Source: Psammoneis japonica
Taxonomy: Eukaryota
Assembly: GCA_008632985.1 (NCBI GenBank)
Contig: QPGO01000025.1
Location: forward strand, 310,001 to 374,000
Direction: 5' to 3'
Length of the DNA stretch: 64,000 nt
A program made the translations under genes and the position numbers. This document shows, one piece after another, positions 1-64,000 of the stretch; within the stretch, counting starts at the first letter, position 1, and the number at the start of each line of letters is the position of its first letter. The notes under the pieces are model-generated. The model saw only the letters and a program-made list of their open reading frames with translations. It was not told the origin of the DNA and did no database searches.

Positions 1-539
1 CTCCGCCGGCGTTGATGCATCTGTCAACTTTGCAAATGTGCCTGCTCTCTCACGCCACACTCCTCTTCTTCTGGCTCCTCTCCAAACTTCTCTGCTTCCA
101 CCTGTTGTTGCTCTGCCCAAGTCTGTGCTGATGAGGACAACTTCCGCTCAGCCTGCTCCAAACTCCAAACTGGCCTCCACACTCCCAGCTGCCGCTGTCA
201 CTCCCAAGTGCCTCCCTGAGACATCCTCAAGCTCTGCCCTCCCCGCTCACACCCTTCCGACACACCCGATGCTCCCTCAACTTGCTCAGCCTCTTCTCTT
301 GACAATGAGCCCATTGAGCTCTCTGCTGGTGCTCTTCTCTCTGCCCTTTCCAACAAGTGCAAACCCGCGCTGATGCTGTCGGAGAGTGTTTGCCAGTTCT
401 CCACCAATCTTTTCAAGTCCTGCACTTTCTGCTCCACCAAAACTCCCACTGGTCATTCTCAACACCCCTGCTTGCCTTTTTTCTGGGAGCTCATCCTTCT
501 TCTCCTTCGCTGCTCTCTGTCCCTCCCTCCCCATCCACT

Positions 540-1063
540 GCGCCAAAATCCATTGAATCGGCAAGCTTTTTGTGACAAACGGCAGTTGACATTTTTGATG
601 GCATGCACATCAAAACCTCCTCTGCTGTAAAATGGCAGAAGCTTCCATTGTGATTCTGGCTGTTTTGAGGAACCCAGACGTCCTTGTCCAACTCAAAAAT
701 TTGCAGCAAAGCCCAAAGTTCGTCCTTTGTTGGCCTTGTCTCCTGTTCCGCTCTGTCGTCGCATTGCAATGCATCAATTGTTGTGTCATGGTTTTTTGGA
801 ATTAGACAACCAGACATTGCTCCTTCTTCATCTAAGTCCAGCAAGGCTGAATCCAGCTCAGCACACATGATTGCCAGACCAAAGCAACGACATGCTTTTG
901 CAAGGTGCTGGATGCCAAGCAAAAGCAGGAATGTGACAGACCACGTTGACAATGAGTCTTCATTGTTTTGCACTGCATTCAGCACACTCTTGCCCATGCC
1001 AAGCTGCATCTGATGACTTTGAAGATGCAAATCCAGACCCTTCCACACCTGCTTTGCACGCAT
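540..1063 (-). pseudogene. Degenerate transposase-like remnant (possibly PIF/Harbinger N-terminal part)
   Basis: Minus-strand ORF 491..1063 reads as protein-like (ELWALLQIFEL...FTAEEVLMCM.SKMST...DFG) inside a TA/CG-depleted block. The family assignment is a weak resemblance only. Confidence 0.25.
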
Positions 1064-2194
1064 GCACTCTTTGACCGCAGAGATGACATGGCGGCCCTTT
1101 TCTTTCGTGGCAAGCTCCGCCCAGAAACTTTGTGCCTCCTCCCTGTGATGGGATTGCGCTGAACCATGCTTGTTTCAATGCATGTGGCGCACCAAGGCAA
1201 TGACACATGCAATGTCTGCAATGCAGCAGACGTCATCCATCATGCACGCTTCGCTCCTTTGGTGGTTGCAAGCAACTCGATTGTTTCTTTGCCATTGCTG
1301 TGTCTTCAAGCCTCTGCACTCCACTTCTTGTTTGCAGAAAGGCTGGCACAAAACCTGCAGAAAAAATCTGGCGTGGGCTCCTTTTCACAAAATGATGGAC
1401 ATGACTGAATGTGAATGACCTTGATGGAATTCCCAGCTCATCTGACAATCGTGTTGTCATCATGGCTGTCATGCTTCTCCGCTCCTGAACAACAGTGGTG
1501 TTGCGTCCTGTGTCACTCATTGCCGCACATTGGAAACCATCTGCCTCAACATGTCATCATCAGAAAGAACACAAATGATGTCATCAGTGTGACATCAGGG
1601 TTCTCACGCCATCAAATGCCACTCCATTGGAGATTTGACACCCAGACCTGTTTTGGTGCATGCCTTCATGTCTGTAGAATGCACTGAAATGTCAATGGTC
1701 CAAATCAAATCATGTTTGACATCTCAAAAGTGTTCCCCCATTTTGGTTCCTTGCCAATCAGAGAAACGAGGTGCGACATGTGTCATTTTAACAAACAAAC
1801 ATGCTTCAATGATCACACCCAAAACTTGCACCTCATCTTCCAAACAAACCATTGGTGCTCACCCCCCCCATGGAACAAGCAGACTCTCTCTGCTTTCCAT
1901 TGATGCATCACATGTGGGGCTGTTGTTTGCACAAAATTTCAAGTTGTCATCAATGTTCAACATCGCGGCAGATGCACATGTGTTGGATGTCAATTCACTG
2001 TGCTGGCGGCATTCGTGCAAATGTTCCACCTGCAATGCAAAGACGCGTGGACGCCTGCCATGATGTCAAATTCAATGACATTGAAACGTTGCTTTTAAAA
2101 TTGCAGAGCCTCACAAACCTTTTTCAAGAAAATGACAGGCATGTGTCTGGTCACCCAGGTGGCTCTGGGTTTATGAAAAAAAGAAGAGGAAAAG

Positions 2195-5065
2195 GAGGAG
2201 GGAGGAGAGGAGAGATGCACATTCTCTGCAGTGCTTGCAATGCATTCAGCATGCATGACGCCCAGATGATTGGTGCTTCCGATGCACCAGTGGCCACCAG
2301 CTGGAGCGCAGTCGCAGCTCTCTGCTCTGCTCTGGCAAACACTGTAAAGAACAGCAACATGCCATTGCCCATCTAAATGCATCACCCACTGCTTCATTGC
2401 TCACGGAAAATTTACACGCCCACTGCCAATGCTGCCGTTGAGATGCAACCGCATGATTGGCCAAAACTCCATCACTTTTGACAGCCGGCTCCACCTCATT
2501 TCATCCATTTCCTCTCTGGACCCATCTGGATGCAGAAAGTTCCAGAAACAGATTTCCCCAAAACAACGAACAGTGTCAGAAGACTTGTGTCATGTGGAAC
2601 ATTGGCCCAGAAAGCCATTGTGTGAGATTTGGCAGTCAAAGATGTGCACACTGGAAAATGACAGGCAAAATGAAAATGTGAGTGGAACAACGCACACAAC
2701 AACAATCCATTGGGACCACACATCACAGTGCACTCATTGGAGCACCTTTTAGAGGGAGAGCTGGGTTGCCTTCCCAATTGCATGCTCCCAACTGCCACCA
2801 GCGGTTTGTGGCATCCTTGCATCCAAGAGGAGGCGATGAGCCCACCAACACAAGCCTCAACCTCCCCATTTTACCCACTGCAAAGCCTGGACCAGTCAGC
2901 ACACTGCCAAGATCTCCCCACACAACATGGACAACCTTGTGTCTCAGATGATGAAGAGAATGATTGACTGCAGAACAGGAAAAAAGGCTCATCACAGACC
3001 AGACACCTGCACGCATGTGAACGAGACGCACAAAAAAAAGGCTCGTGAGGTGTGCAAGTTTCATCAAAACAAGTCCAACACTCAAACAATTAGAGCACAC
3101 TCATGGGATTGCCTTTTTTGGACTGTGACAAGACTGTCTGACAATTGCCAACATTGCAAGTGTCCTCCAGGCTCCATCGCATTGTTTTGTTCCAATGGCA
3201 TGCACTTTCCAAAAATTGCAACGGCCGAAACATGACATGCTGTGATCACATGCTGACCAAGCCCCCAAGAAGGACATCAAGTGCATCACAAATCCATGTT
3301 CACACACACAACAGGTGCACCAAAGGATGCAGAGTGGGGCAAAGCATGAAGATCCCAAATGGATGCGCTTTGGCAGCACCAACGACTTGAAAAACATGCC
3401 AACATCACAGATGTCACAATCGACCACATGAGACGATCAATTGACCTTGCAAGCTGTGACAAAATGCAACAACAATCTTTGGCAAGCATTCAAACGGCAC
3501 AAAATGAGAAAACATAAAAAGAACTTGCCTCGGCGGCATTGTTGACCAGTCAGATGTCACCCGTGTCGCGCCACATTTGAGCTGCGAGTCGAGGCACGCA
3601 ACCGTTCATGGCATGTGCAGCAACCAAAAAGCACCCCAGGAGACCAAACCAATGCATCAACCTCTTTGTGACAATGACAGAAAGAGATCACCCATGAAAA
3701 ATGCGCCTGCCCCACAATGTTTGCCATGCTGAGATGCATCAAAGTGCAACGGCCGTGCATGGCCGGTTTCTTGTGGTGCGGCATGCCAAATCGGGAGCAT
3801 TTGAGTGGAATGAAGAAAATGAAGAGGATTCCCTCTTTTGTGTCATTGCACAACTTGTGCCAGATTGGACTGTTCATTTCTGCTTGTCATCACAGAAATG
3901 GAATTGTGTCATTGTGGGATTCTGCACAAGTTCCAGCACATTTCCCACACAGTTTGTGAAGAGCCACACCTGCACAGCTGGGTGATTGCCTGTTCTGGCA
4001 CATGTCTGGTCATGCAGGTGGCTCCAAGTTTGTGGAAAAAAGAAGAGGCAAATGAGGAGGAGGAGCGAGAGAGGGAGAGATGCATTTGCAGTTTTCAGTG
4101 TGTGTGCAATGCGTTCAATGTGCAATGTGCACGCACGATGCACAGATGGCCAGCGCTTCTGATGCAGTCGCAGCTCTCTGCTCTAGAGAGCAAACACTCT
4201 GTGGAACAGCAACATCCATGATCCATCCAAGTGCATTGTCTGCTGCTTCATTGCTCATGGAAAATTTACATGCCCACTGATGACACCACCGCTGAGATGC
4301 AACCACACGTCAAGCCAAAACTCAATCACTTTTTGCAGAACCGGCTCTGCCTCATTTCATCCATTTCGTCTCTAGACCCAACTGGATGCAGAAAGTTCCA
4401 GCATCTAATTTCCCACATCAACAAAGAACATCAAAAGACTCAAGTCATGGAGAGCATTGGTGTGGAAAGGCAACTGTGAGCCCTTGCAGTCAAAAACATC
4501 CATGCTGAAAAATGACAGGCAAAACGAAAATGTGAGTGGAACCACACACACAACAACCATCCACTGAGGCCATGTGTCACAGCGTGCTCCCTGTGACAGC
4601 TTCCAGAGGCAGCTCTGAGATGCCCCACCCAGTTTTAAGGCCCCATGTGCTGCCAGCAGTTTGTGGCATCCGAGCATCCAAGAGGAGGCAAGGAGGCTGT
4701 CAGGGCAAGCCTCCACCTCTCCATTTTATCCGGTGCAAAGCCTGGTCTTGTGGGCACACTGCCAAGATCTCCCCATGCAATGTGGATAAAATTGTGTCTC
4801 AGACAATGAAGCAAATTGATTGCAGAGCCAGAAGAAAGGCTTGTCATAGACCAGACACCTGCATGCATGAACGAGACACACAAAAAATGGCTTGTGAGGC
4901 ACACGACTTTCATCAAAATGACTCTAAAACTCAATCAATCACAGTGCACTCGTGAGATTGTCTTCTTTGGAGCATGTGAAGTTTGTCTGACAAATGCCAC
5001 TGTCACAAGCATCTCCAAGGCTCCATCACATCATTTTGTTTCCACGGCGTGCACTTTTGAGAAAT
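2195..5065 (+). repeat. Two diverged direct copies (~2195-3240 and ~4065-5065) of a ~1-kb degenerate repeat
   Basis: Shared blocks in the same order, e.g. gcttcattgctca.ggaaaatttaca.gcccactg, ggatgcagaaagttccag, aaaatgacaggcaaaa.gaaaatgtgagtggaac and agaccagacacctgca.gcatg. Confidence 0.75.
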
Positions 5066-6001
5066 TGACATCCTTCTGTGAGACAGTTGGATGGCAGGCA
5101 GACAAAGACAATTTGAGTCCCGAATGGTGGGGAACGAGAGCTGCCAACGCACCCTGCCTCAGGTGCAACCCCAAAAAAAACCAAAAAGCACTGTGCGTGA
5201 ATTGTGCCAGCCTGGACTGATGCAGTTCATTTGAAAGTGTCCACAACTCGGGGCCCCAACAAGAACTTGGGGGCTCCGCCATTTGCTGCCCTCCCGGTGG
5301 AAAACGTTGGCCACCTTTTCTGATTGCCAGCGGAAGAAGAACAGCGGTCATTGTTTGAAACCAAGATGGCAGTGGGCGATCCCACCCACAGGGGGCTGGC
5401 AGATGAGACAGCCACTGAGAAGGCTCTGCTCCGCAGAAGTGATGATGTGGAAGCAGCGGGTGACAGGTCTGGCTGGCGAGACCCACGCCACGCAGGCACA
5501 GACTGGCACAACTGCAATGACTGGCTTTTTTCAAGTGCGCACAATCACCACGCAACAGGAGCCCAAATAAAGTGAAAAATGAACAGAGCCCAATGCATGG
5601 CAAACAAAATGGCACAGTGCCGACTGCTGCCATCATCTTGCTTGGGAGACAATGCTGCAAAAAGCAAAGCATCAACTGCTTTGAATGACAAGATCAGCCG
5701 ACCAGTGACATCATCATTTTGAACATCAAGTCTGACAGGCACTGCATGGAACCAAATGAGAGATTGATCATTGAGGGCAGCATTGGTCATTGAGGGCAGT
5801 TGAAGGAGCTCAACTCCAGCTGGTTGTTCTTGAAGAACTGAGTGACTGCAGAGCACAGTGGAAACAAAGGTCTCTGAAAAGTCTTTCAGTCTTTTTTTTT
5901 AGGAAAGATCAATCCAGCCAGGTCCTCCGAGCAGAGAAAAACTGAAATTGAACTAGCAGTGCAGACTGCCACTGGAAGAACAAATGATCAGACCAGACAG
6001 C

Positions 6002-6203
6002 TGTGATTTGATTGCAGCCATTCTGCTGTTGTAACAATCAAAGGGCTAAGAAAATTGTGTGTTAAAATAGAATGTGAACTTTTAAAGTGCGCAGTTGGTC
6101 TCTTGTCGGAAGCAAGTGCGTCAGCAAAGAATCTGGCTCTTGAATCAAGTTCAAGGACTAGGACAGTTCGCCTGTCTGTCCGTTTGACCCTAGATTCATC
6201 ACA
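6002..6203 (-). repeat. 3' LTR of the Copia element
   Basis: Direct repeat of 11786-11987 with 6 mismatched bases and TG...CA termini. Confidence 0.95.
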
Positions 6204-6236
6204 CTCCCTCTCAAGAGCCAATGCAGCGTTGTTTCC

Positions 6237-9200
6237 TTGCCAACCAAGTGTGAACTTTCGATGCCGAACGAGCAACTCTAGTGACAAAGGCTTGGTCAAG
6301 CAATCTGCAGGCTGAGCCTCGGTGTCAATTTTCACCATCTCAATCTGTCCGCTCTGGACATGTGACCGGAAGTGGTGCAACTTGACATTGAGATGCTTTG
6401 TGCGAGGTCGGCACTTGTGGACTCGCGCCATCTCTGGCACACCGCTGTTGTCCTCGAACACTCTGCAATGGATCTTGGGTTCCGCTCGATCGATCGGAAA
6501 ACCCTCTGCTTTCAATTCTTTCAGCATCTCCATCAAAGGGATCGCCTCTTGCAGGGCATGGCTCAGTCCCGTGTGTTCGCTCTCAGTTGAAGAGAGACAC
6601 ATTTCTCCCTGCAACTGGGATTTCCACGTGACCGGACATCCACCGCACATAATGACACATCCATGTCTGGACCTTGCAGTGTCTGGATTCGAAGTGTCAC
6701 TCTTGTCGAAGTTCCCCGCAAAATCCGCATCCACATAAACCTCGAGTTCCTTGGACTTGGTTGGCCGCATGACAATTCCTTTGTCCCTCGTTCCCATGAG
6801 ATGCCTGCCCAACCACCTGATTGCCTTACCGTGCTCGACTTTTGGAGCTGCTGTGAACCTCGCGCACTGGTGAATTGTGCATGAACAGTCGCTTCGGGTG
6901 CCACGCTCCAAGCAACTCAATTTTCCAATCATGCTCCGGCAGTCGAAGCTGTTGTCAAAGTCTTCTGAGTCTTGGTGTCAACCCAAAATCACGGATGATG
7001 CAGCTGGAGTGTCTTTCGTCTTGGTGTTCTTCTGGAAGTTCAGTTGCTCCAGAATTTGATCCGCTTTCCTGTCAATGTTCACCCCAAGAAAATCTTGAAT
7101 GTCGCCTTCCTCCGTTGTGTTTAGGTCTGCGCTTCGCACATCTTTCACGACTTGATCAAGCTCCTTTTTATCTGGACCAGCAAGCAAAGAATCATCCGTG
7201 TAGAGGACGCACATGCACTTTCCTCGGAAGAAGACGCACTCATCATATTTCGACTGCTTGAAGCCGAGCTTGTTGACAAGTTTGTCCACGAGATAGTCGT
7301 TCCATGCTCGGCCAGCTTGTTTCTGACCGCATGCATTTCGATGGAGTTCGAGCACATAGTCCTCCGAGTTGCCATCTTCTACCTCGAATCCCTTGGGAAT
7401 TTTCATGCAGATCTCTTGCTCGACTGGGGCCTGCAGAAACGCCAGCACGTAATCGAGTTGCTTGGTGTGCCAATTGTTCATGGCCGAGAGAATTGGCAGC
7501 ATTCGGATCGAGCTCCACGAGGCCACAGGTGCACATGTCCTGTCCGGATCGTAGTGAATTGACTTTTTCATCCTTGACCCGTCGATGTTGAGCCTCGCCT
7601 TGTACTTTTTGACTTTTCTCGTCTTGATGTCGCGTTTCCGCTTCATTTGCCACACTGCAGGCAATGCTGTGGCATCCTTGGGGATCTCGGAAATGTGTCT
7701 CACCGAGAAGTTTCGGTTCCCGATCTGATCTTGGAATTCTTTTTCCATCGCCTTGACGAACTCCTTCGCATCTTTTTCCTTCATCGCTTCGTGGTGGTGC
7801 ATGGCATCTGGGTCCGCCGTCGACTTGCAGGCATGCAAGGGATCTTCTTCGGACAATTCTTGTTGAGGACAGAGAGATTCGAATCCGAAGATCTCTCCCT
7901 CCATCTCTCCAGTGCATTCTTCAGCTCTCGCTGGCGACTCGGCGGCATGTCTTGGGTTCGGTCTACTGACACGTCCCGATCTGGTCGTCACCAGAGGCAC
8001 GTCGCGTTGCGCTGCGTCTCGTTGTTGTGCTGGAGCTTCCACGTTAGTAGCGCGCTGTGGGTCTGCCTCCTGAGCACTGGTTGGGAGGTTGCTGTCCTCC
8101 CTCTGAGTTGGCGATTCGTTCTCGCCTTGTGTTCCATTCAAGCTCGACCCATCAGGCTCTTGGTCTGTTGGTCGGCTGTCGTCGGCACTCAACCACATGG
8201 GTTGTTCCCTAGAGGATTTTCGTTTTCTCCTCTTCTTGTGGCTCTTCTTGTTCGTGAGCCTCACGCTGTTTTCGCGTTTTCTGTTGTTGGGGGTCTCGGA
8301 TGCTCCGTCAGCCTGGCCATCGGCTGGTGGATCTTCAAAGCCTGCTTTGACCTTCCATCCGATCTTCCAGCGCTCTTGTTGCGCCATGTGAAAACTCGGG
8401 TCGAATCTTACATGGAATTGTGGGCTCACTCGTCCTGTTTCGATGTCGAGGACAAGTGCTGCATTTTGGCAGTGCACTGGCGATTGGCCAAGGTAAATTC
8501 CCACGTTGGACCTTTGCTTCCACTTGTTGAAAATGTTTCCCGTCTGAAGTGCTTCTTCTAGCACCGCCACAGGACACCCAAAAGGGTGACAGTGTTTTGA
8601 GTTTACATCCACTGCGGATGAAGTGAACAGCTGGCATGCGCTTCGGCTCGCTGGATCTTTCGGTGGTGGCGTCTCGTTCAGCGCTTGATTTGCCATTCGC
8701 AATGCGTGCGGCCAGAGGTGAGGCGAGATGGCTTGTGGCCACCTCTTGTTCGCGTGAATCAATTGCGTTCTCGCCAGGTCTTGCAGATCTCGCATTTTCT
8801 TCTCTGCAATTCCATTTTGATGATGCGCATTCACTCCGGCAAAGGCAAGTCCCTGCCTTTGTTCTCGAACTGCGTTCACCCATGCCTTCGCCTTGAAAAC
8901 ACCGTTGTCGGCATGACAGTGTCGGATTTTGATTCCACTTTCTTCTGCATGCTGCTCAAATGCTCTCTTCCCTCTCAACGTCTCTTCAGCAGAGCTCGTT
9001 TGCTGGAGGTGTGCGCATCCGCAGCCTGTGGCTTGGTCAACGCACACAGTCGCGTGGTTGTAGCGGTTTTTGGTGAGTGTCCCCGTGTTCTGTGCTGCTG
9101 GTCCAGGTGTGCTCGAGACCAGCATGTCGACTGACACGACTTGTCCCGGTCTCGTAGGTGCAATTTTGTTCCTGCTCTTTTCGGTCCTTGGTCTCCATGG

Positions 9201-10110
9201 GCGCTTTGTTTGCTTCCCACAAAGGCATGCCGAGCAGACTGGGACTGGGCACTTGGCCAGCGTGGGATCGATGAGCCTCATTTTCGCCATCTGTTGCAGG
9301 CGCTTGAATGACATGTGACTGAATTTGTGATGCAGCTTCAGCAGTTTGGTGGTTTTTGTTTCTTCACCTCCATCTTGTCTGTCTTCCTCATCTGGAACAA
9401 CTGCCACCGGACTGTCTTCATCCTTCTCCCCTTGCAGATCAAATTCGGTCTGCCGTGGGGCGGCCCAGTCGATGGGTTGGGCCGCGGTGTCCAATGAGTG
9501 TAGACCTGCTTTTTGAAGGTGGGATTCTGAGAGCGTTTCGTCGTCAGCCTCGTCATCGCCAACAAGGTGAGCTTCAGAATCGTGTGCAATTGTAGGATCG
9601 TCCTCGTCGTTCGCTGAAATTTTTGCCTCTTGACAGAAAGCATCACATTTGGAGCAGCCGGGAGCCAGGGCGAACGTGGCGACGTTTGATTTCGTTTTGT
9701 CGATCGGTGTGGTTAGCTTGTGCGAATGTTGGCTCCAATGCAAAACCGTTGCGCAATGGTTGGTGGTCTCCCCTGTCCCGCCAACTGCGTCTTTTTGAGA
9801 TTGCGCCCAGTGTTGTGGACTGGGCAGTCGCGCATCCTCGTCCGTGGGTGCGTAGAACGAGTTGGGGATGCGAAACTTGTGTCGTTTTCCAGTGTCGTCT
9901 GACCAGTTCCATGCGATTGTGCCAATCATAACTCCTTTCGTTCGTGTTCCTCCGAAACCCTTGATGCAGCGATTCGATTGTCACAACGGGCCTTCGAAAT
10001 CTTCGATGAACGAAGAAATGCATCCGGAACAGTGATTGTCAACGCCGACCGGGCCTCCATCAGTGTCGAAAACGACGTCATTCGTGCATGCTGGGCAGGT
10101 CTGAGCTTTG
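6237..10110 (-). pseudogene. Copia pol: protease-like region, integrase, RT and RNase H, frameshifted
   Basis: Motifs: VFDTDGGPVGVDNHCSGCIS (protease region), HHKFSH...CPVPVCSAC (GAG-pre-integrase), VSVD/HADNG/QNGIAE (DDE integrase), KARLNIDG, GQKQAGR and YTDD (RT), YVDADFAG, LSSTESE, FEDN and ADCLTKPL (RNase H). ORFs 6978..9929 and 5988..6932. Confidence 0.93.
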
Positions 10111-10478
10111 AATGCCAAAGCCGTGCACGCGGTCCACACATTGCGAATGCCTCGTGCCAAGTTCCATCGAGTGCACTTACGGCGTCGACACTTCACGATT
10201 GCTCCCTCTAGGGAGCGAATCCGTGCTCGCATGGCTTGTGCCTCTTTCCCGTTCGGGCTGCTCTCCCCCGTCCACATGGGATTGATGAGTTTTCAGCGCT
10301 GTTGGGATCGATCTCGGCATTCATGACGACTCTTGTTCCCAGATTTTCATCGGTTCATCGGATTGGGCCGGATTGGTGAAAGGCAGGCTAGAATGTACAG
10401 CAATGGCGACCAGATCGTCTTGTGGGACTTGTGGGCTGCTCCTGTCAATCGCCTCCTCCACGTGGGTGACGTTGACAG

Positions 10479-11740
10479 TCATTCCGCATCCGAAGATGAA
10501 TCGTCTCCGCCGTTCTTGATCGCTTCCATAGCTTGTGAAATGCGGACGGTGTTCTTCGTCGTGCCGCGCTGCTCGTTGTCTTCTTCATCCCTCTTGGGAA
10601 TGAATCCGAGACCTTTGCAATCCTTGGGATGGTGAATTCGCCACTTTCCACCACATTTTCCTCCAGTGATCTTGTCACACCAATGGCGCGGCTTGCCTTT
10701 CCACATGACGGGGATCTTTTCTTTACCCTTCGCCGGTGGTTTGGCAGGACCCTTCTCCCTGCGACACCTTTTCGAGGGCTCGCGTCGTTTCTTCTTGTGA
10801 GCCTTTTTCTTTTTCTCAAGGCTCGCAATCTTGGCTGACAGAGCAATGATCTGCTCCTCTTGAGGATCGGGAGCATTCCATTCTCCATTTTCCTTCATCA
10901 TCTTGAAGCGCTCGTTTGCCACATTCATGATGTCTTCAGGAGTCATGTCTTGTCCCTCATCATGCTGCTCCTTCTTCCTGCCAATGCAGTCAACGAACTT
11001 CTTGTCCGATGCGTTGGCATGTCCCTTGAAGAGGTTTGCCAACAAGTCTTCTGCAGTCTCCCCTCGCGCGGCAAGCGCCTTCGTCATCATGAGTGCATGC
11101 TGATTGAATTTTGTGATGTCCGAGTTGATCGTGTGAACACACTTGTCCAGTGATGACAACTTGGATCTGATGCTGGACGTTTTCGCATTCGAATCGAGAT
11201 GGCTCTCGCGAATGATGACCTTGAGGAGCAGACACGCAGATGGACGTTTCTGTTGGATGGGATCTCCTTCCCTTGGCTGGAGCATGTGCTCCTTCTTGTG
11301 CATCAAGATCTTGTTTGGTGCCTGGGTGTCGAGACTCGCCATCAGACACGAACAGAACATGTGATTGTCCTGTGTCGCACGTCCTTCTTCGAAGAGGCAA
11401 GCTCTCTCGTGTTGCTCAATTTGTTCCACAGTGAGCTGTCCGCAGTTGTCCACCAGATGAGCACGATCACTGTCTTGCTCTTCGGGGTTCAAGTCGACCA
11501 GCAGAATGGACAATTCATGCTCATCGTTGTTCCATCCGCAATCGCCCGCACGTTCATCAATTGCCTCCAGAAACGAGAACAAACTCTCTGGCGTGCAATC
11601 GAACAACTTTTCACTGAGTTTGTACGTCGCTCTTTCGTAGAGCTTCCTTCCGGATGTTCTCCAACAGTCGATTGCGCCGGTCATGGCGCCTGCTGGCGTG
11701 AATGCAAATGGGACATCCTCTCCAGCAGCTGATGCGCTGC
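10479..11740 (-). CDS. Copia gag
   Basis: ORF 10479..11825 lies directly downstream of the 5' LTR and has a C-terminal WCDKITGGKCGGKWRIHHPKDC zinc-knuckle-like motif. The true start is uncertain. Confidence 0.8.
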
Positions 11741-11785
11741 TGTCAGAATCCGCCGTGGTGCAATCAGCTTGTCGCAGAGGAAGCG

Positions 11786-11987
11786 TGTGATTTGATTGTA
11801 GCTGTTCTGCTGTTGTAACAATCAAAGGGCTAAGAAAATTGTGTGTTAAAATAGAATGTGAACTTTTAAAGTGCGCAGTTGGTCTCTTGTCGGAAGTAAG
11901 TGCGTCAGTAAAGAATCTAGCTCTTGAATCAAGTTCAAGGACTAGGACAGTTCGCCTGTCTGTCCGTTTGACCCTAGATTCATCACA
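11786..11987 (-). repeat. 5' LTR of the Copia element
   Basis: Direct repeat of 6002-6203, located upstream of gag. Confidence 0.95.
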
Positions 11988-12389
11988 GACAGTCTAGCTA
12001 GCAGCGCCTGAAGAAGCATTGCGGGGAATGCACTTCGAACCCGAACTGTGCAACATGCGAGTATTTTAGCTTAGAGACTAAATAGAGAAACAGCCGGAAT
12101 CTGTATTAAAAGCTTCGGGTGATCTCACCTTTTTGCACGACGAATGACGGGTTGCCGACTGCTGCTTCGTGTCGACATTATTTGCCTTCGGATCGCTAAT
12201 CTTCGACATAACGCATTTTCAACACAACGCCCTGAAAGACGGTACGTTCTCTGGTCTCTGTTTGAACCGACCAAACAAGTGTGCAATAAGAAAGCCGTTC
12301 ACCAGCCTCCCAGTTGTTGTTCAGTCAGTCTTATTGTTTGGAAAGACAACATAGCAGTGAGAGCCGCTTAAAGGAAGCAGATTGATAAC

Positions 12390-13166
12390 ATGACTTTCAG
12401 CTCATGGCATCGAGTGTTATTGACATTGGTTGCTCTCGGGCTTCAGATTCCCCGCAGTCTTCAACATGGTGACGAGGCGGAGGAGGATACACATAGCGGT
12501 TCCGTACCATCCGAGTATCCTGAACCACTCCGCTTAGAAGGAGGCTGTTCGGACTATTTAAACGAATTGACGGTGACGGAAGATGTCATTACGTACCGTT
12601 GGACTATAAATGCCAATTCGCTGGATGCCTCCAAGAGCACCATCCGGTTTCAGTACACCTATGTCGGCGAAGGGTGGATTGGTTTCGGTCTGCAGGAAAC
12701 ACCGGGTGAGATGATTGGCGGAGAAGCTGTGATTGGCGTCCCTCAAGATGGTAGCGTCCAAAAATACAATTTGAATGGTCATTCGTTGGGTCAAGTCGTA
12801 CCCATGCCGGAAGATAAGCAAACTCTCATGGACACTAGCATTGTTCAGGACGGATCAGGAACGACCGTGCTGAGTTTTACCAAGTACTTGTCCGAAGAAG
12901 GACAAATGCCGATCAAGACAGAGGGACTTACATATGCAATGGGTGCCGTGGGTGTTAGCAATACTCTGGCAGCCCACGCACCAAATGGTCGTGGCAGTGT
13001 CGCGGTACCTTTTACTCCGGACTGCATTGACGGTGTCTTGGTGGAAAAGAAAGGCGTTACGGATAAGAATGGTTCGAGTGGAACTGTCGCCTTGACGAAC
13101 CACTACTTTCCTATCCTGTTGTCTCTGGTGGTTGTTGCTGTCGCCTCCTCTTTGGCCTCCCTTTGA
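12390..13166 (+). CDS. Secreted or membrane-anchored DOMON-domain protein
   Basis: 258-aa ORF with a signal peptide, GWIGFG...MIGGEAVIG and TTVLSFTK...AHAPNGRG DOMON motifs, and a hydrophobic C-terminus. Confidence 0.85.
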   Translation: MTFSSWHRVLLTLVALGLQIPRSLQHGDEAEEDTHSGSVPSEYPEPLRLEGGCSDYLNELTVTEDVITYRWTINANSLDASKSTIRFQYTYVGEGWIGFGLQETPGEMIGGEAVIGVPQDGSVQKYNLNGHSLGQVVPMPEDKQTLMDTSIVQDGSGTTVLSFTKYLSEEGQMPIKTEGLTYAMGAVGVSNTLAAHAPNGRGSVAVPFTPDCIDGVLVEKKGVTDKNGSSGTVALTNHYFPILLSLVVVAVASSLASL

Positions 13167-13725
13167 CGATTGGAATGAAGGTGTTATAATTCATGAAAGC
13201 AAGAATTTGTTTTGCGAGAGCTGAATCGTTGGTGGCTCGTCGCTTTGTTGTAGAGGTGCGTTTATTACTGTACATAAAATAATATTTAGAAGTGTCCATG
13301 GTTGTCTTTCTACTGTTTAGTTTTGACTTTACCTCCTACTGGCATAGAATTAGTTGTTTTTATGGAGCGCTGTTTTCGCTGACTGAAGAAAAGCAAATCA
13401 TCGATACAGCATTGAAATCCAGATTTGCGCGCAGTGCGATGAAACTTAATGTTCATGGCCTGGCTGGTGCAGCAGTGTCGCTAGAAGCTTGTCATCCACT
13501 TCTACCAACACTAGCTAGCTAGTTAGTAACCCCATCTAATGGGGAGGCATGTTGAGTGTGTGAGACGATGTAGCATTCATTTTTCGTTTGAAAATTCTTT
13601 TTAACCTTTCCACACGCACACTTTTTAGTTTCTGTGAAAAAGAGTTCGACATGCCGCAGCAGCACCATTGACTTTTCACCGTCATTGTTCCATGTTGCTG
13701 CTTTTTGGTTCTGTTTTCCAATTTA

Positions 13726-14385
13726 TTACATGGCAAACGGCAGTGCCAAATGGGCACCATAAAAGAGTTTCCACAGATGCACGCAAAACTTGTGCACTTG
13801 TTTGCTGTCATGCAGATCAACATTTTGCGATTCATGTTGCACCGACCATCCCAAAAAGACCGCCGCCACACCCGTCAAGACACGCGCCGCCATGACCACT
13901 TGGGTCGTCACGACCGATGCAAGTTGGAAAAATGCCACACCCGAAGCCAGGAACAAACCGGACAACAAGCAATGCATGGAATGAAAGACACGCTTTTGTC
14001 CAATGCGGGCGGAAAAGGTGCGAATGTTGGATTCTTCATCTCCCTTGACATCGGGCACATCCTTCATGAGAGCAATGACAACGCCAAAGATGGCAAAGAA
14101 GGTGCTGCTCAACAAGCAATGTGGGTCATTGGCCAATGCCTTGAGGACGGTGACACCGGTTTGTCTGAATGCTGTGGCTTGGGCGTGCGCAAAAAAGCCA
14201 GCATTGATCACAGCACCACAGACTGCGACAATGCAAAAGGCCGCAAGAGTGGGAAAACACTTGAGTCGAAAGGGTTCCAAGGAGCAAATGGTCCCCAAAA
14301 TGGCGGACCCCCAGAGGGCAACGTTCAAACCTTGTGTGCCATCCGGCGCGGCGCCTGTCCCCACTCGGGCAAAATGTCGAACCAC
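13726..14385 (-). pseudogene. 5'-truncated homogentisate prenyltransferase (HST/HPT, UbiA family) fragment
   Basis: Motifs SLEPFRLK.FP.LAAFCIVAV.G, IALMKDVPDVKGD and LWKLFY. The N-terminal NQxxDxxxD region is missing, and there are Y->C/H and R->C substitutions. Confidence 0.8.
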
Positions 14386-15129
14386 TCAGTGGTTCACAAC
14401 TTGTGCAACATGAAACTCGCGACTGACACAACAAAGCAGCACCTGCACATGTGCAACCTTTCAGCAGAGTCAAAAAGCCATCGTTGCCAATGCGCGATGT
14501 TGTCAGCAACCACTCGTGCATGAAGCATGGTTGCCATCAAATCACCGTCATGGTTGTTGGCGGTGATTTTGTCACCCCTTAGAAACCACCGTAGAACAGC
14601 ACCAGAAGACATTGTCGAACCACTCAATGGCTCACTGTGTAGACAAGCACCAAGAACCCCGTGGAATTGTTGAACCATGATGTCATTCAGGAGGACGTGT
14701 GCAGAAATCTACGTGCAATTTGCGCCAGTGGGTCAAATGCCAAAATTCACCAGAAAAATGTGGTTCGACGATGAACAAGACGGCAGCAGTGCAGAGACTT
14801 TTAAGAGTGCAGCAAACCACTGAAACAAAGCATGCATGTTGTTAAATGGACTTTGCTGTGTCGACTGATGCAAAGTCATTGTAGATGTCTCTTTGCCTTC
14901 TGCCTTTTTGACCATTGTGCATTGGGTTGTTTTTGGCATGCAGCAAACCACGTGATGGTTCGGGGCAACAGTCGTGCACATCCGTGATTTCGCGCGGCGA
15001 GCCACTGCATGGTTTGCGCTGGGAGTGGGGCCACAATGGGTGCCGGCACCCACAACACAGGCGCTGGCTGACTCCCACTCACGAATTTCATGTGTGAGGC
15101 TGCTGCAGCGAAGCACACACACACAAACA

Positions 15130-17450
15130 TGCGGACACTGATGATGCTTGCCATCACCTCCTCTCACCTCCCACCAAGGCCTTCCATCTGCTCATTCCTT
15201 TCTTTGATCTTGTGCACCAAAGCTCCAACAACTGCTGGTGCCATCGCACCGACTCTGTCTGGGACTCTTTTGTTCAAGAAGAAGGCTTTGCCCAAGGCTG
15301 CCCCCTTGGCCCCATCTTTGCCAGCCTGGTCCTTTCCGTTGTCCACTGCCCACTTGACCAAGAACTCTGCAAACACATCCCTGGCCACTCTCCTGCCTCT
15401 GTTGGCTCTTGCGCTGATGGTGGCATTGATGGTGCACACGCCTTTCTACCTCACTCGACTCTTCCATGGTTCCTTGAACATTTTTCTGCTCTGGGCACTC
15501 CCCATGGCAGCACCCTCAACCTCCGCAAAATGCCAAGATCCTTGCCCCTGTCACTGGAGTCAGTCTTGTGCTGCTCTCTCATGTCTCAATCCTGCAAACA
15601 ATCCCTCCTGCAGCTCAGAGCTCACCTCTGGCATCCACTTCCTTGGCCAGCCCCTTGGCTCTCAAGCACTTGCCAGCTCCTTCCTCTCTGTTGCCTCCTC
15701 CACTCTTTCTGACAAAGTTGGCATGCTCCTTCTTGCCCGCCTTCATGACAAAGAAACACAAGCCCAACTCCTCATCAAACACTGTTTTGCTCCTTCCTCC
15801 ACCCACTTGTTTGGCACCAATTTCTGCCACAACTTTGTCCCTGACAACCCTCCTGACCACTTCTTTGGACCTCTTCCTTTTAAGACTGTCTCTTCCCACT
15901 GCTGCCCATTGATTCCTCCGCCATGCCACCTCCCATGCCATTGCCTTTCTTCCTGCTTCACTTGGCAGCTTTGGCCTTTGAGACCCAACGGCTCTGCTGC
16001 CATCCCCTCCTTTGTGGTTGCTCTCCTCTGTTCACCCTGCTTTGCATCTCATGGTGTTCAACTGCCACTGGCCGTTGGGTGACACCATTGCTCTCTCTCT
16101 CACTGCTTCAGACTGTCTCTGTCCTCCTGGAACAACCTCCACTCAACTCTGCACCTCTGCATGATTTTCTGCCACTGTGCCCCTGCTCTTGCCTCCACTT
16201 CTGCCTTTTCTGCCTCCTCCCTGGTGCTGCTCCAGTCCTCAAGTTGGCCACTCTTCCTGGCCTGGTCCGCTGCCTCCATCATGAGCACCAGCAGCAAGTT
16301 GTTGCTTCTGCTCTTGCTCCCCTCCTGTGTGCAAGTCTCCCTGCCTTTGCTGCTGTCTCCACTCACCAGTCTTCCTCTTCATTCTCCCTTTCCCGTTGCT
16401 TCCAGAGCTGTTGCCTTGCTTCTGATGCCCACATCATTGCCGCCCAATGTGAGCTCCGCCTTCCCATCCTTCCTCCTTCCCTTGGTGGCACACCCTGTCC
16501 CTGTGGCCACATGCCACCCTCAACACATGTGGCAATCATGCCTTCTCTTGTTGTCTGCTCACAAGTCCAAGCTTTCCAATGGTCTCCATGACATCCTCTT
16601 CATCTTAACTCAGACCTTGGACCCCTTGTGCAGCTCTGTCATTCTTCCAATGATGTGCACTTTGAGCCTGCAAACTTGCTCCCCAACCCTTGCTCCTTTG
16701 CCCTGCCAATGGCAGCATTTCCATCCTGCCTCCGCTTCTCTCTCTGCTCCTTCTCAACATCACTGCATTGCAGTTGTGACGACACCACACCCCAAGCTGC
16801 TCCTCACCCTCCTCCTGGTCTGCCTGCTTCCTCTTCTCCTGTTTTAACCAAGGCACACCATTTGAGCACAAGACAGAAGTTTTTTGGCCCTTCCACTTCC
16901 TCTGTTGACGGATCCCTTGTTGTTGCTTCACTCAACAATGACAGCATCTTCCTTTTCCCTTTTGCCATTGATCACCTTGGTGGTCTCAGCTTCTTTGAAC
17001 ACTGATTTTTCTCTTTGGCTCCATGTTCTCCTCTGTCTGCACTCAGCCCAAACCTCCTTGGTCCTCTTCCTCTGACCCATGCCACTCCGTTGCCTCCTGC
17101 TCTGCCTTTCTCTGTGCCTTGTCATCTCCGTCTGCCCTTCTCTTGTCTGGTGATTTCACATGGAATCGTTTTTCCAGTGATCGCTTCGGCAGCACTCATC
17201 GCACTGCCTCTCCTTCTCAATGGGCTGTTCAAACACTTGGCTACAACCTTGTTTGTCATCTTTCCATGTATGCCCTCTGCTTTGCCTCCTCTCTCCCCAC
17301 TCCTTCACACCCCGCTCCCTCTGCCAAACACCCTCTACGTCCTGCGTTCAGCACCCATTCTACTCTGCCGTTACTGCAGCTACTTCCGTGCCTCCTTCCA
17401 CTGTTCCCTTCTGCTCTCCATGGGCTCTTTAACTCTGTACTTAGTTGAAA
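15130..17450 (+). mobile_element. 5'-truncated degenerate non-LTR retrotransposon (CRE-like: RT plus CCHC/restriction-like endonuclease region)
   Basis: QEEGFAQGCPLGPIFASLVL (RT domain 4) at ~15270, CPCG...H...C at ~16495 and PFAIDHLGG at ~16960, on a strongly C/T-rich sense strand. Confidence 0.7.
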
Positions 17451-18435
17451 AGGTTGTGCATCGATCTTTTACCCTCTAGCTAGAGTCTTGCTGTACCACA
17501 GGCCCTACGATCATGGATGGGGGTCCACTGCTGTGGTGTTCGGGGATGGGGCCTACGACACGATTTGACTTTGTTTCTAGCTCTTTCTACTTCAAGACCC
17601 CGTCCAAACGGGATCGTACTTGAGTAAAGTGCCATCGTACTGGAGTACTGAGTTTGGCCTGAAACAGCTCTTTTCGATCTATTATGTTTTGTTACGATCT
17701 TTTTTCGACGGGGTCTAGTGATAAGAAAAAGTAGAAGGAAGCGAACTGTGACGTTGCAAACAAGCAATGCTCGACAGCAACACCATGCTTTGGGAAAACA
17801 ACGATGGAAGGCAACGTCGAATACCTAGAGGCGAAAACTCAAGGCCTTATATTCGTCAGGATTGAAACGAGAATTCTCGGATGATCTGTTGATGTGATAA
17901 CAAGCTCTCGAACAACTACCACACGCGGAAATGCATGCTACCCAATTCCTGCACTGGGCTCGGCTTGTTGGGTCTACCGTATGTCGAGATTATCTGAGAG
18001 CGAGACGGCGACGACTTGCAAGCACAATGGTCTGGCTTTCAGCCCCCGGCGACGTGTTGCACTTTCAGAATAGCGTCCGTCTTTGTCTGGTGCGGTCTCC
18101 TTGCCAGGTTGAACCGGGTCAGTGGCCTTGTTGATCGTCTCATCTTTGCCATCGAGATCCGACGGATCATTGTTGAAGTTAGCATAATTGCCCGTGTTGA
18201 CGGATCCCAGCATTGAAAATTGAAGGGGAGTAGTCGGGCAACAATCCTGAGACAAGCAAAGGGGAAGATGCGTTTCCTCTGTCGAAAATGGGTCACAGTA
18301 TCGAGACCGTCAGAAGCGCTTCTGGCCTGGCAGTCTATTCCCGTTCATTCTCGGGAAATGCATGTCTTTTTGCCTCTGGTAGAAATAGAGGAATACTCAA
18401 GAGACTCGGAGAAATATAGACGTCGTTGTCGAACG

Positions 18436-21400
18436 CTACGAATTGCTATCGTCTGTTGTTGATACTTGCGACTTTCGTACCCCAACATAGATTTGAATCT
18501 GGGCTCGCTCCCAAGCTTGTGATTCTTCATTTGTCATTTGCTCAATGTCCTTTTCGCCAATGCTGGAAAGTGACATTGGTTTCCCTTGCACCGAAACCAT
18601 GGTTTGATGAAAGTATCGATTGATCCGTCACTGGATGGATTTCCGTACTGCTCCCATGTCAAGGGACAACCCCACAAGACTTTCCAATCAAAGGCATTTG
18701 CCAATTCTTGAAAGAATAATCTTTCCAGATCAGGCTTTCTCCACCGAACAGACAAAATGACTCGGCCTCGTGTTGGGTGTGAATGCCGTTGAATCGTGGT
18801 AATCAAGCTCGGCATTGAAGAAATGTCGCACAAGAGATCTGAACCGACTGTCAAATCAAAAGGCTCTTGTAGTGCAGTGGCAGTGTCTTCTCCCCACTCC
18901 AAAACTTGCGTGTCAACTGTGACATTTGCTGGAATCAAATGCTTGTTTTGCGGTGCATTGCATTCCAGCAGAGAAAGAGCCGGCACACAATCCGTCAACA
19001 CCACGGTTGCGGGTTCTTCTCGTGCCAATGTGATTGCTGCACAAAGACCGACAAGTCCCAGCCCAGATCCAAGCTCCAAACCACGTTTCGATGAAGCATG
19101 AGGACGATGTTCGTCGAGATACCGAACGAGTTCCAGACCTGCTGGCCATGCCATGGCAAAAGTACCGTCGCAGTTGCCTTCATCCTGTGTGCTACCGGCA
19201 GATCGGCCCTGCGGAGATTCTTTGCTGTCATGAGCAGTTAATTCAGTATGAAGATGAATTTCTTTCCTTGACTCGTCTAGAGACACAATTTTTATTGTGT
19301 TGCTCTCGTCAGCGTTGTCTTCTGCATCCCCTTCAATTCAACTCAATTCTTAAAAATTACACAGCCAAGTGCGGCTGCTGCCTGGGGCTTGAATGCGCCT
19401 GAGAGTCCTTTCAATCCACAACTGTGGACAGGTTCAGAACGTCAATGCAAAACAAAACACATGCAGCACCGCATTTGTAGTTGTGGGCGGTGATCGGCAA
19501 CCTGGCTCCATGCAGCCCAGACAGTTGTCGATGGTGACACAGAAGCGTGTCGTTGTTTTCGCACCCGGACTGCTTCGATCCAGTTGCGCTTGAAATCCGT
19601 GGTTTCTGCCTGGACTTCCTCCATGGATTGGGTGAACCACCTTGTGAGGTGGGGAGAGGTTTTGGGTGAGTTTGAGTGGGGAGGCGAATTCCTCCTCAAT
19701 CTTGTCATCCAGGAAGCTGTTGATTCTGAGTTGTGTTTCCGAGTTGTCCCGAGCAGCAGCACGCATGCGTTGTCGCCACACATCCCAAGAAATGTCCCAC
19801 AGCTGTTGTATTGCTCCCGACAGCCAGCGGAGTCCGGTGTTCTTTCTATCCAAAAAGTCGTAATGCGCCTGTTGTGCTGCGGCCCAGTCTTCGGCCATGA
19901 AGCCGCGAGAGAGAGCTTGACCGCCGAGAGCATCCTGGGCGAACAATGCCGCACCCACGAGTTCATTGTCTGAGAGCCTTGGTCCTTGTGGCAATCCATC
20001 ATGCCACTCTCGAAGAAGTTGCAGAATTCCTCGCTTGATGTCGGGTTGCGTGTGATGTTTGTTGAGCCAGTCTTCGAGGTCGCCCAGTCGATGTTCCCAC
20101 AGCTCAAGCGCTTCGTACGATTTGCAGCGGAGCACGTGGTCAATTCCCTTCTCCGGTTCTCCGCAGCGTGGGCATGCATTGCTTTCGATGCGTCCCCACT
20201 CGTGCAATGTGTGGTTCGTTCTCACATGGTCGGCAGACCATTTCGGCTGCCACAGACGACGGAAAGTGGGGCACCGTTGCATCGCTTTACCCAGAGCCTT
20301 CCAGTCAATCGTGGCATGTCCTGGCTCAGTGCCAAGTTTCTTCTCCCAGTGCCGCTCTGCTGGTGGGCCGCAGATGTGATCCGTGATGATGGTTTTGTCC
20401 CACGTTGTAAGAAGCTTGCCATTTAGCTTTACGCTCCAAATTTTTTGTTCTGTCTGGAATGGAGCTGGGTCGTCATTGGACTTCAGAGCCTCCCAGCACG
20501 CCTTTGCGAGAAGGTCCATTTCTGCGTTGAGAACCTCCAGGCAGCCAAGTTCGCCAAGAGGCACATGTCGGTCTTTGTGCCCTGCAATCTCAGCCGGGAC
20601 AACAGCAACAGGAATTTGTTGGATCATTTGTCGAATTGGGTGGATGAGGTCGTAGTTGGTTTGTTTCGGGTCATCGTAGCTGTTGTAAAAACATGCAGTG
20701 ATCGCCAAGTCGCAATCGCAACCCAGCACAATTTTGCCTTGCGTGATGTTGTGTGCTTGACACATTTGGAGAATTCGTTCAAGCAGCCCGTAGATCCCCC
20801 CCAGTTCGCTTCGACAAGCTGCAAGATCGCTGATGTTGCCTGGTGTTTGGTTGACCCCTCGGCAGCGCAAGGAGTGTCCTTCTTCCGGCACTAAAATCAT
20901 GGCTGCTGTGGCGAGATCATCTTTGTAGGACCCGTCCGCAACGCTGATGGCTGTGCCTTGACGCATCCCCATTGTGAGCGCATCGTCTGGTGGTTGGAGG
21001 CTGCAGTGAATGAATGCCCACGAGTCTGGTGTCTTGTCTTCTGCAATGATGTCGTAGTCGGCAGTGCCAGCAGGTAGAACCTTGCCCCCCACACGTTGAA
21101 TCTGAGTTGGTTTGACGTCTTCAGGAAGTTCGGCAGCACAGCTTGTGAAGTGGCACAGCGGTTGTCGTTTCCTTCTGCTGTGTGGCACTCTTGAGTGGAC
21201 TTCAATGCCTTCTTCGCCTGTGCAGCACACCCTGTCGTCGTACTCCGAGAAGCTCCAAGAAGATGCCGGTTTTGAATCCATTTCCCAAGGCGTCTGCGCA
21301 GTTTCAGATGTTGGTTTCTTCCGACTGCTAAATGGCTCGATGCCAGCGCCTCTTGCCATGCGTTCCAGCATGTTTTGGAGGGACACCCGGCACGTGGCCA

Positions 21401-24400
21401 TTTGCAGTGTGTTTGGCATTGTGCTTCTCCGTTCCAGCAAGCCGGGAGGATTCTAGTTCCGTCGCCAGAGGTGATGTCTGAGATGGTGGTGGCTTGAATC
21501 CACATCCTGCAGATGTTCAGTTTCCTGAGTTTTTCGCCTCTGTAGCCGTGACTTGCAAAGATGCTCACAAGGAACGTATCTCCTACACGGTGTGGTGCAA
21601 GTGACGTTGTGGGTGAGAGCAGTTCGATGTCGCACCTGCAGCAAAATTCCCACGACGATTTTATCCAGGACTTTGTGGCTGGCAGCCCGAGTTGCTTGAA
21701 GTTCTGCAGAAAGAGCTGGCCATTCTGTCCGAGTTCCAGCAGCGTAAGTTCGTAGATGAGTTGCATTTCCTTGCCCGTCATTGATGGAGAGTCCATCTGC
21801 TGAAGGAATGCTTCTGGCTTCGCCAACCCTTGTTCTGCACCAGTTCGGGGATTCCCAACCCGTTGAACTTCGGCGGTGCGTGGAGAACATCCTTCGGAAA
21901 CGTTCGTGGGCAGCCCAAAGCTGGTGGAGCGACGTTGAAAAGTGCAGTTTCAACTTGTGAGCATTCCTTCTTGGTCAGGGATGTGGCTGCTGGTGGATGT
22001 TCGATTCCTTTCACAATGCCACCTCGCAAAGACAACCACGACTCCGTTCTGTTGAGGTGCCCACTTCGAATCTGATCTGCCCATTTGTTCACTTTGTCGG
22101 ACAGTGCTCGGACCTGAGCCTCTGAATTGCCATCCAATGCTGACCACACACCTGGGGTCTCCCTTGCCTCTGTTGCTTCGAGCCTCTTGACAGTGACCCG
22201 CTTCCCTTCGTGGTCAAGTGGTGACACATCCCCTGGTGTTTCTGCTGTCGTTTGGCATCTCCATCTGTCTCTTTCCCACGCGAACGAGGCAAGGGACCAG
22301 AAGCTTTTCTCTGGGACTAGCGCGCCGCCTGTTGCACGAATGCCTCCTTCCCAACAGTCTGTCACATCTTGCATTCCCGTGACAATCGTTTCGCAGGTGG
22401 CGTTCCCATCAGTGGACGTGCAAGGAAGATCTGTGTCATCTGCGAAAGTGCAGCAGACACAATGGAAGGTCTCTCTTGTAACCGGTGTTGTCGCGCGGAT
22501 GCCGAAACCCTCTTTTCGCAGCATTTCAATAACCTGGCTGCTTGCCAAGAGCCAGATACCTGGTGCTGCCCCATGACCTTGAAATGTTCCTTGGAACGGG
22601 ATTTCGAGAGCTGCGTGAGGGGCCTCTGAGTCTCCGCATGCTGTTCTGATGCAGTGCTGTGCTTGTTGGAGGGTGCTGAGCATCACAAAGGTTTCGTCCT
22701 CGCCTGCGCCATGTTTCCTCATGCAGATAGAGGCAATGGCATGTAAGATCCTGTTGCAGCACGATTTGGCGTCGGTGCTGTTGATTGCTCCGGGGATGTG
22801 GAGCATGCGCATCATGTCGTTTGTTGGGACCTTGTTGAGAGCGCAGTGGATTGCTCTGTGCCGTTTCCTGCTGCCATGTGCTTCCCAAGGAACAGCCTTG
22901 TAAGTTTCAGCGTGGTTGATCAGATTGCGCATGTGGCATTTGTTGACCTGATTGTACATTGCGTCGAAGAGGACGACAATTCTTAGCTTCTTCACATGTG
23001 AGGAGTCACTTTTCTTTGGGATCATCACATCCACTGCTTTAGTCCAGCATTTGGGTGCGCAACCGTGCTTAGCTGGGATGGCCGCCATGCAAGAATCGAG
23101 TTCCGACACGATTTCGTCTTGTGTTCCCGCTTTGTAATCTGCAAAGGAGGGGCCAAATGGACTGCTTGACGTGTGTGCCCGCATTTTCCTCCATCCGTTC
23201 ACATGCTCCTTCGTGCTGTAGTCCAGTTCCAAAGGTGGAATGCGGTCGTCGACTTGTTTCAGTTGTGCAATGAACTTCGCGTGCAGTCGTCGACGCCTGG
23301 TGGAATCTTGTACGTGCCGTCAAGGACCTGTTTTGCTGCTCTTGTGTCGGACAGGCATCCGAAGTCACGCACCAAAGGTTTCTGCACAAATGGAACGTTC
23401 GATCCTTCGGTGAATGTTTGACTGAACCTTTCAGTGCCTTCTCGTCCACACACTCGCTCCATGCCATTCTCAGTGGAGAAGTCCTTTTCCTTGCCGTCGC
23501 GTCCTGTTGCTTGAACTGTTTGCAGGGCCAACCGTGCCTTCCCTGTGACCTGTTTGATTCGTCTGAACGCTTTGGTTTGCCGGCAGCTGTGGCGGATAAG
23601 TTTCTCCTCGTGCTCTGCAGTTGTGTCATTTTCTTCAGCTCTCTTTGCGCACCGTGTTTTGAATTCATCCTGTCGGAGTTTGGCGGCGTCCTTTTTTAGC
23701 CTGCAGTGCCTTTTCATCGCTTGTTTGTGTTCCTGTTGAATGTGGTTCGAGGCAACAGACAGAGCATCCATGCGTCCTGTGTGTTTCATGCGGCGGTGCA
23801 TCGTTGACATGCTAACACGGCGCCACTGTCGGAGCTTGTAAATTGGGCGCCACAGGTGGATTTCCTTTCTGGCTTTGTTGATTTTGTCGGAGGATTCCAC
23901 CTCGTTCATGCACAGTTTGCGGCACTTGGTTTTGGACTTTTGGCGCAGTTTATGATTCCTCTCGAAAAGTTCTTCGTAGTCTTGTTGGAGAGCCGGTGGG
24001 AAGTCCTCGGAGTTCTCAAGTTCAATCGCTCGACGCAGCATGCCATCCTGACGGATCTGAGTTGCTGTTGGTTTGTTGCATTTTTCAATTGCTTTTGGCT
24101 CTTTCAGTTGGCCAGCCAGTCTGTCGGGGTTGATGTCGGACAGCTTCGGTGGAGTGCATCCCAGTGCGCTTGACTTGATGATGTCAATCCAGATGATCCG
24201 GTGGTCCGAGGTGCAGTCGAAATCGCCAAAACCTGACATTCCTGCTTTGCTGATTTCCAGTGAAGGTGAGATGAGAACCGTGTCAATTTGAATTTCTGAA
24301 TGGTTTTTGTCGCAAGCAGCCACTGGTTCGAGTGTCGGGTGTGCCATTTCGAGTGCGTCGATCAGGTTTAAAGAGCGCATCCATGATCTAAAAGGGGCCG

Positions 24401-27400
24401 AGTGAACGTTTTCGTTGAAGTCTCCTCCCAGGACAATCAGGTCTCCCTCCGTCTGCCACTTCTTGATTTCCTTGCCGAGGTCCGAGAGTGGCGCGTCTCG
24501 TGGGCACCGATCGTCGCCTGTTGATCTGAGAAATGTCTCTTGTTGGGAGCAGACTCTTCCTGGATTTCCTCCTTTGTCTGGTGCGGGGGGCGGCAGGTCG
24601 AGATGAACCTTGTGTAGATGCCTGTTTTGCCTCGTAACTTGATCCACGTCCAGCGGCCTAGTCCTGCAGGGTCTGTTCCTTTGGCAATCAGGTGATGGTT
24701 GACATTGCGAGTCAGGAGCTGTCCGACGCCTCCACATTGTCTTTTGTTCTCCGTGGAGCAGTGTTCGTTGGTGGCTGACATGGAGCTTCCGCCTTTCAGA
24801 TTCCTCCATCTGTCTTTCCACTGTTCATGTTTTGGCAATCTGGAGAAGTTGAGGTTTACTTCGCTGATCCCCATGTGATCGGCTGGTTGTCAGAGATCCA
24901 GTCAAGAATGCCCTTGTGTTTGTCTGTCCCACTGAGGTCAACCGGAAGGCAACCCACGTTGTGGAATGCAACTCGGATGTTGTTTTTCTTTTTCAGCAAC
25001 GCGGAGTCCCCCACCTCTCATTGGTTTGTCGACTTGGTGTTCCTTGTTTAACGTCCTCCTTGGGCAGGCGTCGATGGGCCTGCCGAGGACGACACAGACT
25101 GTTCGTGTCGTCCAGCCTCCGTGGCCAAGAGACTGGTTGCTGATTGTGCACCACCTTCGTCGTTAAGGTGGTGTGCCACATCGTTTTCGTTGCGTTCTTT
25201 CTCAAGCTGCTGGCGCAACTCCTCCACTTCGATTGGGAGTTTGTCGTTGACTTCAACAGATTTCTGAAGCTTTGCTCGAGTTGATTCGGTGGTCTCAATG
25301 GACGCGTCGTCCTTCTCACACTCGTGCAATTCTTCCAGGTTCTCGTTGTCGAAGAGAACTGTCTTGTTGGCTTTAGAGTGCTGAGCATCGTCGCTTTTGT
25401 CTCGAAGCATTCCTGTCGATCCAATGTCATCGGCTTGTGCGAGGCGTTCTGCTGCCTCTTTTGCTGGTGAAGGTGCCTTTTTGGATGGTGAGGCCGGCAG
25501 TTTCTTGGGCGACTTGGATTTAGATGTGCTCCTTTTTTCTTTGGCATTCAATCCGCCCTTTGCTTTCTTTTGCGCTTGCCAATCGTCCTCCATGCCCCAA
25601 GGGTCGTCTTCGACAATTTCTTTGATCTTGTTGCTCTGGGCAGAGGTGGTGTTCCTGCACCGGGTTGCAGACGGTGTTTTCGTAGACCGAGATGCCGAGC
25701 GAGGTGAACCAGAAGGCTGCGTCCGGTCCGAAGTGATGAAGGACCTCGGGAATGAGGTTGTTGATGGTGCTCATCGCTTTCTTAAAGTTCTTCTTAGGGA
25801 AGGTGATGACGCACTCATTTTCCCTGTTCCACTTGTGGTCGACATGATGAAACAATGGAGTCATCTTGGGGATGTTTGATGTGGGGTCTTGAACGCGTTT
25901 CCTCATTGAGAATGCTCGCAGGGTCGTTGGAGGGTTCCTGGATTTCCGGATCACATCGAGATTGGCAATGAAATTGAAGTCCGTTTGGCTCAATGCGTTG
26001 TTGCAGAAGCAGTGTTGGCGCTGTGCAAGTTCATCGACAAACTCGCGGATGTCATCCGGAGCGTTTTGCATGGTTGGCGAGGAGCAGCAGGGGACGCAGC
26101 GGAGTTGTAGACCAAGAATGCGTTTGGGTGCTCCGACCCGCCACAACTTTTGGCTGCCACTTTGACTTGGTGGGCCAGTTGACGTCAACGACAAGGTGAA
26201 GGGCCTCGGGGTTCTTCTTTGGATCTTTCTTGTCGAAGGTGGGGCGGCGTCCGGTTGGCAGTGCGACAGATCGCCATTGAAGTCCGAGGCAGTCGCGCTT
26301 GAACTCGAGGCCGAGGTGCTTCCGAATGGTGCAGTGCAATGTTTTTTCGCTCATTGTCTTGGTGCTCACACATGGCCATCCAACATTCCGATGGGTGGAC
26401 TGACATGGAAGTGGGTTGCGACCAACATTGAATTGTCCTTCTTCGATGTCTTCGAAGGCGCCAAGAAGCCTTTCTCCGCACTTCCTTTCAGCTGCGGTGT
26501 CGCAATCAATTTCTCCGTCGTTGGGGTCTCGCACCGCAATAAAACGGATTTGAGCGTAGGTTTTGTGCTCTTGATTGGCTTGTGGTGCGAGGCAGTCGAC
26601 ACCAATGAAGGAGCTGATGGTTTCTCTGTCTTGTGCTTTGCCTTCCGGCAATCATCGCCGTCTCTCCAGGCACCAAAGGCATCCTCGAGTTCTGGATCCC
26701 ATGTGCCGATCATCACTTTGTCGCCAAGGACGTCTCTGACAATGTCGACTGCTTTGCGGATTACAGTGGAGATTGTTTTGAGGGGTTTTTTGGAAGGTGG
26801 GATGGCAATGAATGCGTTGCATCGAATGTCTGTGCAATGAAATCCGCTTTGCATGTTTTCATCCGGGGCTTCTTCGTCTTCCTCCACATCTTCCATTGAT
26901 TGATCTTCTTTGGCGGCTTCAGATTCAGTGCCGAAAAGATTTTTTGTGGTGTCGTCGAAATTGTCGTCGTCTTCATCGGAGTTGTCAACATGGTTTCTGC
27001 TCGTGAGACCGAGGTTGTCCGTCATGTCCTTCGGTTTTGTCGTTTCTCCTTGCAGCTCTGGGTCGGGATGGTCCGGGAGGAATCTGCTCTGATCTTCCTC
27101 TTCGATTGGTTCTTGCATGTGGTCGCTTTCATTAATGATTTCGTCATTTGGGGTAATCTTGTTGTCTGCCTCGAGAAGTCCTTGGCTTCTTGTGTTAGGA
27201 CGACCGTCGGCATTTTTTGGAGTCGCGCAAGGGGGTTCTTTCTTACGCGAGTTTTGTGTAGAGTTTGTACTGGACAGTGGCGGGCATTGGCTGGAATGGT
27301 CATCGTCCGTTTCTTTGAGGTTGTCAATGGAATTCGTTGCCGCCACTTGACCATCTTGTCCTTTGCCTTGTTTCTTTTTCATGCCTTTCCTTGGTGAAGT

Positions 27401-27678
27401 GTTGCTCTTCACCGCAGAGTTGTTTCTTTTCTTAGGTGCCATGGTGCTATTTTTTTAGCTTGTATGCATGCGCGTTTGTTCGTGTTGTCTTCCGCATCCC
27501 CTTGTTGATCGACACCAACTTGAATTTCTAAAACATCGTTGGGGACAGATCCTTCCGGCAAAGTCAACTCGAGTTCCTGTCCATTCACAGTAAATGTCAA
27601 TACATCTCCAGGTGAGGCGTTTTCCGGCACGACGATGGAAATGGCGCTGCTGCTTTGTGTTGCTGTCATGAGGCTCAT
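18436..27678 (-). pseudogene. METTL21/Methyltransf_16-like SAM-dependent methyltransferase gene split by a LINE (5' part 27484-27678, 3' part 18436-19313)
   Basis: Motifs AWPAG, LELGSGLGLVGL, VVLTD, LEWG and GSDLL. Removing the LINE and one TSD copy joins ...DQQGDAEDN|ADESNTIKIVSLDESRK in frame. A 1-bp frameshift near 18622 separates a plausible C-terminus (...IQIYVG...; TAG at 18436-18438). Confidence 0.85.
19334..27483 (-). mobile_element. Full-length ~8.15-kb non-LTR retrotransposon with ORF1 and APE-RT-RNase H-CCHC ORF2 (Ambal-like), multiply frameshifted
   Basis: ORF1 ATG at 27442, ~40 nt from the 5' end. APE motifs RVAFHNVG, GISEVNLN, GGDFNE and SDHR. RT motifs KLRIVVLFDA, DAKSCCNRI, QGTFQGHGAAP and FADD. 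RNase H motifs VADGSYK, RSELGG and GHKD. CPRCG...HVLRC finger. 20-bp TSD at 19314-19333 and 27484-27503, with a short TTGAR-repeat 3' tail. Confidence 0.9.
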
Positions 27679-28252
27679 CGTTCGTTATGTTGAATGTGGT
27701 GTTGGTGCGATGAGCTGATGGCTGAGGCGAGGGAATGGTGTGCTTGAAGATACGGTATTTAATAACTTCATTGACGAGGGTTTTGAATTGAACATTTTTA
27801 ATCACGTATTCATTACTAGCACATGCATGAATCTTAAAAATTGAAATCCATTGACGGACTCGGGCTCGATCTTGAATCATCTCTTCTTCCGACCCTACCG
27901 GTACAGTACAGTGGCATTTCTAAAAGCATCTTCTCCATCTTTGTTTCTCTTGTTGTCAGTAAGGAGTTTTACAGCTTCGTAGGAAGTCAAAGACGCCTAT
28001 ATCGTCTTCTCGTTGTTCGTTCGTCACTGCGAATTTCGAAAAACCGCCAAAATCCGCAGAAACGGCCATCCTCCACACGACAAGCAAGATCTCTTCTACT
28101 TCTGCTATCATATAGCCTCTTCTTTTGTACCATCATCTGCACAGCTTGAAAAACGATGGATTCACTAGATTGTGGAAATAATTAGTGAAGAAAGAACTCG
28201 TAGACGAGCCCAAGAATGAAAGATAGAGTGAACATATATGTAGAATACTGTT

Positions 28253-29328
28253 TTACGAGTCTTTTTCTTTGGAAACTAGGGACAACAGCTCGTCGAGCTT
28301 CCCTTCCGCTGCCAACTTGGCCGTCGGCTCTGCAAATACCGGTTTATCGTCCTCCGTCTGCAACAAAGCATCCTGGACCTCCTTGGTCTTCATCACAAGA
28401 GACATTCTAGCTTCATTGCGAACATCACTGACGCCAATGAACTTTTCACTGCAATCATAAAACCAAAAATGTGAGTCAAATCATTGCGATTTAACTATAA
28501 GCGCAACACGAGCAAGCTCAATTCAAAGTTGACTTACAATGCCTCTGTTGCGGAGAGATCGACAGCTTTCTCGAAGCTTTCGTCACCTCTCGAAAAGTAT
28601 CTGCCTAGCCTTCCCGCTGGGTTCGAAATGTAGATTGCCATGTACCAACCAATGATAATGTCAATCGAATAATGGCCACGGGTTGCCAAGAGTCGTATGA
28701 TTTGTAGAACATTAAAGACATGCAGGAACAAGCCCAATCGTCGAAACTCCTCGCGCAGGTACATGTGATTGGCTGTAATGACCAATGTCGCAACGTGGCC
28801 CGAGAAGAAGGAGACAAAAGGGGCTTGCTCTGCTTTGGCTGGGTCTCCACAATCTTTAAGCACACAGTGCATGATATCCGGAAAGTCATAAAAGGACATG
28901 AGATAAGCAGAATCGGGAGGCAAAAAGGTAAACCAGCCACACATGGATCGAAGCACAGAAACAGCTCCATAGCGAAACACTGGTTCATAGTCTCCTACCC
29001 AAATAGTCTCGTAAACAAAATAGACTCCCGGGCCAAACACTCCAATGATGGTATTGATAAAGGCTGCTACATCATTCCAGTATCGATTGGCCTTGAGAAA
29101 GTCGTGGAGAGGCTTGGTGGCAATGTACCCGGTATCAATGATCCCCCGACTTTTATCGATCGAGGCTGCCGCATCTTCTCCACGGTATTCCGCCTTGCCA
29201 GCATTCACCTCGATCCAACTCAAGACAGCCGCAATTATAGCACCCAGTACAAGAAACGTGGTATCACGCTTGATGATTTTGCGGCGTTTTTCGTGTTCTT
29301 CCGAAGATGATGCGGCATCTGACGACAT
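28253..29328 (-). CDS. PDCT/ROD1-like phosphatidylcholine:diacylglycerol cholinephosphotransferase (PAP2/SMS superfamily), 2 exons
   Basis: FFSGHVA and FNVLQIIRLLATRGHYSIDIIIG match the plant ROD1 catalytic motifs. GTAAGT...CAG intron at 28449-28537, and exon 2 ends ...SKEKDS*. The start codon is uncertain. Confidence 0.8.
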
Positions 29329-29722
29329 GGTTTTGAGTGGGGCGCCAAAAGCCAACGGGCAGGACAACTGACGCCGTTTCTCTCGACTCTACAAGTAGCA
29401 AGATTCTCCGAGAGCCTCGAGCCTTCTTGTTCCTTGCCTTGTTATGTATGTTGATGCTGCTCTTTTCACAACTTTTGACACGAGAAGAAACCAGAGGGAA
29501 GAGGACAGAATACATACTATTCGTTGGCGAATGTTTTGAATTGTTCATCGTTTATTCCATATTTTTTAAATCATGAAGATACATTTATCGTCAAAATTGA
29601 AATTTTGACTCGGGCTCGCTCGTCGCTCCAGTTCATGGATGTTATGCTGTTTGCTGCCGCAAGCCGCAAGCAAGCATGATGAACAATGATGATTGATGAT
29701 TCTTCATCGCTGCCGTTGAACC

Positions 29723-30927
29723 ATGACGAATCAAAACCGACTTAGCAAGAAAGCCTTCCTAAGATTTTGGCTTAGATGTATTTTCTTTGTTCCACTTTTC
29801 ATTTTGATTTTAGAACGAATGGTATGGAGTTTCAATGTCGCCAACAATTTCCCACAAGAAACAATGTTGGAACGACGGGCCAATGACATGTTGTTGCCCA
29901 AACCAATTCTTATTGCTGAAACGGAGCCGATAGCTCCATATGCCAAAAGATCGTTAACAAATTTGACGCGCTCTCTTGAAAAAGTAAAGTGCGAAAAAGG
30001 TCTGAAACCAAAACAAGATGTTTTCCGACAAGAAGGTTGGCTAAACAACAATGCGACTCGACGAATACCCAAAATTATTCATCAGACGGGTCGAAGCCGC
30101 TGTATGACAAGATGGATGGGAGATATCTCAAACTCGTGGCGAAAACGATTACCAGATTACGAGTATTATTTTCACGATGACGAAGCGGTCGATCGGCTCC
30201 TAAATCAGGCTTGGCCCGAGTTTCCACATTTGCCGCTGGTTGCCAAATGTGCAAACGGAACTGCAAAGGCTGATCTTTGGCGTTATGTTGTATTGTGGGA
30301 GTATGGTGGCATTTATGCAGATTTGGACACATCGCCGACTCTATTTAACTCAAGGTGTGCTTTATTGCCTTGTTCTCGGGCGTCTTTTGTTTCTTCGCTC
30401 TCGGTGTCAATTCACACAGTTTTCTTCATTCGCACATCAACAGCACAATAACAGATGAGGATGACGGCTTCTTTGTTGTTGAACAATTTCATTTATTGTC
30501 ACAATACTTTATGGCTCTTTCACCGCGCCACCCCTTGATGCTTTATGCTATACATGAGGCGCTTTTCAAACTCATGGCGACACCTGATACCGGAAGAATG
30601 CACGTACCCTATACTACCGGGCCAACGGTGCTCCATGCAGCCTTTCAAAGATTTATGAGCGATGTCGGTGTTAAAATTATAATGGCCGGCATCGGCGCCC
30701 TTCCAGTGGCTCCTGGTCATTATGTGGGAACCTTCAATCGCTCTCTGGTTGCTGCTGGAAAAGCCTCAAACGAGAATGAGTACGTGAGACGAGAGTCTCT
30801 TCCACGGGAATTAAAAGTGGAGGAGTATTCCAAGATGGGCATGGAGCATTTTACTTTTTCACAAAAGAGGCCATCTGGGATATCCTGTCGTGAAATGATG
30901 CTTACGTATGCCAAGAGACAAATCTAA
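29723..30927 (+). CDS. Glycosyltransferase family 32 (DXD sugar-binding) type II membrane protein, 2 exons
   Basis: N-terminal TM helix, RIPKIIHQT, ADLWRYVVLWEYGGIYADLD and TTGP motifs. A GT-AG intron at 30355-30443 joins the two ORFs in frame. Confidence 0.88.
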
Positions 30928-31003
30928 ACTGCAACCCACAATCTACAATAGATTGATTTCCGTTTTGTCACTTTTGAAACTTATGATCATGTTTTTCGGG
31001 CGC

Positions 31004-31558
31004 TTATGAGTCTTGCGGTTCCAATCGATCGATGAGATATTCCATTCCGTATTGTGTTGATCCAGCTAGAAATCCCAGCGCCATACCCGCACCGAGTCGA
31101 GTGGCAAGAGTTAACGGCGGTGCGTTTGGTCGAATATTCCCCCTCAGCACGGCTCCCGCCATCATGCCGCCAATTGTTAGGTCGCCAATCGTTTCAATCG
31201 CTAGTGGCTCATCGTGTTCTTTGGTGTTGAGTTGTAAAGTCGACATGATTTGCCGCATTGGCGACGATACGCGACATATTTCAGTGATTCCAGCAAAAGT
31301 CATGCATGCGATTGCCCATGAAAAGGGCAGGTTTGTGCCTTTTGAACCCTTGAGGTGTTGCATTCTTCTGGACGAAGTCACTCGGACAGCAGATCCAAGC
31401 GCATTTCCGCCTACTCGCGACAAGGACATTCCAGCCAGCGCACCGCCAAATCCAGCCAGAGTTATCTTTGCGAAGGATTCCATAAAATTGTCCATCGAAA
31501 ACGGCCAATCATTCTTGTTACTGGCTTTCTCTTCTTCCGTATCTTTACTTTCAGTCAT
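31004..31558 (-). CDS. Small glycine-rich membrane protein (Tim17/22/23-like topology)
   Basis: 184-aa ORF with about four GxxxG-rich hydrophobic segments and normal host composition. The family call is tentative. Confidence 0.55.
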   Translation of the reverse strand: MTESKDTEEEKASNKNDWPFSMDNFMESFAKITLAGFGGALAGMSLSRVGGNALGSAVRVTSSRRMQHLKGSKGTNLPFSWAIACMTFAGITEICRVSSPMRQIMSTLQLNTKEHDEPLAIETIGDLTIGGMMAGAVLRGNIRPNAPPLTLATRLGAGMALGFLAGSTQYGMEYLIDRLEPQDS

Positions 31559-31904
31559 TTCTACCCGCGATGCAGAAAGTTCATAAAGTGTTCGGGAAGC
31601 AGTGATGTGATGATTGGCAGAGTCTGACGAAAGCCGGATGCGACAACAACTGACAACAGAGATGGATTGGATGCATTCCTGGGATATGCTAGATATTTAG
31701 CATTCATTACTTTTTATTAATATTGTGTGTATGTTAAAGAGGCGGCACGATCCAAAATTTCGAAAAAGATTGACAGGGGTCGATTTTTTCAATCGCGCGT
31801 GGTGTTCTTCAAGGTGTAGTTGTGCTGTACATTATTTTGCCGTGCGTGCCATGGTAACCTGTATCTTGACGTCGGGTTGACTTGGCAATTGTTTGTAGGA
31901 CAGC

Positions 31905-33194
31905 ATGGACCATCACAACGACCACCGCGAAATTCAGAAGCGGGGTTGTCTCGAATCCTCTCTCCGATGTCTCTGCATTCCCTGTGCAGTAACTGGTCGA
32001 GTGACTCAGGCCGTGTGTTGCCCATCGCCACCGCCCCCCGAAGAATGGAATCTTGGTTTTCGTGCACTCATGGCTTTGATGAAGGCTGTCACGATCAATG
32101 TGATTAGATCCGTTCGTTGCGTTCGCTGCTGTACAGATTGCGCTGTCCCACCATGGTTGCCTTCTCTACCAAATGGGTTGACCATCATGTCACAACGCGC
32201 CAACGATGATCACCCGTGTTCTGGAGAGTGGATAGTACATAATACAATGAAGGACGATCCGCGACAAAAGTGCCCTCGTCGAGTCATTTTGTATTTTCAC
32301 GGAGGCGCCTTTGCGCTGTGCAAACCATCGACGCACCGAGGAGTAACCATGAGGATAATCGGAGAGATGAAAGCAGATGATGACGTTGGCATATTTACTC
32401 TAAAATACTCACGTCCACCAGAGCATCCCTACCCGGAACCTATAAAGGATTGTGTTGATGCGTATAAGTGGCTTCTTCAACATATGGGTGGGGGGGAAGA
32501 GGCTGCGTCTCGTATTGTGTTTGGAGGAGACAGCGCCGGGGGTGCTCTACAGGTGCACACCTTTGCAGAACTGAGGCGCCAAGGGATTCCATTACCTGCA
32601 GGAGGAGTAATGATATCTCCATGGGTTGACTTGGTAGACATCACCTCTGGCAGTTGGAGTGAGAACGAGAAGTATGACTACCTGAGCGCGGACCTAGCAC
32701 AAATGTTTGCCAAGGGCTTCGCTGGCAGCAAGACACTGGAGGAGGTGTCAGCAACGAATCAAGATTTAACATCCTTTCCGCCGCTTTATATAGTATGTGG
32801 AGAAAAGGAAGTTCTTCGTGATCAGGTGATTGCCTTTTCAGAAAAGGCGAAAGACGCTGGGGTCGATGTTGAGTTAACTGTTGAGCCCGGAATGGTCCAC
32901 GCCTTTGTCGCCTTTTCCGATGTTGTTGATCCCGACATTGTTGGCAAGTGGTATGGCAACATTGTTAATTTTATTTACAAGGTATTGGATGACTACACTC
33001 ATGATCATGATATTCTAGTTGAGGAGGCTTCTCGTTCGCGAGCGACAGGTTTCGTGTCCGGGATTTATGAGCGGTCTCTTCTTACTCACTTGTGGATGAC
33101 TCATCCAAGAATTCTTGACTCCTCCCTACTAGAGAGAGAGCTACTAGAGAGAAAGCTAGACAATTGCCGTGACTTGAGCGTTTTCCTTTATTGA
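31905..33194 (+). CDS. Alpha/beta hydrolase, HSL family esterase/lipase
   Basis: HGGAF oxyanion motif, GDSAGG nucleophile, E-V-L-R-D and MVHAF motifs. The 3' end is uncertain. Confidence 0.9.
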   Translation: MDHHNDHREIQKRGCLESSLRCLCIPCAVTGRVTQAVCCPSPPPPEEWNLGFRALMALMKAVTINVIRSVRCVRCCTDCAVPPWLPSLPNGLTIMSQRANDDHPCSGEWIVHNTMKDDPRQKCPRRVILYFHGGAFALCKPSTHRGVTMRIIGEMKADDDVGIFTLKYSRPPEHPYPEPIKDCVDAYKWLLQHMGGGEEAASRIVFGGDSAGGALQVHTFAELRRQGIPLPAGGVMISPWVDLVDITSGSWSENEKYDYLSADLAQMFAKGFAGSKTLEEVSATNQDLTSFPPLYIVCGEKEVLRDQVIAFSEKAKDAGVDVELTVEPGMVHAFVAFSDVVDPDIVGKWYGNIVNFIYKVLDDYTHDHDILVEEASRSRATGFVSGIYERSLLTHLWMTHPRILDSSLLERELLERKLDNCRDLSVFLY

Positions 33195-33570
33195 ACACAG
33201 CATAGAGTACAAAAGTCTACATACTAGGGGCGCAGGGTAAATCCTTGGGGCAGGAGACAAGCTTTCATACGTAAGAGTAGTCTAGTTCGAAATTCTTCTA
33301 TCTGCTCTCTCTAGCTAGCTCTCTACTACTCTACTCTCTAGAGTAGAGAGTAGAGAGTAGGGCCCTACAGTACAGTACTTCTATCTTTTTCCAGATCTGC
33401 GAAGCACGTCGTCGCGTCCTTCCATCTACCGCCGTGATCGCGTGTCTCGCGCGTCTTCTGCATCTCCGTCTCAAGTTTGGAGGTTTGAGATTTCCGATTT
33501 TCATGCACCCAGCACTACGGTATGACGGAAATCTGAAATTGTCTCTCAGTTTCGCTTCCATCTGTCCACG

Positions 33571-36500
33571 ATGTCGGAGGAAGATAACGCAACGGCAAAC
33601 AATGTTCTCTATTTATATCTGGGTGTACTGGATAGACGCGTACCTCCTGGAGCCTGGGATTACTTGTCGATTCAAGACTTCTGCAACATCCGACTCGTGA
33701 GCAAGGCTCTTCGTGCGAAGCTTCAGCGTGTTGAATACTTACAATGCCGGGATGGGAAAGAATACTTGGTGCCATATCCCGGGTTTCCAGGAATTCTCGC
33801 CACTCCAAGAGATCGTAAGCTTGGGTCGGGACTGTTTCAACATCAGCTCGCTAGCCTCGAAGCCATGTATCAAGCCGAGAGAAACAATCACAATTGGTGC
33901 CGAAGCACGATTGAAACGCGAGGCGAAGCTCCATCTCCACTCGTAGAACATCTGCCGTTTGGAAGCCTACGTGGTGGAATTCTTGGGGACGCACCTGGTC
34001 TTGGTAAGACGATCACAATGTTGGCGCTGGTCATGTCTACAGCAGGAAGTCGCCCCGTCACACCTCCTGAGTTCTGGAACGATCAAGAAGCAATCGAGGA
34101 TGGTTGGAAGATGCTTAGGCTGAATGCGAATGTCGATCGACTCTATTGACGATATTGAAGCCTATTCGACAATGGGTGACGGCAGAACTGTTCAAATCAA
34201 GTGAGGAATACAAAACTTATCGACAGTTTGAAACATTCATAAGTCCTCCCTACAAGGATGATCGACTTGCAACGTTGCAAGATTTTCAACGCTATATCTA
34301 CCAAGAACTTGCTGCGTTTGTTCCACGGTCCACACTTGAGCTGGTCCGCCAAAATATTCAAGACTTCAAGGCTAGTCTGGACAAGCGAAATCGAAAGTCC
34401 ATGATGAATGTTGCCCAGCAGCGTATTGCCTGGGAACGAAAACTCATACGAAGTGGGGCAACTCTAATTGTTGTGCCCGACGCATTGCTGGAACATTGGT
34501 ATCAGCAGATCGTCGCTCATGTAAATCTGAAAATATTTGCTGACGAACAAGAACAAAGTTCTACTCATGACGAAGTTCGAGGAGTCGTTTACTTGGATGG
34601 CATTGGTGACTTGGCTGATTCTCGGCTCCCCCTTGTGAGCAAGCTGTCCCTCGAGACGCCAGTGGAACCAGCTTGGAACCTCAACCGATATCTGGTTGTG
34701 GTCACCACTTTTTCACGTTGCCGCCGAGAGTATGCCAATGAAGTACGAGCAGGGAGAATGACCGAACATGCTAGTTCTGCCTCTGGGACCAGCAGAAAAA
34801 GATCTCGTGATGCATACAATGAACTCTTCACCGATCAATCCATCTCCTTTAGCAACCGATCACCATTCTTGCAAATGTCGTGGTTACGGCTTATTGTGGA
34901 CGAAGGCCATGAGCTGGGGGAGCATGAAGCCAGCTCGGGCGTGACGCGATTCGTCAACGAACTGGCTGCCGAAAGACGCTGGGTCTTGAGCGGAACGCCT
35001 ACAACTGGTGATGAAGATACCAAAGACTTTTCTGCCAAGGGATTGGACCAAATACAACGCCTTCTATTTTTTTCTGCGGCATCCAGTATATGGAATCGAT
35101 GTTCCTCCTTCTTCGGGATCCAGTCTGTCGGAATCATCGAGTTACTCAAGCATGGACACCGATTCGTTTTCGTCTCGCGATTCAGGCTCTGATTCGTCAG
35201 CCAAGGGGTTGTGGGTGAGTCGAGTGAAGAAGCCATTCCTAGCAAGGCAAGATCGTGGACGTAACGAGCTGCTTCGGGTCCTGAAAGAAATCATGATTAT
35301 GCACCGCAAGGAAGATATCCAGTTGCCAAAGCCGATCTTCCACCAAGCTGAAGTGCAAGTCGACATTGATCCGGCGAAACAGGAGCAGATTCGAAATTCG
35401 TATGACCCACACGAGACTTTGAGCGACTACTTGGAAACCAGCGAGTTTCAAAGTTTTGTGGATGCGGCACAAGCTTCTCACACTGTCCAAACTATTCGTG
35501 CTGCACAGCAGGCTTTGGAAAGAAGGGTGGGAGGGGGCAACGAAGGAGAGAACCAAGATTTGGACGATGGGTCTCAGGTTGTGGCAGACTTTCGTACCAC
35601 TGACCCTACTAATCGGCAACAAAAGGAACGTATGACTTTCGCCCCGTCAAGTCAGTGGTTTATTCTTCCATCAAGAACAACCTCATTTCAGTCGCAGAAC
35701 ATTTGATTAGAAAGTTAGGCGGGCCTGACCATATTGCGGAGATGCATGACGGGTTGTCTGACTCTTTGAACGCTGAATTGTCACGTTTTCGGCATGGAAC
35801 AAAAGAGTATCGCACCTGCCCTGTTTGTTGTCAAAGGAACGACTCGTTGACCGGGAGTCGAAGGGGGCAGTATGATAAGTGTCAGACCATTCTTTGTGAG
35901 GTGGTGGATCCGGACGACCTCTCGAAGCGATACCTCATTGAGCCCGAACGGATTCGTTCCGGGCATGTCGAAGACGATCGCTTACCCCCCGGTGAACCAC
36001 GTACAATGTATGGCGCTTATCGCCAGCATTGGTGCCCCGGCGATTTGCTGGACGTTGACATGAGGGATGGCGGCCACCATCCTGTTTTACCTGCACGTCA
36101 AGCCCTGACCGTATGGTGGGAAGCTTATGGCGCTGACGTCTGCGAGGAGCTCGCCAGCAGCGATTCCTTTGAAGGTCGTGACTGGTATTTCGGTCCCTTG
36201 AGTAACCAAGAGGAGGCCCCTGACCAAATGGTATTGAGATTGGTAAAATGGCAAACATGCGGGGCTTTTCACAACCCGTCGCGGTGGTACACTGGCCCGA
36301 CCTTGGCTGACTCACCGATTGAAACGGCAAAGGAAAATGTGGAAGTGCTCTGCTTGGATGCAACAGTGTCACATGGACTTGACTTGTCCTTTGTGACGCA
36401 TATTTTCTTATTGGAGCCTATCGACAATGCGGCCCTCTTGGAGCAAGTAACGAGTCGTGCTCATCGGCTGGGCGCCACCGGTCCAGTCACTGTCGTAACT

Positions 36501-36821
36501 GTGAATGCACTTTGGCGGGTATCCGATGAAACAACTCAGGCGATTGAACGCGCCAATGTTCCGAAGATTGCAAAGTCGCGAGGCAAAAGCTCTGAAATGA
36601 CCAATTCAAAGATCACATCCCAGAAGTCGGAGCTTACGACAATTGTTTGTGCGCACTGTTATCGAAAATTCGAGTCTCGCGCTCTTGCAGAAGAACACGA
36701 AAGGACCAACTGTCCTCGCAACCCGGCGAACCTAAACGCCGTGGACATGTATCATTTGTCGTCTGTGTATCGCAGCATTCGTCCTCCGCCTCCAATGTCA
36801 GTAGTTGCGAGGCAAGATTAG
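33571..36821 (+). CDS. SNF2-family helicase/ATPase, with three apparent frameshifts
   Basis: GGILGDAPGLGKT, TLIVVP, RLIVDEGH, RRWVLSGTP and SHGLDLSFVTHIFLLEP...EQV.SRAHRLG spread over four ORFs. Frameshifts near 34140, 35070 (T homopolymer) and 35640. Confidence 0.82.
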
Positions 36822-37335
36822 AGAATCATCATGATGTCCAGAGAAGTGACTCAACCAAAAGCTCGTGCAAAGTAAGCTAAGTAATGGGATTCTCTATACG
36901 GTAGTACCTACATGTAAGGTAGAAGTACAAGTGCTGAACTCTCTATGGTAGTCTGATAGAGCACCGAGCCTGGTTCGAAATGTGGGTGGACTGACTCACT
37001 CGATTGAACGAATGTGATGTATGGATACTATGTGGCGCACTTCGAATCGAGATTTCTAGCACGACGGACGCACTACATAGTACATGTCACGTAAGAAATC
37101 ACGTAGAAATGACACTCCGACACATTTCGCGCCATTTTTTAGCCTTTCGTTTTTCTATGCGCATTTTCATTCGACAGTCGCGAGTCGCGAGCTGTTGTCG
37201 TCTCTGCTCTCCTGTGCAGTCAACAATTACAACACAAACCAAACGAAGGCTCTCTCGCATGCATGACATCTGTCTCTACGCGTTTCTCACCTGAAGCTTG
37301 AAATTCCTTACCGGCAGTAAACGTTATCTACGATC

Positions 37336-39337
37336 ATGTCGTCGTCTCGTCAACACACAGCTCGTCGGGGGGTGGATCCCAAGAAAGCAAGTGCCGAAGC
37401 CCAGCGTCGCACCATGAATGAGCGTCGCCACGAACTGACACAAAAGATTCGAAGGACGAAACGATCGCAACTTGTTGCTCGTAAGCGGAGATTTACAACA
37501 CCGCAAACAAATCAACAAAAGCAAAGCAGCAGCAGCAACGATCCCTCGAGCTTGGCAATGGCCTTTATCAGAACAAAAGATGAGGCTTCTCTTTCGGCTT
37601 TAGCGTCAGAGTTGGCAAACAGCAAGGCGTCTCTGGTCCTTAATGATAAGGACACGTTACCGAGCGAAGATACACCGCTATGCAACTTTGCAACACCTTA
37701 GCATACGTCCTGATAGAATCAAAAGACGAAACTAAACTCATGGCGGCTCGCGTCTTGACGAATCTCGCAGCTACTGAAAACGCAGAGGCACGAGAAAGCA
37801 ATACTATGGACCAGGATGGTAGCTACTATCAGTGGCAACCAGAAGGATGGTGTGACGTGATTGTAAGGAGCCGTGCGCTCGCAGCTCTGGTACAAGCTAT
37901 GGAGCGTGCTACAGGCGTTGCTGTGATTGAACAGTGCTCGTGGGCAATTGGAAATGTTTGTGGGGATTCGCAAAATGCCAGAGACGCAGCGAGGGATGCC
38001 ATACTGCCTCTCTATCGTGCTATTCAAAAGGGACTAGAGTGGAAGCATGCGGGTACTTGTCGAAATGCCGCGTGGGCCTTGTCGAATTTAGCGCGAGGGA
38101 CAGGAACAGGAGTGGAGTTTGTGTCGGAACCAACCACAGCGCAGCTATTGACACAATTATTAGTTTCGCCAGAGCAATACGGCGACTCGTGGTTGGAAGC
38201 AGCACACGAAATGTGCTGGGTCATGGCATTCTTAACGGCCAAACAGGACGAAACCGTCGACATGTTGTTTGCCGAGAGCCATTTATCCTTTCAGCGCAGC
38301 ACACGTCTGCCGTGTGTGAAGCAATCGCTTGTCGATTAGAACCGGCCACTCGCAACATTCGTCTCTCGCATTCTGTCAATGATTTGATGCAATCGTTGCG
38401 CATGTCGGTTCCCTGTCTCCGGGCGGTTGGCAACATTGCCACGGCTTGTGAAGGACGGCACGTACCCTTGCTCTTGACGGTGCGTGACGGCAGTGTGGCC
38501 AAGTCCTTGGCGACGTTGATTGAATTGGGTTCCTTTGCCAGTTCATTGGAAAAGGGAGAATTGGCCAGTGTTGCGGTGGAGGCCGCCTGGGCGGCCGGAT
38601 CGCTCTTGTGCGATGCCGGTTTGCCCGGACACCCATCCTCCAACGTGGCTATTCCAGCCTTGCTCTCGGTCTTGTCCAAAACGACAATGTCCGAGTACGC
38701 AAAACCCGACCTGAAACGAGAAGCCGTGTCGGCTCTTTGGAACGCCGTGGCGGCACCGCCAGTGAGGGATCTGGCGCAACAATTGTCGTCGAGGGAATTG
38801 AGAAATGGATATCTCGAACAAATGGCAAAGACGTCCGGCCTTGTGACTGCCCTGACGGCCTTGTTGACGACGCAAGACATGGACGCCGTTTTGGCCTCGG
38901 TACAAGTGCTGAATATCATGCTTCGACAGGTGGAGTCCATTAAGCAAGAGTTTCTCGAAGCGGACGGCGTTGATGCGTTGGAACACGTTTGCGATACCGC
39001 CAGCAAAGCGGGAGTTGGATCGTCGCTGTGGGATGCAAGCAACGTATCGTCGCAGTGCGCCGATATTGCGGCAGACTTGATTGATGACTTGTTCGATGAA
39101 GAACAAGAGGAAATGGACATGGCGCCAGACACGAATGGTGGGACCTATACGTTTGGACTCTTGACCGAGTCGGCTCAACTGTTTGACTTTAGCCAAGTCG
39201 GGCAAGCAGTCAATAACAGCACTGCAAGCATGCCTCCGCAAGGAAGAGGAAGGGGAAAACCTATTCCAGCGTGGATGGCTCAGAATCCTTCAGAGCAAGG
39301 TTCTCGAAAACAGGTGGGCACGTCTTATCCTTGGTAG
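37336..39337 (+). CDS. Importin-alpha-like ARM-repeat protein, with two apparent frameshifts
   Basis: IBB-like RRHELTQKIRRTKRSQLVARKRR, ARM motifs ARVLTNLA, WAIGNVCGDS, AAWALSNL and CLRAVGNIA, and an acidic C-terminus. Frameshifts near 37680 and 38290. Confidence 0.82.
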
Positions 39338-40270
39338 CTATATGGTTGGTCTTGATTGGCGGACGGAAAAGGTACATGCGCACACTACTGTTCTGGCAAC
39401 GGCTTTGGGGGATACTTGCTAGAGTCTAGAGGAGAAGCTGAGAGGACTTCAATGCCAAAGTACCATACAAATACACGGGGACACGGCAGCTACATCGCGA
39501 TAATAGGGGACGATGTTAATGACTAACACTCACAAATACTTCGCATTCTTATTCAATACTTCAATAGCACTCTAACTTTGAGGCTCTCTCTCTCTCCCTT
39601 CACCGTGTTCCCGTTCGTAGCAATCATTGTTCTTTGCTACCTCTTGCGTTGGAACGGTCATTCTTCCTCCGTGCACTAGAGTCGATCGTGAGCATGGCTG
39701 CTCTGACCACGTTATTTGGTGTTGTGCTTCTGTTCTTCAAAAAGGTTTTGTACTGCACCGTAAATCAATGATACCTGTAGTGAAGATCAACGTCGGAAAA
39801 GACGGCTTTGGCCAAGGGCCGCCTCTAGTATCGAGTATATAATACACCAACCGCCTATCTCTAAGGTTCCATGTAAAACGAATGCCTCCAATGTCTTCTT
39901 CTGTCCTTGTCGCAAAACATGAATACGTGCAACATGTACCGGTATACTCTTTTCTTCTTTCTTCTCCTTGCTAATTTGTGAATATGGTACTTCCGTCTTT
40001 ACGTTCCTTGCTCCTAACGAATATAGTCCTTCGTCTACGTCTATTGCCAATCCCTAGATCATTTTGTCTCTCATTCCCTGCTCCAGTTGTCTTTGCTTGG
40101 ATTACCGTGGCCGCACGTCTCCGCAACAATAAGATAGCCGATTGACGCAGTTTTGCCCTGTCAAACACGGCACACAGTGGTGTCAAACACCCTCATGGCG
40201 ATACCATCCTACTCGAGCTTCTGGGCGGGAGAGGATTGGATGATGAGTCGTCGCACTTCTGGAGATGGAC

Positions 40271-41410
40271 GTGGGGGTGGGGACGCTGTACGGCGTTTCC
40301 ATCCTCGTGACTCAGCGTCCCCACGCATCGTCCCCACGTGGGGACGCCGTACGGCCCTACTGTACTGTACGGCGTTTCCTCGTGGCTCAGCGTCCCCACG
40401 CATCGTCCGTCCCCACGTGGGGACGCCGTATGGCCCTAGGGCCCACTGTACAGTACGCACGGCGTTTCCTCGTGGCTCAGCGTCCCCACGTGTGGACGGC
40501 CGGCGTCCCCACTTGGGGACGCCGTACGGCCCTGCTGTACGGCGTTTCCTCGTTGCTCAGCGTCCCCACGCGTGGGGACGGCCGTCGTCCCCACGTGGGG
40601 ACGCCGTATGGCCATAGGGCCCACTGTACGGCGTTTCCTCGTGGCTCAGCGTCCCCACGTGGGGACGGCCGGCGTTACTGTACGGCGTTTCCTCGTTGCT
40701 CAGCGTCCCCACGCGTGGGGACTGCCGTCGTCCCCACGTGGGGACGCAGTGCGGCCATACAGCACTGTACGGCGTTTCCTCGTGGCTCCGCGTCCCCACG
40801 CATCGTCCCCACGTGGGGACGGACGCCGTGCGGCCCTGCTGTACGGCGTTTCCTCGTGGCTCAGCGTCCCCACGCATCGTCCCCAGGTGGGGAAGGCCGT
40901 CCCCACGTGGGGACGCCGTACGGCCCTACTGTACGGCGTTTCGTACGCGCGGCGTTTCCTGCTCGTGGCTCAGCCAGCGTCGCGTCCCCACGCGTGGGGA
41001 CGGCGTCCGAACGAATCGTCCCCACCCCCAGGCAGGGCGGGTCCCCACGGCCCTAGACTATGTACAGTACGGCGTTTCCTCGTGGCTCAGCGTCCCCACA
41101 CGCGTGGGGACGGCGTCCCCACGAATCGTCCCCACGTGGGGACGGCCGTCCCCACGTGGAAACGCCGTATATATACGGCCTTACAGTTCTTGCTTACAGT
41201 ACTGTATGTACGGCGTTTCCTCGTGGCTCAGCGTCCCCACGCCGTCCCCACGTACGATATGTGGGGACGGCCTGCAGCACGGCGTTTCCTGCGCTGTGCG
41301 GCGTTTCCTCGTGGCTCAGCGTCCCCACGCACGTCCCAACACGTCCCTGGGGACGCCGTACGGCCCTTCAGCACGGCGTATCCCGCCCTGTAGCTCAGCG
41401 TCCCGCGGGA
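40271..41410. repeat. GC-rich irregular tandem array of palindromic modules
   Basis: About 14 copies of CGGCGTTTCC(TCGTGGCTCAGCGTCCCCACG) interleaved with the perfect palindrome GTCCCCACGTGGGGAC and with CCGTACGG. Confidence 0.95.
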
Positions 41411-41900
41411 ACCACCACTCCAGCCAACTGGGAGGCACTACAAAAACGAGAAATTCTACGCAGAATTTGCCTAGCCACCATGGCGAATTCGCGTCGCGTC
41501 CACCGTCGATGTCACCGTTTTCCACGAGGTGACTCACGCGGGACATTGTCGTTATTTGTCTATACAGTGGCACCATAACGTGTTGGCTCGATTTTGACAA
41601 GTGCCACTCTGCACTCTGCGCAAGAAAATCGATTTCGATTCGTGTGAGTCTGCTGCTGCTGTTGTCGTCGTTCCGGTGTGTTTCGTCGAGTTTGTTATTA
41701 TTTCCCTCCTCTCATCCCTTGACCTTTGCCTCATTCGTTTCATAATAAATGTGGGTAAAGGTCGCGGATGTGTGGGGCACCTTTGGAGTGTTTGAGACGA
41801 GCTCTGGACGTCGCGGCTCGTGGTTGGTGTGTTTCCAACAGACGTTAGCGGTCCGGCACTTATTCTGTTTGTTTCTCGGTCCACAAGCAGATTCTTCCCC
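41400..41900 (+). mobile_element. Repeat-family segment adjoining the array; a decayed homologue lies at ~43710-43950 plus ~48510-48690
   Basis: Shared sequences include cagaatt.gc..agccaccat.gc.aatt.gc, gattttgacaagtgcc, gcaagaaaatcgattt and tttgag.c.agctctgga.gtcgcggctc. Confidence 0.65.
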
Positions 41901-41904
41901 ACAA

Positions 41905-43070
41905 AAGGGCCTCACATTTTACTTTGTCAAACACATTGCTGATACAAGCAGTGGAGTTTGTTGAGCACACATACAGGGATTTTGGGTTCTCTGGCAAACT
42001 ACGTAGCATTGCAGGAAGTTTCTTTCGTCACGCTGGGACAAAGGGTTTTGACAAGACCTCTCTGCATCCGCTTACATTGTGGACACCCTGATCTGTCTGA
42101 CAATCTTTTTTCATTGCTCATGGTGGCATCAGCAAGAGCTGAAAAGGTGTCAATCTCTCCAAGGACATCTTTGCGGGTTACATCAACGGAATTCATGGTG
42201 GATCAGTTGTTTTCAAGGAATGGAAAAAGGCCGGGACGTTGGAATGAACCAAATCTATAAGCATGAGCCTAAACTCAGTTAAGGTGCGGTGGAGCAAAGT
42301 CTTTCCCGGGACCTTTACCGATTGGGACATCGTTTGGATTTTTGCCGTTTACTTTCTTACTGCTGCTACGGTGGAATCGGCCACTAGCTAGTTTTCAAAC
42401 GTGGGAAAAGGCCGGGACGTTGGAATGAGCCAATCTATTAAGCATGAGGCTAAACTCAGTCAAGGTGTGGTGGCGCAAAGTCTTTCCCGGGACCTTTACC
42501 GATTGGGACATCGTTTGGATTTTTGCCGTTTACTTTCTTACTGCTGCTACGGTGGAATCGGCCACTAGCTAGTTTTCAAACGTGCTTACAATTCCGACGG
42601 TGTACCTGGTGGTCTACCTTGTGGTTGTGCTGGCAACATTTGATTTGGAGAAGATTGGTGACATCACTCCTGTGGGAACTATTCAGATGCTGTTGGGAGG
42701 GCTTGGACTTCTATAGACCTTTCCTCATTTTGCAACGCTTGGCTTTGAAAGAGGTTGGTGGCAGAGTTTTCGAGAGATCTTCCACGCATTCATAACAGGC
42801 GGACCGCTTCACTTCATATTCCACATCTAGACCAAGGCAAACTGCATGTTGCAAACTATTCTATTCTTGTCGGAGGTGCAAAGCAGCGTGCGACTGGCCG
42901 GGGTTTCGTTACTCAGCGCACTCCATTTGATGAGCAGTGTCGATATTTTGCATCTAGTCACCTTTACCTCGGAATCGAGCTGGTGTCTTTTCACAGTTTT
43001 ATCATAATTCTCTGACACCAGGCTTAGCTCTTTGTTTGTTCTGTCGTCTTTCGGACCTCCTTTTGACAAG
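41905..43070 (+). pseudogene. 1,3-beta-glucan (callose/FKS-type, GT48) synthase internal fragment with a ~181-bp tandem duplication
   Basis: QEVSFVTLGQRVLTRPLCIRLHCGHPD, KGRDVGMNQI, LSRDLYRLGHRLDF and GGAKQRATGRGFV motifs, with stops and frameshifts. 42223-42403 is duplicated at 42404-42584. Confidence 0.88.
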
Positions 43071-43229
43071 CTTTTGACTCAATCCTACTGTGTCGACTCC
43101 TCGCACCGAGTTCCCCCCGAATGAAACCATCGTCACACTTCACATTGGGGTGGAGGGCAGAAGTTTTGTATCATGCAACTCAGTTCTCAGCATCCACCCA
43201 CGGCCCTCACCACATGGGGATGAATGAGC

Positions 43230-43700
43230 GATGTGCACTGGTGCAAAAATCACAGAGGAGATTCATGTAGATAAATCTTGAAAAATGGGGTTTGGGGCCG
43301 GCCAAATTTTTTGCGTGCTTCCCCGTGCTTCTCCGCTTGGCGACAAACCCTCAAGGAATCATTTTCTCAAAACACCATTGACACTTTGCATCATTGCTTT
43401 CATGTGAGGAACACGATTTGGTGCATCTTGTGCCCAAAATTCCATTTTCAGAATTGTGTTGTCACTTCAGCAGTGATGCAGTGTGGTAGAAATTTTTCAA
43501 ACATGGAATTTCATCATCAAAAGCAAGTGCACAAAGTGTCAACCATCATGACTGAAATCAATTCCTTGAGGTCATGGCCTGTCATTCACAAAGCACAGGA
43601 AAAGCATGACAAACAAGATTTCCTGTGTGATTTTCTGCATGAGCTTTGTGTGAGAAATTGGCCCAAACCAAAAATTTCAAGCTCACAACCCCTGCACATG
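43230..43700 (+). repeat. Dispersed repeat with a second copy at ~56085-56570
   Basis: Shared gtgcactgg..caaaa, gggtttggg.cc, actgaaat..attccttgaggtcatggcctgt and agaaattggcccaaacc. Confidence 0.7.
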
Positions 43701-43950
43701 GCCTGCAATTCTGCGTCCCCATGCGTGGGGACAGTGTCCCCGTGCAGAATTCGCACAGCCACCATTGCAAATTTGCATTGTGTCTGCCATCGTTGTCACT
43801 GTTTTTCACAAGGTAAGTCACTCAGGATGTTGTCGTCATTTGTCTGTTGCGCCATTGCGTGTTTGGCTTGATTTTGACAAGTGCCGCTCCATGCAAGAAA
43901 ATCGATTTTGACTCCTTTGGCATGCAAGTCTGCTGCTGTTGTTGCCCATG

Positions 43951-46900
43951 TGCAGTGTGCGACTGTTATATACATATTTATGATTATATGTTATTTATAT
44001 GTCAATCGTACCACAGTCGTGGATGCGTGCAAAGGACAGAACGATCACACAGAGTTGATCGGATGTCGAGAATTGCAAATACGATCGATTGACGATGTTG
44101 ACATCTTACGTGTCAATAGCAATCGTATCCGGACAATCTGTTGTCACGAATATATTCTCCGAAAGGCCTTTTGTCTGTAGAAGCAGCACAGAAGCTTTAG
44201 GCCATTGAGAACTCGTTCGGAGAAACCAAAAATCACAGAGCAAAATTTAATCTCATAATTTCCACTTTTCGTACACTATTCTACTTTCGTTTACACTCGT
44301 TCTTCGAGCATAGTGCATTGTGTATACACACCACAGAAGGTAAAAAGCACGGAAAATGAAAATTTTAACTAATGTGCCTTTGCAAATTCTTCTGTGAACA
44401 GGAACGAATCGCATCAGTTCTGCTGGAATCGATTTCCGAGCGGAAGAAGCTCAAGCCGAGCAGCACCTCAAGATGGAACGCTGTTTTTCGTCTACCAGAC
44501 AAGAGGATTCGCTCTAATACGGTCTATTCCAAGCACCCAAGGATCAAGGGCTCTCAAGCACACCGCATTGTCAAAAAATCTACACCAAGTCATGGTTGCA
44601 GAGAATGCAAGTTCCGAGTCGATCAGATCCGAGAAATGCGTCTACCATGCAAGGAGAGACTGTTGGAGAGTTTTTTGAGACCGAATCGATGATCCTCGAG
44701 TCCAAGAGCAAGATGGAACCGTTGGAAAGTACCTCAAGAGTCTCACATCTCATGTCTTTCCAAGAATTGCACTTCAGAATCAGAGTTGTCATTTTCAAGA
44801 CGATCTGAAGAAACCAGAGCTGCTTGACAGCAAGAAAGCCTCTGTTAGACCCAAGAGGTCAATGATGAGAGTCTGTGCGACCCTCAGATGGATTCTAAGT
44901 CGAATCTAGCGGGAAACCGAGCGCTGATTTATCAGCTGTCACTCGCACCGCAAGGATGGCAGCATCAGCCTACTGTCCAAAACATTGAACTACTGGATCA
45001 TGCCCTTGACGAGCTGATTGAGGTTTGAGTCGTCTAGAGGTCGGCGAGGACGTCTGTGACAAAAAAACACATCAATTCAGGCTCTGATAGCGCAGTTGAT
45101 TCCACAATCAAAAAGGTTCCAATTTTGGTTCCAAAAATGGTCTCCTGTGTGGTGCCACCACAATCCAAAGTGAATGAAAGGTCCAATCTTTGAAAAAAGA
45201 ATACCCACATCACGGATTAAAGCCATTCTGAAAATGAACCAGCGAAAGAGTGCAAGGGTGGCTCTAAAAGAGACCCAAAAATACGACGCTCTAAATGGCA
45301 ATCGCACGCGAACGTGACGAGAGCAGAAATGCCTCTGTGAAAGAGGAGTTGAACTGAACTATGAACTGGGCAGTTCACAAAAACAATTAAAGCGAGTTCC
45401 TCGACAAAGGAACGTAAAAATAAGAGCGAAAATTAAGACTCTAAAACGCTTAACAAATGAAACTATCAATTTAGAAAAATTGACCTGATCGAGTCCGATC
45501 AAAAATTTAAACCGCTCAAGGAGTGTAACGCATTACAGGACGTCTGGAAACCCAGAAAAAGCATCACAGCATGTCACACGAGTCCTGTTCTCGCTGTCTA
45601 TATGACTGCTTCTCTGAGAAAAGAAAAAAATAAGCTTCTGCGTGTTCTCTCGATAAAGAACATCGTCAGCCCATGATTTTACGCAAAATCGTGCGAAGGT
45701 TGAGAACCAAAATATCCGCCACCAAAAAAACTTGAGAAACCAAGGGTGAGCTCTTTACGACTGACAGCAAACACCGAATTCAGTTCTCACTACGCGAATT
45801 TAAGACTTGCTGACATTCAAACAGCATGTGTCAATGACACCAAACACCCTTCAAGGTCGAATGATGTGATCATGGGACGCGACTTAATGTCCAGTCCTGC
45901 AAGTCACATTGGACTACGCAAATGAAGAAATCTAATGGGAAGAAGCAATTACCTTATGAAGAATGTTCATACACTCTTCGATGCCGATGTTTTCAAGCTG
46001 AAAACCGATCACATGAAAAATGTGACGCCGTGAATAGAGTCAACAACGGAACCAATGGTCCTCGACTCACATTGTCACGCCATCGATCCTAATCAAGTGA
46101 CAACTACGGCGATGCATCTAACCCAAATGAACACAACCAACTCAATCTTCTTCTTAAGAGGTTGAAATCTTTTTGAAAAGTTCCTCAGACGAATGCATGG
46201 GAAGAACCAGTGGATCTCATCGTGGAAAATCTGACGCGATTCCACGACGCGTGAGAACCTTCTCCTATCATAGTCTTTGGAGGCGTCCAATCAAAAGGAA
46301 TTTGACCTATTATGAAAGATTGAAGTTTTAAAAATGAAATTGCGATTCAATCATGGAACACCACGATGTAAAATCAAAAAGCACACGTCGTGCTCACATC
46401 AGAATAATGCCGTGGGGGAAAATGAGTGCTATAGACTTCCGATGAGAATCTATAGAGCCCCATATATTTTCATACAACGCATGAGCGAACTCATGGCAGG
46501 TTTGGAGTTGTCAGAACGACTAAGAATGAACATTTGCACCTGACAGAAAATAACTTCAAAATGTCACCTGTACAAGAAAAACTTGAAACGGCATTCATAC
46601 GACTAGAACAGTCGCTTTGAAGGTTAACAAACAAAAGTCCTTCACTACTTAACTTGAAAAAAATTATCAAGACTTCCATGCGTAACGGCACACATCCGAT
46701 TACAAAGAAAATGGAGGCGATTCAAGCAATCGCAACACGAGAAAAACGTAAAGAACACTACGACATCTCGTTGTCATACGTTGCTATTATCGAGACATGT
46801 AGTCTCAACGATCTCCTGTACAATACTAGCCAAATTCACCTCAATAAAGGTCAAACGGCAAAAGTACAAGTACGGAACGAAAAGTCTCGGAAAATATGGA

Positions 46901-48506
46901 GCGTATCAAATCAAAAACTATATTGTTATCATACACGGATTTCAATATTATACGTTACAACGGAAAAAAGAACTTCTGTCCATAGTGAAAACACTTATAA
47001 AATTCCGAAATATACTGTTTGGCCAACAGATTTATACATATACGGATCATAAGACACAACGGACAAAGTCATACGTTGACAACTTCAGTCCCGAATTAGA
47101 ATACAACGAGGGCAAGGCGAACATCGTCGCGATAGACGCGATCAGCCGACTTACTATAGAAAATTGAATCCTACGACAATGTCCTACCGTTAAAACGGGA
47201 TAAAGACATTCCCTCCAAATTGTCGGACGCGACATATCATACGAACACTTTTCGTGGAGGCGAGCGAGATCGAAAAATGCTCATGTCACAAGGATAAAAT
47301 CGCCTTTTTAAAGGACGATTTAGGAAAAAACAGTGACAGATTGGTATACATTATACGTATCCACTTCACACTGGCAAAAGACAATCTCACAACACCCGTA
47401 CGGTTGTATTGTACAATGTACGAGGCAAGACATTAAAATATACATCATGTCGACACACGAGATGTGCCAAAGATCTAGAAAAAGAAAAGAAAAATGGACA
47501 TTTATCCACTTAGTGCACGAAACCAGTGCCTTCGGAATGACAAAATAACACCGGTATGTCAGAAAGAAACGTCCAAATAACGATTAAAATCCAACTGATA
47601 GATGGTTGAAGTACAAAAAAAAAAAATCCATAATGGAATTCATAACCATCACAGGATTGATTATCAAGACGAAATGGTCATAATATCTTTGACCATCGTT
47701 TATTATTACTTATGAAACGTGGTAGTGCAGCAGAGCAATATGGCATATAAAGTAAGCCCGCCAAACTACATGAAATCCACAAGTAAGTAAGTGAACGCCA
47801 TAATTAAGAGCGTACATTAAGTACTGGGCACGATGCTATGTACAATCGATATCAGGAAAAACACTTACTCCAGGACAATTAGTCCTTGTGTTCATATCAA
47901 CAAGAACGTCAATGAGAATACTCGACGTAATACTATATATATACATATTAAGTGAGAAACAAACAATGTCACTCTCAAAAGACATTCGGAAATTGGAACG
48001 GCCCTATATTGCCTATACAAAACAACAACAGTCATTGCTAATGGCACAATACAGTGAAAGTGGAGACATTATTGACACTGTCGATGTCCGTCGAATAATC
48101 CACTTACAAATGACTCTAATGTGCAATTAGGGAGGCGAATGCAGTATGCGACTGTTATATACATATTTATGATTATATATTATTTATATGTCAATCGTAC
48201 CACAGTCGTGGATGCGTACAAAGGACAGAACGATCACACAGAGTTGATCGGATGTCGAGAATTGCAAATACGATCGATTGACGATGTTGACATCTTACGT
48301 GTCAATAGCAATCGTATCCGGACAATCTGTTGTCACGAATATATTCTCCGAAAGGCCTTTTGTCTGTAGAAGCAGCACAGAAGCTTTGGGCCATTGAGAA
48401 CTCGTTCGGAGAAACCAAAAATCACAGAGCAAAATTTAATCTCACAATTTCCACTTTTCGTGCACTGTTCTACTTTCGTTTACACTCGTTCTTCGAGCAT
48501 AGTGCA
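43951..48506 (+). mobile_element. Ty3/Gypsy LTR retrotransposon, non-autonomous (internally decayed)
   Basis: 367-bp LTRs at 43951-44317 and 48140-48506 (TG...CA), 4-bp TSD CATG and PPT AGGGAGGCGAA. Internal remnants DVIMGRDLM (~45863), FRNILFGQQIYTYTDHK and LEYNEGKANIVA.DAISRL (Gypsy RNase H). Confidence 0.92.
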
Positions 48507-48699
48507 CATGCCTCATTTGCTTTGCAATGAGTGCAGCTAGAAGGCACTGATGTGTGGGACACCCTTGGCACATTTGAGGCAAGCTCTGGATGTCGCGGCT
48601 CACAGCTGTTGTGTTTTGGAGTTTCCCATGGACACCGTTGGTCCAGCACTTCTTTGTTCCGCTTGTTTCTTGGTTGCACACAGGTTCTTCCCTGCAAAG

Positions 48700-51600
48700 C
48701 AGCCTCATGCTTTGGTTTTGAACATGTTGATGCATGATGCAAAAGAACTGGATTTTGTGGAGGTTGTCTCAGGGAAACACAGTTGGGAGCTCAATGAGCT
48801 GCAACTGCAATGCAGGGTTGCACTTTTGGTTAGATTTTTCAATTGTCAAGAGCACCACACCCATTGCTTGGGAGGTCGTTCTCAGCAATGCTGAATCATG
48901 AAAGACAATTCTTGCAATTGGATTGTTGTGGGACCTTGCATGGGAGGCAAGTCCTTCATGATTCACTTCATGCTTTCACAACCAGCTCATGAGTCACAGA
49001 GTTGCACTTTCATGGGGGCGGTTCATGATGGCTCTCTTCACAGTCAAGATGAGAGAACCTTCTAGTCATTTGAATGCACGGTCCTTTGTCTGTGCAGGAA
49101 ACACCCTGCACTCTGTGAGCAAGCTTGTTGGCAGTCAGGATCACATGGCGGATGGTGGCGATGCTCATGTTTGACCTTTGACCTTTTGACCTTGTGTGCT
49201 GTGCATGGGTCACAGGAACTTCAACCTCAGTTTAGTCCAATGGGTCAAAAGCATGGTTTTTCATGCCAGGCACTTGGTTTGTCCCTTGCTCTGCAACCCA
49301 CAAACAGCAGTCTCTCAAACAACACCTTTGCAGTCAACTTTGATTCTGTCAAACCCTTCAGTTGCATGCCACAGTTTTAGACCAATTGACCATCAACCCA
49401 AACTGCCAGACACCATTGGTTGTCACACAGCTGGCAGGGCTTGCACTCTGTTGGCCCAAAAGCACAATGATGAGAGTGTGGCCTTTTTGTTGCCGGGGGG
49501 CAGCTGCTGCACCACTGGAGTTGTCAACACACACCTGCGTTTGTTGCTCTTTGAACCCAAAGGATGTTTCCACTGTGTGAAGCTGGCAAGCACCCTCTTT
49601 TTGGAAGTCCAAACATTTTTGTTGTTAGAGCAAGGTGTCTTTTCTCTCATGCACCACCCCGAGCACTCTTGCAAATGTGCTGCTTGACTTTGCCATCAGC
49701 ACTGCTGTGCTCCTCTGTGGCAGTGGTCTCAGCAGGCCCGAGAATGGAGCTTGGGAAGCTCTTGCTGCTTGTGATTCAGAGGTTGGGACTCAAATCTCTC
49801 AAATCCCTCAAATCCTGTGCCAAAACAATTGCTTCAGTGCTGGGTGGCATCCTCTCCCATGGTTGCCATGATCATCTGTGTGGCAGGCATCTCTGCTGAC
49901 TGGCTGGCCCTCATGCTCTTCTTTGGGTGTTAAAAGCTTGTGACTGGTGCACATGCCGCCTTCTTTTTTGGCCCTCTCTTGGCATGTTTCCTTGCTTTCT
50001 TTTGCAGCCAATGCCAGCAGCACAAGCAGCAAGCTTTTGCAAAACCCACAAGCCTTTCTGCTGGAATCTCTTTTGCACTTCCTTCCAGCCAGCTCATCCA
50101 GCATTGGTCATCTGCTTCTTCTTCTTCTTCCAGGGCTTCTCATGTGGTTCCCACCTTTGGTGCCTCCATTTTGCCCTTCAAGGATGTCTTGGGTGGCTCA
50201 GCTTCTTTTCACCCCACTCCTTGCTGCAATTGTGGCTTTTTTTGTTGCTGGCAGGGGCACCCAGCAGCTTTCTTTTTCTCTTGCCAAAAATCTGGCAAGA
50301 GAGGCACAAGACCTTTGCTCTTGCCCTCTTGTTCCTCTGTCATGGGGGGGGGTGGGGGGCATGTCTCAGCAGAATGGCAGCCCTGCTGTGCTTGGTGCCT
50401 GCAGTGTTTTTTCTTCTCTTGTGCTCCAATCTGCAGAGCCCATGCACAGACCTGTGCCAGAGCATCTGTGTGGCACCAAGGGGGGTCCCACAGTGAGCAC
50501 CTCATGCTGCTTCAGCTCCGAGGACCACACACTTTTTTTTTTCACCACATGAAAAGAGCTGTGAAAATCAGAGTTTGTTTCAAAAGCAAATTGAGTTGTT
50601 TGGAGTCAGCACGATGAGATCTTTGATTCTGAAGTGTGACAAGAAGTTGGATTGCATGCACAAACAGAAATGTTTTTGGCTGTGTGTTGCAGATCTCAAG
50701 CAGGCCTGCAAGGTCCATGCAGCCCAGTTTGCCACCAGTGACTGTCAGAGTTGAGCATGCATTGCCCCTGCCCCCGCCCCCCTTTGGCCCCTTTGGAAAG
50801 CATGTGTGGGTCCATCTTTGTCTTTCCTGGGTGCATGGCACAAAAAAGCAAAAAAGCAAGCAGAGGCAGTGTGTGGTCCAAAAGCATGCCTGCAGTGCTT
50901 TCCAAAGCTCTGGTGTGTGACTTGCAAAATCACTGCAAATTCTGTGCAAATGGCTTCTGTTGGGAAATGCACACCAAACCCAGTCTGATGATGGCAAATT
51001 TGTCATTGAAAACTTTGACGCTGGCAAAAGAATCACTTGGAGACAAAATGAGCAGCACTTTCCTTGCCCAGCTTGCTTTTTCAAGACAAGTTGGTTGGCA
51101 AAGGGATGTCTGCTGAAGCCCCATTTTCCCACGTTGTGTCACACAAACAACACGCTGACAGTTCAGAAATTGAAGCTTTTGAAAATGCACCAAAAAAGCC
51201 ATCACCACCACTCAAATTTTCATGAAAAAGCAAGCAAGCAAAGTCCCTTTGTTTTGTCATGATTTTAGAGATTCCTTTGTTGACTGTCAGAGCAAGTCTG
51301 AGAGTTGCATGGGAGAGGTGTGACATGCAACAACTTTCTTCAGCAGACTTTGGATGATTTCTGGGGGTGAAGTGTTGGAGCTCATGTGCCACTCTCTCTC
51401 AGATGCTGTGGATCCCAGCAGCAGCTGTGGCTGGAAATGCCCAAAAAGAATTGTGCCATGCTCCAGCATCTGGTGGAACAAGTGAGCAGCAACAAAGGTG
51501 TTGCAGATGACAGCTTGCACGCAAACTTTCAGCCACAAAGGCAAAACTTGAGTCCACACAGCGGGGAACAATGCAAGCATCTCCAAAATCCAAATGTCAT

Positions 51601-53260
51601 GAGAAGGACTTGTTGCACAAAATGCTTGAAAGTGAAACACAGTGTGCCCACAAGAGCCAGCTGTCATTGCCAGGGTGCAAGAGCTCTTGCTGGCTGCTGG
51701 GATTTCATGGTTTGCCGGCTGGCACATGCTCAGTCTTGCCAATCCCCACACTCACCAAATGGATTGCAAGCACACATTTCTGTTGCCCCGCTGCTGCTGT
51801 CACCATGTCAACTGGGTGCACAAGCAAAAAAGTGAGCACAAGAGACACAATTTGACAGGAGCTCTAAATGCAAATTCACCACATCATCTCAACAATCATC
51901 GTTGCATCCTTTGCTGCAATGTTGTCTGTCTGTCCCATGAAAACCACCTTGTGCCACAATGTTCCAACACACTTCATTGCATGAGCCACAAATTGCAAAT
52001 TGACTGGCCTCATGTGTGCCAACCAGGAGGGCAACACTTGGAAACCATGACACCCAGCACCACTTCAACTGCTCTGCCAACTCCTGCCATTGCACCTGCA
52101 TCATCTGACTCTGCTGACAAATGACCATCATCATCATTGAGCAAAGGACAGCCCTTTTTCACATGCCCAACCTTGCCACATTTCAAGCATTTGATCTGCT
52201 TTTCTCATTTTGTGCAAAGCTTGTGCTCTCAGGTTTCTTGTTAGACCAGCATGTGTCCAACACCTGCAGCACCTCCTCAGCCAAATTGGAGCAATTGCAA
52301 GCAAAGAGCACAAACTGCCAGTGCTGGTCTTTCAAGATGTGCTGTCAATCCTTGGTGCCTTCCATTGGCAGCACTGCCAACAACTTGTTTCTTTTGTTCT
52401 TCCAGGTGTCATGTCAGCATCCTTGCCAAACCCATCTTCTTTCTTGACAATTTCTTCCAGGATGAGTCTGCCATGGGACCTTTCTGCCATCTCAACAATG
52501 CTCATGAGCCAACTGCAATGATTTTGAAGTGCCCCTCCCTCATCTCCTGATGAATGAGTGCCAGCTGCTTTCAAGCCTCAACTGCCTGGGCATGTGAGCA
52601 GATTCCCTCATTTGCATCAAGCAAGATTGACTTGAGATTTTCCAACAACAGTGCTGCCACATCCCACTCCTTTGTGACTCTCTCAAACTCTGTCACTCCT
52701 TTGACCTCATGACAGACAGCCTTCGTGCACTGTCCCATGATTGTGCCAAATGCATTTGCCTTCTGTGTCTTGTAGATTGCACCCTGTTTCATGTGGCGAT
52801 CTCATTGCTTCTCCCAGATTGCCTTGTCCTTCTCCAATGCAGCGTCACGTGTCACCCAATGGATGCTCCAGCTCCTCCAGTTTGTTCTCCTGCCTCAGAG
52901 ACATGGGTGCCTGAATCTCCAGCCTGAAAGTTCTTCCAAGACACTCACTTGTTTTCTCATTGTCTCTGTGTGACACCACCTGCCTGTCAATCCAACTCTG
53001 CAATGGCATCATGTGCCAACTCCTTCAAATCTTTCATGCTTCCACACTCAGTTGCATCCTTGCCCATGTTTCCGGTCAACACAACCTTGCCATGCCCTCT
53101 TTCAGCAGACCCTTGAGAGCTTCCTTGCAACAAGCCCCCCTCCCGAGTTTGTCTCTTTGCCTTCATCCAGCCAGATTGTTTGCCACAATCTGCTGACATG
53201 AGCTGCACCTTTGGACTCTTCTTGATGACTTCCCAGTCCACATTTTTACCTTTTTTGTTG
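48700..53260 (-). mobile_element. Old, heavily mutated Copia-like relic
   Basis: Gag-like ANAFGTIMGQCTKAV...VTKEWDVAALL at 52571-52792 and a faint RT-like segment (ETSFGFK...VCVDN) near 49550. No LTRs were recognised. Confidence 0.45.
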
Positions 53261-54109
53261 GGATTTCATGGCCCAATAAAAACATGACTGCCCATGCCAC
53301 AATTCATGACAGAGAAGGTGTGTGGCCCACAGCATGCTGCACTCAATGGCCAGCATCTTGAAATGTTTGGCAACACACCTGCTGCTCTGCAGCAACACTT
53401 TCTTGCAAAGGAACAGTCACAGAAAATCCCTTCATCCTGGCACAAGCTCCAGTGCCAGCCATCACCATCAAGTTGAAGCAAAAGCATCTTTTGCCATTTT
53501 TGCTCCTGCACATCCTTCTTCATGAAGAAATTTTCAGGGAGCTGGGAGACTCTGGCCATCTCAGGTGTCTCTCTTTTCTCTCTTTTTTGCTCTGGGTGCT
53601 TTTAAATCTGTCATTGTCTCATTTTGCACAAGCAGGCAAGCACCACAACAGGTAAGATGCCATCTCTTTCAAGCTTCTGTTGCAGTGTTCAATCAAAGCA
53701 GGCTGCCTTGCTTTTCCCTGCTGCGCCCTCATGTGTCATCAAAGTCACTCACTGCCCTGCTTGGTCTCTCTGCACATCTGGAAAACATTGTGGCTCTTGT
53801 TGTTCAGAGCTCATTTGTGCTGAACAAAAGAACCCCAGGTTCTTGGCAAGTGCTTGTCAATTGTGAACAAAGCAAATTTGACAATTGTTTTTACACTCCA
53901 AGTGAGAAAATGTGCTCAAGAATCTGCAGGTCTCATTGCTCATTTGATCTTGACAAGATCACAGCCACAATGATTTTGACACAACTTGGTTCATGTCCAC
54001 AACCAAACAAACATGTGAAGCAGGAAATGACAACTGATGAAACTTGTGACTTGCAATTGATTGTTCTTGACAAGGGTGCAATTGTGGCTCCTTTCTGACA
54101 CTGTGCAGC

Positions 54110-55520
54110 ATGCATGCAGACAAAAGGTTATTTTGTCACGCCCTTTGTGACATTTGAAGGCTGTGGCACGTCGCCGTGATGCATCAACTCTCATCAGCAG
54201 CTGGTGCGTGATGGCTTGATTCGCACGATCCACAATGCGAACGCACGATCGATCCAATGCGATCCAAATGCAAGCGAATGGGGATTTGGCAAGATTTCCT
54301 GTTCGCACGATCCCATTTTCTCTGCTCTAAACTGGCCCACAATTTTCACAACGACAAAGTCGCAACACATCTTCTTTTTCAGCGCCTGGCACATGCGTGG
54401 GGCACAGTGATGTTGCTGTGCCCTGTGTGTGCGCTGGGCGCTGAAAAAGAAGATGTGTTGCGACTTTGTCGTTGTGAAAATTGTGAGCCAGTTTAGAGCA
54501 GAGAAAATGGGATCGTGCGAACAGGAAATCTTGCCAAATCCCCATTCGCTTGCNATTTGGATCGCATTGGGTCGATCGTGCGTTCGCATTGTGGATCGTG
54601 CGAATCAGGCCATCACGCGCCATGCTGCATTTAAAGGCTGCAACACGTCGCCGTGATGCACCAACTCTCACCAGTGGCTGTGTGTTGCACTCCTCCCCAT
54701 GCACCACGCGTCCATGCAGCTCTTTGCTGACGTGCACTGACACTGCATGGTTTTGGCGGAACAGTGTGGGTGCGTGCGAAGGAACACACAGAACTGCACA
54801 GAGTTTTGCGCGCATGCAAAGGGCGTGACAAAACAACCTTTTGTCTGCATGCACACTGCGTTGTGAATTCACAGCGGAGTGGTTCATCTCGCAACCACCA
54901 GGCAGGAGGCCAGGGGTTCGAAACCCTGAGTGGGAGTTGTCTGCAGCAACGTTGATCACTGTCGAACGCGCAAAACTCTGTGCAGTTCTGTGTGTTCCTT
55001 CGCATGCACCCACACTGTTCCGCCAAAACCGTGCAGTGTCAGCACACGTTAGTAAAGAGCCGCATGGACGCGTGACACATGGGGAGGAGTGCAACACACA
55101 GCTGCCAACAAGAGCCAATGTATCACGGCGACGTGTTGCAGCCTTTAAATGTCACAAAGGGCGTGACAAAAACAACCTTTTGTCTGCATGCATGCTGCAC
55201 TGTGAATTCACAGCGGAGTGGTTCATCGCAACCATCAGGCAGGAGGCCAGGGGTTCGAAACCCTGAGTGGGAGTTGTCTGCAGCAACGTTGATCACTGTC
55301 GAACGCGCAAAACTCTGTGCAGTTCTGTGTGTTCCTTCGCACGCACCCACACTGTTCCGCCAAAACCGTGCAGTGTCAGCACACGTTAGTAAAGAGCCGC
55401 ATGGACGCGTGACACATGGGGAGGAGTGCAACACACAGCTGCTGATGAGAGCCAATGCATCACGGCGACGTGTTGCAGCCTTTAAATGTCACAAAGGGCA
55501 CGACAAAACAACCTTTTGTC
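54110..55520. repeat. Nested inverted and tandem repeat complex: spacerless ~420-bp palindrome (54202-54622), second inverted repeat (~54628-54812 vs ~54967-55152) and ~338-bp tandem units
   Basis: The arms are reverse complements around 54411/54412. caaagggc..gacaaaa recurs at ~54817, 55155 and 55493. One N at 54554. Confidence 0.9.
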
Positions 55521-57649
55521 AGTGGCTGTGTGTTGCAACTGCTCATTTCTGACAGTGACAACATTCATTTGTCTCATTGGGGTGCTCTCACATTGGCTGT
55601 GTGCTGCTTGCAATGTGATTTGTGCTGGCTGTGTTTGATCATTTCCACAGTGAATGTGTCTTTGCTTCCTGGTGTTTCCTGCTCTTCCCTCCCTGGCTTT
55701 GTCCTGTCTCCTGCCAGCGCTCCCATGCCACAGTCATTCTCTGTCTTCAGATGGTGCATGGTGTGATGTTTTGCTCCTCACTGCATGGTCCCTTGCAACC
55801 CCTCTTGCTCACCACAACGAAGTCATTCATTCCATGTTGTGACCTTGTCCCTTTTGCTTGTCGTGCCAGTTTGCCAAAGCATCACCTGCAAAGAAGAGAG
55901 AGCCAGCAACAGATCAGTGCATTGTGTGTGTGTGTTTTGCTTCACAAATGGGCTTGGCGCAAATGGCGTTTCTGTTCGCCCTTGTGTGCGACCTTGTCTC
56001 TTTCATTTTTCATGCCAGTTTGCCAAAGCGTTGCCTGCAAATGAGAAAAAAGAGAAAAGAGCATGCAACAGATGAGAGCACAAGCCATGTGCACTGGCAC
56101 AAAAGTTGCGCAGAATTTTTGCGCAGAAAAATCACAAAAATCAGGGTTTGGGCCAATTTTTTTATGCTTCTGTTGTGCTTCTCCACTCCACTGACTCCTC
56201 AAGGAACCTTTTTCCCCTGAAACCATCGACACTTCACATGATGGCTTTTGCATGAGTGACATGATTCCAAGCACTGACATGTTCCGTTCTCAGAATTTTG
56301 ATCAACACCTCATCATGGGCCAACTGTGGTGAGCACCATCCAACAATGGAGTTTTGCTGAATGATGGACATCACCATGTTTGTCATGAAAAAGCAGGTGT
56401 GCAAAGCATCAGCCACTGCAACTGAAATTGATTCCTTGAGGTCATGGCCTGTTTTTTGCAAAGCATGGGAAAAGCACAATGAACAAGATGTTCTACATGA
56501 ATTTTCTGCGTGAGTTTTGTGCCAGAAATTGGCCCAAACCCTTTTTTCAGAGCTTGTGCCCCCTGCACATGGCTTGTTGCATGTGTTTTGTTTTGAACGT
56601 GCTTGGCACAAACGCTGTTTTGCTGCTCTCACCTTTGCAGCCATGGTTCCTGCAGGGCCATCTTCTCTTCTTGCTCCCCTCAAATGTCGACATGTGTTTG
56701 AGTGGAAAGATTGGCAAAAGGTCGGTTGTTTGCACTGTTGCCCAAGCTCTGCACACTTGCCAACTCAGTTCCTGTCTCTCTCTCACCTTGTGTCCCACAT
56801 TGTCCCCCCCCCCTCTGCTCTTCTGTGCCTTCCCTTGTGCTGCTGTCATTGTCATGATGTTGGATGAGCCCTGTGTTTTGTGTTTTGTGAGGCAATGATG
56901 ATTTGTGCTTTTGTGGCAATGTTGAGCCTGTCTGCTTGGTGATTCCTGTCAGCATCTTTTTTTAAGTGAAAATTTTGTTTTAAAATTCCACGCTCACCCT
57001 CAGTTTTGAAGGTTTGGACAATTTGAAATGACTTGAATGAATCATTCAGTCATCAAGGATTTGCATGTGTGCCTGCAGTCAGTCAATTTCTCATTTTTTG
57101 TTGGCACATTAATGTGCTCCTGTTAAGATGGAAATTTTTACAGTGTTGCTGCCACACAACATCTTTTTTCAATGCTCTGGAACTTCAATCTCTTCACAAC
57201 CTGCTTGACACCCAACAACCACATGTTTTTTGGTGTGTTGCAACAACGCTGCCAAAAAACATGTGAGCTGCCCCTGTGGAGGCAGTGGCAGCCATCCTTG
57301 TGCTGCCAACCACTCCAAAGCCGGCAGTGCTCTTGGCCATGGTGATGAATGCAGGTGGGAGCAGCACATCTCAAGCTTGACCTCAGCCACAAGAGCACAG
57401 CAGGAGGAGCCCTTGGAGAAACCAAGGCTCTGTTGCCAGAGCTGCTGCAGCACCAGCTCACAACCCAGCAACTTCTGCCGCTGCTGCCGCTGCTGCTGCC
57501 TCCATCAACAACAAAGCCACAGCCCACCATGCCAACACAGCCAATGACCCTCACTCTCCAGCCATCCCACCCACCAAGGATCTTGAATTTCTCATGCATT
57601 GGCACAAAATTTCCGTGGTTGTTGTTGCATCCCCTGGCACCCAATGGAG

Positions 57650-58470
57650 TCTCCCACAGCCATCCAAAGACAACTGAGCACTTGCGCTGTCACACAGATG
57701 GCTCCCCAGTCTCTGCAGGGGTGTGGTGGCTGGTCCAAAGCCAGCCATGTCAGAAAGAAAAGGGGCTGTGCATTGACACAAGACAAGGCCTTCTCTCTCC
57801 AACCAAAGTTGTTGTTGGCTCCTCAGGGGCACAATGGAGTCACCCAAGGCCATCTAAAGACAACTGGGCACTTGCATCGTTGTCACACAGAAAGCTCCCT
57901 TGTCTCTGCAGGTGGGGTGGCTGTGCCAAAGCCAGTCATGTCAGAAAGAAAAGGGGCTGTGTCAACACAAGGCAAGGCTTTTGATCCCCAACCATGGTTG
58001 TTGCTGGCTCCCCTGGGGCACAATGAAGTCACTCAAGGCCATCCAAAGACAGCTGGGCACTTGCACTGTCACACAAATGGTTCCCTTGTCTCTGCAGGTT
58101 GGCTGGCTGCTGGCTGGGCAAAAGCCATTCATGTCAGAAAGAAAAGGGGCTGCGTTGGCACAATTCCAAGACAATGGCACACCTCCTTTGCCACATGTGT
58201 GGGCCTGATGCTTCCACACCTTGTGCAGCTGGGCATCTTCCTGTTTGTGGAGCCACACAAGGGGCTGCTGCTGCTCAGCAAGACAAGACTTGCGCTGACC
58301 AATTGCTGCAGTTTGCATGTCTCCAAGGCTCAACTGGAGTCCACCAATGCTGTCCCCCCCAAGACAACTGCACACCTCCTTTGCCACATCTGTGGGCCTC
58401 ATGCTTCCACACCTTCTGCAGCTGTGCATCTTTTTGTTTGTGGAGGAATCACACAAGGGGCTGCTGCAGC
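57650..58470 (+). repeat. Degenerate tandem repeats (~190-bp period, 3 copies) followed by a second short duplication
   Basis: catgtcagaaagaaaaggggctg occurs at ~57746, 57937 and 58130. cacacctcctttgccacat.tgtgggcct.atgcttccacacctt occurs at ~58178 and 58371. Confidence 0.8.
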
Positions 58471-59869
58471 CCAAGACAAGGCTTGCAGCTTCCCAAATCA
58501 AGAGTGCAAAGATGCCACAATTGGACCAACCCACTCAGCAGCTGCAAACTGAGTGCATTTGGAGTGCATGTTGTGCAGGCAGCAACTCAAATCAACATGC
58601 ATTGATGGCAACAATGATGATCTGGCTCTGCATTTGGCAAAAAAAATGTTTGCTGGGACATGGGGACACCACCACATGCTCTGTTTTAGTTTCTCAAGCA
58701 GCGCCGGCATCTGCACTGTCCACCATCCACACATCAAGCCTGTTGCTCCAATCTGAGACACCAAGACATGTCATCAAACTCACCACCAGAAGGTTGACTG
58801 CCAAATTCCATGAGTGGTGCATCTGCCAGAGTGGGGTTGCCAACATCTTGGAGAGACATGGCCAAGTTGCCCGCCGCTGGCTTTGTGGCACTGCAATTGT
58901 TGCCATCATCCAGTGTTGTCTGCAGCTCATTGCATGGTGCACAAGACATCCCTCACCCATCAACAACAATGCCAACATCACCACCCACCCTGCCATTGTT
59001 CACAAAGCTGCCAACCTGCTTGCAGGACAGGTGTGCTCAAGGGTGAAACCAAGGGTGACAAAGCCAACCAAGTTGTGTCATTTCACACAGTGGCAAGTTT
59101 TTGGATTCTGGTTGCCTCCAGCCAAAATGGGGCACAGCAATGGCAGATCCAGGACATTTGCATTCACTGGTCAGCAGGAGCCACACATGCTTCATGAGCT
59201 TCATCACCTGAATTAGAAAGTTCTGCCTCTTCTTGGGCAATCCCAAACCAGACTCCACATGATTTGTTGGGTTGCCGGAGCACCCCCACTCAGCATGCTG
59301 AACAATTGCAGAAGCTGTGTTTTGTCAGGGGTGACATCGACAATCCACAAGAACTTGGGCCACATTGATCAATTGAACATGAAGTGAACCTTTTGGAACA
59401 GAGAATGCATGGCCAATGGAGTGTGGCCATTGTTTTCATTTGTGATGGTGACAGGGAAGATGAAACACTTTTCCCAGTCTCTGTCATCTGGTGATGGCTT
59501 TCCAAGCAGTGGCGCCATTGCTTGCTTCATGCCTTGGTCAGTTTCTTTGGCAACCACAGCAAAAACCTGAGCAACTCTTCCTGCTGTTCCCCCAGTGCTT
59601 CTCTTCCTGCAGCACTGGAAACATGTGCTTGCCAAAGAACTTGTCAGGGTTCAGGCCCAAATGGAACAATGAAGAACACTGCCATTGAAAATGTCAGCAG
59701 AGAGCATGCTTGTCATCATCATTGTTGTTGTTGTTGTTGTCAGGAAGACATCCAGCCAGGACTGAGTGGACTGCAGCAAGAGCGTGCCATTGTTGTTGGT
59801 GGATGTTAGATCAGAGAGGATGAGTTGTGCAGTGTTCAACAGGAAAAAGGACAAATGCAGCAGAAACAG

Positions 59870-61430
59870 AGCAAAACAAAGGCAGACAGCTGACAAATGG
59901 AAGGAAAATGGAACAAATGAAGCTGTTCTTGAGAAGTTTAAAATGAGGACAAAATGAGCCACACAGGCAACATGAACAAAGGCAGAGATCTGACAAATGC
60001 AGGGAAAAGGGAACAAGCAAAGCTGTTCTCAACAAGTTTAAAATGAGGACAAAATGAGCCACACAGGTGACTCAACAAGATGCTTTTGGGCCACATCTGT
60101 GGGGCCATTTTGCTGTGAATTTTTACAAAAATGCTCACAACCCACAAAATCAATTTTTCTTCTTTCCAAAATGCAGACACGCAACGCAACTCAAGTCAAC
60201 CATGGATCGGTTGCAACGGTGGCAACATTTGGCACCAAGTGCAAGAAACTCCTGGAGAGCATGTTAGAACCTCATTGTGATCACTGATCACAAGGTGTGG
60301 GTCCCAGAGAAAGGCATCTTTGCCCAATGCTCCCAATCATCATCTGAGCTTTTCACTGACTTTCTTTCTTTTTTCTGCATCCAACATGACAGCAAATGTT
60401 TTAAAGATCTGAAGTGGAATGTGTTGTGCAGGTGCCCATGACTTGGACAAAATGCGTTCAACCAAGATGATGCAGAAAGAGGCACAAGCTCATTTTTTTG
60501 CAGTGTTTTCATTGTCAAAAACACAAAAGCAAGTGCAGCAATCCTTGCTTGTCATGATCAATTTCAACAATCAAATTGACTCAATGTCTGTGCAGTCAAA
60601 CTGTCCAAAGTTTCAATCAATGGCTCAAATGCCCCCTTCTGTGACTGAGTGAGACAATCTTGGGCAGTCATCAGGTGTCAAAAATCCATGCAAAGTTCCT
60701 GAGAAGCCGCAAGCAGTTGGACCTTGGGCCCTGTGAATGTGCCAGCTCTTCTGACCAAATCAACTCACAGCACTGCTTAAATTGTTCACTTTGTCTGCAA
60801 AGAGGCATTTTCAAGTGGTCAATTTTTCTAAGATTGGGGTCAAACTGCAGAAAATGCCATTGGCAACAGGCAAATGATGATTGCTGGCCAGAACCCTTCT
60901 GTCAGACACCCATTTTTTTCATTTTGCATGCACAGAATGATGCACAGTTTGTCAACAACACAGATTGAACACCCCGCAATGGTCCAGGAAGCATCTGCCC
61001 CCACACAGAAGGATGCAAAACATGAGCAACAGCAAGAGTCAACAAGCACAGTCAGCGCCATTTAATTGCTGAAGTTGATTTGATCCAGGACTTGGTGAGT
61101 GTGCAGGCAGCTCTCTCTGCTGGGCTCCAAGCAACAGAAATCATTGCTGCGACAATGAAGACAGCTTTGTGAAAGAGCAATTTGACAGAGTGGCACAGAC
61201 TGGTGCTGTCAACAGCCAATTGTGACTGGGAGCTGTGTGCCATGACCTCAAGGAGATGCAACATGCCACAACAGATTCAACCAGCAAAATCTGGCATGCA
61301 AAGAAAACTTTCATGCAAGCCACACAGGCAACTTGAACAAAGGCAGAGAGATCTGACAAATGGAGGGGAAAAAACCAAACAAAGCTGTTCTTGTCAAGTT
61401 TAAAATGTGGGCAGAATGAGCCACACAGAG
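59870..61430 (+). repeat. ~100-bp unit in tandem at 59870-60070 with a third copy at ~61320-61430
   Basis: aagctgttct...aagtttaaaatg.gg.ca.aatgagccacacag occurs three times. Confidence 0.75.
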
Positions 61431-64000
61431 GCACAACTTAAGAAACAAGCAAGAAAGATTCAACCATTCATGACTTGCAAGCTGTCAAGAAACAAAATCA
61501 ATGTCAGTGCAAATTGACGATCTGTGAATGTGATCAGCACAAATGTGAAAATTCAATTGTTGATGAGTGACTCTCTGGCCAAGCACGGAAACATGTCACA
61601 GACGCAGCTGGAGCACTTTTTTGGCTCTTTCTCTTTGTTTTGCAGCTCCCCCCACCTCATGTTTGGCAAGCAAACAACACATTGTCCCCTGGGTTTGGAG
61701 CTTGAGCGTTGTTGTGGACAGAGCCATTTCTTGTTTTGTCATGTCAGGCAAGACCCCCCCCCCCTGCTCAAGTGTTCTTCTGAAGATGCCACCTCCATGG
61801 TGACCCCAAAGAGCTTGTCTCACTGGTGCTTGCAGAGATGCCATGCTCTGCTGCACATGTTTGCTCCTCCACTGCTTGCAGTTTTTGCACAAGGAGCCTC
61901 CACAACTTGGTTGATGACTTGGGGCTCAGCACCTTGAAAAAACTCACCTTGAAGAAGAAAACAAGCACTCCTTTTGTTTTTTTTGGTTGCCCCCTAAGAT
62001 TTTTTGTTGCTTGTTTTTGAACAAATCCATTCACAATCACCGTGTGGCAGTTGCAGAGCACACAACCACACAACAGACTGCCAGAGAAAACAACAACAAC
62101 AACGCATGCACCACACAGCAGGTCCGTCCAGGCTTTGAGAAGGCAGACACTGTGCAGAAAACATGTTGGCTCTGGTGCCTTCTGGGGTGCATTGCAAAGA
62201 TGCTGCTTTGTTCTCAAAGGTGCTTGGTGTGTTTTTTCTCTGTTCCCAAAAAAGAGGGCCAGAAATGAAAAAAAGGTGCTTGCTTTTTGGGCTGGTTTTT
62301 GCAAGGCATTTTCAAAGGTGCAAGCACAGCATTGTTGCACTTTTGCACAAAATGTGCAGTGTGCAGCAGCTGCCAGCTGTTTTGCCAAGTGGCTGAGTCT
62401 TGATTTCCATTGAGTGGGCAGCTTCGCAGGTGGCGCAACCTGTTCTGATGCACAGGTGAAAGACTGGGTGTGGAGTGCAGAGGCATCATCATGCAGACTG
62501 CTTGCACAGGATGGCATGGGCTGCAACTCTCAACAGTGCATGATGTGTGGCCAAGTTGCAACTGGGCTCCCTCACCAGTTTGATGGAAGAGGGAGAGCTG
62601 GCCAGCTTTGCTGTGGAGGAAACTGCTTGGGTGTCTGGGCGGCCCTTGCAAGGTGCCAGTTTGCCCAGAAAGCTGTCCTCGTCAATGAAAAATGTGCACA
62701 CTGGACCCAAAGAATGCCTGGGTTCTGTGGCATGCAGCTGGCAAGCCCCCCCAGGTTCCAAAACAGAGTTGTGAGACATTGCAGCTTTGCCAGTGCTTGC
62801 AGAGAACCTCAACTTCAAAAGAAGTTGCTCTGAGCCACTCACCAGCATCTTTCCGCTGAGATCACAGCACAATGTTGCTTTGTTCAAGGCAAGAAATGAC
62901 AGAAAAATTTTGGCAGAGTGCTGATCCTGTGCCTGTGGAGTCCACATGAGCTGCAACAGCCACAATGGTGGCACCACAGCCAAGGGCAACAAGGGGTGCA
63001 ACACACTTCAGGCATGCACACCAAGCAGATGGGCAAAACTCCACCAGCTCTTCCAAAGCTGAAATCATTGCCAGAGATGGCATCACAACAAAGGTTTTGG
63101 TGTGAGCCAAATGTTGTCAACAGAGACATCCAGCAGAGTGCCATCAAATGACGGGTGGAAAACAACAAAGAGCAGCAAGGAAACACCAGGAAAACACCCA
63201 CACAACACTTCTGCATTGAGCACTTTTACAATGTTGTTTGTCTTGCCAAGCATGGTGAAAGTGAAATGCTGCTCTCTTCCATTGGACCAGATGAAAGTTG
63301 AATGTCAGCAAAACGTCAGCTTGCCACACACATTGCAAGACTTTCAATGAGTGTCATTTGGGTCAACACAAGGAGTTGGTTGCAAGAAGAGAATTTTGGC
63401 AGGTCCTGTTGGTGCCAGCAGGAGAGTGAGTGAGAGCACAGTTTTTCCAGAAGCCCATGCAAAGGCTGAGCTTCCCTGCCAAGTTGGTCACCAGGTGTGC
63501 TGGCATTTTTGAAAGACCACCATGGTGCAGTTGATTTTTGCTCAAGAGAGCTGTGCACTCATGCACTGGCTCTCTTTCAACTCTTGGGAGAACAAGTGCA
63601 ACAGAACTTTGCATGCCCAGCTGCCCTCTGAAGTGCCCTCTTCAGTGGAAGGACTGCAAAACATTCAAAGAAACAAGATCTTCTTGAGGGTGACATTTCT
63701 TTCTCCATGAGAGGGCACAGATTGAACATGCCTTTTGTGGTGTGCAGGTGTGCAGGCTTTGTCTGTCTTGTGCTTTTTGATTTTTTTGCACATGTCCATG
63801 ACTCAAAATGACCAGACACTGTTGGTTGTCACACAGATGGCAGAGCCAGTGCACTGAACCAAAATGACGGGTCTGTTGCACACACAATTGGCGAGCATCC
63901 CTGGGTTCTAAGTCAGAGCAAAGATTGCCCCACCACACCATTGCCAGCACTCCAAGAAGATGTGATGCTTTGCAATGCCAGCACTGCCATGCTGCACAGC

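Follow-up and report, generated by a model that had tools for sequence, protein, structure and literature searches.

The window analyzed here, a stretch of 64,000 nucleotides, raises the question of why several of its blocks have lost nearly all of their TA dinucleotides. An earlier note on this DNA had proposed a repeat-restricted conversion of TpA to TpG/CpA. We assign a probability of roughly 0.6 to the following account as a whole: TpA is converted to TpG/CpA in integrated DNA by a process targeted to particular loci, with adenine deamination as the guess at its chemistry. The phenomenon as described, a locus-targeted nuclear process acting on TpA in a diatom-like alga, is regarded as highly probable. 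The features of the window are given below (o/e, observed/expected dinucleotide frequency).

1-6001, no strand: old multi-copy repeat block, unclassified (TA o/e 0.03-0.14, CG o/e 0.29-0.48)
6002-6203, minus strand: 3' LTR of a Ty1/copia element (97% identity to 11786-11987; TG..CA ends)
6204-11785, minus strand: copia internal region, gag-pol (RVT_2 3.6e-38, gag_pre-integrs), TpA hypermutated
11786-11987, minus strand: 5' LTR of the copia element, paired with 6002-6203
13729-14385, minus strand: C-terminal fragment of a UbiA-family prenyltransferase gene (Pfam UbiA 2.1e-16), single-copy, TpA hypermutated
14900-17250, no strand: old multi-copy repeat block (TA o/e 0.04, CG o/e 0.13-0.24, depth 245-1146)
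18534-19286, minus strand: Methyltransf_16 (METTL21-like) gene (Pfam 2.4e-22), 150 nt from the LINE-like element
19437-27200, minus strand: LINE-like non-LTR retroelement (weak Exo_endo_phos 2.4e-4 and RVT_1 4.8e-3, both under the Pfam cut-offs)
27750-43000, no strand: gene island serving as internal control (PAP2/PDCT, glycosyltransferase, Abhydrolase_3, SNF2 and ARM by Pfam)
40285-41404, no strand: GC-rich minisatellite inside the gene island (tandem units of 54-82 nt), exempt from TpA loss
43100-43950, no strand: left remnant of an old TA/CG-poor block split by LTR2 (CG o/e 0.24-0.61)
43951-44317, plus strand: 5' LTR of a young LTR element, LTR2 (98% identity to 48140-48506; TG..CA ends, 4-nt CATG target duplication)
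44318-48139, plus strand: LTR2 internal region, TA-normal (RT_RNaseH fragment 4.9e-5, just under the cut-off)
48140-48506, plus strand: 3' LTR of LTR2, paired with 43951-44317
48507-64000, no strand: largest old TA/CG-erased block, unclassified (52 TA in 15.5 kb; CG o/e mostly 0.05-0.22)

Pooled TA o/e was 0.05 in the heavy blocks (1-6 kb, 14.9-17.25 kb and 48.5-64 kb), 0.14 in the mid blocks (the copia internal region and the LINE-like element) and 0.62 in the gene islands. The TE blocks contain 182 TA in 36,991 nt versus 2255 ± 35 expected (200 mononucleotide shuffles, minimum 2162), in agreement with their earlier description as TA-poor and TG/CA-rich. The sliding-window check of TA, CG, TG and CA that the earlier note had called for, run across the 64-kb window, likewise gave sharp TA-poor blocks and ordinary islands. 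In 1-kb windows, TA o/e was 0.00-0.19 (1-12 kb), 0.04-0.12 (14-17 kb), 0.07-0.23 (19-27 kb) and 0.00-0.12 (49-64 kb), and TG and CA o/e rose to 1.6-2.1 in the strongest blocks. From 27 to 48 kb, TA o/e was 0.41-1.13 except at 43-44 kb (0.24), where a short repeat block lies (0-4 TA per 250 nt across 43001-43750). The double threshold used for Bigelowiella natans (bioRxiv 10.64898/2026.01.13.699255) was passed by 25 of the 64 1-kb windows. The longest TA-free run measures 1335 nt (49931-51266), versus 187 nt within the island at 27.75-43 kb, where the other o/e values are 1.02 (CG), 1.14 (TG) and 1.13 (CA). Block borders are sharp at 250-nt resolution, with TA counts that fall from 12 to 1 at 13.75 kb, climb from 1 to 12 at 17.25 kb and drop from 10 to 0 at 48.5 kb.

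At integration, an element carries two identical LTRs. In the copia pair, all five differing sites are TA versus CA, TA versus TG or TG versus CA; in the LTR2 pair, all seven are TA versus TG (6) or TA versus CA (1). The 569 aligned nt of both pairs hold no other substitution or gap, none of the CpGs (26 per copy) has changed, and the chance of all differences falling at TA sites is 2.8e-6 (copia) and 2.5e-6 (LTR2). Because LTRs that were identical at integration differ only at TpA, the change takes place after integration, in DNA.

Conserved tyrosines agree with the LTR pairs in supporting the claim of a locally targeted, TpA-specific conversion of A:T to G:C. The six peptide strings quoted as evidence by the earlier note are all present on the minus strand and show Tyr to Cys, Tyr to His and Val to Ala changes against a consensus of 12 relatives (e.g., YHADNG to CHADNG, NVYGQKQ to NACGQKQ and SEYTGLSYAL to SEHTGLSHAL). 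Regarding the 24 conserved Tyr columns of the copia pol (versus 40 homologues), the residue is Y in 9, C in 9, H in 3, F in 2 and A in 1; the other conserved residues are retained at 68-100%, with Val to Ala in 5 of 27 columns and Leu to Pro in 2 of 44. Against 120 homologues, the copia element of the window retains Tyr in 9 of 22 columns, whereas the homologue minimum is 0.77 and the median 0.93. Its tblastn match to P0121 spans 6240-10193 (53%), and two TGA codons are the sole breaks of its reading frame. The ORFs of the LINE-like element contain 0.6-1.3% Tyr, 3.3-3.7% Cys and 3.8-4.7% His.

The flood of TG/CA had been ascribed to TpA loss, which does contribute; CpG decay, however, was overlooked and adds about as much in the oldest blocks. 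The heavy blocks (CG o/e 0.24, and 0.05-0.15 across most of 49-64 kb) lack 877 TA and 1105 CG and carry a TG+CA surplus of 1913. About half of this surplus is supplied by CpG decay, as CG is also nearly erased there. The mid blocks lack 331 TA and 146 CG, with a surplus of 354; their TpA is down by ~80%, whereas CpG o/e still stands at 0.86 (copia internal region, TA 0.13 and CG 0.90; LINE-like element, TA 0.07-0.23 and CG 0.70-0.96). TpA loss thus outpaces CpG decay: young insertions show differences at TpA only, middle-aged ones have lost ~80% of it, and the oldest have lost both dinucleotides. Deamination of 5-methylcytosine and RIP were considered as sources of the TpA loss, and neither explains it.

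Logan contigs of run X1 gave, for family copies versus the window, 271 A>G, 351 T>C, 356 C>T and 282 G>A changes; transitions dominate, with 34-59 transversions per type. Among the 40 sites listed, TG/CA of the window stood against TA in other copies at 6 and against CG at 17.

The description of the process as repeat-restricted proved too narrow, since a single-copy UbiA fragment is mutated, a minisatellite is exempt and LTR2 is TA-normal. The UbiA fragment aligns only to the last ~210 aa of homologues of 430-490 aa and sits in a TA-free run (13760-14580) beside a repeat. Its X1 contig (11986-14414) has the unique depth of 57.6, as does the bin 13341-14007. Its six conserved Tyr columns hold Y 1, C 2, H 2 and F 1, and its Tyr content is 0.5% versus 3.2% in homologues. 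The supposed TE block at 13.6-17.2 kb therefore starts with this single-copy fragment, and its multi-copy repeat occupies 14900-17250. The Methyltransf_16 gene, also of unique read depth, has a TA o/e of 0.22 and 0.8% Tyr, and the METTL21 motif D-x-x-Y aligns to DLLC; spill-over of TpA loss from the adjoining LINE-like element is possible. The minisatellite holds 41 TA versus 27 expected and 21 GTAC, whereas the heavy blocks have no GTAC in 23.8 kb.

Nor could the heavy blocks, which the earlier note had called TE blocks, be assigned to a TE family: none of the 288 ORFs scanned, a set that does not include 48 short ones (55-99 aa) located past 58.5 kb, gave a Pfam match at or above a family cut-off. 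Their repeat status by read depth applies to 1-5.3 kb and 14-17.3 kb; at 1-5336 the X1 contig depth is 313-2383, versus ~57 for unique DNA. A duplicate pair of ~1.1 kb (3997-5067 and 2138-3218) shows 32 double differences of TG versus CA, and 43519-43705 is 76% alike to 56389-56576, with 12 such doubles. The block at 48507-64000 includes palindromic and tandem copies (54.2-55.5 kb and 57.6-58.5 kb), and the one sign of coding capacity in it is a zf-CCHC match at 52013-52204 that stays below threshold.

The order in which targets are lost appears to be 5'-T-A-Y first, TAG next and TAA last, as the last surviving TAs lie in TTAA, YTAA and CTAG. Survival in heavy blocks relative to islands, whose ancestral composition may differ from that of the blocks, was 0.58 (TTAA), 0.40 (CTAA), 0.12 (GTAA), 0.08 (CTAG), 0.06 (ATAA) and 0.04 (CTAC), and lowest for ATAC and ATAG (0.01) and for ATAT and GTAC (0). 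At 48507-64000, 37 of 51 residual TAs lie in TAA/TAG-only contexts. The 13 LTR events, counted per target adenine, amount to 0/38 (TAA), 5/36 (TAC), 3/32 (TAG) and 5/58 (TAT); TAA differs from the rest at p = 0.040 (Fisher). On the product side, TAT is down by 12.6 per kb, and TGT is up by only 1.3-2.8 per kb.

While the signature, direction, post-integration timing and targets are shown by these observations, the leading candidate for the chemistry, adenine deamination at 5'-TA in DNA, is a best guess by analogy with B. natans, to which we give slightly less than an even chance. A deaminase would be recruited to silenced chromatin and would convert adenine after T, on either strand of already integrated DNA, to hypoxanthine; the next replication would fix the change as A:T to G:C. 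The process itself acts on retroelements with and without LTRs, on old unclassified repeats and on a single-copy gene fragment left next to a repeat; expressed gene islands and the local minisatellite are spared. Replacement of Tyr, and of a portion of Val, Leu and Ile, disables the proteins without frame breaks; reading frames stay open because TA to TG/CA cannot make a stop from a sense codon.

Since TpA reads the same on both strands, a lesion on thymine would leave the identical footprint by T to C change, and the T-A-Y preference can be read equally as R-T-A; nothing in the window distinguishes the two. Thymines of 5'-TpA in silenced DNA would then be enzymatically modified (e.g., by oxidation to 5-formyl- or 5-hydroxymethyl-uracil, or by JBP/TET-type hypermodification) and would mispair with G or be misrepaired. 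A preference for T before A is indeed known for base J in the telomere repeats of kinetoplastids and for 5hmU in dinoflagellates. We consider this reading unlikely, as the pairing of 5hmU with A is normal, its mutagenic effect is not strong, and we know of no report of modified thymines such as these in diatoms; a single literature search on modified bases in diatoms, directed at N6-methyladenine, yielded nothing on TpA. A little less likely still is the slow spontaneous decay, like that of 5-methylcytosine at CpG, of a heritable symmetric TpA mark in silenced DNA, such as N6-methyladenine maintained on both strands, without a dedicated mutator. Like CpG, the target is a palindromic dinucleotide; both losses occupy the same kind of territory and co-occur in the oldest blocks, and spread into flanking single-copy DNA is expected of a chromatin mark. 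Such decay would have to be very fast, given 12 TpA versus 0 CpG changes in two young LTR pairs and the ~80% TpA loss of the copia and LINE-like elements at largely intact CpG. Known eukaryotic 6mA is at ApT, not TpA. The episodic course of the process in B. natans is more in keeping with a regulated enzyme than with steady decay.

If a modified base at the TpA sites of repeat chromatin were systematically misread, the true sequence being TA, all sequence-level tests would be fooled alike; the platform and library type of the runs are not on record, and the runs come from one sample, possibly the assembly's own source. Such a chemistry-specific miscall is argued against by an independent k-mer assembly (Logan, X1), which gives TA-free stretches as unbranched contigs of unique depth (15280-16360, identical to the window save 7 gaps and 6 other letters, and 11986-14414, save 8), and by copies of one family that differ site by site. 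A one-strand miscall would be expected to produce TG versus CA disagreement at each site and broken contigs, and a mixed consensus would add CG, a dinucleotide that is in fact depleted. Illumina mutation-accumulation data, moreover, show the process to be real in B. natans, and we hold the artefact to be very improbable. The same low standing is given to editing of UA in retroelement RNA or dsRNA by an ADAR-like enzyme, made genomic by reverse transcription. The purged TA set common to the copia LTRs would fit editing before integration, there is a lean towards A>G on the sense strand among LTR events (10 versus 3), and the 5'-U preference of ADAR has been discussed (bioRxiv 10.64898/2026.01.13.699255). 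However, differences between the LTRs of one insertion necessarily arise after integration, which refutes editing as the sole cause; the mutated UbiA fragment is no retroelement; over the bulk of the copia element, the sense-strand gains of TG and CA are equal (+11.8 and +11.7 per kb); and the lean is not significant (p = 0.092) and is explicable by the T-A-Y context. Polymerase-eta patches, gBGC, a natively TA-poor composition and selection against UA in TE transcripts could each lower TA or raise GC locally, and together have next to no probability. The WA to WG signature of polymerase eta, a candidate of the earlier note, was rejected, as AA is not depleted (o/e 1.28-1.29) and none of the 13 changed LTR bases is in AA context; gBGC is not dinucleotide-specific, so that 12 of 12 sites at TpA would be unexpected; and neither composition nor selection explains conserved Tyr to Cys/His or the LTR-LTR differences.

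The earlier note knew of no description of such a process. TpA-only A:T to G:C hypermutation of integrated viral DNA was, however, described very recently in B. natans, an alga unrelated to diatoms, which also has TpA-depleted RT/DDE genes and for which an ADAT2-like candidate enzyme was named; in its mutation-accumulation lines, two viral insertions gathered 231 mutations, of which 230 were A to G or T to C, all at TpA, and 11 of 15 lines were affected (2-45 mutations each) (bioRxiv 10.64898/2026.01.13.699255). It is the sole earlier report of the signature, and a literature search for hypermutation of this kind in diatoms found none. The process is of the same kind, described there for integrated viral DNA and here for transposons with adjoining silent DNA. 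The host genes are diatom-like (among named relatives, the best matches to the SNF2 exon come exclusively from diatoms), and the window is thus an apparent diatom case.

The process is not general among copia elements of this type, as none of 80 environmental loci, fetched by Tyr-containing peptide patterns and hence biased against mutated copies, fell below a TA o/e of 0.34 (median 0.68, range 0.34-0.90), versus 0.13 in the window. The residual TAs of the copia LTRs (7 in the 3' LTR, 5 of them in TAA/TAG-only contexts, and 11 in the 5' LTR) include a common set already skewed to resistant contexts, so part of the TA loss is older than the insertion. Either mutated copies still transpose or there is a pre-integration phase; the proposed model does not explain this earlier loss.

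LTR2 is nested in an old TA/CG-poor block and yet is barely mutated. Its internal region has 200 TA (o/e 0.43-0.91), and a PPT-like purine run precedes the 3' LTR.

The dinucleotide TA occurs 1224 times in the window (observed/expected ratio, o/e, 0.30), and its deficit sits in blocks instead of being spread evenly over the 1-kb windows. The earlier note had described transposable element (TE) blocks that are nearly free of TA beside gene islands of ordinary content; this description holds, with a TA o/e of 0.05-0.14 in the blocks versus 0.62 in the islands, and a sliding-window dinucleotide analysis within the window confines the loss to the blocks. Three kinds of DNA are distinguished in the following: heavy blocks (1-6 kb, 14.9-17.25 kb and 48.5-64 kb; old repeats without a Pfam class), mid blocks (the internal region of a copia element and a LINE-like element) and islands of host-gene DNA, the largest of which (27.75-43 kb, the main island) served as internal control.

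TA observed/expected ratio per 1 kb along the window and pooled by kind of DNA
1-12 kb: 0.00-0.19
14-17 kb: 0.04-0.12
19-27 kb: 0.07-0.23
27-48 kb: 0.41-1.13, the short block at 43.1-43.9 kb excepted
49-64 kb: 0.00-0.12
Heavy blocks, pooled: 0.05
Mid blocks (copia internal region, LINE-like element), pooled: 0.14
Gene islands, pooled: 0.62

The TE blocks hold 182 TA versus 2255 +/- 35 in 200 shuffles, and the longest run without TA measures 1335 nt, compared with a maximum of 187 nt in the main island. The borders of the loss are sharp to within 250 nt, and the GC content stays at 0.49-0.53. A long-term footprint is present, in which clusters of 1-kb windows are depleted in TpA and enriched in CpA+TpG, and in this window, the only one considered here, the loss is limited to particular silent or foreign regions with ordinary DNA elsewhere. 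All six peptide strings which the earlier note had quoted for altered retroelement residues were recovered. The features on which the analysis relies are as follows.

6002-11987, minus strand: Ty1/copia element with direct LTRs of 202 nt and an internal region at 6204-11785
13729-14385, minus strand: fragment of a UbiA-family prenyltransferase gene, C-terminal ~210 aa (relatives 430-490 aa)
18534-19286, minus strand: Methyltransf_16 (METTL21-like lysine methyltransferase) gene, 150 nt from the LINE-like element
19437-27200, minus strand: LINE-like element
40285-41404: minisatellite in a gene island, GC 0.68, units of 54-82 nt around the palindrome GTCCCCACGTGGGGAC (CACGTG core)
43951-48506, plus strand: young LTR element with 367-nt LTRs (43951-44317 and 48140-48506; 98% identical), TG..CA ends and a CATG target duplication

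Both LTRs of one insertion are identical at integration. The five sites at which the copia LTRs now differ comprise three TA<>CA, one TA<>TG and one TG<>CA double change, and the seven of the young element comprise six TA<>TG and one TA<>CA. All 12 sites are of the TA type; the 569 aligned nt are otherwise free of substitutions and gaps, and all 13 changed bases are A<>G or T<>C, as A:T->G:C transitions leave them. The chance of all differences landing in TA sites is 2.8e-6 and 2.5e-6 for the two pairs. Counted per base, as an indirect estimate of the rate, the 13 changes fell on 164 target adenines, versus none on ~870 non-TA, non-CG bases, and none of the 52 CpG (26 per copy, two copies) had changed. 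The LTR differences, which are confined to TpA and have TpG or CpA as products, indicate that the process acts on integrated DNA, at TpA only and faster than CpG decay. On the sense strand of the LTRs, A>G changes numbered 10 versus 3 T>C (p = 0.092); a strand bias was rejected, being not significant and possibly explained by a T-A-Y context, and the bulk gains of TG and CA on the copia sense strand are equal. Old duplicates within the heavy blocks often show TG in one copy aligned with CA in the other (32 cases in a 1.1-kb pair, 12 in a pair of 188 nt), as is expected when a palindromic dinucleotide is struck independently on opposite strands. The copia LTRs retain 7 and 11 TA per 202 nt, and the 5.6-kb internal region retains 39. 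Most of those in the LTRs are common to both copies and lie in resistant contexts, which means that the copia family had already been purged before this insertion; either mutated copies were still mobilised, or there is a pre-integration phase as well.

The direction of change was read from the copia element, the assignment of which is based on matches of its pol to RVT_2 (3.6e-38) and gag_pre-integrs (Pfam), on 53% identity across 1352 aa to a copia polyprotein and on direct LTRs with TG..CA ends; its target-site duplication (GACAG) is imperfect, being offset by one base. Copia pol was aligned with 40 homologues, and columns were scored where at least 70% of the homologues share a residue. 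In the 24 columns with conserved Tyr, the element has Y 9, C 9, H 3, F 2 and A 1. The other residue classes are 68-100% retained; V->A occurs in 5 of 27 columns and L->P in 2 of 44. Together, these are the changes predicted by TAY->TGY/CAY, GTA->GCA and CTA->CCA. Regarding a larger set of 120 homologous proteins, copia pol still has Tyr in 9 of the 22 such columns that it covers, compared with a minimum of 0.77 and a median of 0.93 among the homologues, none of which (0/120) fell below 0.77. The median TA o/e of 80 copia loci from the environment was 0.68 (range 0.34-0.90), compared with 0.13 for the copia internal region; none of these 80 metagenome loci had a TA o/e below 0.34, in a set that under-samples mutated copies (loci fetched by Tyr-containing peptide patterns, proteins taken from gene calls). 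Tyr loss relative to the homologues and the environmental TA baseline together indicate that the elements began TA-normal and then lost TA. The locus with the lowest ratio, a copia fragment on a metagenome contig of 1063 nt (L045; TA o/e 0.34, CG o/e 0.09, TG/CA 1.67), may be another partly TpA-depleted, CpG-decayed copy. A PDB sequence search with the RT ORF of the LINE-like element yielded no match at E <= 1, and the direction of change in this element would follow from its amino-acid composition alone.

The CG o/e is 0.24 in the heavy blocks and 0.86 in the mid blocks, and a mass balance of the dinucleotides separates two processes.

Mass balance, with the dinucleotide ratios of the islands assumed as the starting state
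Heavy blocks: TA missing 877; CG missing 1105; TG+CA extra 1913
Mid blocks: TA missing 331; CG missing 146; TG+CA extra 354

According to this balance, approximately half of the TG/CA flood in the heavy blocks is ordinary CpG decay and the other half TpA loss; in the copia and LINE-like elements TpA loss is nearly alone at work. CG loss with TG/CA gain in repeats, the mark of CpG decay driven by 5-methylcytosine (5mC), is found in the heavy blocks. The diatom TEs described in PMC9998398 carry 5mC via DNMT5a, and the share of CpG decay in the oldest blocks fits such methylation. CpG decay is a second, separate process that does not explain the lost TA. Deamination of 5mC likewise turns a palindromic dinucleotide into TpG/CpA in silenced repeats and accompanies the TpA process in the oldest blocks, but it is unable to remove TA: the copia and LINE-like elements lost their TpA at a CpG o/e of 0.86, and in the two LTR pairs 12 TpA sites have changed but not one CpG.

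The neighbouring bases influence the survival of TA. Expressed as heavy-block/island ratios of xTAy, survival was 0.58 for TTAA, 0.40 for CTAA/TTAG, 0.12 for GTAA, 0.08 for CTAG, 0.06 for ATAA, 0.04 for CTAC, 0.01 for ATAC and ATAG and 0 for ATAT and GTAC; these ratios assume island composition, from which the ancestral repeats may have differed, and a product-side trinucleotide test is not clean. Residual TA with a 3' A/G on both strands made up 37 of 51 in 48.5-64 kb versus 99 of 595 in the island. The LTR events per target adenine, each strand's adenine counted, were 0/38 for TAA, 5/36 for TAC, 3/32 for TAG and 5/58 for TAT (TAA versus the rest, Fisher p = 0.040). Tentatively, these counts point to a preference order 5'-T-A-Y > TAG > TAA.

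The earlier note had called the loss repeat-restricted. This is right insofar as the TE and repeat blocks are struck, but a single-copy gene fragment is struck as well and a tandem array is spared. The UbiA fragment, single-copy by contig and depth bin in X1 (a sequencing run whose Logan contigs were compared), lies inside the TA-free run 13760-14580; at six conserved Tyr positions it has Y 1, C 2, H 2 and F 1, its Tyr content is 0.5% versus 3.2% in relatives, and the N-terminal half of the gene was not found nearby. The minisatellite retains TA and CG, with 41 TA including 21 GTAC, versus no GTAC in 23.8 kb of heavy blocks. The target looks like silenced TE territory plus whatever gets engulfed by it, not repetition as such. 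The young LTR element, recognizable by its LTRs, a PPT-like purine run and an RT_RNaseH fragment and low in GC (0.38-0.45), lies within an old block erased of TA and CG but is itself TA-normal (internal o/e 0.43-0.91, 200 TA), and the sharp TA edge at 48506/48507 is due to insertion age. The Methyltransf_16 gene has a TA o/e of 0.22 and 0.8% Tyr, and the conserved METTL21 motif D-x-x-Y reads DLLC; collateral TpA loss in a host gene is possible in this case.

Other copies of the repeats were consulted in Logan contigs from two runs of one sample, placed on 1-20000 at a likeness of at least 80%. Contig depth is ~57 in unique DNA, 120-240 in copia, up to 2383 at 1-5.3 kb and up to 1146 at 14-17.3 kb, which identifies the latter three as multi-copy families. 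Differences from other copies are for the most part transitions (271 A>G, 351 T>C, 356 C>T and 282 G>A), with 34-59 of each transversion type. Among 40 of the 1636 differing sites, picked by support, the window has TG/CA versus CG elsewhere in 17, TG/CA versus TA elsewhere in 6 and, in reverse, CG of its own in 2. The sample is possibly the assembly's own source and its contigs are not independent chemistry, which leaves some room for a sequencing or assembly artefact; such an origin is nevertheless very improbable. Unbranched unique-depth contigs of X1 reproduce the TA-free stretch 15280-16360, differing in 6 letters and 7 gaps, and another covers 11986-14414 with 8 differing letters, whereas a strand-specific miscall would be expected to set the strands at odds site by site and thereby break unbranched contigs.

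A change from TA to TG or CA never turns a sense codon into a stop, TAA->TGA (stop to stop) being the only case possible, and the copia polyprotein frame contains only two TGA codons over 3.9 kb. The TA-poor blocks are crowded with long overlapping ORFs on both strands, which are spurious products of the scarcity of TAA/TAG stops in TA-erased repeats, and their translations are Tyr-poor and Cys/His-rich. A Pfam search of the repeat blocks with 138 ORFs of at least 100 aa and 150 ORFs of 55-99 aa (48 short ones left out) gave no match at cut-off in the heavy blocks, and Rfam at gathering thresholds gave none. Two sub-threshold matches, probably owing to the Cys/His-rich translations, were seen on the minus strand: an OTT_1508-like deaminase at 49933-50139 (18.8 bits, cut-off 27), probably a chance match from Cys/His enrichment, and zf-CCHC at 52013-52204 (20.5, cut-off 20.8), which may be a gag remnant. 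The erased block also contains, at 54197-55520, a 432-nt near-perfect palindrome (92%) with adjacent direct and inverted copies (88-95%); the sole N of the window, at 54554, is in its right arm. Overlapping pseudo-ORFs in three frames are likewise produced by the minisatellite of the gene island.

To our knowledge, no targeted A:T->G:C mutation of DNA against mobile elements was known before a 2026 preprint on the chlorarachniophyte Bigelowiella natans. In mutation-accumulation lines of that species, 231 of 302 nuclear mutations fell in integrated NCLDV and virophage DNA; 230 of these 231 were A->G or T->C changes and lay at TpA without exception, viral inserts mutated at ~1000 times the background rate, and the process was active in 11 of 15 lines (Mettrop et al., bioRxiv 10.64898/2026.01.13.699255). 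The same source reports 324 TpA-depleted CDS, enriched in RT and DDE, 124 clusters of depleted windows across the genome and an o/e of 0.45 for an NCLDV insert, and proposes an ADAT2-like DNA deaminase, citing reports of DNA activity for amphioxus and trypanosome ADAT2; its main text does not deal with 3'-neighbour context, diatoms or CpG co-decay (bioRxiv 10.64898/2026.01.13.699255). The statement in the earlier note that no description was known is therefore superseded, since the signature had appeared in that preprint, which is the only description of TpA hypermutation found in the literature; none was found for diatoms. As far as the preprint's main text goes, the two cases agree in that nearly all changes are A:T->G:C, only at TpA and with TpG or CpA by strand; in that foreign or silent DNA is affected and mutation elsewhere is ordinary, single-copy DNA being also a possible target; and in that TpA depletion goes with CpA+TpG enrichment, TpA-depleted genes being enriched in RT and DDE. 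The preprint's double threshold for TpA depletion and CpA+TpG enrichment is passed by 25 of the 64 1-kb windows, and the window as a whole has, by its sequence, all sequence-level features described there. The host here is diatom-like (a stramenopile) and not a chlorarachniophyte, however; here mostly retrotransposons and old repeats are hit, erasure is near-complete (TA o/e 0.05), and the evidence is comparative, whereas a de novo rate was measured in B. natans. The phenomenon is of a kind first described in 2026 and is extended here to diatoms and ordinary transposons.

Fungal RIP converts C:G to T:A, mainly CpA->TpA; it creates TA, lowers GC, needs duplication and makes stops. Its likeness to the present case consists in dense, repeat-confined transitions that leak into unique DNA, TEs disabled in place and a dinucleotide footprint, but the direction is opposite, and stops like those made by RIP are impossible here. 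With TA lost instead of TA/AT rising, and GC at 0.49-0.53, RIP was rejected as an explanation. As to duplication, the single-copy UbiA fragment is struck here and the tandem array is not, although diverged paralogues elsewhere are possible. ADAR converts A to I in dsRNA and APOBEC3 converts C to U on retroviral cDNA; both act on RNA or pre-integration cDNA and are strand-specific. They share with the present process dense, context-dependent transitions that disable retroelements, but the changes here are in integrated DNA and on both strands, and APOBEC gives G->A. ADAR further shares the A->G outcome and a 5'-U/T preference (bioRxiv 10.64898/2026.01.13.699255, main text). ADAR editing fixed by retrotransposition was nevertheless rejected, because one insertion carries differing LTRs, TG and CA have increased to the same extent and a non-retroelement has been struck, and we give hardly any credence to RNA editing as the sole cause. 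In tRNA, A34 follows the invariant U33, and the target loop of bacterial TadA is U-A-C-G. The natural substrate context of TadA and ADAT2-ADAT3 is 5'-U-A, and a 3' pyrimidine preference (T-A-C or T-A-T) would echo the TadA loop, which makes these the most concrete candidate enzymes.

What has acted on the window is an A:T->G:C process that is specific to TpA, follows integration, affects both strands, stays within certain territories and proceeds faster than CpG decay. Our main reading, to which we assign a probability of roughly 0.45, is by analogy that a deaminase would be brought to silent chromatin, where it would deaminate adenine in DNA at 5'-TA. A modification on the thymine side of the dinucleotide is distinctly less likely, and the decay of a symmetric TpA mark slightly less likely again. 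The error-prone polymerase eta patches suggested in the earlier note, with their WA->WG signature, are contradicted by the AA dinucleotide, which is not depleted in the TE blocks (o/e 1.28-1.29) and accounts for none of the 13 changed LTR bases; polymerase eta, gBGC and selection are the least credible explanations of all. Deaminase recruitment might also be part of something older. Somewhat doubtful, though worth stating, is the idea of an old defence common to SAR (stramenopile and rhizarian) lineages, in which a TadA/ADAT2-derived DNA adenine deaminase with an ancestral U-A-Y preference would be recruited to silenced chromatin and transposons, integrated viruses and engulfed unique DNA would all be rewritten. 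If true, it would be a major force of TE decay in diatoms, faster than the decay of methylated CpG and disabling proteins without stops.

That a diatom-like genome shares this TpA-only signature, to a far greater extent and with ordinary retrotransposons as targets, would mean that the process is no curiosity of one species. Testable here are the use of the LTRs as a clock, the hierarchy of contexts, the way in which TpA loss relates to CpG decay, and its spread into unique DNA; diatoms, being ecologically dominant and having tractable genetics, would offer a place to find the enzyme. There are also consequences for annotation: TA-erased repeats escape Pfam, their Cys/His-rich pseudo-proteins can mimic zinc-finger or deaminase motifs, and dating by LTR divergence goes wrong when it includes TpA sites. 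The base-editing field would also take an interest in a natural DNA adenine deaminase of defined context, if one exists.

Judged from its protein relatives, the host is diatom-like and not near any sequenced species in the libraries searched. Among named relatives, an SNF2 exon has its best matches exclusively in diatoms (Attheya sp. at 57%, followed by Seminavis, Nitzschia, Thalassiosira, Conticribra, Cyclotella, Mayamaea, Skeletonema and Amphora), and other ochrophytes are far below them. Of the 120 copia matches listed, a single one is named, and it comes from the diatom Cylindrotheca closterium; Bigelowiella was not among the relatives found. A multi-exon SNF2-family gene is located at 33526-36821 on the plus strand, in a clade made up, as far as its members in the search are named, almost wholly of diatoms; Pfam barely recognises its Helicase_C half (E = 0.0072). 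At 42221-42584, in the gene island, a 181-nt unit occurs twice in tandem (95%) with normal TA content, and its copies differ by an ordinary spectrum of 2 transversions and 4 transitions, one of them of the TA type.

Follow-up and report, generated by a model that had tools for sequence, protein, structure and literature searches.

What kind of mutation makes the two long terminal repeats (LTRs) of one retrotransposon differ at TA-type sites and leave its CpGs alone? An element at positions 6002-11987 of the window raises this question. By the window we mean the whole 64-kb stretch of DNA analysed here, and all positions are counted from its first letter. The element is a Ty1/copia LTR retrotransposon (Copia below) in a diatom-like genome, and it is read from the minus strand. 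It is made up as follows.

5996-6000, no strand: left copy of the target-site duplication GACAG, read from the sequence and from an empty-site contig.
6002-6203, minus strand: biological 3' LTR (TG...CA), with five losses (6015, 6019, 6113, 6125 and 6135) if TA is taken as ancestral.
6204-6212, minus strand: polypurine tract GAGAGGGAG (minus strand), immediately 5' of the 3' LTR, read from the sequence.
6204-11785, minus strand: internal region, with rho(TpA) of 0.13 and rho(CpG) of 0.90.
6978-6980, minus strand: in-frame TGA stop, where homologues have Arg (28 of 30) or Lys (2 of 30) and a sister copy has CGA.
7035-7697, minus strand: reverse transcriptase (RT) domain, Pfam RVT_2, residues 762-982 of the ORF at 6981-9980 (E = 3.7e-38).
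9210-9344, minus strand: GAG-pre-integrase domain, residues 213-257, upstream of RT; its score of 27.4 bits is slightly below the cut-off of 28.4.
9981-9983, 10293-10295, 10347-10349 and 10479-10481, minus strand: four further in-frame TGA stops.
11786-11987, minus strand: biological 5' LTR, with 11 TpAs kept and one presumed loss (11803-11804, TG).
11988-11992, no strand: right copy of GACAG, from the sequence and the empty-site contig.

The assignment to Ty1/copia follows from several features. The LTRs are two direct repeats that begin with TGTG and end with CACA, and a 5-bp duplication, GACAG, stands on both flanks. A single additional C (6001) separates the left GACAG from the LTR. The internal region is one frame, uninterrupted by frameshifts, that runs through gag, integrase, RT and RNase H; the gag_pre-integrase domain precedes an RVT_2-type RT in one ORF, and homologues carry PF13976 and PF07727. 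The best named protein matches are diatom proteins; identity to any protein of the database is only about 50%. No tRNA genes were found within the 64-kb window. The Copia frame contains no TAA or TAG; every in-frame stop is TGA. Because a sister copy has CGA at 6978-6980, the stop there is a CpG-to-TpG change private to the window copy. Given the minus-strand orientation, the LTR that has lost TA (6002-6203) is the 3' LTR and the one that has kept it (11786-11987) is the 5' LTR.

How do the LTRs differ? The original prediction had listed six differences by eye and proposed a pairwise alignment of the two repeats. Aligned without gaps, the LTRs at 6002-6203 and 11786-11987 are 202 nt long and 97.0% identical, and the six differing positions are those named: 6015 C/11799 T, 6019-6020 CA/11803-11804 TG, 6113 C/11897 T, 6125 C/11909 T and 6135 G/11919 A. 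Every one of them is a transition, at a site where TA is set against CA or TG. The right LTR has TA where the left has CA (three sites) or TG (one site), and the other two positions form a CA/TG doublet. Seven TpAs are common to both LTRs, and the five CpGs (offsets 88, 105, 117, 167 and 179) are the same in each. Positions from which a transition can yield such a pair make up 24% of the LTR, and the chance that five of five events would be of this type is 8e-4. The prediction also held that the hits concentrate in the LTR facing the repeat block. That LTR does carry four unambiguous TA losses, but the 5:1 split between the two is not significant (p = 0.22).

A second LTR element in the window, a degenerate gypsy-like remnant that is AT-rich and has many stops, provides another pair.

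43951-44317, plus strand: left LTR, with TG against TA in its partner at 3 of 7 differences.
48140-48506, plus strand: right LTR, with TG or CA against TA in its partner at 4 of 7 differences.

All seven differences in this pair are TA against CA or TG (chance 1.6e-4), and its 21 CpGs are intact. The element is barely depleted of TA (rho 0.63-0.78), and TA is its putative ancestral state. The LTR spectrum rests on these two pairs within the window. Together they show 13 of 13 differing positions at TA-type sites, with a joint chance of 1.3e-7 for all events; with transitions taken as two thirds of mutations, 13 transitions out of 13 would be expected with a probability of about 0.005. No change is seen at the 26 CpGs or among the 974 non-TA position-copies. 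Expressed as rates, which are lower bounds, there are 0.12-0.25 hits per TA site-copy, and at the remaining LTR positions fewer than 0.005-0.008. CpG methylation and deamination is rejected as the source of the LTR differences, given 0 of 26 CpGs changed. The LTR hits show no enrichment of the flanking context that TA hits have in coding regions (Fisher p = 1.0).

Sister copies show what happens inside the element. We compared the window with contigs assembled from one public sample (run X1), possibly the window's own source sample. One contig runs from 5993 to 11986 over a single GACAG, with 7 letters that fit both sides; it joins the two flanks without the element, and the Copia insertion is therefore polymorphic. 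Between the contigs and the window there are 113 differences, 112 of them transitions. The breakdown by event uses 40 listed differences of the 113, which make up 30 events; none of the 40 lies in an LTR. Ten of the 30 events are CA/TG doublets. At most of these ten, and clearly at seven, homologues imply ATA, TAY, GTA or a codon junction between T and A. Thus the window has CAT and the sister TGT where 27 of 30 homologues have Tyr, and TGC against CAC where Tyr stands in 29 of 30. Likewise ATG is set against ACA at an Ile (25 of 30) and GTG against GCA at a Val (30 of 30). At one site the sister keeps TAC intact and the window has TGC. The copies have mutated independently.

These data bear on two further claims of the original prediction. 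It had allowed either TA or CG as the source of the doublet at 6019-6020/11803-11804. Two hits on a single TA is the best reading; CG is implied at none of the ten coding doublets. It had also described the CpGs as untouched. This is true of the LTRs (five of five in Copia) but not of the interior of the element, where 11 of the 30 listed events set CpG against CpA or TpG. CpG rho is also 0.00-0.26 in most bins of the old repeat blocks, and CpG decay is a second, slower process in the DNA of the window.

In which direction does the change run? Tyr is conserved in 70% or more of 30 homologues at 32 columns, and there Copia has Cys at 14, His at 8, another residue at 3 and Tyr at only 7. With the 30 homologues themselves as targets, Tyr is replaced by Cys or His in 16 of 918 cells. 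The reverse, His or Cys to Tyr, occurs in Copia at none of 39 conserved His/Cys columns. When the test is redone by tblastn, Copia scores 21 of 31, and among 80 metagenomic relatives a comparable share is found only in L070 (6 of 14) and L079 (4 of 12). A LINE-like element in the window behaves in the same way: six of its seven conserved Tyr are now Cys or His, as against none or one in each of 30 controls. Change thus runs from TA to CA or TG, that is, from A:T to G:C. Copia and LINE pooled give 17 Tyr to Cys and 11 Tyr to His (p = 0.34), and both DNA strands are hit. The context rule of the coding regions can be stated for the A (T-A-Y) or for the T (R-T-A). For the six LTR positions themselves we infer the same polarity. 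The proposal that ancestral TA was hit, changing to CA or TG with no part for CpG decay, fits the outgroup proteins, the sister copies and the TA-poor repeats alike. The hits in the Copia LTRs likely fell after integration, not during reverse transcription.

Copia and the LINE lie among other repeats with the same deficit.

1-6001, no strand: TA-purged old repeat block, with 0-5 TpA per 500 nt and Copia at its right edge; rho(TpA) 0.00-0.16, CpA/TpG 1.3-2.3, CpG 0.14-0.50.
19434-27454, minus strand: LINE-like element with endonuclease and RT ORFs, rho(TpA) 0.17 and rho(CpG) 0.83.
48507-64000, no strand: TA-purged repeat block, with rho(TpA) of 0.00-0.10 in most bins and CpG mostly 0.00-0.26.

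Nearly all 500-nt bins of transposon-derived DNA have rho(TpA) of 0.00-0.27; the bins outside this range are block edges and the bin with the TA-retaining 5' LTR. Most bins of the gene island lie at about 0.4-1.0. On this map the borders between genes and transposon-derived DNA are steps, and at the end of the second LTR element TpA falls from 35 to 2 per 500 nt. The loss of TpA is restricted to repeats. Within Copia the internal region (0.13) is depleted far beyond the LTRs (0.42 and 0.61), so that part of the loss is older than the insertion or different parts of Copia mutate at different rates.

The best explanation, and one we hold with considerable confidence, is that Copia is a recent, still polymorphic insertion whose LTRs differ through A:T-to-G:C hypermutation, at TpA only, of integrated mobile DNA. 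Either T changes to C, or A changes to G on the opposite strand, leaving CpA or TpG. The process acts on both strands, separately in each copy, and ends abruptly where transposon-derived DNA ends. Its rate is far above that of CpG decay, and its end state is repeats nearly without TpA. Proteins are inactivated through Tyr to Cys or His, Ile to Met or Thr, Val to Ala and Leu to Pro. No stop codon is ever created, and TAG and half of TAA are erased; dead elements therefore retain long open frames. The agent would presumably be a host enzyme directed against DNA that is foreign or silenced. Our leading, though tentative, candidate for its class is a DNA adenine deaminase recognising the T in front of the A.

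The enzyme might attack thymine instead. A TET- or JBP-type activity would oxidise the T of TpA to a product that pairs with G, giving T to C by an in-place process otherwise the same. Because TpA is palindromic, the data do not distinguish which base of the pair is attacked, and T in R-T-A states the context rule equally well. We nevertheless consider a thymine lesion unlikely. Deaminases that act on A after U have a precedent in the tRNA-editing ADAT/TadA enzymes, and a preprint on Bigelowiella natans, in which integrated viral DNA is hypermutated at TpA (Mettrop et al., bioRxiv 10.64898/2026.01.13.699255, 2026), states that ADAR and ADAT prefer U before the edited A and names an ADAT2 homologue as the candidate.

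Could the LTRs have been different already at integration? Editing of RNA or cDNA by a deaminase during retrotransposition, on ADAR-like or APOBEC-like logic, would make them so. APOBEC3G leaves a mutation gradient on HIV cDNA, the LTR being single-stranded for the shortest time, and the contrast between the internal region of Copia and its LTRs resembles this. The biological 3' LTR holds five of the six presumed hits, and edits made late in reverse transcription could in principle separate the LTRs. Editing of RNA or of minus-strand cDNA should, however, give one type of change, and the two types are nearly equal (17 and 11). The second element divides its changes three and four across its LTRs. 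In B. natans, according to the preprint, DNA that is already integrated acquires the mutations while the cells grow vegetatively. Finally, unclassified old repeats and flanking DNA have been purged to rho 0.00-0.10, which requires continued mutation in place. Together these observations make editing before integration quite improbable.

Still less probable is a sequencing or assembly artefact, in which long reads miscall a modified base at TpA and the consensus retains the error. Nanopore reads do carry systematic miscalls at modified motifs. However, in contigs from the public run the TA-poor left flank recurs with one mismatch over 481 letters and the right flank with one over 515, and the between-copy differences there are of the same kind. 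Strand-symmetric miscalls of a palindrome should also give TA and CG calls, and both are depleted. The metagenome contig L070, and perhaps L079, has the same Tyr-to-Cys/His pattern. Weakest of all is a RIP-like deamination of cytosine, CpA/TpG to TpA as in ascomycete fungi and with a signature of high TpA/ApT and low (CpA+TpG)/(ApC+GpT): unpolarised C/T and G/A differences at CpA/TpA and TpG/TpA sites would look identical, but the polarity in Copia is opposite (22 of 32 against 0 of 39), the indices in the repeats are inverted (0.02-0.19 and 1.4-2.25) and the in-frame stops are exclusively TGA, so that polarity and indices refute it for Copia, the LINE and the old repeats, the AT-rich, stop-laden second LTR element lying outside that refutation.

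In-place hypermutation at TpA, if true, is not peculiar to one chlorarachniophyte: the window would be a second, independent example from another major algal lineage, would add retrotransposons to viral inserts as targets, and would make the process testable in diatoms, where genetic tools exist. With 3% LTR divergence in a still-polymorphic insertion, LTR divergence is unusable for dating insertions in such genomes. Dead elements and TA-free junk would retain long open frames in which the sole stop is TGA, and mis-annotated genes would follow. Conserved Tyr turned to Cys or His, together with CA/TG doublets between copies, offers a diagnostic for other genomes.

How does this compare with known systems? 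Copia resembles the CoDi Ty1/copia elements of diatoms in its short LTRs, its single gag-pol frame and its integrase before RT; a look-up of terms in the paper on CoDi elements (Maumus et al. 2009, PMC2806351) returned none of dinucleotide, hypermutation or RIP. The closest known case of the mutation itself is that of B. natans. According to the preprint (bioRxiv 10.64898/2026.01.13.699255), the signature was measured there directly in mutation-accumulation lines, of which only some are active, the rate per generation being roughly 1000-fold that of the genomic background, and RT and DDE domains are enriched in TpA-poor coding sequences. Common to both are nearly exclusive A-to-G and T-to-C changes, at TpA only, giving TpG or CpA by strand, in foreign DNA only. 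The host here is a diatom-like stramenopile, and the hits fall in an LTR retrotransposon, in a LINE and in old repeats, where B. natans has giant-virus and virophage inserts as targets. Depletion reaches rho 0.00-0.10, as against 0.45 for the B. natans NCLDV region. What the window adds is polarisation by conserved Tyr, CA/TG products that disagree between sister copies, and a preference for certain flanking bases.

Like the APOBEC3 and ADAR enzymes of animals, the process leaves context-dependent, deaminase-type transitions that cripple retroelements. Those enzymes edit one strand of RNA or cDNA, and their trace is specific to that strand; here changes fall on both strands and go on arising in resident DNA. 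With RIP it shares confinement to repeats and mobile DNA, specificity for a dinucleotide, transitions only, action on both strands, sharp borders and possible leakage into adjacent genes. RIP turns CpA into TpA, raises AT content and creates TAA and TAG stops; here the change is the reverse, stops are lost and frames stay open. A further reading, which we hold slightly less likely than not, is a common host defence that mirrors RIP. On that reading, hosts in distant SAR lineages (a diatom-like stramenopile and a chlorarachniophyte) would direct a DNA adenine deaminase or its equivalent against the TpA sites of mobile DNA that has been silenced. With a preference for the A of T-A-pyrimidine, the enzyme would remove TpA until saturation, killing transposon proteins through their Tyr, Ile, Val and Leu codons while the frames stay open, and it may occasionally damage neighbouring host genes.

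A 202-nt pair, the sole long direct repeat within 5000-13000, forms the LTRs of a Ty1/copia retrotransposon (Copia; coordinates are window positions).

Features under discussion
6002..11987, minus strand, Copia
6002-6203, 3' LTR of Copia (left)
11786-11987, 5' LTR of Copia (right)
19434..27454, minus strand, LINE-like element
43951-48506, gypsy-like LTR remnant (the second element)

According to the original prediction, these LTRs, which are 97% identical, differ only at TA-type sites. Position-by-position comparison reproduced its six differences exactly, and all six are transitions.

Differences between the Copia LTRs
6015, 6113 and 6125: CA on the left, TA on the right
6135: TG on the left, TA on the right
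6019-6020 and 11803-11804: CA on the left, TG on the right (a CA/TG doublet)

Positions able to give a TA-type pair by one transition make up 24% of the LTR, and the chance that five of five events fall there is 8e-4. Five CpGs and seven TpAs are common to both copies. Self-comparison of the window revealed another pair, 43951-44317 and 48140-48506 (367 nt, 98.1% identity), in the second element. Its seven differences are likewise all transitions, six TA/TG and one TA/CA (chance 1.6e-4), and its LTRs share 21 CpGs and 22 TpAs. For the two LTR pairs examined within the window, the joint chance is 1.3e-7. The LTR observation is real and far exceeds chance. We found no further copy of Copia within the window, and a degenerate pattern of its LTR had no match in metagenome contigs.

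Copia is coded on the minus strand in a single frame, 11993 to 5988, that runs through gag, integrase, reverse transcriptase (RT) and RNase H with five internal stops and no frameshift; RVT_2 (Pfam, E = 3.7e-38) lies downstream of a gag-pre-integrase match. A polypurine tract adjoins the LTR with the TA losses, 6002-6203, which is the biological 3' LTR. GACAG stands on either side of the element. An extra C at 6001 separates the left GACAG from the first LTR base; at the other LTR the corresponding base is G. Protein identity to the best database matches is about 50%, those with a named source being from the diatoms Cylindrotheca and Fragilaria, and a hydrolase host gene (31899-33194) has its closest named matches in Chaetoceros dichaeta and Ditylum. 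These matches mark the host as diatom-like. Scanning the window with Rfam and for tRNA genes gave no matches.

In which direction do the changes run? We aligned the read-through Copia polyprotein with 30 homologues and took the 32 columns with Tyr in at least 70% of them. A TpA hit (TA to CA or TG) on TAY has two products, Cys (TGY) and His (CAY). Copia carries Cys in 14 of these columns, His in 8, Phe in 2, Ala in 1 and Tyr in only 7. When the homologues served as targets, each had 0-2 Tyr to Cys/His changes, 16 of 918 cells overall (Fisher p = 5e-27), and at 39 conserved His/Cys columns Copia shows no change to Tyr. TpA hits on GTA, CTA and ATA codons account for its other changes, Val to Ala (6), Leu to Pro (4), Ile to Met (3) and Ile to Thr (2). 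The LINE-like element has Cys in 3 of 7 conserved Tyr columns, His in 3, another residue in 1 and Tyr in none, against 0-1 in each of 30 controls (trimmed homologues). Over both elements Tyr became Cys 17 times and His 11 times, a strand bias that is not significant.

A DNA-level test against 80 metagenomic Copia relatives gave 21/31 for Copia and comparable values only for L070 (6/14) and L079 (4/12); in two others, L074 and L010, low TpA is accompanied by intact Tyr. L070 is a microbial-mat contig with a dinucleotide abundance index, rho, of 0.17 for TpA and 0.98 for CpG, and 6 of its 14 conserved Tyr are now Cys or His. The same process may act in other organisms (L070, and a trace in L079).

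Sister copies came from contigs of the public sequencing run X1, which represent one sample, possibly the assembly's own source, and not an independent population sample. They hold 69% of the words of 4001-14000; contigs of runs X2 and X3 cover almost none of Copia. Over 5500-12500 there are 113 places where X1 and the window disagree (A>G 25, C>T 26, G>A 31, T>C 30, A>T 1). Forty of these were listed, none inside an LTR, and comprise 30 events, among them 10 CA/TG doublets and 5 of other kinds. The window has CA/TG against sister CG at 10 listed places and the reverse at 1, CA against sister TA at 3, and TA against sister TG at 1.

Doublet codons (among the 40 listed places) where homologues imply TA
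window CAT, sister TGT: Tyr in 27/30 homologues
window TGC, sister CAC: Tyr in 29/30
window ATG, sister ACA: Ile in 25/30
window GTG, sister GCA: Val in 30/30
window GGT-GTT, sister GGC-ATT: Gly in 30, Ile in 28

Two more ATG/ACA doublets in this set lie at Ile/Val columns, none of its doublets lies where homologues imply CG, and at one site TGC of the window is still TAC in a sister. Since the doublets fall at homologue-implied TA, a given ancestral TpA was hit independently in separate copies. The predicted direction, from TA to CA or TG, is thus borne out by outgroup Tyr columns and sister copies alike. The LTR doublet, left ambiguous by the prediction, is best read, like the coding-region doublets, as two hits on one TA; a CG origin would require one CpG of six to be hit twice and the others to stay unchanged, which by our estimate is less likely by a factor of about twenty or more. 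That CpGs are untouched holds for the LTRs (0 of 26 changed in the two pairs) but not inside the element, where about one third of the listed sister-copy differences set CpG against CpA or TpG.

The prediction also placed the mutations after insertion. In principle the two LTRs could also come to differ by late cDNA editing, and five of the six inferred hits do lie in the 3' LTR. However, both strands are hit, sister copies are hit independently, both LTRs of the second element are affected and non-LTR junk is saturated; together these favour mutation of resident DNA over hits during retrotransposition. Depletion is stronger in the internal region than in the LTRs; inherited depletion would account for this only in part. 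One X1 contig links 5993 to 11986 across an unoccupied site, with a single GACAG and seven letters compatible with both sides, at a depth of 66 (right flank, 58). In this sample the insertion is therefore polymorphic, heterozygous or segregating, and so its 3% LTR divergence is useless as a clock. Another insertion of the family is marked by a loose X1 contig end behind 11987 that leads into a different flank.

Conserved Copia Tyr codons were lost in 13 of 13 cases after A or G versus 9 of 16 after C or T (p = 0.008). In old repeats a crude tetranucleotide survival index is 0.08-0.48 where no strand has A before pyrimidine, 0.01-0.08 where one does and 0.00 where both do. On both counts the preferred target reads as A in T-A-Y or, equally, T in R-T-A. 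LTR hits show no enrichment for this rule. Doubly favourable TpAs number 0 of 12 in the Copia LTR versus 14 of 29 in that of the second element, suggesting a Copia family already stripped of its most sensitive sites when this insertion occurred, and an almost naive second element. Hits may also lean toward purged DNA: that side has 5 versus 1 inferred hits in the Copia pair (p = 0.22), and in the second pair, with TA taken as ancestral, the first three sites were all hit in the left copy and the last four all in the right (chance 1 in 35 by our count). This position effect is suggestive only.

TpA is nearly missing over large parts of the window, with step-like borders (from 35 to 2 per 500 nt at 48506/48507).

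Dinucleotide abundance (rho)
old repeats, 1-6000, about 14000-17000 and 48507-64000: TpA 0.00-0.27, mostly 0.00-0.10; CpA and TpG 1.3-2.3; CpG mostly 0.00-0.5
Copia internal region: TpA 0.13; CpG 0.90
LINE-like element: TpA 0.17; CpG 0.83
gene island, 27.5-40 kb: TpA 0.28-1.0

In young elements TpA is already down to 0.13-0.17 with CpG still at 0.8-0.9, and loss of both is confined to old blocks; decay of CpG is a second process and a slower one. Between repeats at 54.2-55.5 kb all differences are transitions (13/13, 16/16 and 30/30, the last a doubled self-comparison), CA/TG doublets being commonest, and an old pair, 2138-3218 and 3997-5067 (74% identical), has 31 such doublets. At 54197-55520, inverted and direct repeats are nested around the sole N of the window (54554); they include a 432-nt near-palindrome, and CpG there is still 0.8-0.9 with TpA 0.04-0.27. 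Degenerate tandem repeats at 40100-41600 (G+C 60%, open in several frames) are unpurged, with rho(TpA) 0.96-1.39. Pfam gives only an RNase H trace in the second element, and gypsy homologues align in short pieces with few conserved Tyr columns. This remnant retains only RT and RNase H fragments, its RT active-site region unrecognisable; it has 41% G+C and many stops in every frame, yet 98% identity between its TA-rich LTRs. Its rho(TpA) is 0.35-0.54 in the 5' half and 0.77-0.94 in the 3' half.

All five in-frame stops of Copia are TGA; at one of them, 6978-6980, the difference from a sister copy is again at a CpG (CGA), and homologues have Arg (28/30) or Lys (2/30). A TpA hit makes TGG or CAG of TAG, and TGA or CAA of TAA, and cannot create a stop. 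With TAG and TAA erased and none added, TGA is the sole surviving stop, and dead elements and TA-free junk therefore have long open frames. Many occur in the TA-free old repeats (1-6000, 13672-16082, 48507-64000); in those at 13672-14523 and 15072-16082, Tyr makes up 0-0.3% and Cys and His 5-7% each. Gene callers would probably annotate such frames as proteins. A METTL21-like lysine methyltransferase ORF (18537-19337, minus strand) adjoins the LINE 3' end. It is TA-poor in part, with 15 TpA per kb versus 21-40 in other gene ORFs of the window, and has only 0.7% Tyr, and Cys where the conserved D-x-x-Y motif (METTL21B/D) has Tyr. Hypermutation may have leaked into this neighbouring host gene, or it may be a captured gene copy.

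What could act in this way? The agent is probably a sequence-specific enzyme aimed at silenced or foreign DNA. The tRNA anticodon loop has U33-A34, and the T-A-Y preference fits a reading of DNA by the enzyme that resembles that of an anticodon loop. The route may instead be thymine-directed. A dinoflagellate host, with hydroxymethyluracil for thymine, was rejected: the spliced-leader motif had 0 matches, and gene and transposon matches point to diatoms. RIP was rejected since the repeat composition is the opposite of RIP-type.

Our literature search returned no paper combining TpA, TpG and CpA with diatoms, and a term look-up in the accessible text of diatom transposon papers found no relevant words. 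On TpA hypermutation of transposable elements it returned a B. natans preprint (bioRxiv 10.64898/2026.01.13.699255); the other matches listed concern fungal RIP or animal APOBEC/ADAR. Its authors propose an ADAT2-type adenine deaminase as candidate and state that ADAR prefers U before the edited A. The process in Copia and the LINE-like element is the retrotransposon-side, diatom-side counterpart of the B. natans process, for which the sole description dates from 2026 and concerns another lineage.

Follow-up and report, generated by a model that had tools for sequence, protein, structure and literature searches.

Comparison of the two long terminal repeats (LTRs) of a retrotransposon inserted at 43951-48506 of the window, by which we mean the whole 64-kb stretch of DNA analyzed, reveals a rare DNA mutation process directed at the dinucleotide TA. 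An ungapped alignment of the LTRs (offset 4189) has 7 mismatches over 367 positions (98.09% identity), and homology ends exactly at 43950/43951 and 44317/44318 (48506/48507 in the right copy). An earlier note on this DNA had claimed that all seven differences oppose TA to TG or CA, and the alignment confirms it: 7/7 are transitions of this type, six of TA versus TG and one of TA versus CA. At 43957, 43990, and 44029, TG in the left LTR faces TA in the right; at 44199/48388, 44273/48462, and 44278/48467, TA in the left faces TG in the right, and at 44256/48445 it faces CA. The derived bases thus lie exactly where that note had placed them, and their perfectly sorted order, from left LTR to right, is real. 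With such a change possible at 105 of the 367 LTR positions, random transitions would give 7/7 with P ~1.6e-4. The process hit 7 of the 58 TA sites in both LTRs (29 per LTR); six of the seven changes are A->G on the sense strand of the element, too few to call a strand bias.

The anatomy of the element is established by its LTRs, target-site duplication, and polypurine tract (Table 1). The LTRs are direct repeats with the outer motif TGCAG...GTGCA, and the derived bases occupy LTR positions 7, 40, and 79 in the 5' copy and 249, 306, 323, and 328 in the 3' copy. A version of the insertion site without the element still exists: one 236-nt contig of run X1, with 0 other letters, connects 43946 with 48507, and four letters at the joint fit both sides, consistent with the CATG duplication. 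The sole protein evidence for a Ty3/gypsy-like origin is an RNase H remnant (PF17917 RT_RNaseH; E 4.9e-5; 23.9 bits, versus a cut-off of 24.8; residues 102-134 of the ORF at 46658-47167). Among the 19 forward ORFs of the interior, this single sub-threshold match was accompanied by no Pfam hit to reverse transcriptase (RT), protease, integrase, or gag, and the pol domain order RT - RNase H - integrase was not found. Given this lone sub-threshold match, the Ty3/gypsy-like superfamily label is tentative, and the copy is non-autonomous or degenerate. No TGG-type primer-binding site is recognizable downstream of 44317, a protein search with a 97-residue ORF spanning the three 5' sites returned no match, and Rfam gave 0 matches within the window. 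The family is very abundant (4,038 contigs of run X1 were aligned, with shared variants making up 70-95% of depth). Metagenome scans for words taken from the LTRs turned up no loci carrying other copies.

Table 1. Features of the retrotransposon, its flanks, and the Copia-type element used for comparison (positions in the window).
Feature	Position	Strand	Evidence or remark
Left target-site duplication copy, 4-bp CATG	43947..43950		Identical 4 bases at 48507-48510
5' LTR, 367 bp, TG...CA termini	43951..44317	+	Derived TG at 43957, 43990, 44029
Interior, 3822 bp, intact gag/pol absent	44318..48139	+	Pfam scan and composition
RT-associated RNase H domain remnant	46961..47059	+	PF17917 RT_RNaseH
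Polypurine tract AGGGAGGCGAA adjoining 3' LTR	48129..48139	+	Read from sequence
3' LTR, 367 bp	48140..48506	+	Derived TG at 48388, 48462, 48467; derived CA at 48445
Right target-site duplication copy, CATG	48507..48510		Matches left copy; empty-site contig
Left flank, old DNA, TA exhausted, CG-poor	43300..43946		0-1 TA per 200 bp
Right flank, old DNA, TA and CG exhausted	48511..49500		0-2 TA per 200 bp
Copia-type LTR element	6002..11987	-	RVT_2 E 3.7e-38
Copia LTRs, 202 bp	6002-6203 and 11786-11987	-	Differ in 6 columns

The LTR differences involve TA only, and the change removes it. TA as the ancestral state and TG/CA as the derived one, the polarity proposed in the earlier note, are supported by family contigs that carry TA, by the TA-poor old DNA, and by double differences of CA versus TG. 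Record 16 of X3, an independent family contig with a different variant at 44187-88, has TA at all four 3' sites, and records 10 and 14 of X2 show 0 differences from the TA states. The three 5' sites are polarized on weaker evidence than the four 3' sites: record 14 of X2 could derive from this same element, and record 20 of X4 allows G at no more than one of them. At 13 of the 31 element rows, among those listed, this copy has TA and 70-95% of family depth has TG or CA. Of the 8 pairs of repeats that were compared, 6 show double differences of CA versus TG, among them the pair of Copia LTRs, and such doubles require a TA or CG ancestor. None of the seven derived sites is found among the 40 listed of 430 other-letter rows for family contigs, which come from a run that lacks 32% of the stretch's sampled words and may lack this insertion.

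Dinucleotide composition across the window carries the same signature. Old DNA has a TA observed/expected ratio (o/e) of 0.05-0.07, TG/CA o/e of ~1.8, and CG o/e of 0.2-0.37, the last falling to 0.05-0.15 in most 1-kb segments of 49-64 kb. Across sequence classes, TA o/e declines from 0.57 to 0.05 while TG/CA climb to ~1.8, and the summed o/e of TA, CG, TG, and CA stays at 3.7-4.1 in 8 of 9 classes (4.43 in the right half of the element interior, which is rich in both TA and CG). The bodies of the Copia and LINE elements have lost TA (o/e 0.13-0.17) and kept CG (0.82-0.90). The value of 0.57 belongs to the gene region, where host genes look diatom-like; a 181-bp tandem pair in this TA-normal region has an ordinary spectrum, with TA-type changes at 1 of 6 differences (one pair only). 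The interior of the element was said to keep TA, which holds for the part named, at ~46.7-48.1 kb, and fails for the left half: the right half is TA-rich (o/e 0.85), whereas 44318-46300 is TA-poor (o/e 0.39).

These observations are consistent with a degenerate, high-copy LTR retrotransposon, probably mobilized in trans, that would have inserted recently into ancient repeat DNA. The host genome may carry a TpA-directed transition process, changing A to G on either strand and so TA to TG or CA, that would have wiped nearly all TA from old repeats, with CpG decay trailing more slowly. That the two LTRs differ indicates that the hits came after integration, probably in patches (four changes close together in the 3' LTR, three more loosely spaced in the 5' LTR), and an enzyme is the likely agent. 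An origin during reverse transcription or RNA editing was rejected, because the standard model would make such changes common to both LTRs; hot spots set by site context were rejected as well, since they would strike both LTRs alike. We give an even chance to the reading that a young Ty3/gypsy-like insertion was hit by patchy TpA-directed editing and that the outer placement of the changes reflects the chance of few events.

So far, a single 2026 preprint on a chlorarachniophyte is the only report of A->G hypermutation that is specific to TpA and strikes foreign DNA. In Bigelowiella natans, Mettrop et al. (bioRxiv 10.64898/2026.01.13.699255) describe TpA->TpG/CpA hypermutation in the integrated DNA of giant viruses and virophages, and they tentatively propose as its cause an adenosine deaminase that works on DNA. 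The changes there are nearly exclusively A->G/T->C and occur only at TpA, the product being TpG or CpA according to strand; the long-term mark is TpA depletion with a gain of CpA/TpG, and reverse transcriptase and DDE domains are overrepresented among TpA-poor coding sequences. The window resembles this system in both spectrum and long-term mark: all Gypsy (7/7) and Copia (6/6) difference columns are A->G/T->C transitions, and the Gypsy changes are restricted to TpA (7/7), with TA lost rather than gained. It departs from B. natans in that the host genes are diatom-like rather than chlorarachniophyte, the targets are retrotransposons of the LTR and LINE types together with old repeats, CpG exhaustion accompanies the TA loss, and depletion goes much further, with TA o/e at ~0.05 over tens of kb, compared with the Rho of 0.45 given for the viral region. 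The words spread, boundary, LTR, retrotransposon, and diatom are absent from the main text of the preprint.

Three other known processes share some of these features. Like fungal RIP, the process riddles repeated or foreign DNA with dinucleotide-specific transitions; RIP, however, turns CpA into TpA (C->T) and would create TA, whereas here TpA is destroyed. RIP was rejected on this opposite direction, so the view that the process is unlike RIP stands. There is also no sign of a duplication trigger in the LTRs, whose central 170 bp and inner parts are without change. The TG/CA excess in old repeats resembles what 5-methylcytosine deamination at CpG leaves in methylated transposons, and such decay forms a second, slower layer here, but 0/7 Gypsy and 0/6 Copia differences fall at CpG and the Copia and LINE bodies keep CG. 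APOBEC/ADAR-type editing of retroelements precedes integration, acting on cDNA or RNA, and both LTRs inherit identical changes. In this element, the two LTRs differ, and the target is A in TpA, not C. A likeness to such editing lies in the deaminase-type, context-specific, clustered transitions in LTR retrotransposons (for example, Knisbacher and Levanon, PMC4866542).

The placement of the seven changes, with the derived bases toward the outer ends of the LTRs, had been read as mutagenesis spreading in cis from the mutated flanks. The corresponding explanation is that the TA-editing state of the old, exhausted flanks (silent chromatin or its mark) reaches a little way into the new insertion, and editing would then begin in the outer 80-120 bp of each LTR. 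Mutated TA sites do lie nearer the outer edges, at a median distance of 45 bp versus 203 bp for unmutated sites (logistic slope on distance P=0.0017; Mann-Whitney P=0.014). Summing the distances to those edges gives P=0.0007 (one-sided), and complete separation, with three left-derived and then four right-derived sites among 29 TA sites, gives P=0.018 (one-sided) or P=0.036 (two-sided). Every one of these tests is post hoc, since the same seven sites both suggested and tested the hypothesis. Split by LTR, the changes affect 4/8 outer versus 0/21 inner TA sites on the right (P=0.003) and 3/14 outer versus 0/15 inner on the left (P=0.10). In addition, both flanks of the element are TA-exhausted, and TA counts drop gradually across ~400 bp at 42.9-43.4 kb. 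Leakage into neighboring sequence can occur with RIP and offers a precedent for an effect in cis. The B. natans preprint reports a hypermutable zone extending ~21 kb past the viral annotation, the large region being transcriptionally silent (bioRxiv 10.64898/2026.01.13.699255).

The pattern nevertheless lacks a front. Of the TA sites in the right LTR, the three closest to the flank (LTR positions 332, 342, and 361; 35, 25, and 6 bp away) are intact, and the left LTR keeps 11 of its 14 outer ones; the TA-poor left and TA-rich right halves of the interior do not form a symmetric two-sided gradient. All four changes of the 3' LTR fall within one 80-bp patch (P=0.004 for 4 of 29 sites falling inside 5 consecutive sites), and the three in the 5' LTR are loosely grouped, with no tight clustering. 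The statistics therefore rest mainly on one 80-bp cluster, and the effective number of events may be ~2. One point against chance placement is that, with the sites taken as independent, the outer bias is unlikely to arise that way (P 0.0007 to 0.036).

The Copia-type element offers the second of the only two LTR pairs in the window. Its LTR differences are of the TA-derived type in 6/6 columns, including one CA<>TG double. The left LTR, beside TA-free DNA, has lost 5 of 12 TA sites, in two runs that fit patchy editing, and the LTR beside TA-containing DNA has lost 1 of 12, as spread from the flanks would predict. Within its LTRs, however, edge clustering is absent (P=0.63; distance regression P=0.86), and the single change in the right LTR sits at the inner end. 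A pooled Gypsy and Copia regression (P=0.0019) is confounded by element and was not relied on. Seven changes are too few to show an inward creep from neighboring DNA. Spread in cis from the mutated flanks, as the earlier note had proposed it, is not established: a front is missing, the signal comes from one cluster, the Copia pair does not repeat it, and rival models fit equally well. We consider flank spread unlikely.

The outer LTR segments can also be described by transcription. The 5' LTR U3 and the 3' LTR U5 are the sole parts of the element outside the transcript, and both are outer segments, so that editing could strike silent DNA and spare the transcribed part of an active element, or repair could restore that part. 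Over both LTRs, 7/22 outer and 0/36 inner TA sites are mutated. A TATA-rich stretch at LTR positions 17-50 suggests that U3 could be only ~50-80 bp, although the site at LTR positions 78-79 may then already lie in R. The large hypermutable region of B. natans is transcriptionally silent according to the preprint (bioRxiv 10.64898/2026.01.13.699255). Against this, the Copia changes fall in would-be transcribed parts, although that element may be long silent, and the idea is itself post hoc; we regard it as very unlikely. The broader proposition, that a TpA-directed DNA-editing defense in a diatom-like alga goes to completion on repeats, that its territory is set in cis, and that a fresh insertion is edited first in LTR segments continuous with silent, exhausted flanks, or equivalently in untranscribed ones, appears doubtful to us. 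If it is true, LTR pairs would keep a base-by-base record of how a mutator bound to chromatin advances.

A mosaic origin would place the outer changes in older sequence. An older edited copy or solo LTR could have been partly replaced by a younger copy, through cDNA-mediated or ectopic gene conversion or a crossover, leaving old sequence only in the outer LTR parts; one switch point per LTR (between positions 79 and 248) would account for the perfectly sorted pattern. The family is abundant and has lineages differing at TA sites (4,038 X1 contigs; variants at 70-95% of depth), and the greater age would go unrecorded in the flanks because they have no TA left to lose. One X1 contig fits the left LTR to 44040 and the right LTR from 48389 and may be a divergent copy; as an LTR with both derived ends, this joint (1 contig) is too ambiguous to count. 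Against the mosaic, two events would have to coincide at the same polymorphic site, old and new parts are not set apart by any non-TA marker, and the empty site with its precise 4-bp duplication is in keeping with one ordinary integration. We find such a history quite unlikely.

It is highly improbable, finally, that the differences are an assembly or polishing artefact, in which reads of other copies corrected LTR parts unanchored by unique flank and the true LTRs are identical. The family is very abundant, the switch points lie ~80-120 bp from the unique flanks, a short-read length scale, and the outer variants are without independent read support (in a run lacking 32% of the stretch's sampled words). 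However, CA is kept by both LTRs at 44187-88, a place where T makes up 89% of family depth, and they retain TA at LTR positions 167-168 and 176-177, where 70-72% of depth has TG/CA; the interior also departs from the family majority at many sites. Simple majority polishing was rejected because the inner LTR parts keep minority variants.

Patchy editing after insertion remains our preferred reading, and the element offers a way to study it. A young insertion with a surviving empty site, whose LTRs differ only by the TA process, provides a natural clock for the rate of that process and a natural ruler for where it acts, be it by distance from the flank, by transcription unit, or in patches. Whichever rule holds would tell how the mutator is targeted, a point that the B. 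natans preprint leaves open. In genomes of this kind, LTR-divergence dating and repeat annotation will suffer from severe bias if TA sites are left unmasked. Our literature search, which covered diatom transposon papers by word, found no report of the process in diatoms or on retrotransposons. The window carries the same signature in a diatom-like genome, on LTR and LINE elements and with near-complete loss of TA, which suggests that the process is older or more widespread than one lineage.

The two LTRs of the Gypsy-like element differ at seven of 367 positions, and all seven differences are transitions between TA and TG or CA. With 105 of the 367 positions able to give such a change, a spectrum made up entirely of TA-type differences has P ~1.6e-4. 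The coordinates of these differences and their sorted left/right order had been proposed in an earlier note from the sequence alone, and both are correct. First principles rule out an origin in reverse transcription or RNA editing, since a single template is copied into both LTRs.

The direction of change was evaluated from composition, repeat pairs and other copies of the element. For the window overall, the observed/expected ratio (o/e) is 0.30 for TA and 1.44 for TG/CA; in old DNA (1-6 kb, 14-17 kb and 49-64 kb) the values are 0.05-0.07 and 1.5-1.9, respectively, with CG at 0.20-0.37. The summed o/e of TA, CG, TG and CA is steady at ~3.8-4.0, in line with a conversion of TA and CG into TG and CA. 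Double differences, with CA in one copy and TG in the other, are present in six of the eight repeat pairs compared; each requires that TA or CG was ancestral and decayed separately in the two copies. Contigs of a public run with the same organism label were aligned to the element locus in four sets (X1 to X4). Record 16 of X3 (247 nt, 44062-44308) has TA at all four 3' sites and differs only at 44187-88, so it represents another copy. TA is again the hub state at 44187-88, where the window copy has CA and the others TG or TA. Records 10 and 14 of X2 show no differences from the TA states. The contigs of X4 together contain a single A>G place, which limits record 20 of that set to at most one G among the three 5' sites. 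In 13 of the 31 variant rows listed for the element, the window copy has TA and 70-95% of the family depth has TG or CA; the reverse pattern (TG or CA here, TA in the family) occurs in four. These four lines of evidence (composition, CA/TG doubles, family contigs and variant rows) confirm the polarity of TA loss suggested earlier, and point to TA as the ancestral state at the LTR differences.

Features of the window and the states at the LTR differences
Feature	Position	Strand	Details
LTR retrotransposon (Gypsy-like)	43951-48506	+	4,556 bp
LTRs of the Gypsy-like element	43951-44317 / 48140-48506	+	367 bp each; TG start, CA end
Target duplication	both sides of the Gypsy-like element		CATG, 4 bp
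Polypurine tract	just before 3' LTR of the Gypsy-like element		AGGGAGGCGAA
LTR differences	43957, 43990, 44029		TG in left LTR, TA in right LTR
LTR differences	48388, 48462, 48467		TG in right LTR, TA in left LTR
LTR difference	48445		CA in right LTR, TA in left LTR
Copia LTR pair	6002-6203 / 11786-11987		only other LTR pair in window; CA/TG doubles: 1
Four repeat pairs	54-55.5 kb		CA/TG doubles: 2, 3, 4, 6
Old 1.85-kb tandem	2.1-5.1 kb		CA/TG doubles: 31
SNF2 helicase gene	34.1-35.2 kb		best named match Attheya, 57% identity (best 120 matches)
Hydrolase ORF, Abhydrolase_3 lactone-hydrolase-like	31.9-33.2 kb		closest: 'Chaeto...' MMETSP transcript, 51% identity

Each Gypsy-like LTR has 29 TA sites, and the median distance to the outer edge is 45 bp for mutated sites versus 203 bp for unmutated sites. 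The summed distance to the outer edges (P=0.0007, one-sided), the full separation of left-derived and right-derived sites (P=0.018 one-sided, 0.036 two-sided) and outer-edge distance itself (logistic slope P=0.0017; Mann-Whitney P=0.014) were evaluated with tests that were devised after the pattern was seen and that assume site independence. The edge signal comes mainly from a single patch in the right LTR, where four of five consecutive TA sites are changed within 80 bp (clustering P=0.004) and TA loss is 0/21 for inner versus 4/8 for outer sites (P=0.003); taken alone, the left LTR gives no significant effect (3/14 for outer versus 0/15 for inner sites, P=0.10). If editing is patchy, the changes count effectively as about two events, and it is unremarkable that these fall in the outer thirds. 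The proposed advance of mutagenesis inward from both flanks is not established. Changed sites do concentrate towards the outer edges, but there is no front: in the right LTR, the three TA sites closest to the flank (positions 332, 342 and 361) are intact, and in the left LTR so are 11 of the 14 in its outer 78 bp. The interior, TA-poor on the left and TA-rich on the right, likewise has no symmetric two-sided gradient. Spreading in cis from the flanks is a hypothesis beyond what seven sites can carry, and we consider it unlikely; true positional targeting of any kind, cis-spreading included, is slightly less improbable but still doubtful.

The same picture would arise from the transcription unit if editing acted on silent DNA or if transcribed DNA were repaired. 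The outer segments (5' LTR U3 and 3' LTR U5) would be the only parts missing from the element's own transcript, and U3 could be short given the TATA-rich stretch at LTR positions 17-50. A crossover or gene conversion between a younger copy and an older one that was resident and edited would also partition the sites in this way, a single switch per LTR being the expected trace of such a mosaic. A polishing artefact, in which the outer parts are true because they are anchored in unique flanks and the inner parts are borrowed from other copies, is disfavoured: minority variants are retained in the inner parts of both LTRs, although the outer variants are without independent read support.

The Copia LTRs provide a comparison within the window, and all six of their difference columns are TA-derived. 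Edge clustering was not found in these LTRs (P=0.63; slope P=0.86), and the single change in the right LTR is at its inner end. TA was lost at 5/12 sites in the LTR adjoining TA-free DNA versus 1/12 in the LTR adjoining TA-containing DNA, an asymmetry that does show the direction predicted by cis-spreading; the pair is an unclean test because its own interior is TA-poor. The Copia pol ORF (6978-9980, - strand, 1000 codons; RVT_2 match, E 3.7e-38) persists in a body with 0-5 TA per 200 bp; either the active lineage evolved TA avoidance or selection filtered the editing. Long ORFs are weak evidence in TA-poor DNA, since without TA there is no TAA or TAG.

No second copy of the Gypsy-like element was found in the window. 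Comparison of 19 forward ORFs from its 3.8-kb interior with Pfam revealed no intact gene, and the sole match was a sub-threshold RT_RNaseH (23.9 bits versus a cut-off of 24.8). Thus, the label "Gypsy" is tentative, and this copy must be non-autonomous or degenerate. TA o/e in the interior (44318-48139) is 0.39 in the left half versus 0.85 in the right half, where CG o/e is 1.30; this imbalance was probably mostly inherited from the source copy. The left half also has three listed sites (44790, 45206 and 45240) at which the window has CA and 72-80% of the family depth has TA.

One X1 contig (236 nt, no other letters) links 43946 straight to 48507, with the four letters of the duplication common to both sides; therefore, element-free DNA exists in the run with the same organism label. 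This run may represent another haplotype or strain, given that 32% of the words sampled from the stretch are missing from it and that the only X1 contig across the right flank (48685-49100) has eight differences from the window. The seven that are listed are all transitions, so differences between haplotypes or strains in old DNA obey the same dinucleotide rules; they are mostly of the TA/CG versus TG/CA kinds and include TG/CG, TG/TA and one CCA/TTG triple. The element family is highly abundant: 4,038 contigs were placed, and the summed depth, not to be read as a copy number, exceeds that of the flanks by two to three orders of magnitude.

Decay in this genome is two-stage, with TA loss much faster than CpG loss, because Copia and LINE bodies (6204-11785 and 19000-27000) are TA-depleted (o/e 0.13-0.17) yet keep CG at 0.82-0.90, and the oldest DNA (49001-64000) has lost both (TA 0.05, CG 0.20). 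At 54119-55520, direct and inverted repeats (D2, I1-I6) form a nest; their copies differ largely by CA/TG doubles and by CG versus TG/CA, and the single N of the window (54554) adjoins an arm of inverted repeat I3. A GC-rich island at 40100-41600 (64% GC), made of 60-90-nt repeats with the palindrome GTCCCCACGTGGGGAC, has normal TA (o/e 1.13) and CG (o/e 1.14) and differs conspicuously from all its surroundings.

The host-gene region (31899-36821), with near-normal TA (o/e 0.57), is separated by about 7-10 kb from repeats that are fully exhausted. Among named relatives, diatoms are the nearest to its genes, at 51-57% identity; for SNF2, all ten matches with organism names that precede the first non-diatom are diatoms (best 120 matches).

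A 2026 preprint on Bigelowiella natans reports that two integrated viral regions mutate ~1000-fold faster than the remaining genome in mutation-accumulation lines, almost only by A->G/T->C changes restricted to TpA; it also describes an enrichment of reverse-transcriptase and DDE domains among TpA-poor coding sequences and proposes an ADAT2-like deaminase as the enzyme (bioRxiv 10.64898/2026.01.13.699255). The words spread, boundary, LTR, retrotransposon and diatom are absent from its main text. The same signature is present in the window, whereas the organism differs, and a literature search that included diatom transposon papers found no report of a TpA process in diatoms. The TA-directed process in the window is real and striking: previously known only from one preprint on a distant lineage, it now appears in a diatom-like genome, on retrotransposons.

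Follow-up and report, generated by a model that had tools for sequence, protein, structure and literature searches.

Foldback/MITE-type DNA transposons, e.g. those of the Mutator/Foldback family Tm1, have long inverted arms, are non-coding and occur in many copies, and for Foldback/Mutator elements a target duplication of 9 bp is typical. Inverted duplications of a different making are described from yeast, where fold-back priming at natural inverted repeats of 3–15 bp creates them (Al-Zain et al. 2023, PMC10622511). For palindromes of Alu sequences in yeast, a second study (PMC8053094) states that a spacer of at least 9 bp cut breakage by about 80%. A mutation process acting on TpA only (A→G/T→C hypermutation) was measured in Bigelowiella natans, its targets being integrated viral and transposon-like DNA (Mettrop et al., bioRxiv 10.64898/2026.01.13.699255). 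Among the papers listed in literature searches, none dealt with foldback or palindromic repeats in diatoms.

The locus described here lies in a window of 64,000 nucleotides, i.e. the whole stretch of DNA that was analysed (Psammoneis japonica, assembly GCA_008632985.1, contig QPGO01000025.1, positions 310,001 to 374,000 of the forward strand), and all coordinates are counted from the first letter of this window. A first-pass annotation, made from the letters only, had placed a spacerless palindrome at 54202..54622; its letters and coordinates were found as described there, and the underlying inverted self-match, 54197–54628, is far beyond chance. With a probability of about 0.6, we read the structure as a genuine, functionless fold-back inverted duplication of an approximately 215-bp piece of a non-coding high-copy repeat, nested in a 1.44-kb mosaic.

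Set against the yeast fold-back inversions (PMC10622511), the locus shares a short inverted repeat around a small spacer at its axis (here 8 bp + 8 nt + 8 bp), arms that are near-identical outward from it, and microhomology-like overlaps at the junctions. It differs in its short arms (~215 bp), in arm ends lying at mirror positions with the same module flanking them in direct orientation, in its setting within multi-copy repeat DNA and not at chromosome scale, and in being known from sequence alone. Like the stabilised Alu palindromes of yeast (PMC8053094), it has its pairing interrupted, here over the central 50 bp, and a palindrome interrupted in this way should therefore be tolerated; the spacers in yeast, in contrast, were engineered.

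Inverted self-similarity was mapped by self-BLAST of 53900–55700 against the window, which returned one inverted self-match for it (54197–54628; 434 columns, 92.2%, E 4e-178). The same match was recovered in the repeat search as two arm pairs that are split at an N, namely 54270–54407/54416–54553 and 54202–54269/54555–54622. The axis falls between 54411 and 54412 and separates the left arm (54197..54411, + strand), a segment of the high-copy repeat "P" according to self-match, column alignment and a summed contig depth of 13,000–31,000 versus 42–437 in the flanks, from the right arm (54412..54628, − strand), which is the reverse complement of the left arm by self-match and column alignment. 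The apex region 54405–54418 reads CAGTGATGTTGCTG. Around the 8-nt apex TGATGTTG an intact 8-bp inverted repeat, GGGCACAG / CTGTGCCC, was read directly (54400..54423, with its halves at 54400–54407 and 54416–54423); it pairs in the predicted folds and is a possible fold-back priming site. Folding of 54190–54553 as single-stranded DNA yielded −182.6 kcal/mol, compared with −57.0 ± 4.1 kcal/mol in 100 shuffles, none of which matched this value. Screening of the 64-kb window for closely spaced inverted repeats of at least 40 nt gave this palindrome and the neighbouring c/c' arms described below, and no others. The palindrome, as present in the sequence, was thereby confirmed as real. The N which had been reported within it was likewise found (54554..54554); it is the sole N of the window, adds one extra column to the right arm relative to the left arm in the column alignment, and may mark a contig join or an ambiguous call.

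In the column alignment of 54202–54622 the two arms differ at 15 positions, not counting the N column, and 15 of 15 differences are transitions; all mismatches are thus G·T or A·C pairs. Mismatches are concentrated at the axis, with 11 in the inner 25 positions and 4 in the outer 185 (Fisher p 7e-9), where the arms match at 181 of 185 positions. The diverged centre (54387..54436, 11 of 25 pairs mismatched, all by transitions) retains Watson–Crick pairs at 14 of 25 positions, yet a purine stands opposite a pyrimidine at 25 of 25. As control, 12,509 50-mers from the flanking TA-erased island were scored for the same symmetry, and their maximum was 21 of 25, reached three times. Since the centre is fully purine/pyrimidine-symmetric, it was once a perfect, spacerless palindrome that has been altered since by transitions alone, and the description of the palindrome as spacerless therefore applies to its origin. 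Four of the 15 changes lie outside a TpA context, and one of these four is of CpG type.

The palindrome is part of a mosaic block of 1.44 kb (54101..55539), which is absent as a whole from paralogous copies of the flanks (7 joint rows, 8 contigs). Using BLAST and MAFFT, the module order in 54099–55539 was resolved as a, c[1–53], palindrome, c[1–185], an inverted array (a' b c', a' b c', a'[1–31]) and a forward piece of c, with three inversion junctions within 1.4 kb (54411/12, 54812–54816 and 55520). Modules a (54099–54150) and c[1–53] (54151–54203), together 54099..54203 on the + strand (BLAST, alignment), abut the left arm, and by BLAST they match 55099–55204 in inverted and 54628–54680 in direct orientation. 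The right arm is abutted by module c at its full length of 185 nt (54628..54812, + strand; BLAST, repeat search, alignment), the first 53 nt of which are a direct repeat of 54151–54203 (85%). Next to it lies the inverted tandem array [a' b c'] × 2.1 (54817..55520, + strand; TRF, BLAST; 95% matches). Tandem units beside the palindrome, with nested inverted units, had been noted at first pass and are indeed there, although with a period of 337 and not of 338. The right end of the block is formed by a stray 18-nt piece of module c (its positions 45–62; 55520..55537, + strand), identical to 54672–54689. No further copies of the block modules were found by BLAST elsewhere in the 64-kb window.

Copies of the block were traced in assembled contigs from four sequencing runs of one sample in one study, possibly the very sample from which the assembly was made. 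Alignment at a likeness of at least 90% gave 1,963 pieces, of which 19 were listed, and 1,906 contigs belonged to run X1. Summed contig depth was 8,509–237,670 across 54055–55545, about 11,000–42,000 on the palindrome arm, and 42–437 in most flank bins (right flank up to 1,111). As depth is high across the entire block, all of its modules, including the palindrome arm, are high-copy. Seven joint rows (8 contigs) link 54059–54101 directly to 55538–55564 and skip 1438–1504 bases; given these paralogous flank copies without it, the block must have been inserted, either at once or as several insertions nested in one another. The empty-site contigs, which were compared for terminal inverted repeats of the block and for a target duplication, are strongly diverged at the block junction.

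Single contigs also bear on the units from which the palindrome was built. One contig goes past 54203 into those letters of c that come next, and c is therefore normally without the palindrome at this point. In the low-coverage runs X2 and X4, contigs extend beyond 54202 and 54625 into common sequence of similar depth; the arm thus belongs to a longer repeat unit, and the point where it ends at this locus is not a terminus of the family. Longer symmetric arms were considered as the origin of these loose ends at 54202/54625 and discarded, as the ends are mutual reverse complements and can be explained by one single-arm unit. A contig of run X2 matches 54341–54417, i.e. 6 nt past the centre, and continues with unrelated letters, with 6 differences at unlisted positions; it seems to be an arm without a mirror partner, and its matching may stop before the apex. 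One contig of run X1 (n = 1) joins 54638 to 55148 on opposite strands; two c modules meet head-to-head there, which makes this joint the second of its kind, and it belongs to another copy. Collection scans with the centre pattern and the arm pattern gave no matches in metagenome contigs, nor in viral contigs or prokaryote genomes.

High copy number and empty sites in paralogues are observed, whereas the mechanism and the timing that we add to them are inferred. The mosaic of high-copy modules was inserted into an older repeat that has by now been stripped of TA and CpG. The two copies of the arm were once perfectly symmetric to the centre and have accumulated only transitions since. The central 50 bp may have been a small hairpin that the repeat unit already possessed and that decayed first, and the 190-bp arms would be a later addition, made when fold-back priming or a template switch took place at this hairpin. 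We lean slightly towards this two-step history over decay after formation, because the outer arms were nearly free of TA when they were duplicated and because a single-arm copy apparently runs past the axis. The former point follows from the outer arms having 0 TG/CA-type mismatches among 47 Y-R sites. The other timing, in which a perfect palindrome came first and its centre was erased after formation, is viable and fits the flanking c duplicates.

The view that two copies of one repeat segment meet head-to-head at the locus was upheld, and among the origins offered for it fold-back or template switch is the best fit, ahead of a transposon copy. As found in fold-back products, the 8-bp repeat with its 8-nt apex sits at the axis, and outward from it the arms are alike at the 181 of 185 positions given above. 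The outer arm ends mirror each other to about 3 nt, and module c adjoins each of them in one and the same orientation. The right arm ends at the mirror of the left-arm start, beyond which comes module c in direct orientation, and not the inverted c into which a simple fold-back would continue. Because the duplication does not continue into inverted c, a second switch or insertion step must be assumed for the fold-back origin.

Base composition was compared as observed/expected ratios (o/e). The palindrome contains 2 TA (o/e 0.08) and 31 CpG (o/e 1.10). For the 1.44-kb block the ratios are 0.14 (TA) and 0.85 (CpG), and the older flanks are depleted in both (TA o/e 0.05, CpG o/e 0.06–0.19), with CA and TG at o/e 1.44 window-wide. 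TA depletion without a matching loss of CpG was thus found at the palindrome, and CA+TG enrichment in the window as a whole. Differences between young duplicates are of the same kind. In the gypsy LTR pair 43951–44317 / 48140–48506, 7 of 7 differences are TA in one copy versus TG/CA in the other. Across the three copies of module c, 22 of 185 columns differ, by transitions in all cases (22/22, 16/16, 6/6), several sites keeping TA in one or two copies and columns 91, 121 and 147 being CpG-type. The 53-nt direct repeats that flank the palindrome show 8 differences, all transitions, and since 5 of them are TA-type, TA erasure continued after the block had been assembled.

For such a TA-erasing process there is one published precedent, in another alga. 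The process of the Bigelowiella natans preprint (10.64898/2026.01.13.699255) resembles the one seen here in consisting of transitions only, with TA down, CA+TG up and CpG kept, and young duplicates in the present window differ as TA versus TG/CA, in the LTR pair without exception. Apart from the other organism, the difference is that the process is deduced here from duplicates and not from mutation-accumulation lines; furthermore, ancestral TA is not observed at the palindrome, and four of its changes fall outside TpA.

The rival that survives best is the one put forward at first pass, by which a perfect palindrome with an AT-rich apex (TAATATTA, with (TA)5 on each side) formed first and was later worn by TpA erasure including TA→CG double hits, its centre giving independent proof of the direction of mutation. 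In this complete form we regard it as rather unlikely. The TA-poor but CpG-normal composition of the palindrome, the prevalence of TA versus TG/CA differences in young duplicates nearby and the TA-type differences between the flanking 53-nt repeats, with erasure after assembly, all agree with it. Three A-for-G changes (G54409, G54412 and G54415 → A) do restore a perfect palindromic 14-mer, as had been claimed, but the restoration is not unique, since changing T54408, T54411 and T54414 to C (TG → CG) gives an equally perfect 14-mer at the same cost of three changes. For the 8-nt apex there are four ancestors by which every change stands in a TpA or CpG context, each of them requiring three changes. 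The centre does not prove the direction of mutation, because each G·T or A·C pair can be resolved to A:T or to G:C alike, and the statement that it supports this direction independently was accordingly dropped.

The tracts beside the apex were examined unit by unit. The tract 54390–54399 is CACATGCGTG, and the reverse complement of its partner 54424–54433 is CGCACACACA. Derivation of both from (TA)5 is tenable for three units (TG/CA or CA/CA), which fit TA and CG equally, but less so for the two units bearing CG, CA/CG (54390–91) and CG/CA (54396–97), which cost three changes from TA versus one from CG. Summed over the seven sites, derivation from TA throughout takes 15 changes and derivation from CG throughout 11. 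The proposed TA→CG double hits found no support in CpG counts of alternating Y-R runs, as in a low-power test CpG was not enriched there in two erased islands or in a genic control (Fisher p > 0.6); runs of at least 5 units held 0 of 78 CpGs versus 31 of 2,864 TG+CA (p = 1). Nine of the 15 changes fit TA→TG/CA, but they fit CG→TG/CA equally, and two more fit TA only via extra hits in the same dinucleotide. It would also be left unexplained why TA was kept only in the centre, with arms that lacked it, as their 47 outer Y-R sites indicate. Copies of the arm with fewer mutations had been named as a check; no TA-bearing centre was listed among the contigs at least 90% alike, a scope outside which strongly diverged copies fall, and no variant at 10% of depth or more was listed in 54302–54482.

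The local context nevertheless favours TA over CG as the putative ancestral state of the centre, through the TA-poor but CpG-normal composition and the differences between young duplicates described above. CpG sites of the outer arms are intact in both arms at 14 of 15, whereas an all-CpG centre would require 11 of 13 site-arms to have been hit, compared with 1 of 30 in the outer arms (p 1.5e-7); with the CpG sites there nearly all intact, such an origin is disfavoured. A difficulty for the TA ancestry is that the TA at 54328, sole TA of each outer arm, survived, whereas the inferred central TAs would all have been lost (13 of 13 versus 0 of 2, p 0.0095). We read the centre as mixed in ancestry: a TpA→TpG/CpA process, which has removed TA from the repeat DNA of this genome, most likely produced the central TG and the four sites with TG opposed to CA, and the two units that still hold CG would more simply be old CpGs. 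These ancestral letters are reconstructed, whereas the anatomy, the transitions-only pattern and the strand bias described next are observed.

Of the 15 mismatches, 13 are G·T on the + strand and 2 are A·C (binomial p 0.0074). Whatever the ancestor, 13 changes are deamination-type (A→G or C→T) on the + strand, with both arms affected. Folded as RNA, the central 100 nt of the + strand form a near-unbroken hairpin (−79.9 kcal/mol), with −67.7 kcal/mol for the − strand. As a regional comparison, module c (54628–54812) was set against its inverted partner (55304–55488), and mismatches were counted by hand; because this c/c' pair gave 5 G·T versus 11 A·C, the strand bias of the palindrome is not regional.

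Two further readings build on this bias. In the first, the centre was CpG-rich and the + strand, extruded as a hairpin or cruciform, underwent C→T deamination, with no TpA process involved. One-strand deamination would give just such a 13 of 15 excess of G·T, the all-CG ancestor is the cheaper one (11 changes versus 15), and CpG-type differences do exist in module c, at the columns listed above. The central clustering of hits among CpG site-arms that it needs (11 of 13 versus 1 of 30, as above) is, however, hard to reconcile with the outer arms, most of the changed sites would be in the stem, 12–25 nt from the loop, and there is no overall loss of CpG in the palindrome (o/e 1.10), so that this reading is improbable. 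By the second reading, the palindrome would be a replicated hairpin-capped DNA end within the high-copy repeat, and the one-sided changes would have been written during extrusion of the + strand; we hold this to be a speculative proposal of low probability. If it were true, the TpA-erasing mutator of the alga would act on single-stranded or hairpin DNA, its choice of strand would be set by the locus (direction of replication or read-through) and not by the orientation of the repeat, and the second head-to-head joint elsewhere would make hairpin intermediates a regular route of rearrangement for this repeat family.

The same low probability is given to an ordinary hairpin-shaped transposon copy, i.e. 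a MITE or a Foldback/Mutator-type element consisting nearly entirely of terminal inverted repeats. Its arms would be long (~215 bp), near-identical, inverted and non-coding, and the family would be high-copy, which is all as observed here and as in Foldback/MITE-type transposons. A 9-bp duplication, 54195–54203 / 55520–55528 (7 of 9 identical, CA versus TG), moreover brackets 54204–55519. Unlike in these transposons, the palindrome itself shows no convincing short target duplication, its flanks being formed instead by the 53-nt direct repeat of c. Nor are its termini common to other copies, as the contigs of runs X2 and X4 (one sample) run past the arm end. One contig has an arm without a partner, and at the present locus it is the centre that is retained and not the termini. 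The arm holds only one 12-nt subrepeat, which also speaks against such an element. The fold-back duplication is therefore preferred to a transposon copy for the palindrome.

An artefact of assembly or scaffolding, whether through a fold-back chimera or through misjoining at the N, is very unlikely. It would be in keeping with the position of the N inside the right arm, with the difficulty of assembling repeats at such copy number, and with none of the 19 listed contig pieces (of 1,963) crossing the apex by 31 letters in each direction. A chimera of one molecule would, however, be expected to have identical arms or random errors, whereas the arms differ by 15 transitions, which is the biological pattern of the window. 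The two sides are flanked by different sequences, 142 nt of right arm separate the apex from the N, and the left arm is unbroken across 54269/54270, the mirror point of the N.

Least credible of all are two readings by which the palindrome is either a functional hairpin-RNA locus, giving small RNAs that silence the repeat family, or a junction from a linear element, viral or plasmid-like, that ends in hairpins. The fold of the + strand RNA over 100 nt (−79.9 versus −67.7 kcal/mol) and the second head-to-head joint 54638/55148 (1 contig) could be cited for them, but against both readings stand the generic, sub-threshold miRNA-type hairpins as the only Rfam result (best 42.7 bits versus a gathering threshold of 120), the lack of any viral or replication gene among 15 ORFs of at least 150 aa at 49–63 kb (0 Pfam families; 41 of 89 ORFs scanned) and the nature of the 1.44-kb block as an internal insertion in an old repeat and not an element end.

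By itself, the locus is just another rearranged stretch of dead repeat DNA. It is of use as a natural experiment, on a small scale, on how mutation erases TA in this genome: a palindrome holds one sequence in both orientations at a single locus and can thus tell a strand bias intrinsic to the sequence from one imposed by the locus. The bias observed here follows one physical strand (13 of 15 changes). The case which the locus adds is a modest one, that of a fold-back palindrome with decay confined to one physical strand. As internal controls the arms have a limit, in that two decayed arms cannot give the direction of mutation without a third, less decayed copy.

Module b was also considered as a tRNA-derived SINE and rejected, as neither ARAGORN nor Rfam (E ≤ 10) gave a tRNA head; ARAGORN predicted 0 tRNA genes, Rfam gave 0 matches in the window at the gathering threshold, and at E ≤ 10 it placed hairpin models over the centre only and no tRNA. 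The motif GGTTCGAAACC of module b presumably resembles a pol III B box. Elsewhere, the window carries a copia-type pol, a gypsy element and ordinary genes.

Eight contigs (assembled from sequencing runs of one sample and aligned at ≥90% likeness), derived from paralogous copies of the flank, skip the entire 1.44-kb repeat-module mosaic at 54101–55539 in which the palindrome (54197–54628) lies. CpG was retained in the mosaic, with an observed/expected ratio (o/e) of 0.85, but has been lost from its flanks (0.06–0.19), which indicates, from base composition, that the mosaic was inserted later than the CpG decay of the surrounding DNA. Within it, a 9-bp direct duplication from module c, one of the high-copy pieces of the mosaic, brackets 54204–55519, with copies at 54195–54203 (CAGCAGCTG) and 55520–55528 (CAGTGGCTG) that differ by CA vs. 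TG. A large insertion into an 'a-c' element (modules a and c) might have left these 9 bp as its target duplication; no terminal inverted repeats to go with them were found.

The gypsy LTRs at 43951–44317 and 48140–48506 are 98.1% identical across 367 bp, and at all seven differences TA in one LTR is matched by TG (6) or CA (1) in the other. Comparison of the module c copy at 54628–54812 with those at 54967–55151 and 55304–55488 revealed adjacent transitions in runs, exceeding a strict TpA process (TA → TG/CA), for instance CCAA vs. TTGG, where the fourth, partial copy (54151–54203) reads TCAA, and CAC vs. TGT. Because of these runs, collateral A>G/T>C changes beside TpA sites are suggested.

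Along the window, blocks with a TA o/e of 0.01–0.10 and mostly low CpG (1–6000, 14001–16000 and 50001–64000) alternate with genic DNA (28–41 kb), in which TA o/e is 0.45–0.91 and ordinary Pfam domains are present.

Module b (54860–54966 and 55205–55303) contains GGTTCGAAACC, which resembles a pol III B box, and an A-box-like stretch lies about 40 nt upstream of it; neither ARAGORN nor Rfam detected a tRNA in the module. The highest GC content in the window (0.60) was found at 40001–42000, where the + strand carries several long, overlapping open frames, one of which was scanned against Pfam with no match. On the − strand, a stop-free frame of 1000 aa (6978–9980) encodes copia-type RVT_2, gag-pre-integrase and SH3-like domains, and the DNA around it combines a TA o/e of 0.15–0.18 with near-normal CpG.
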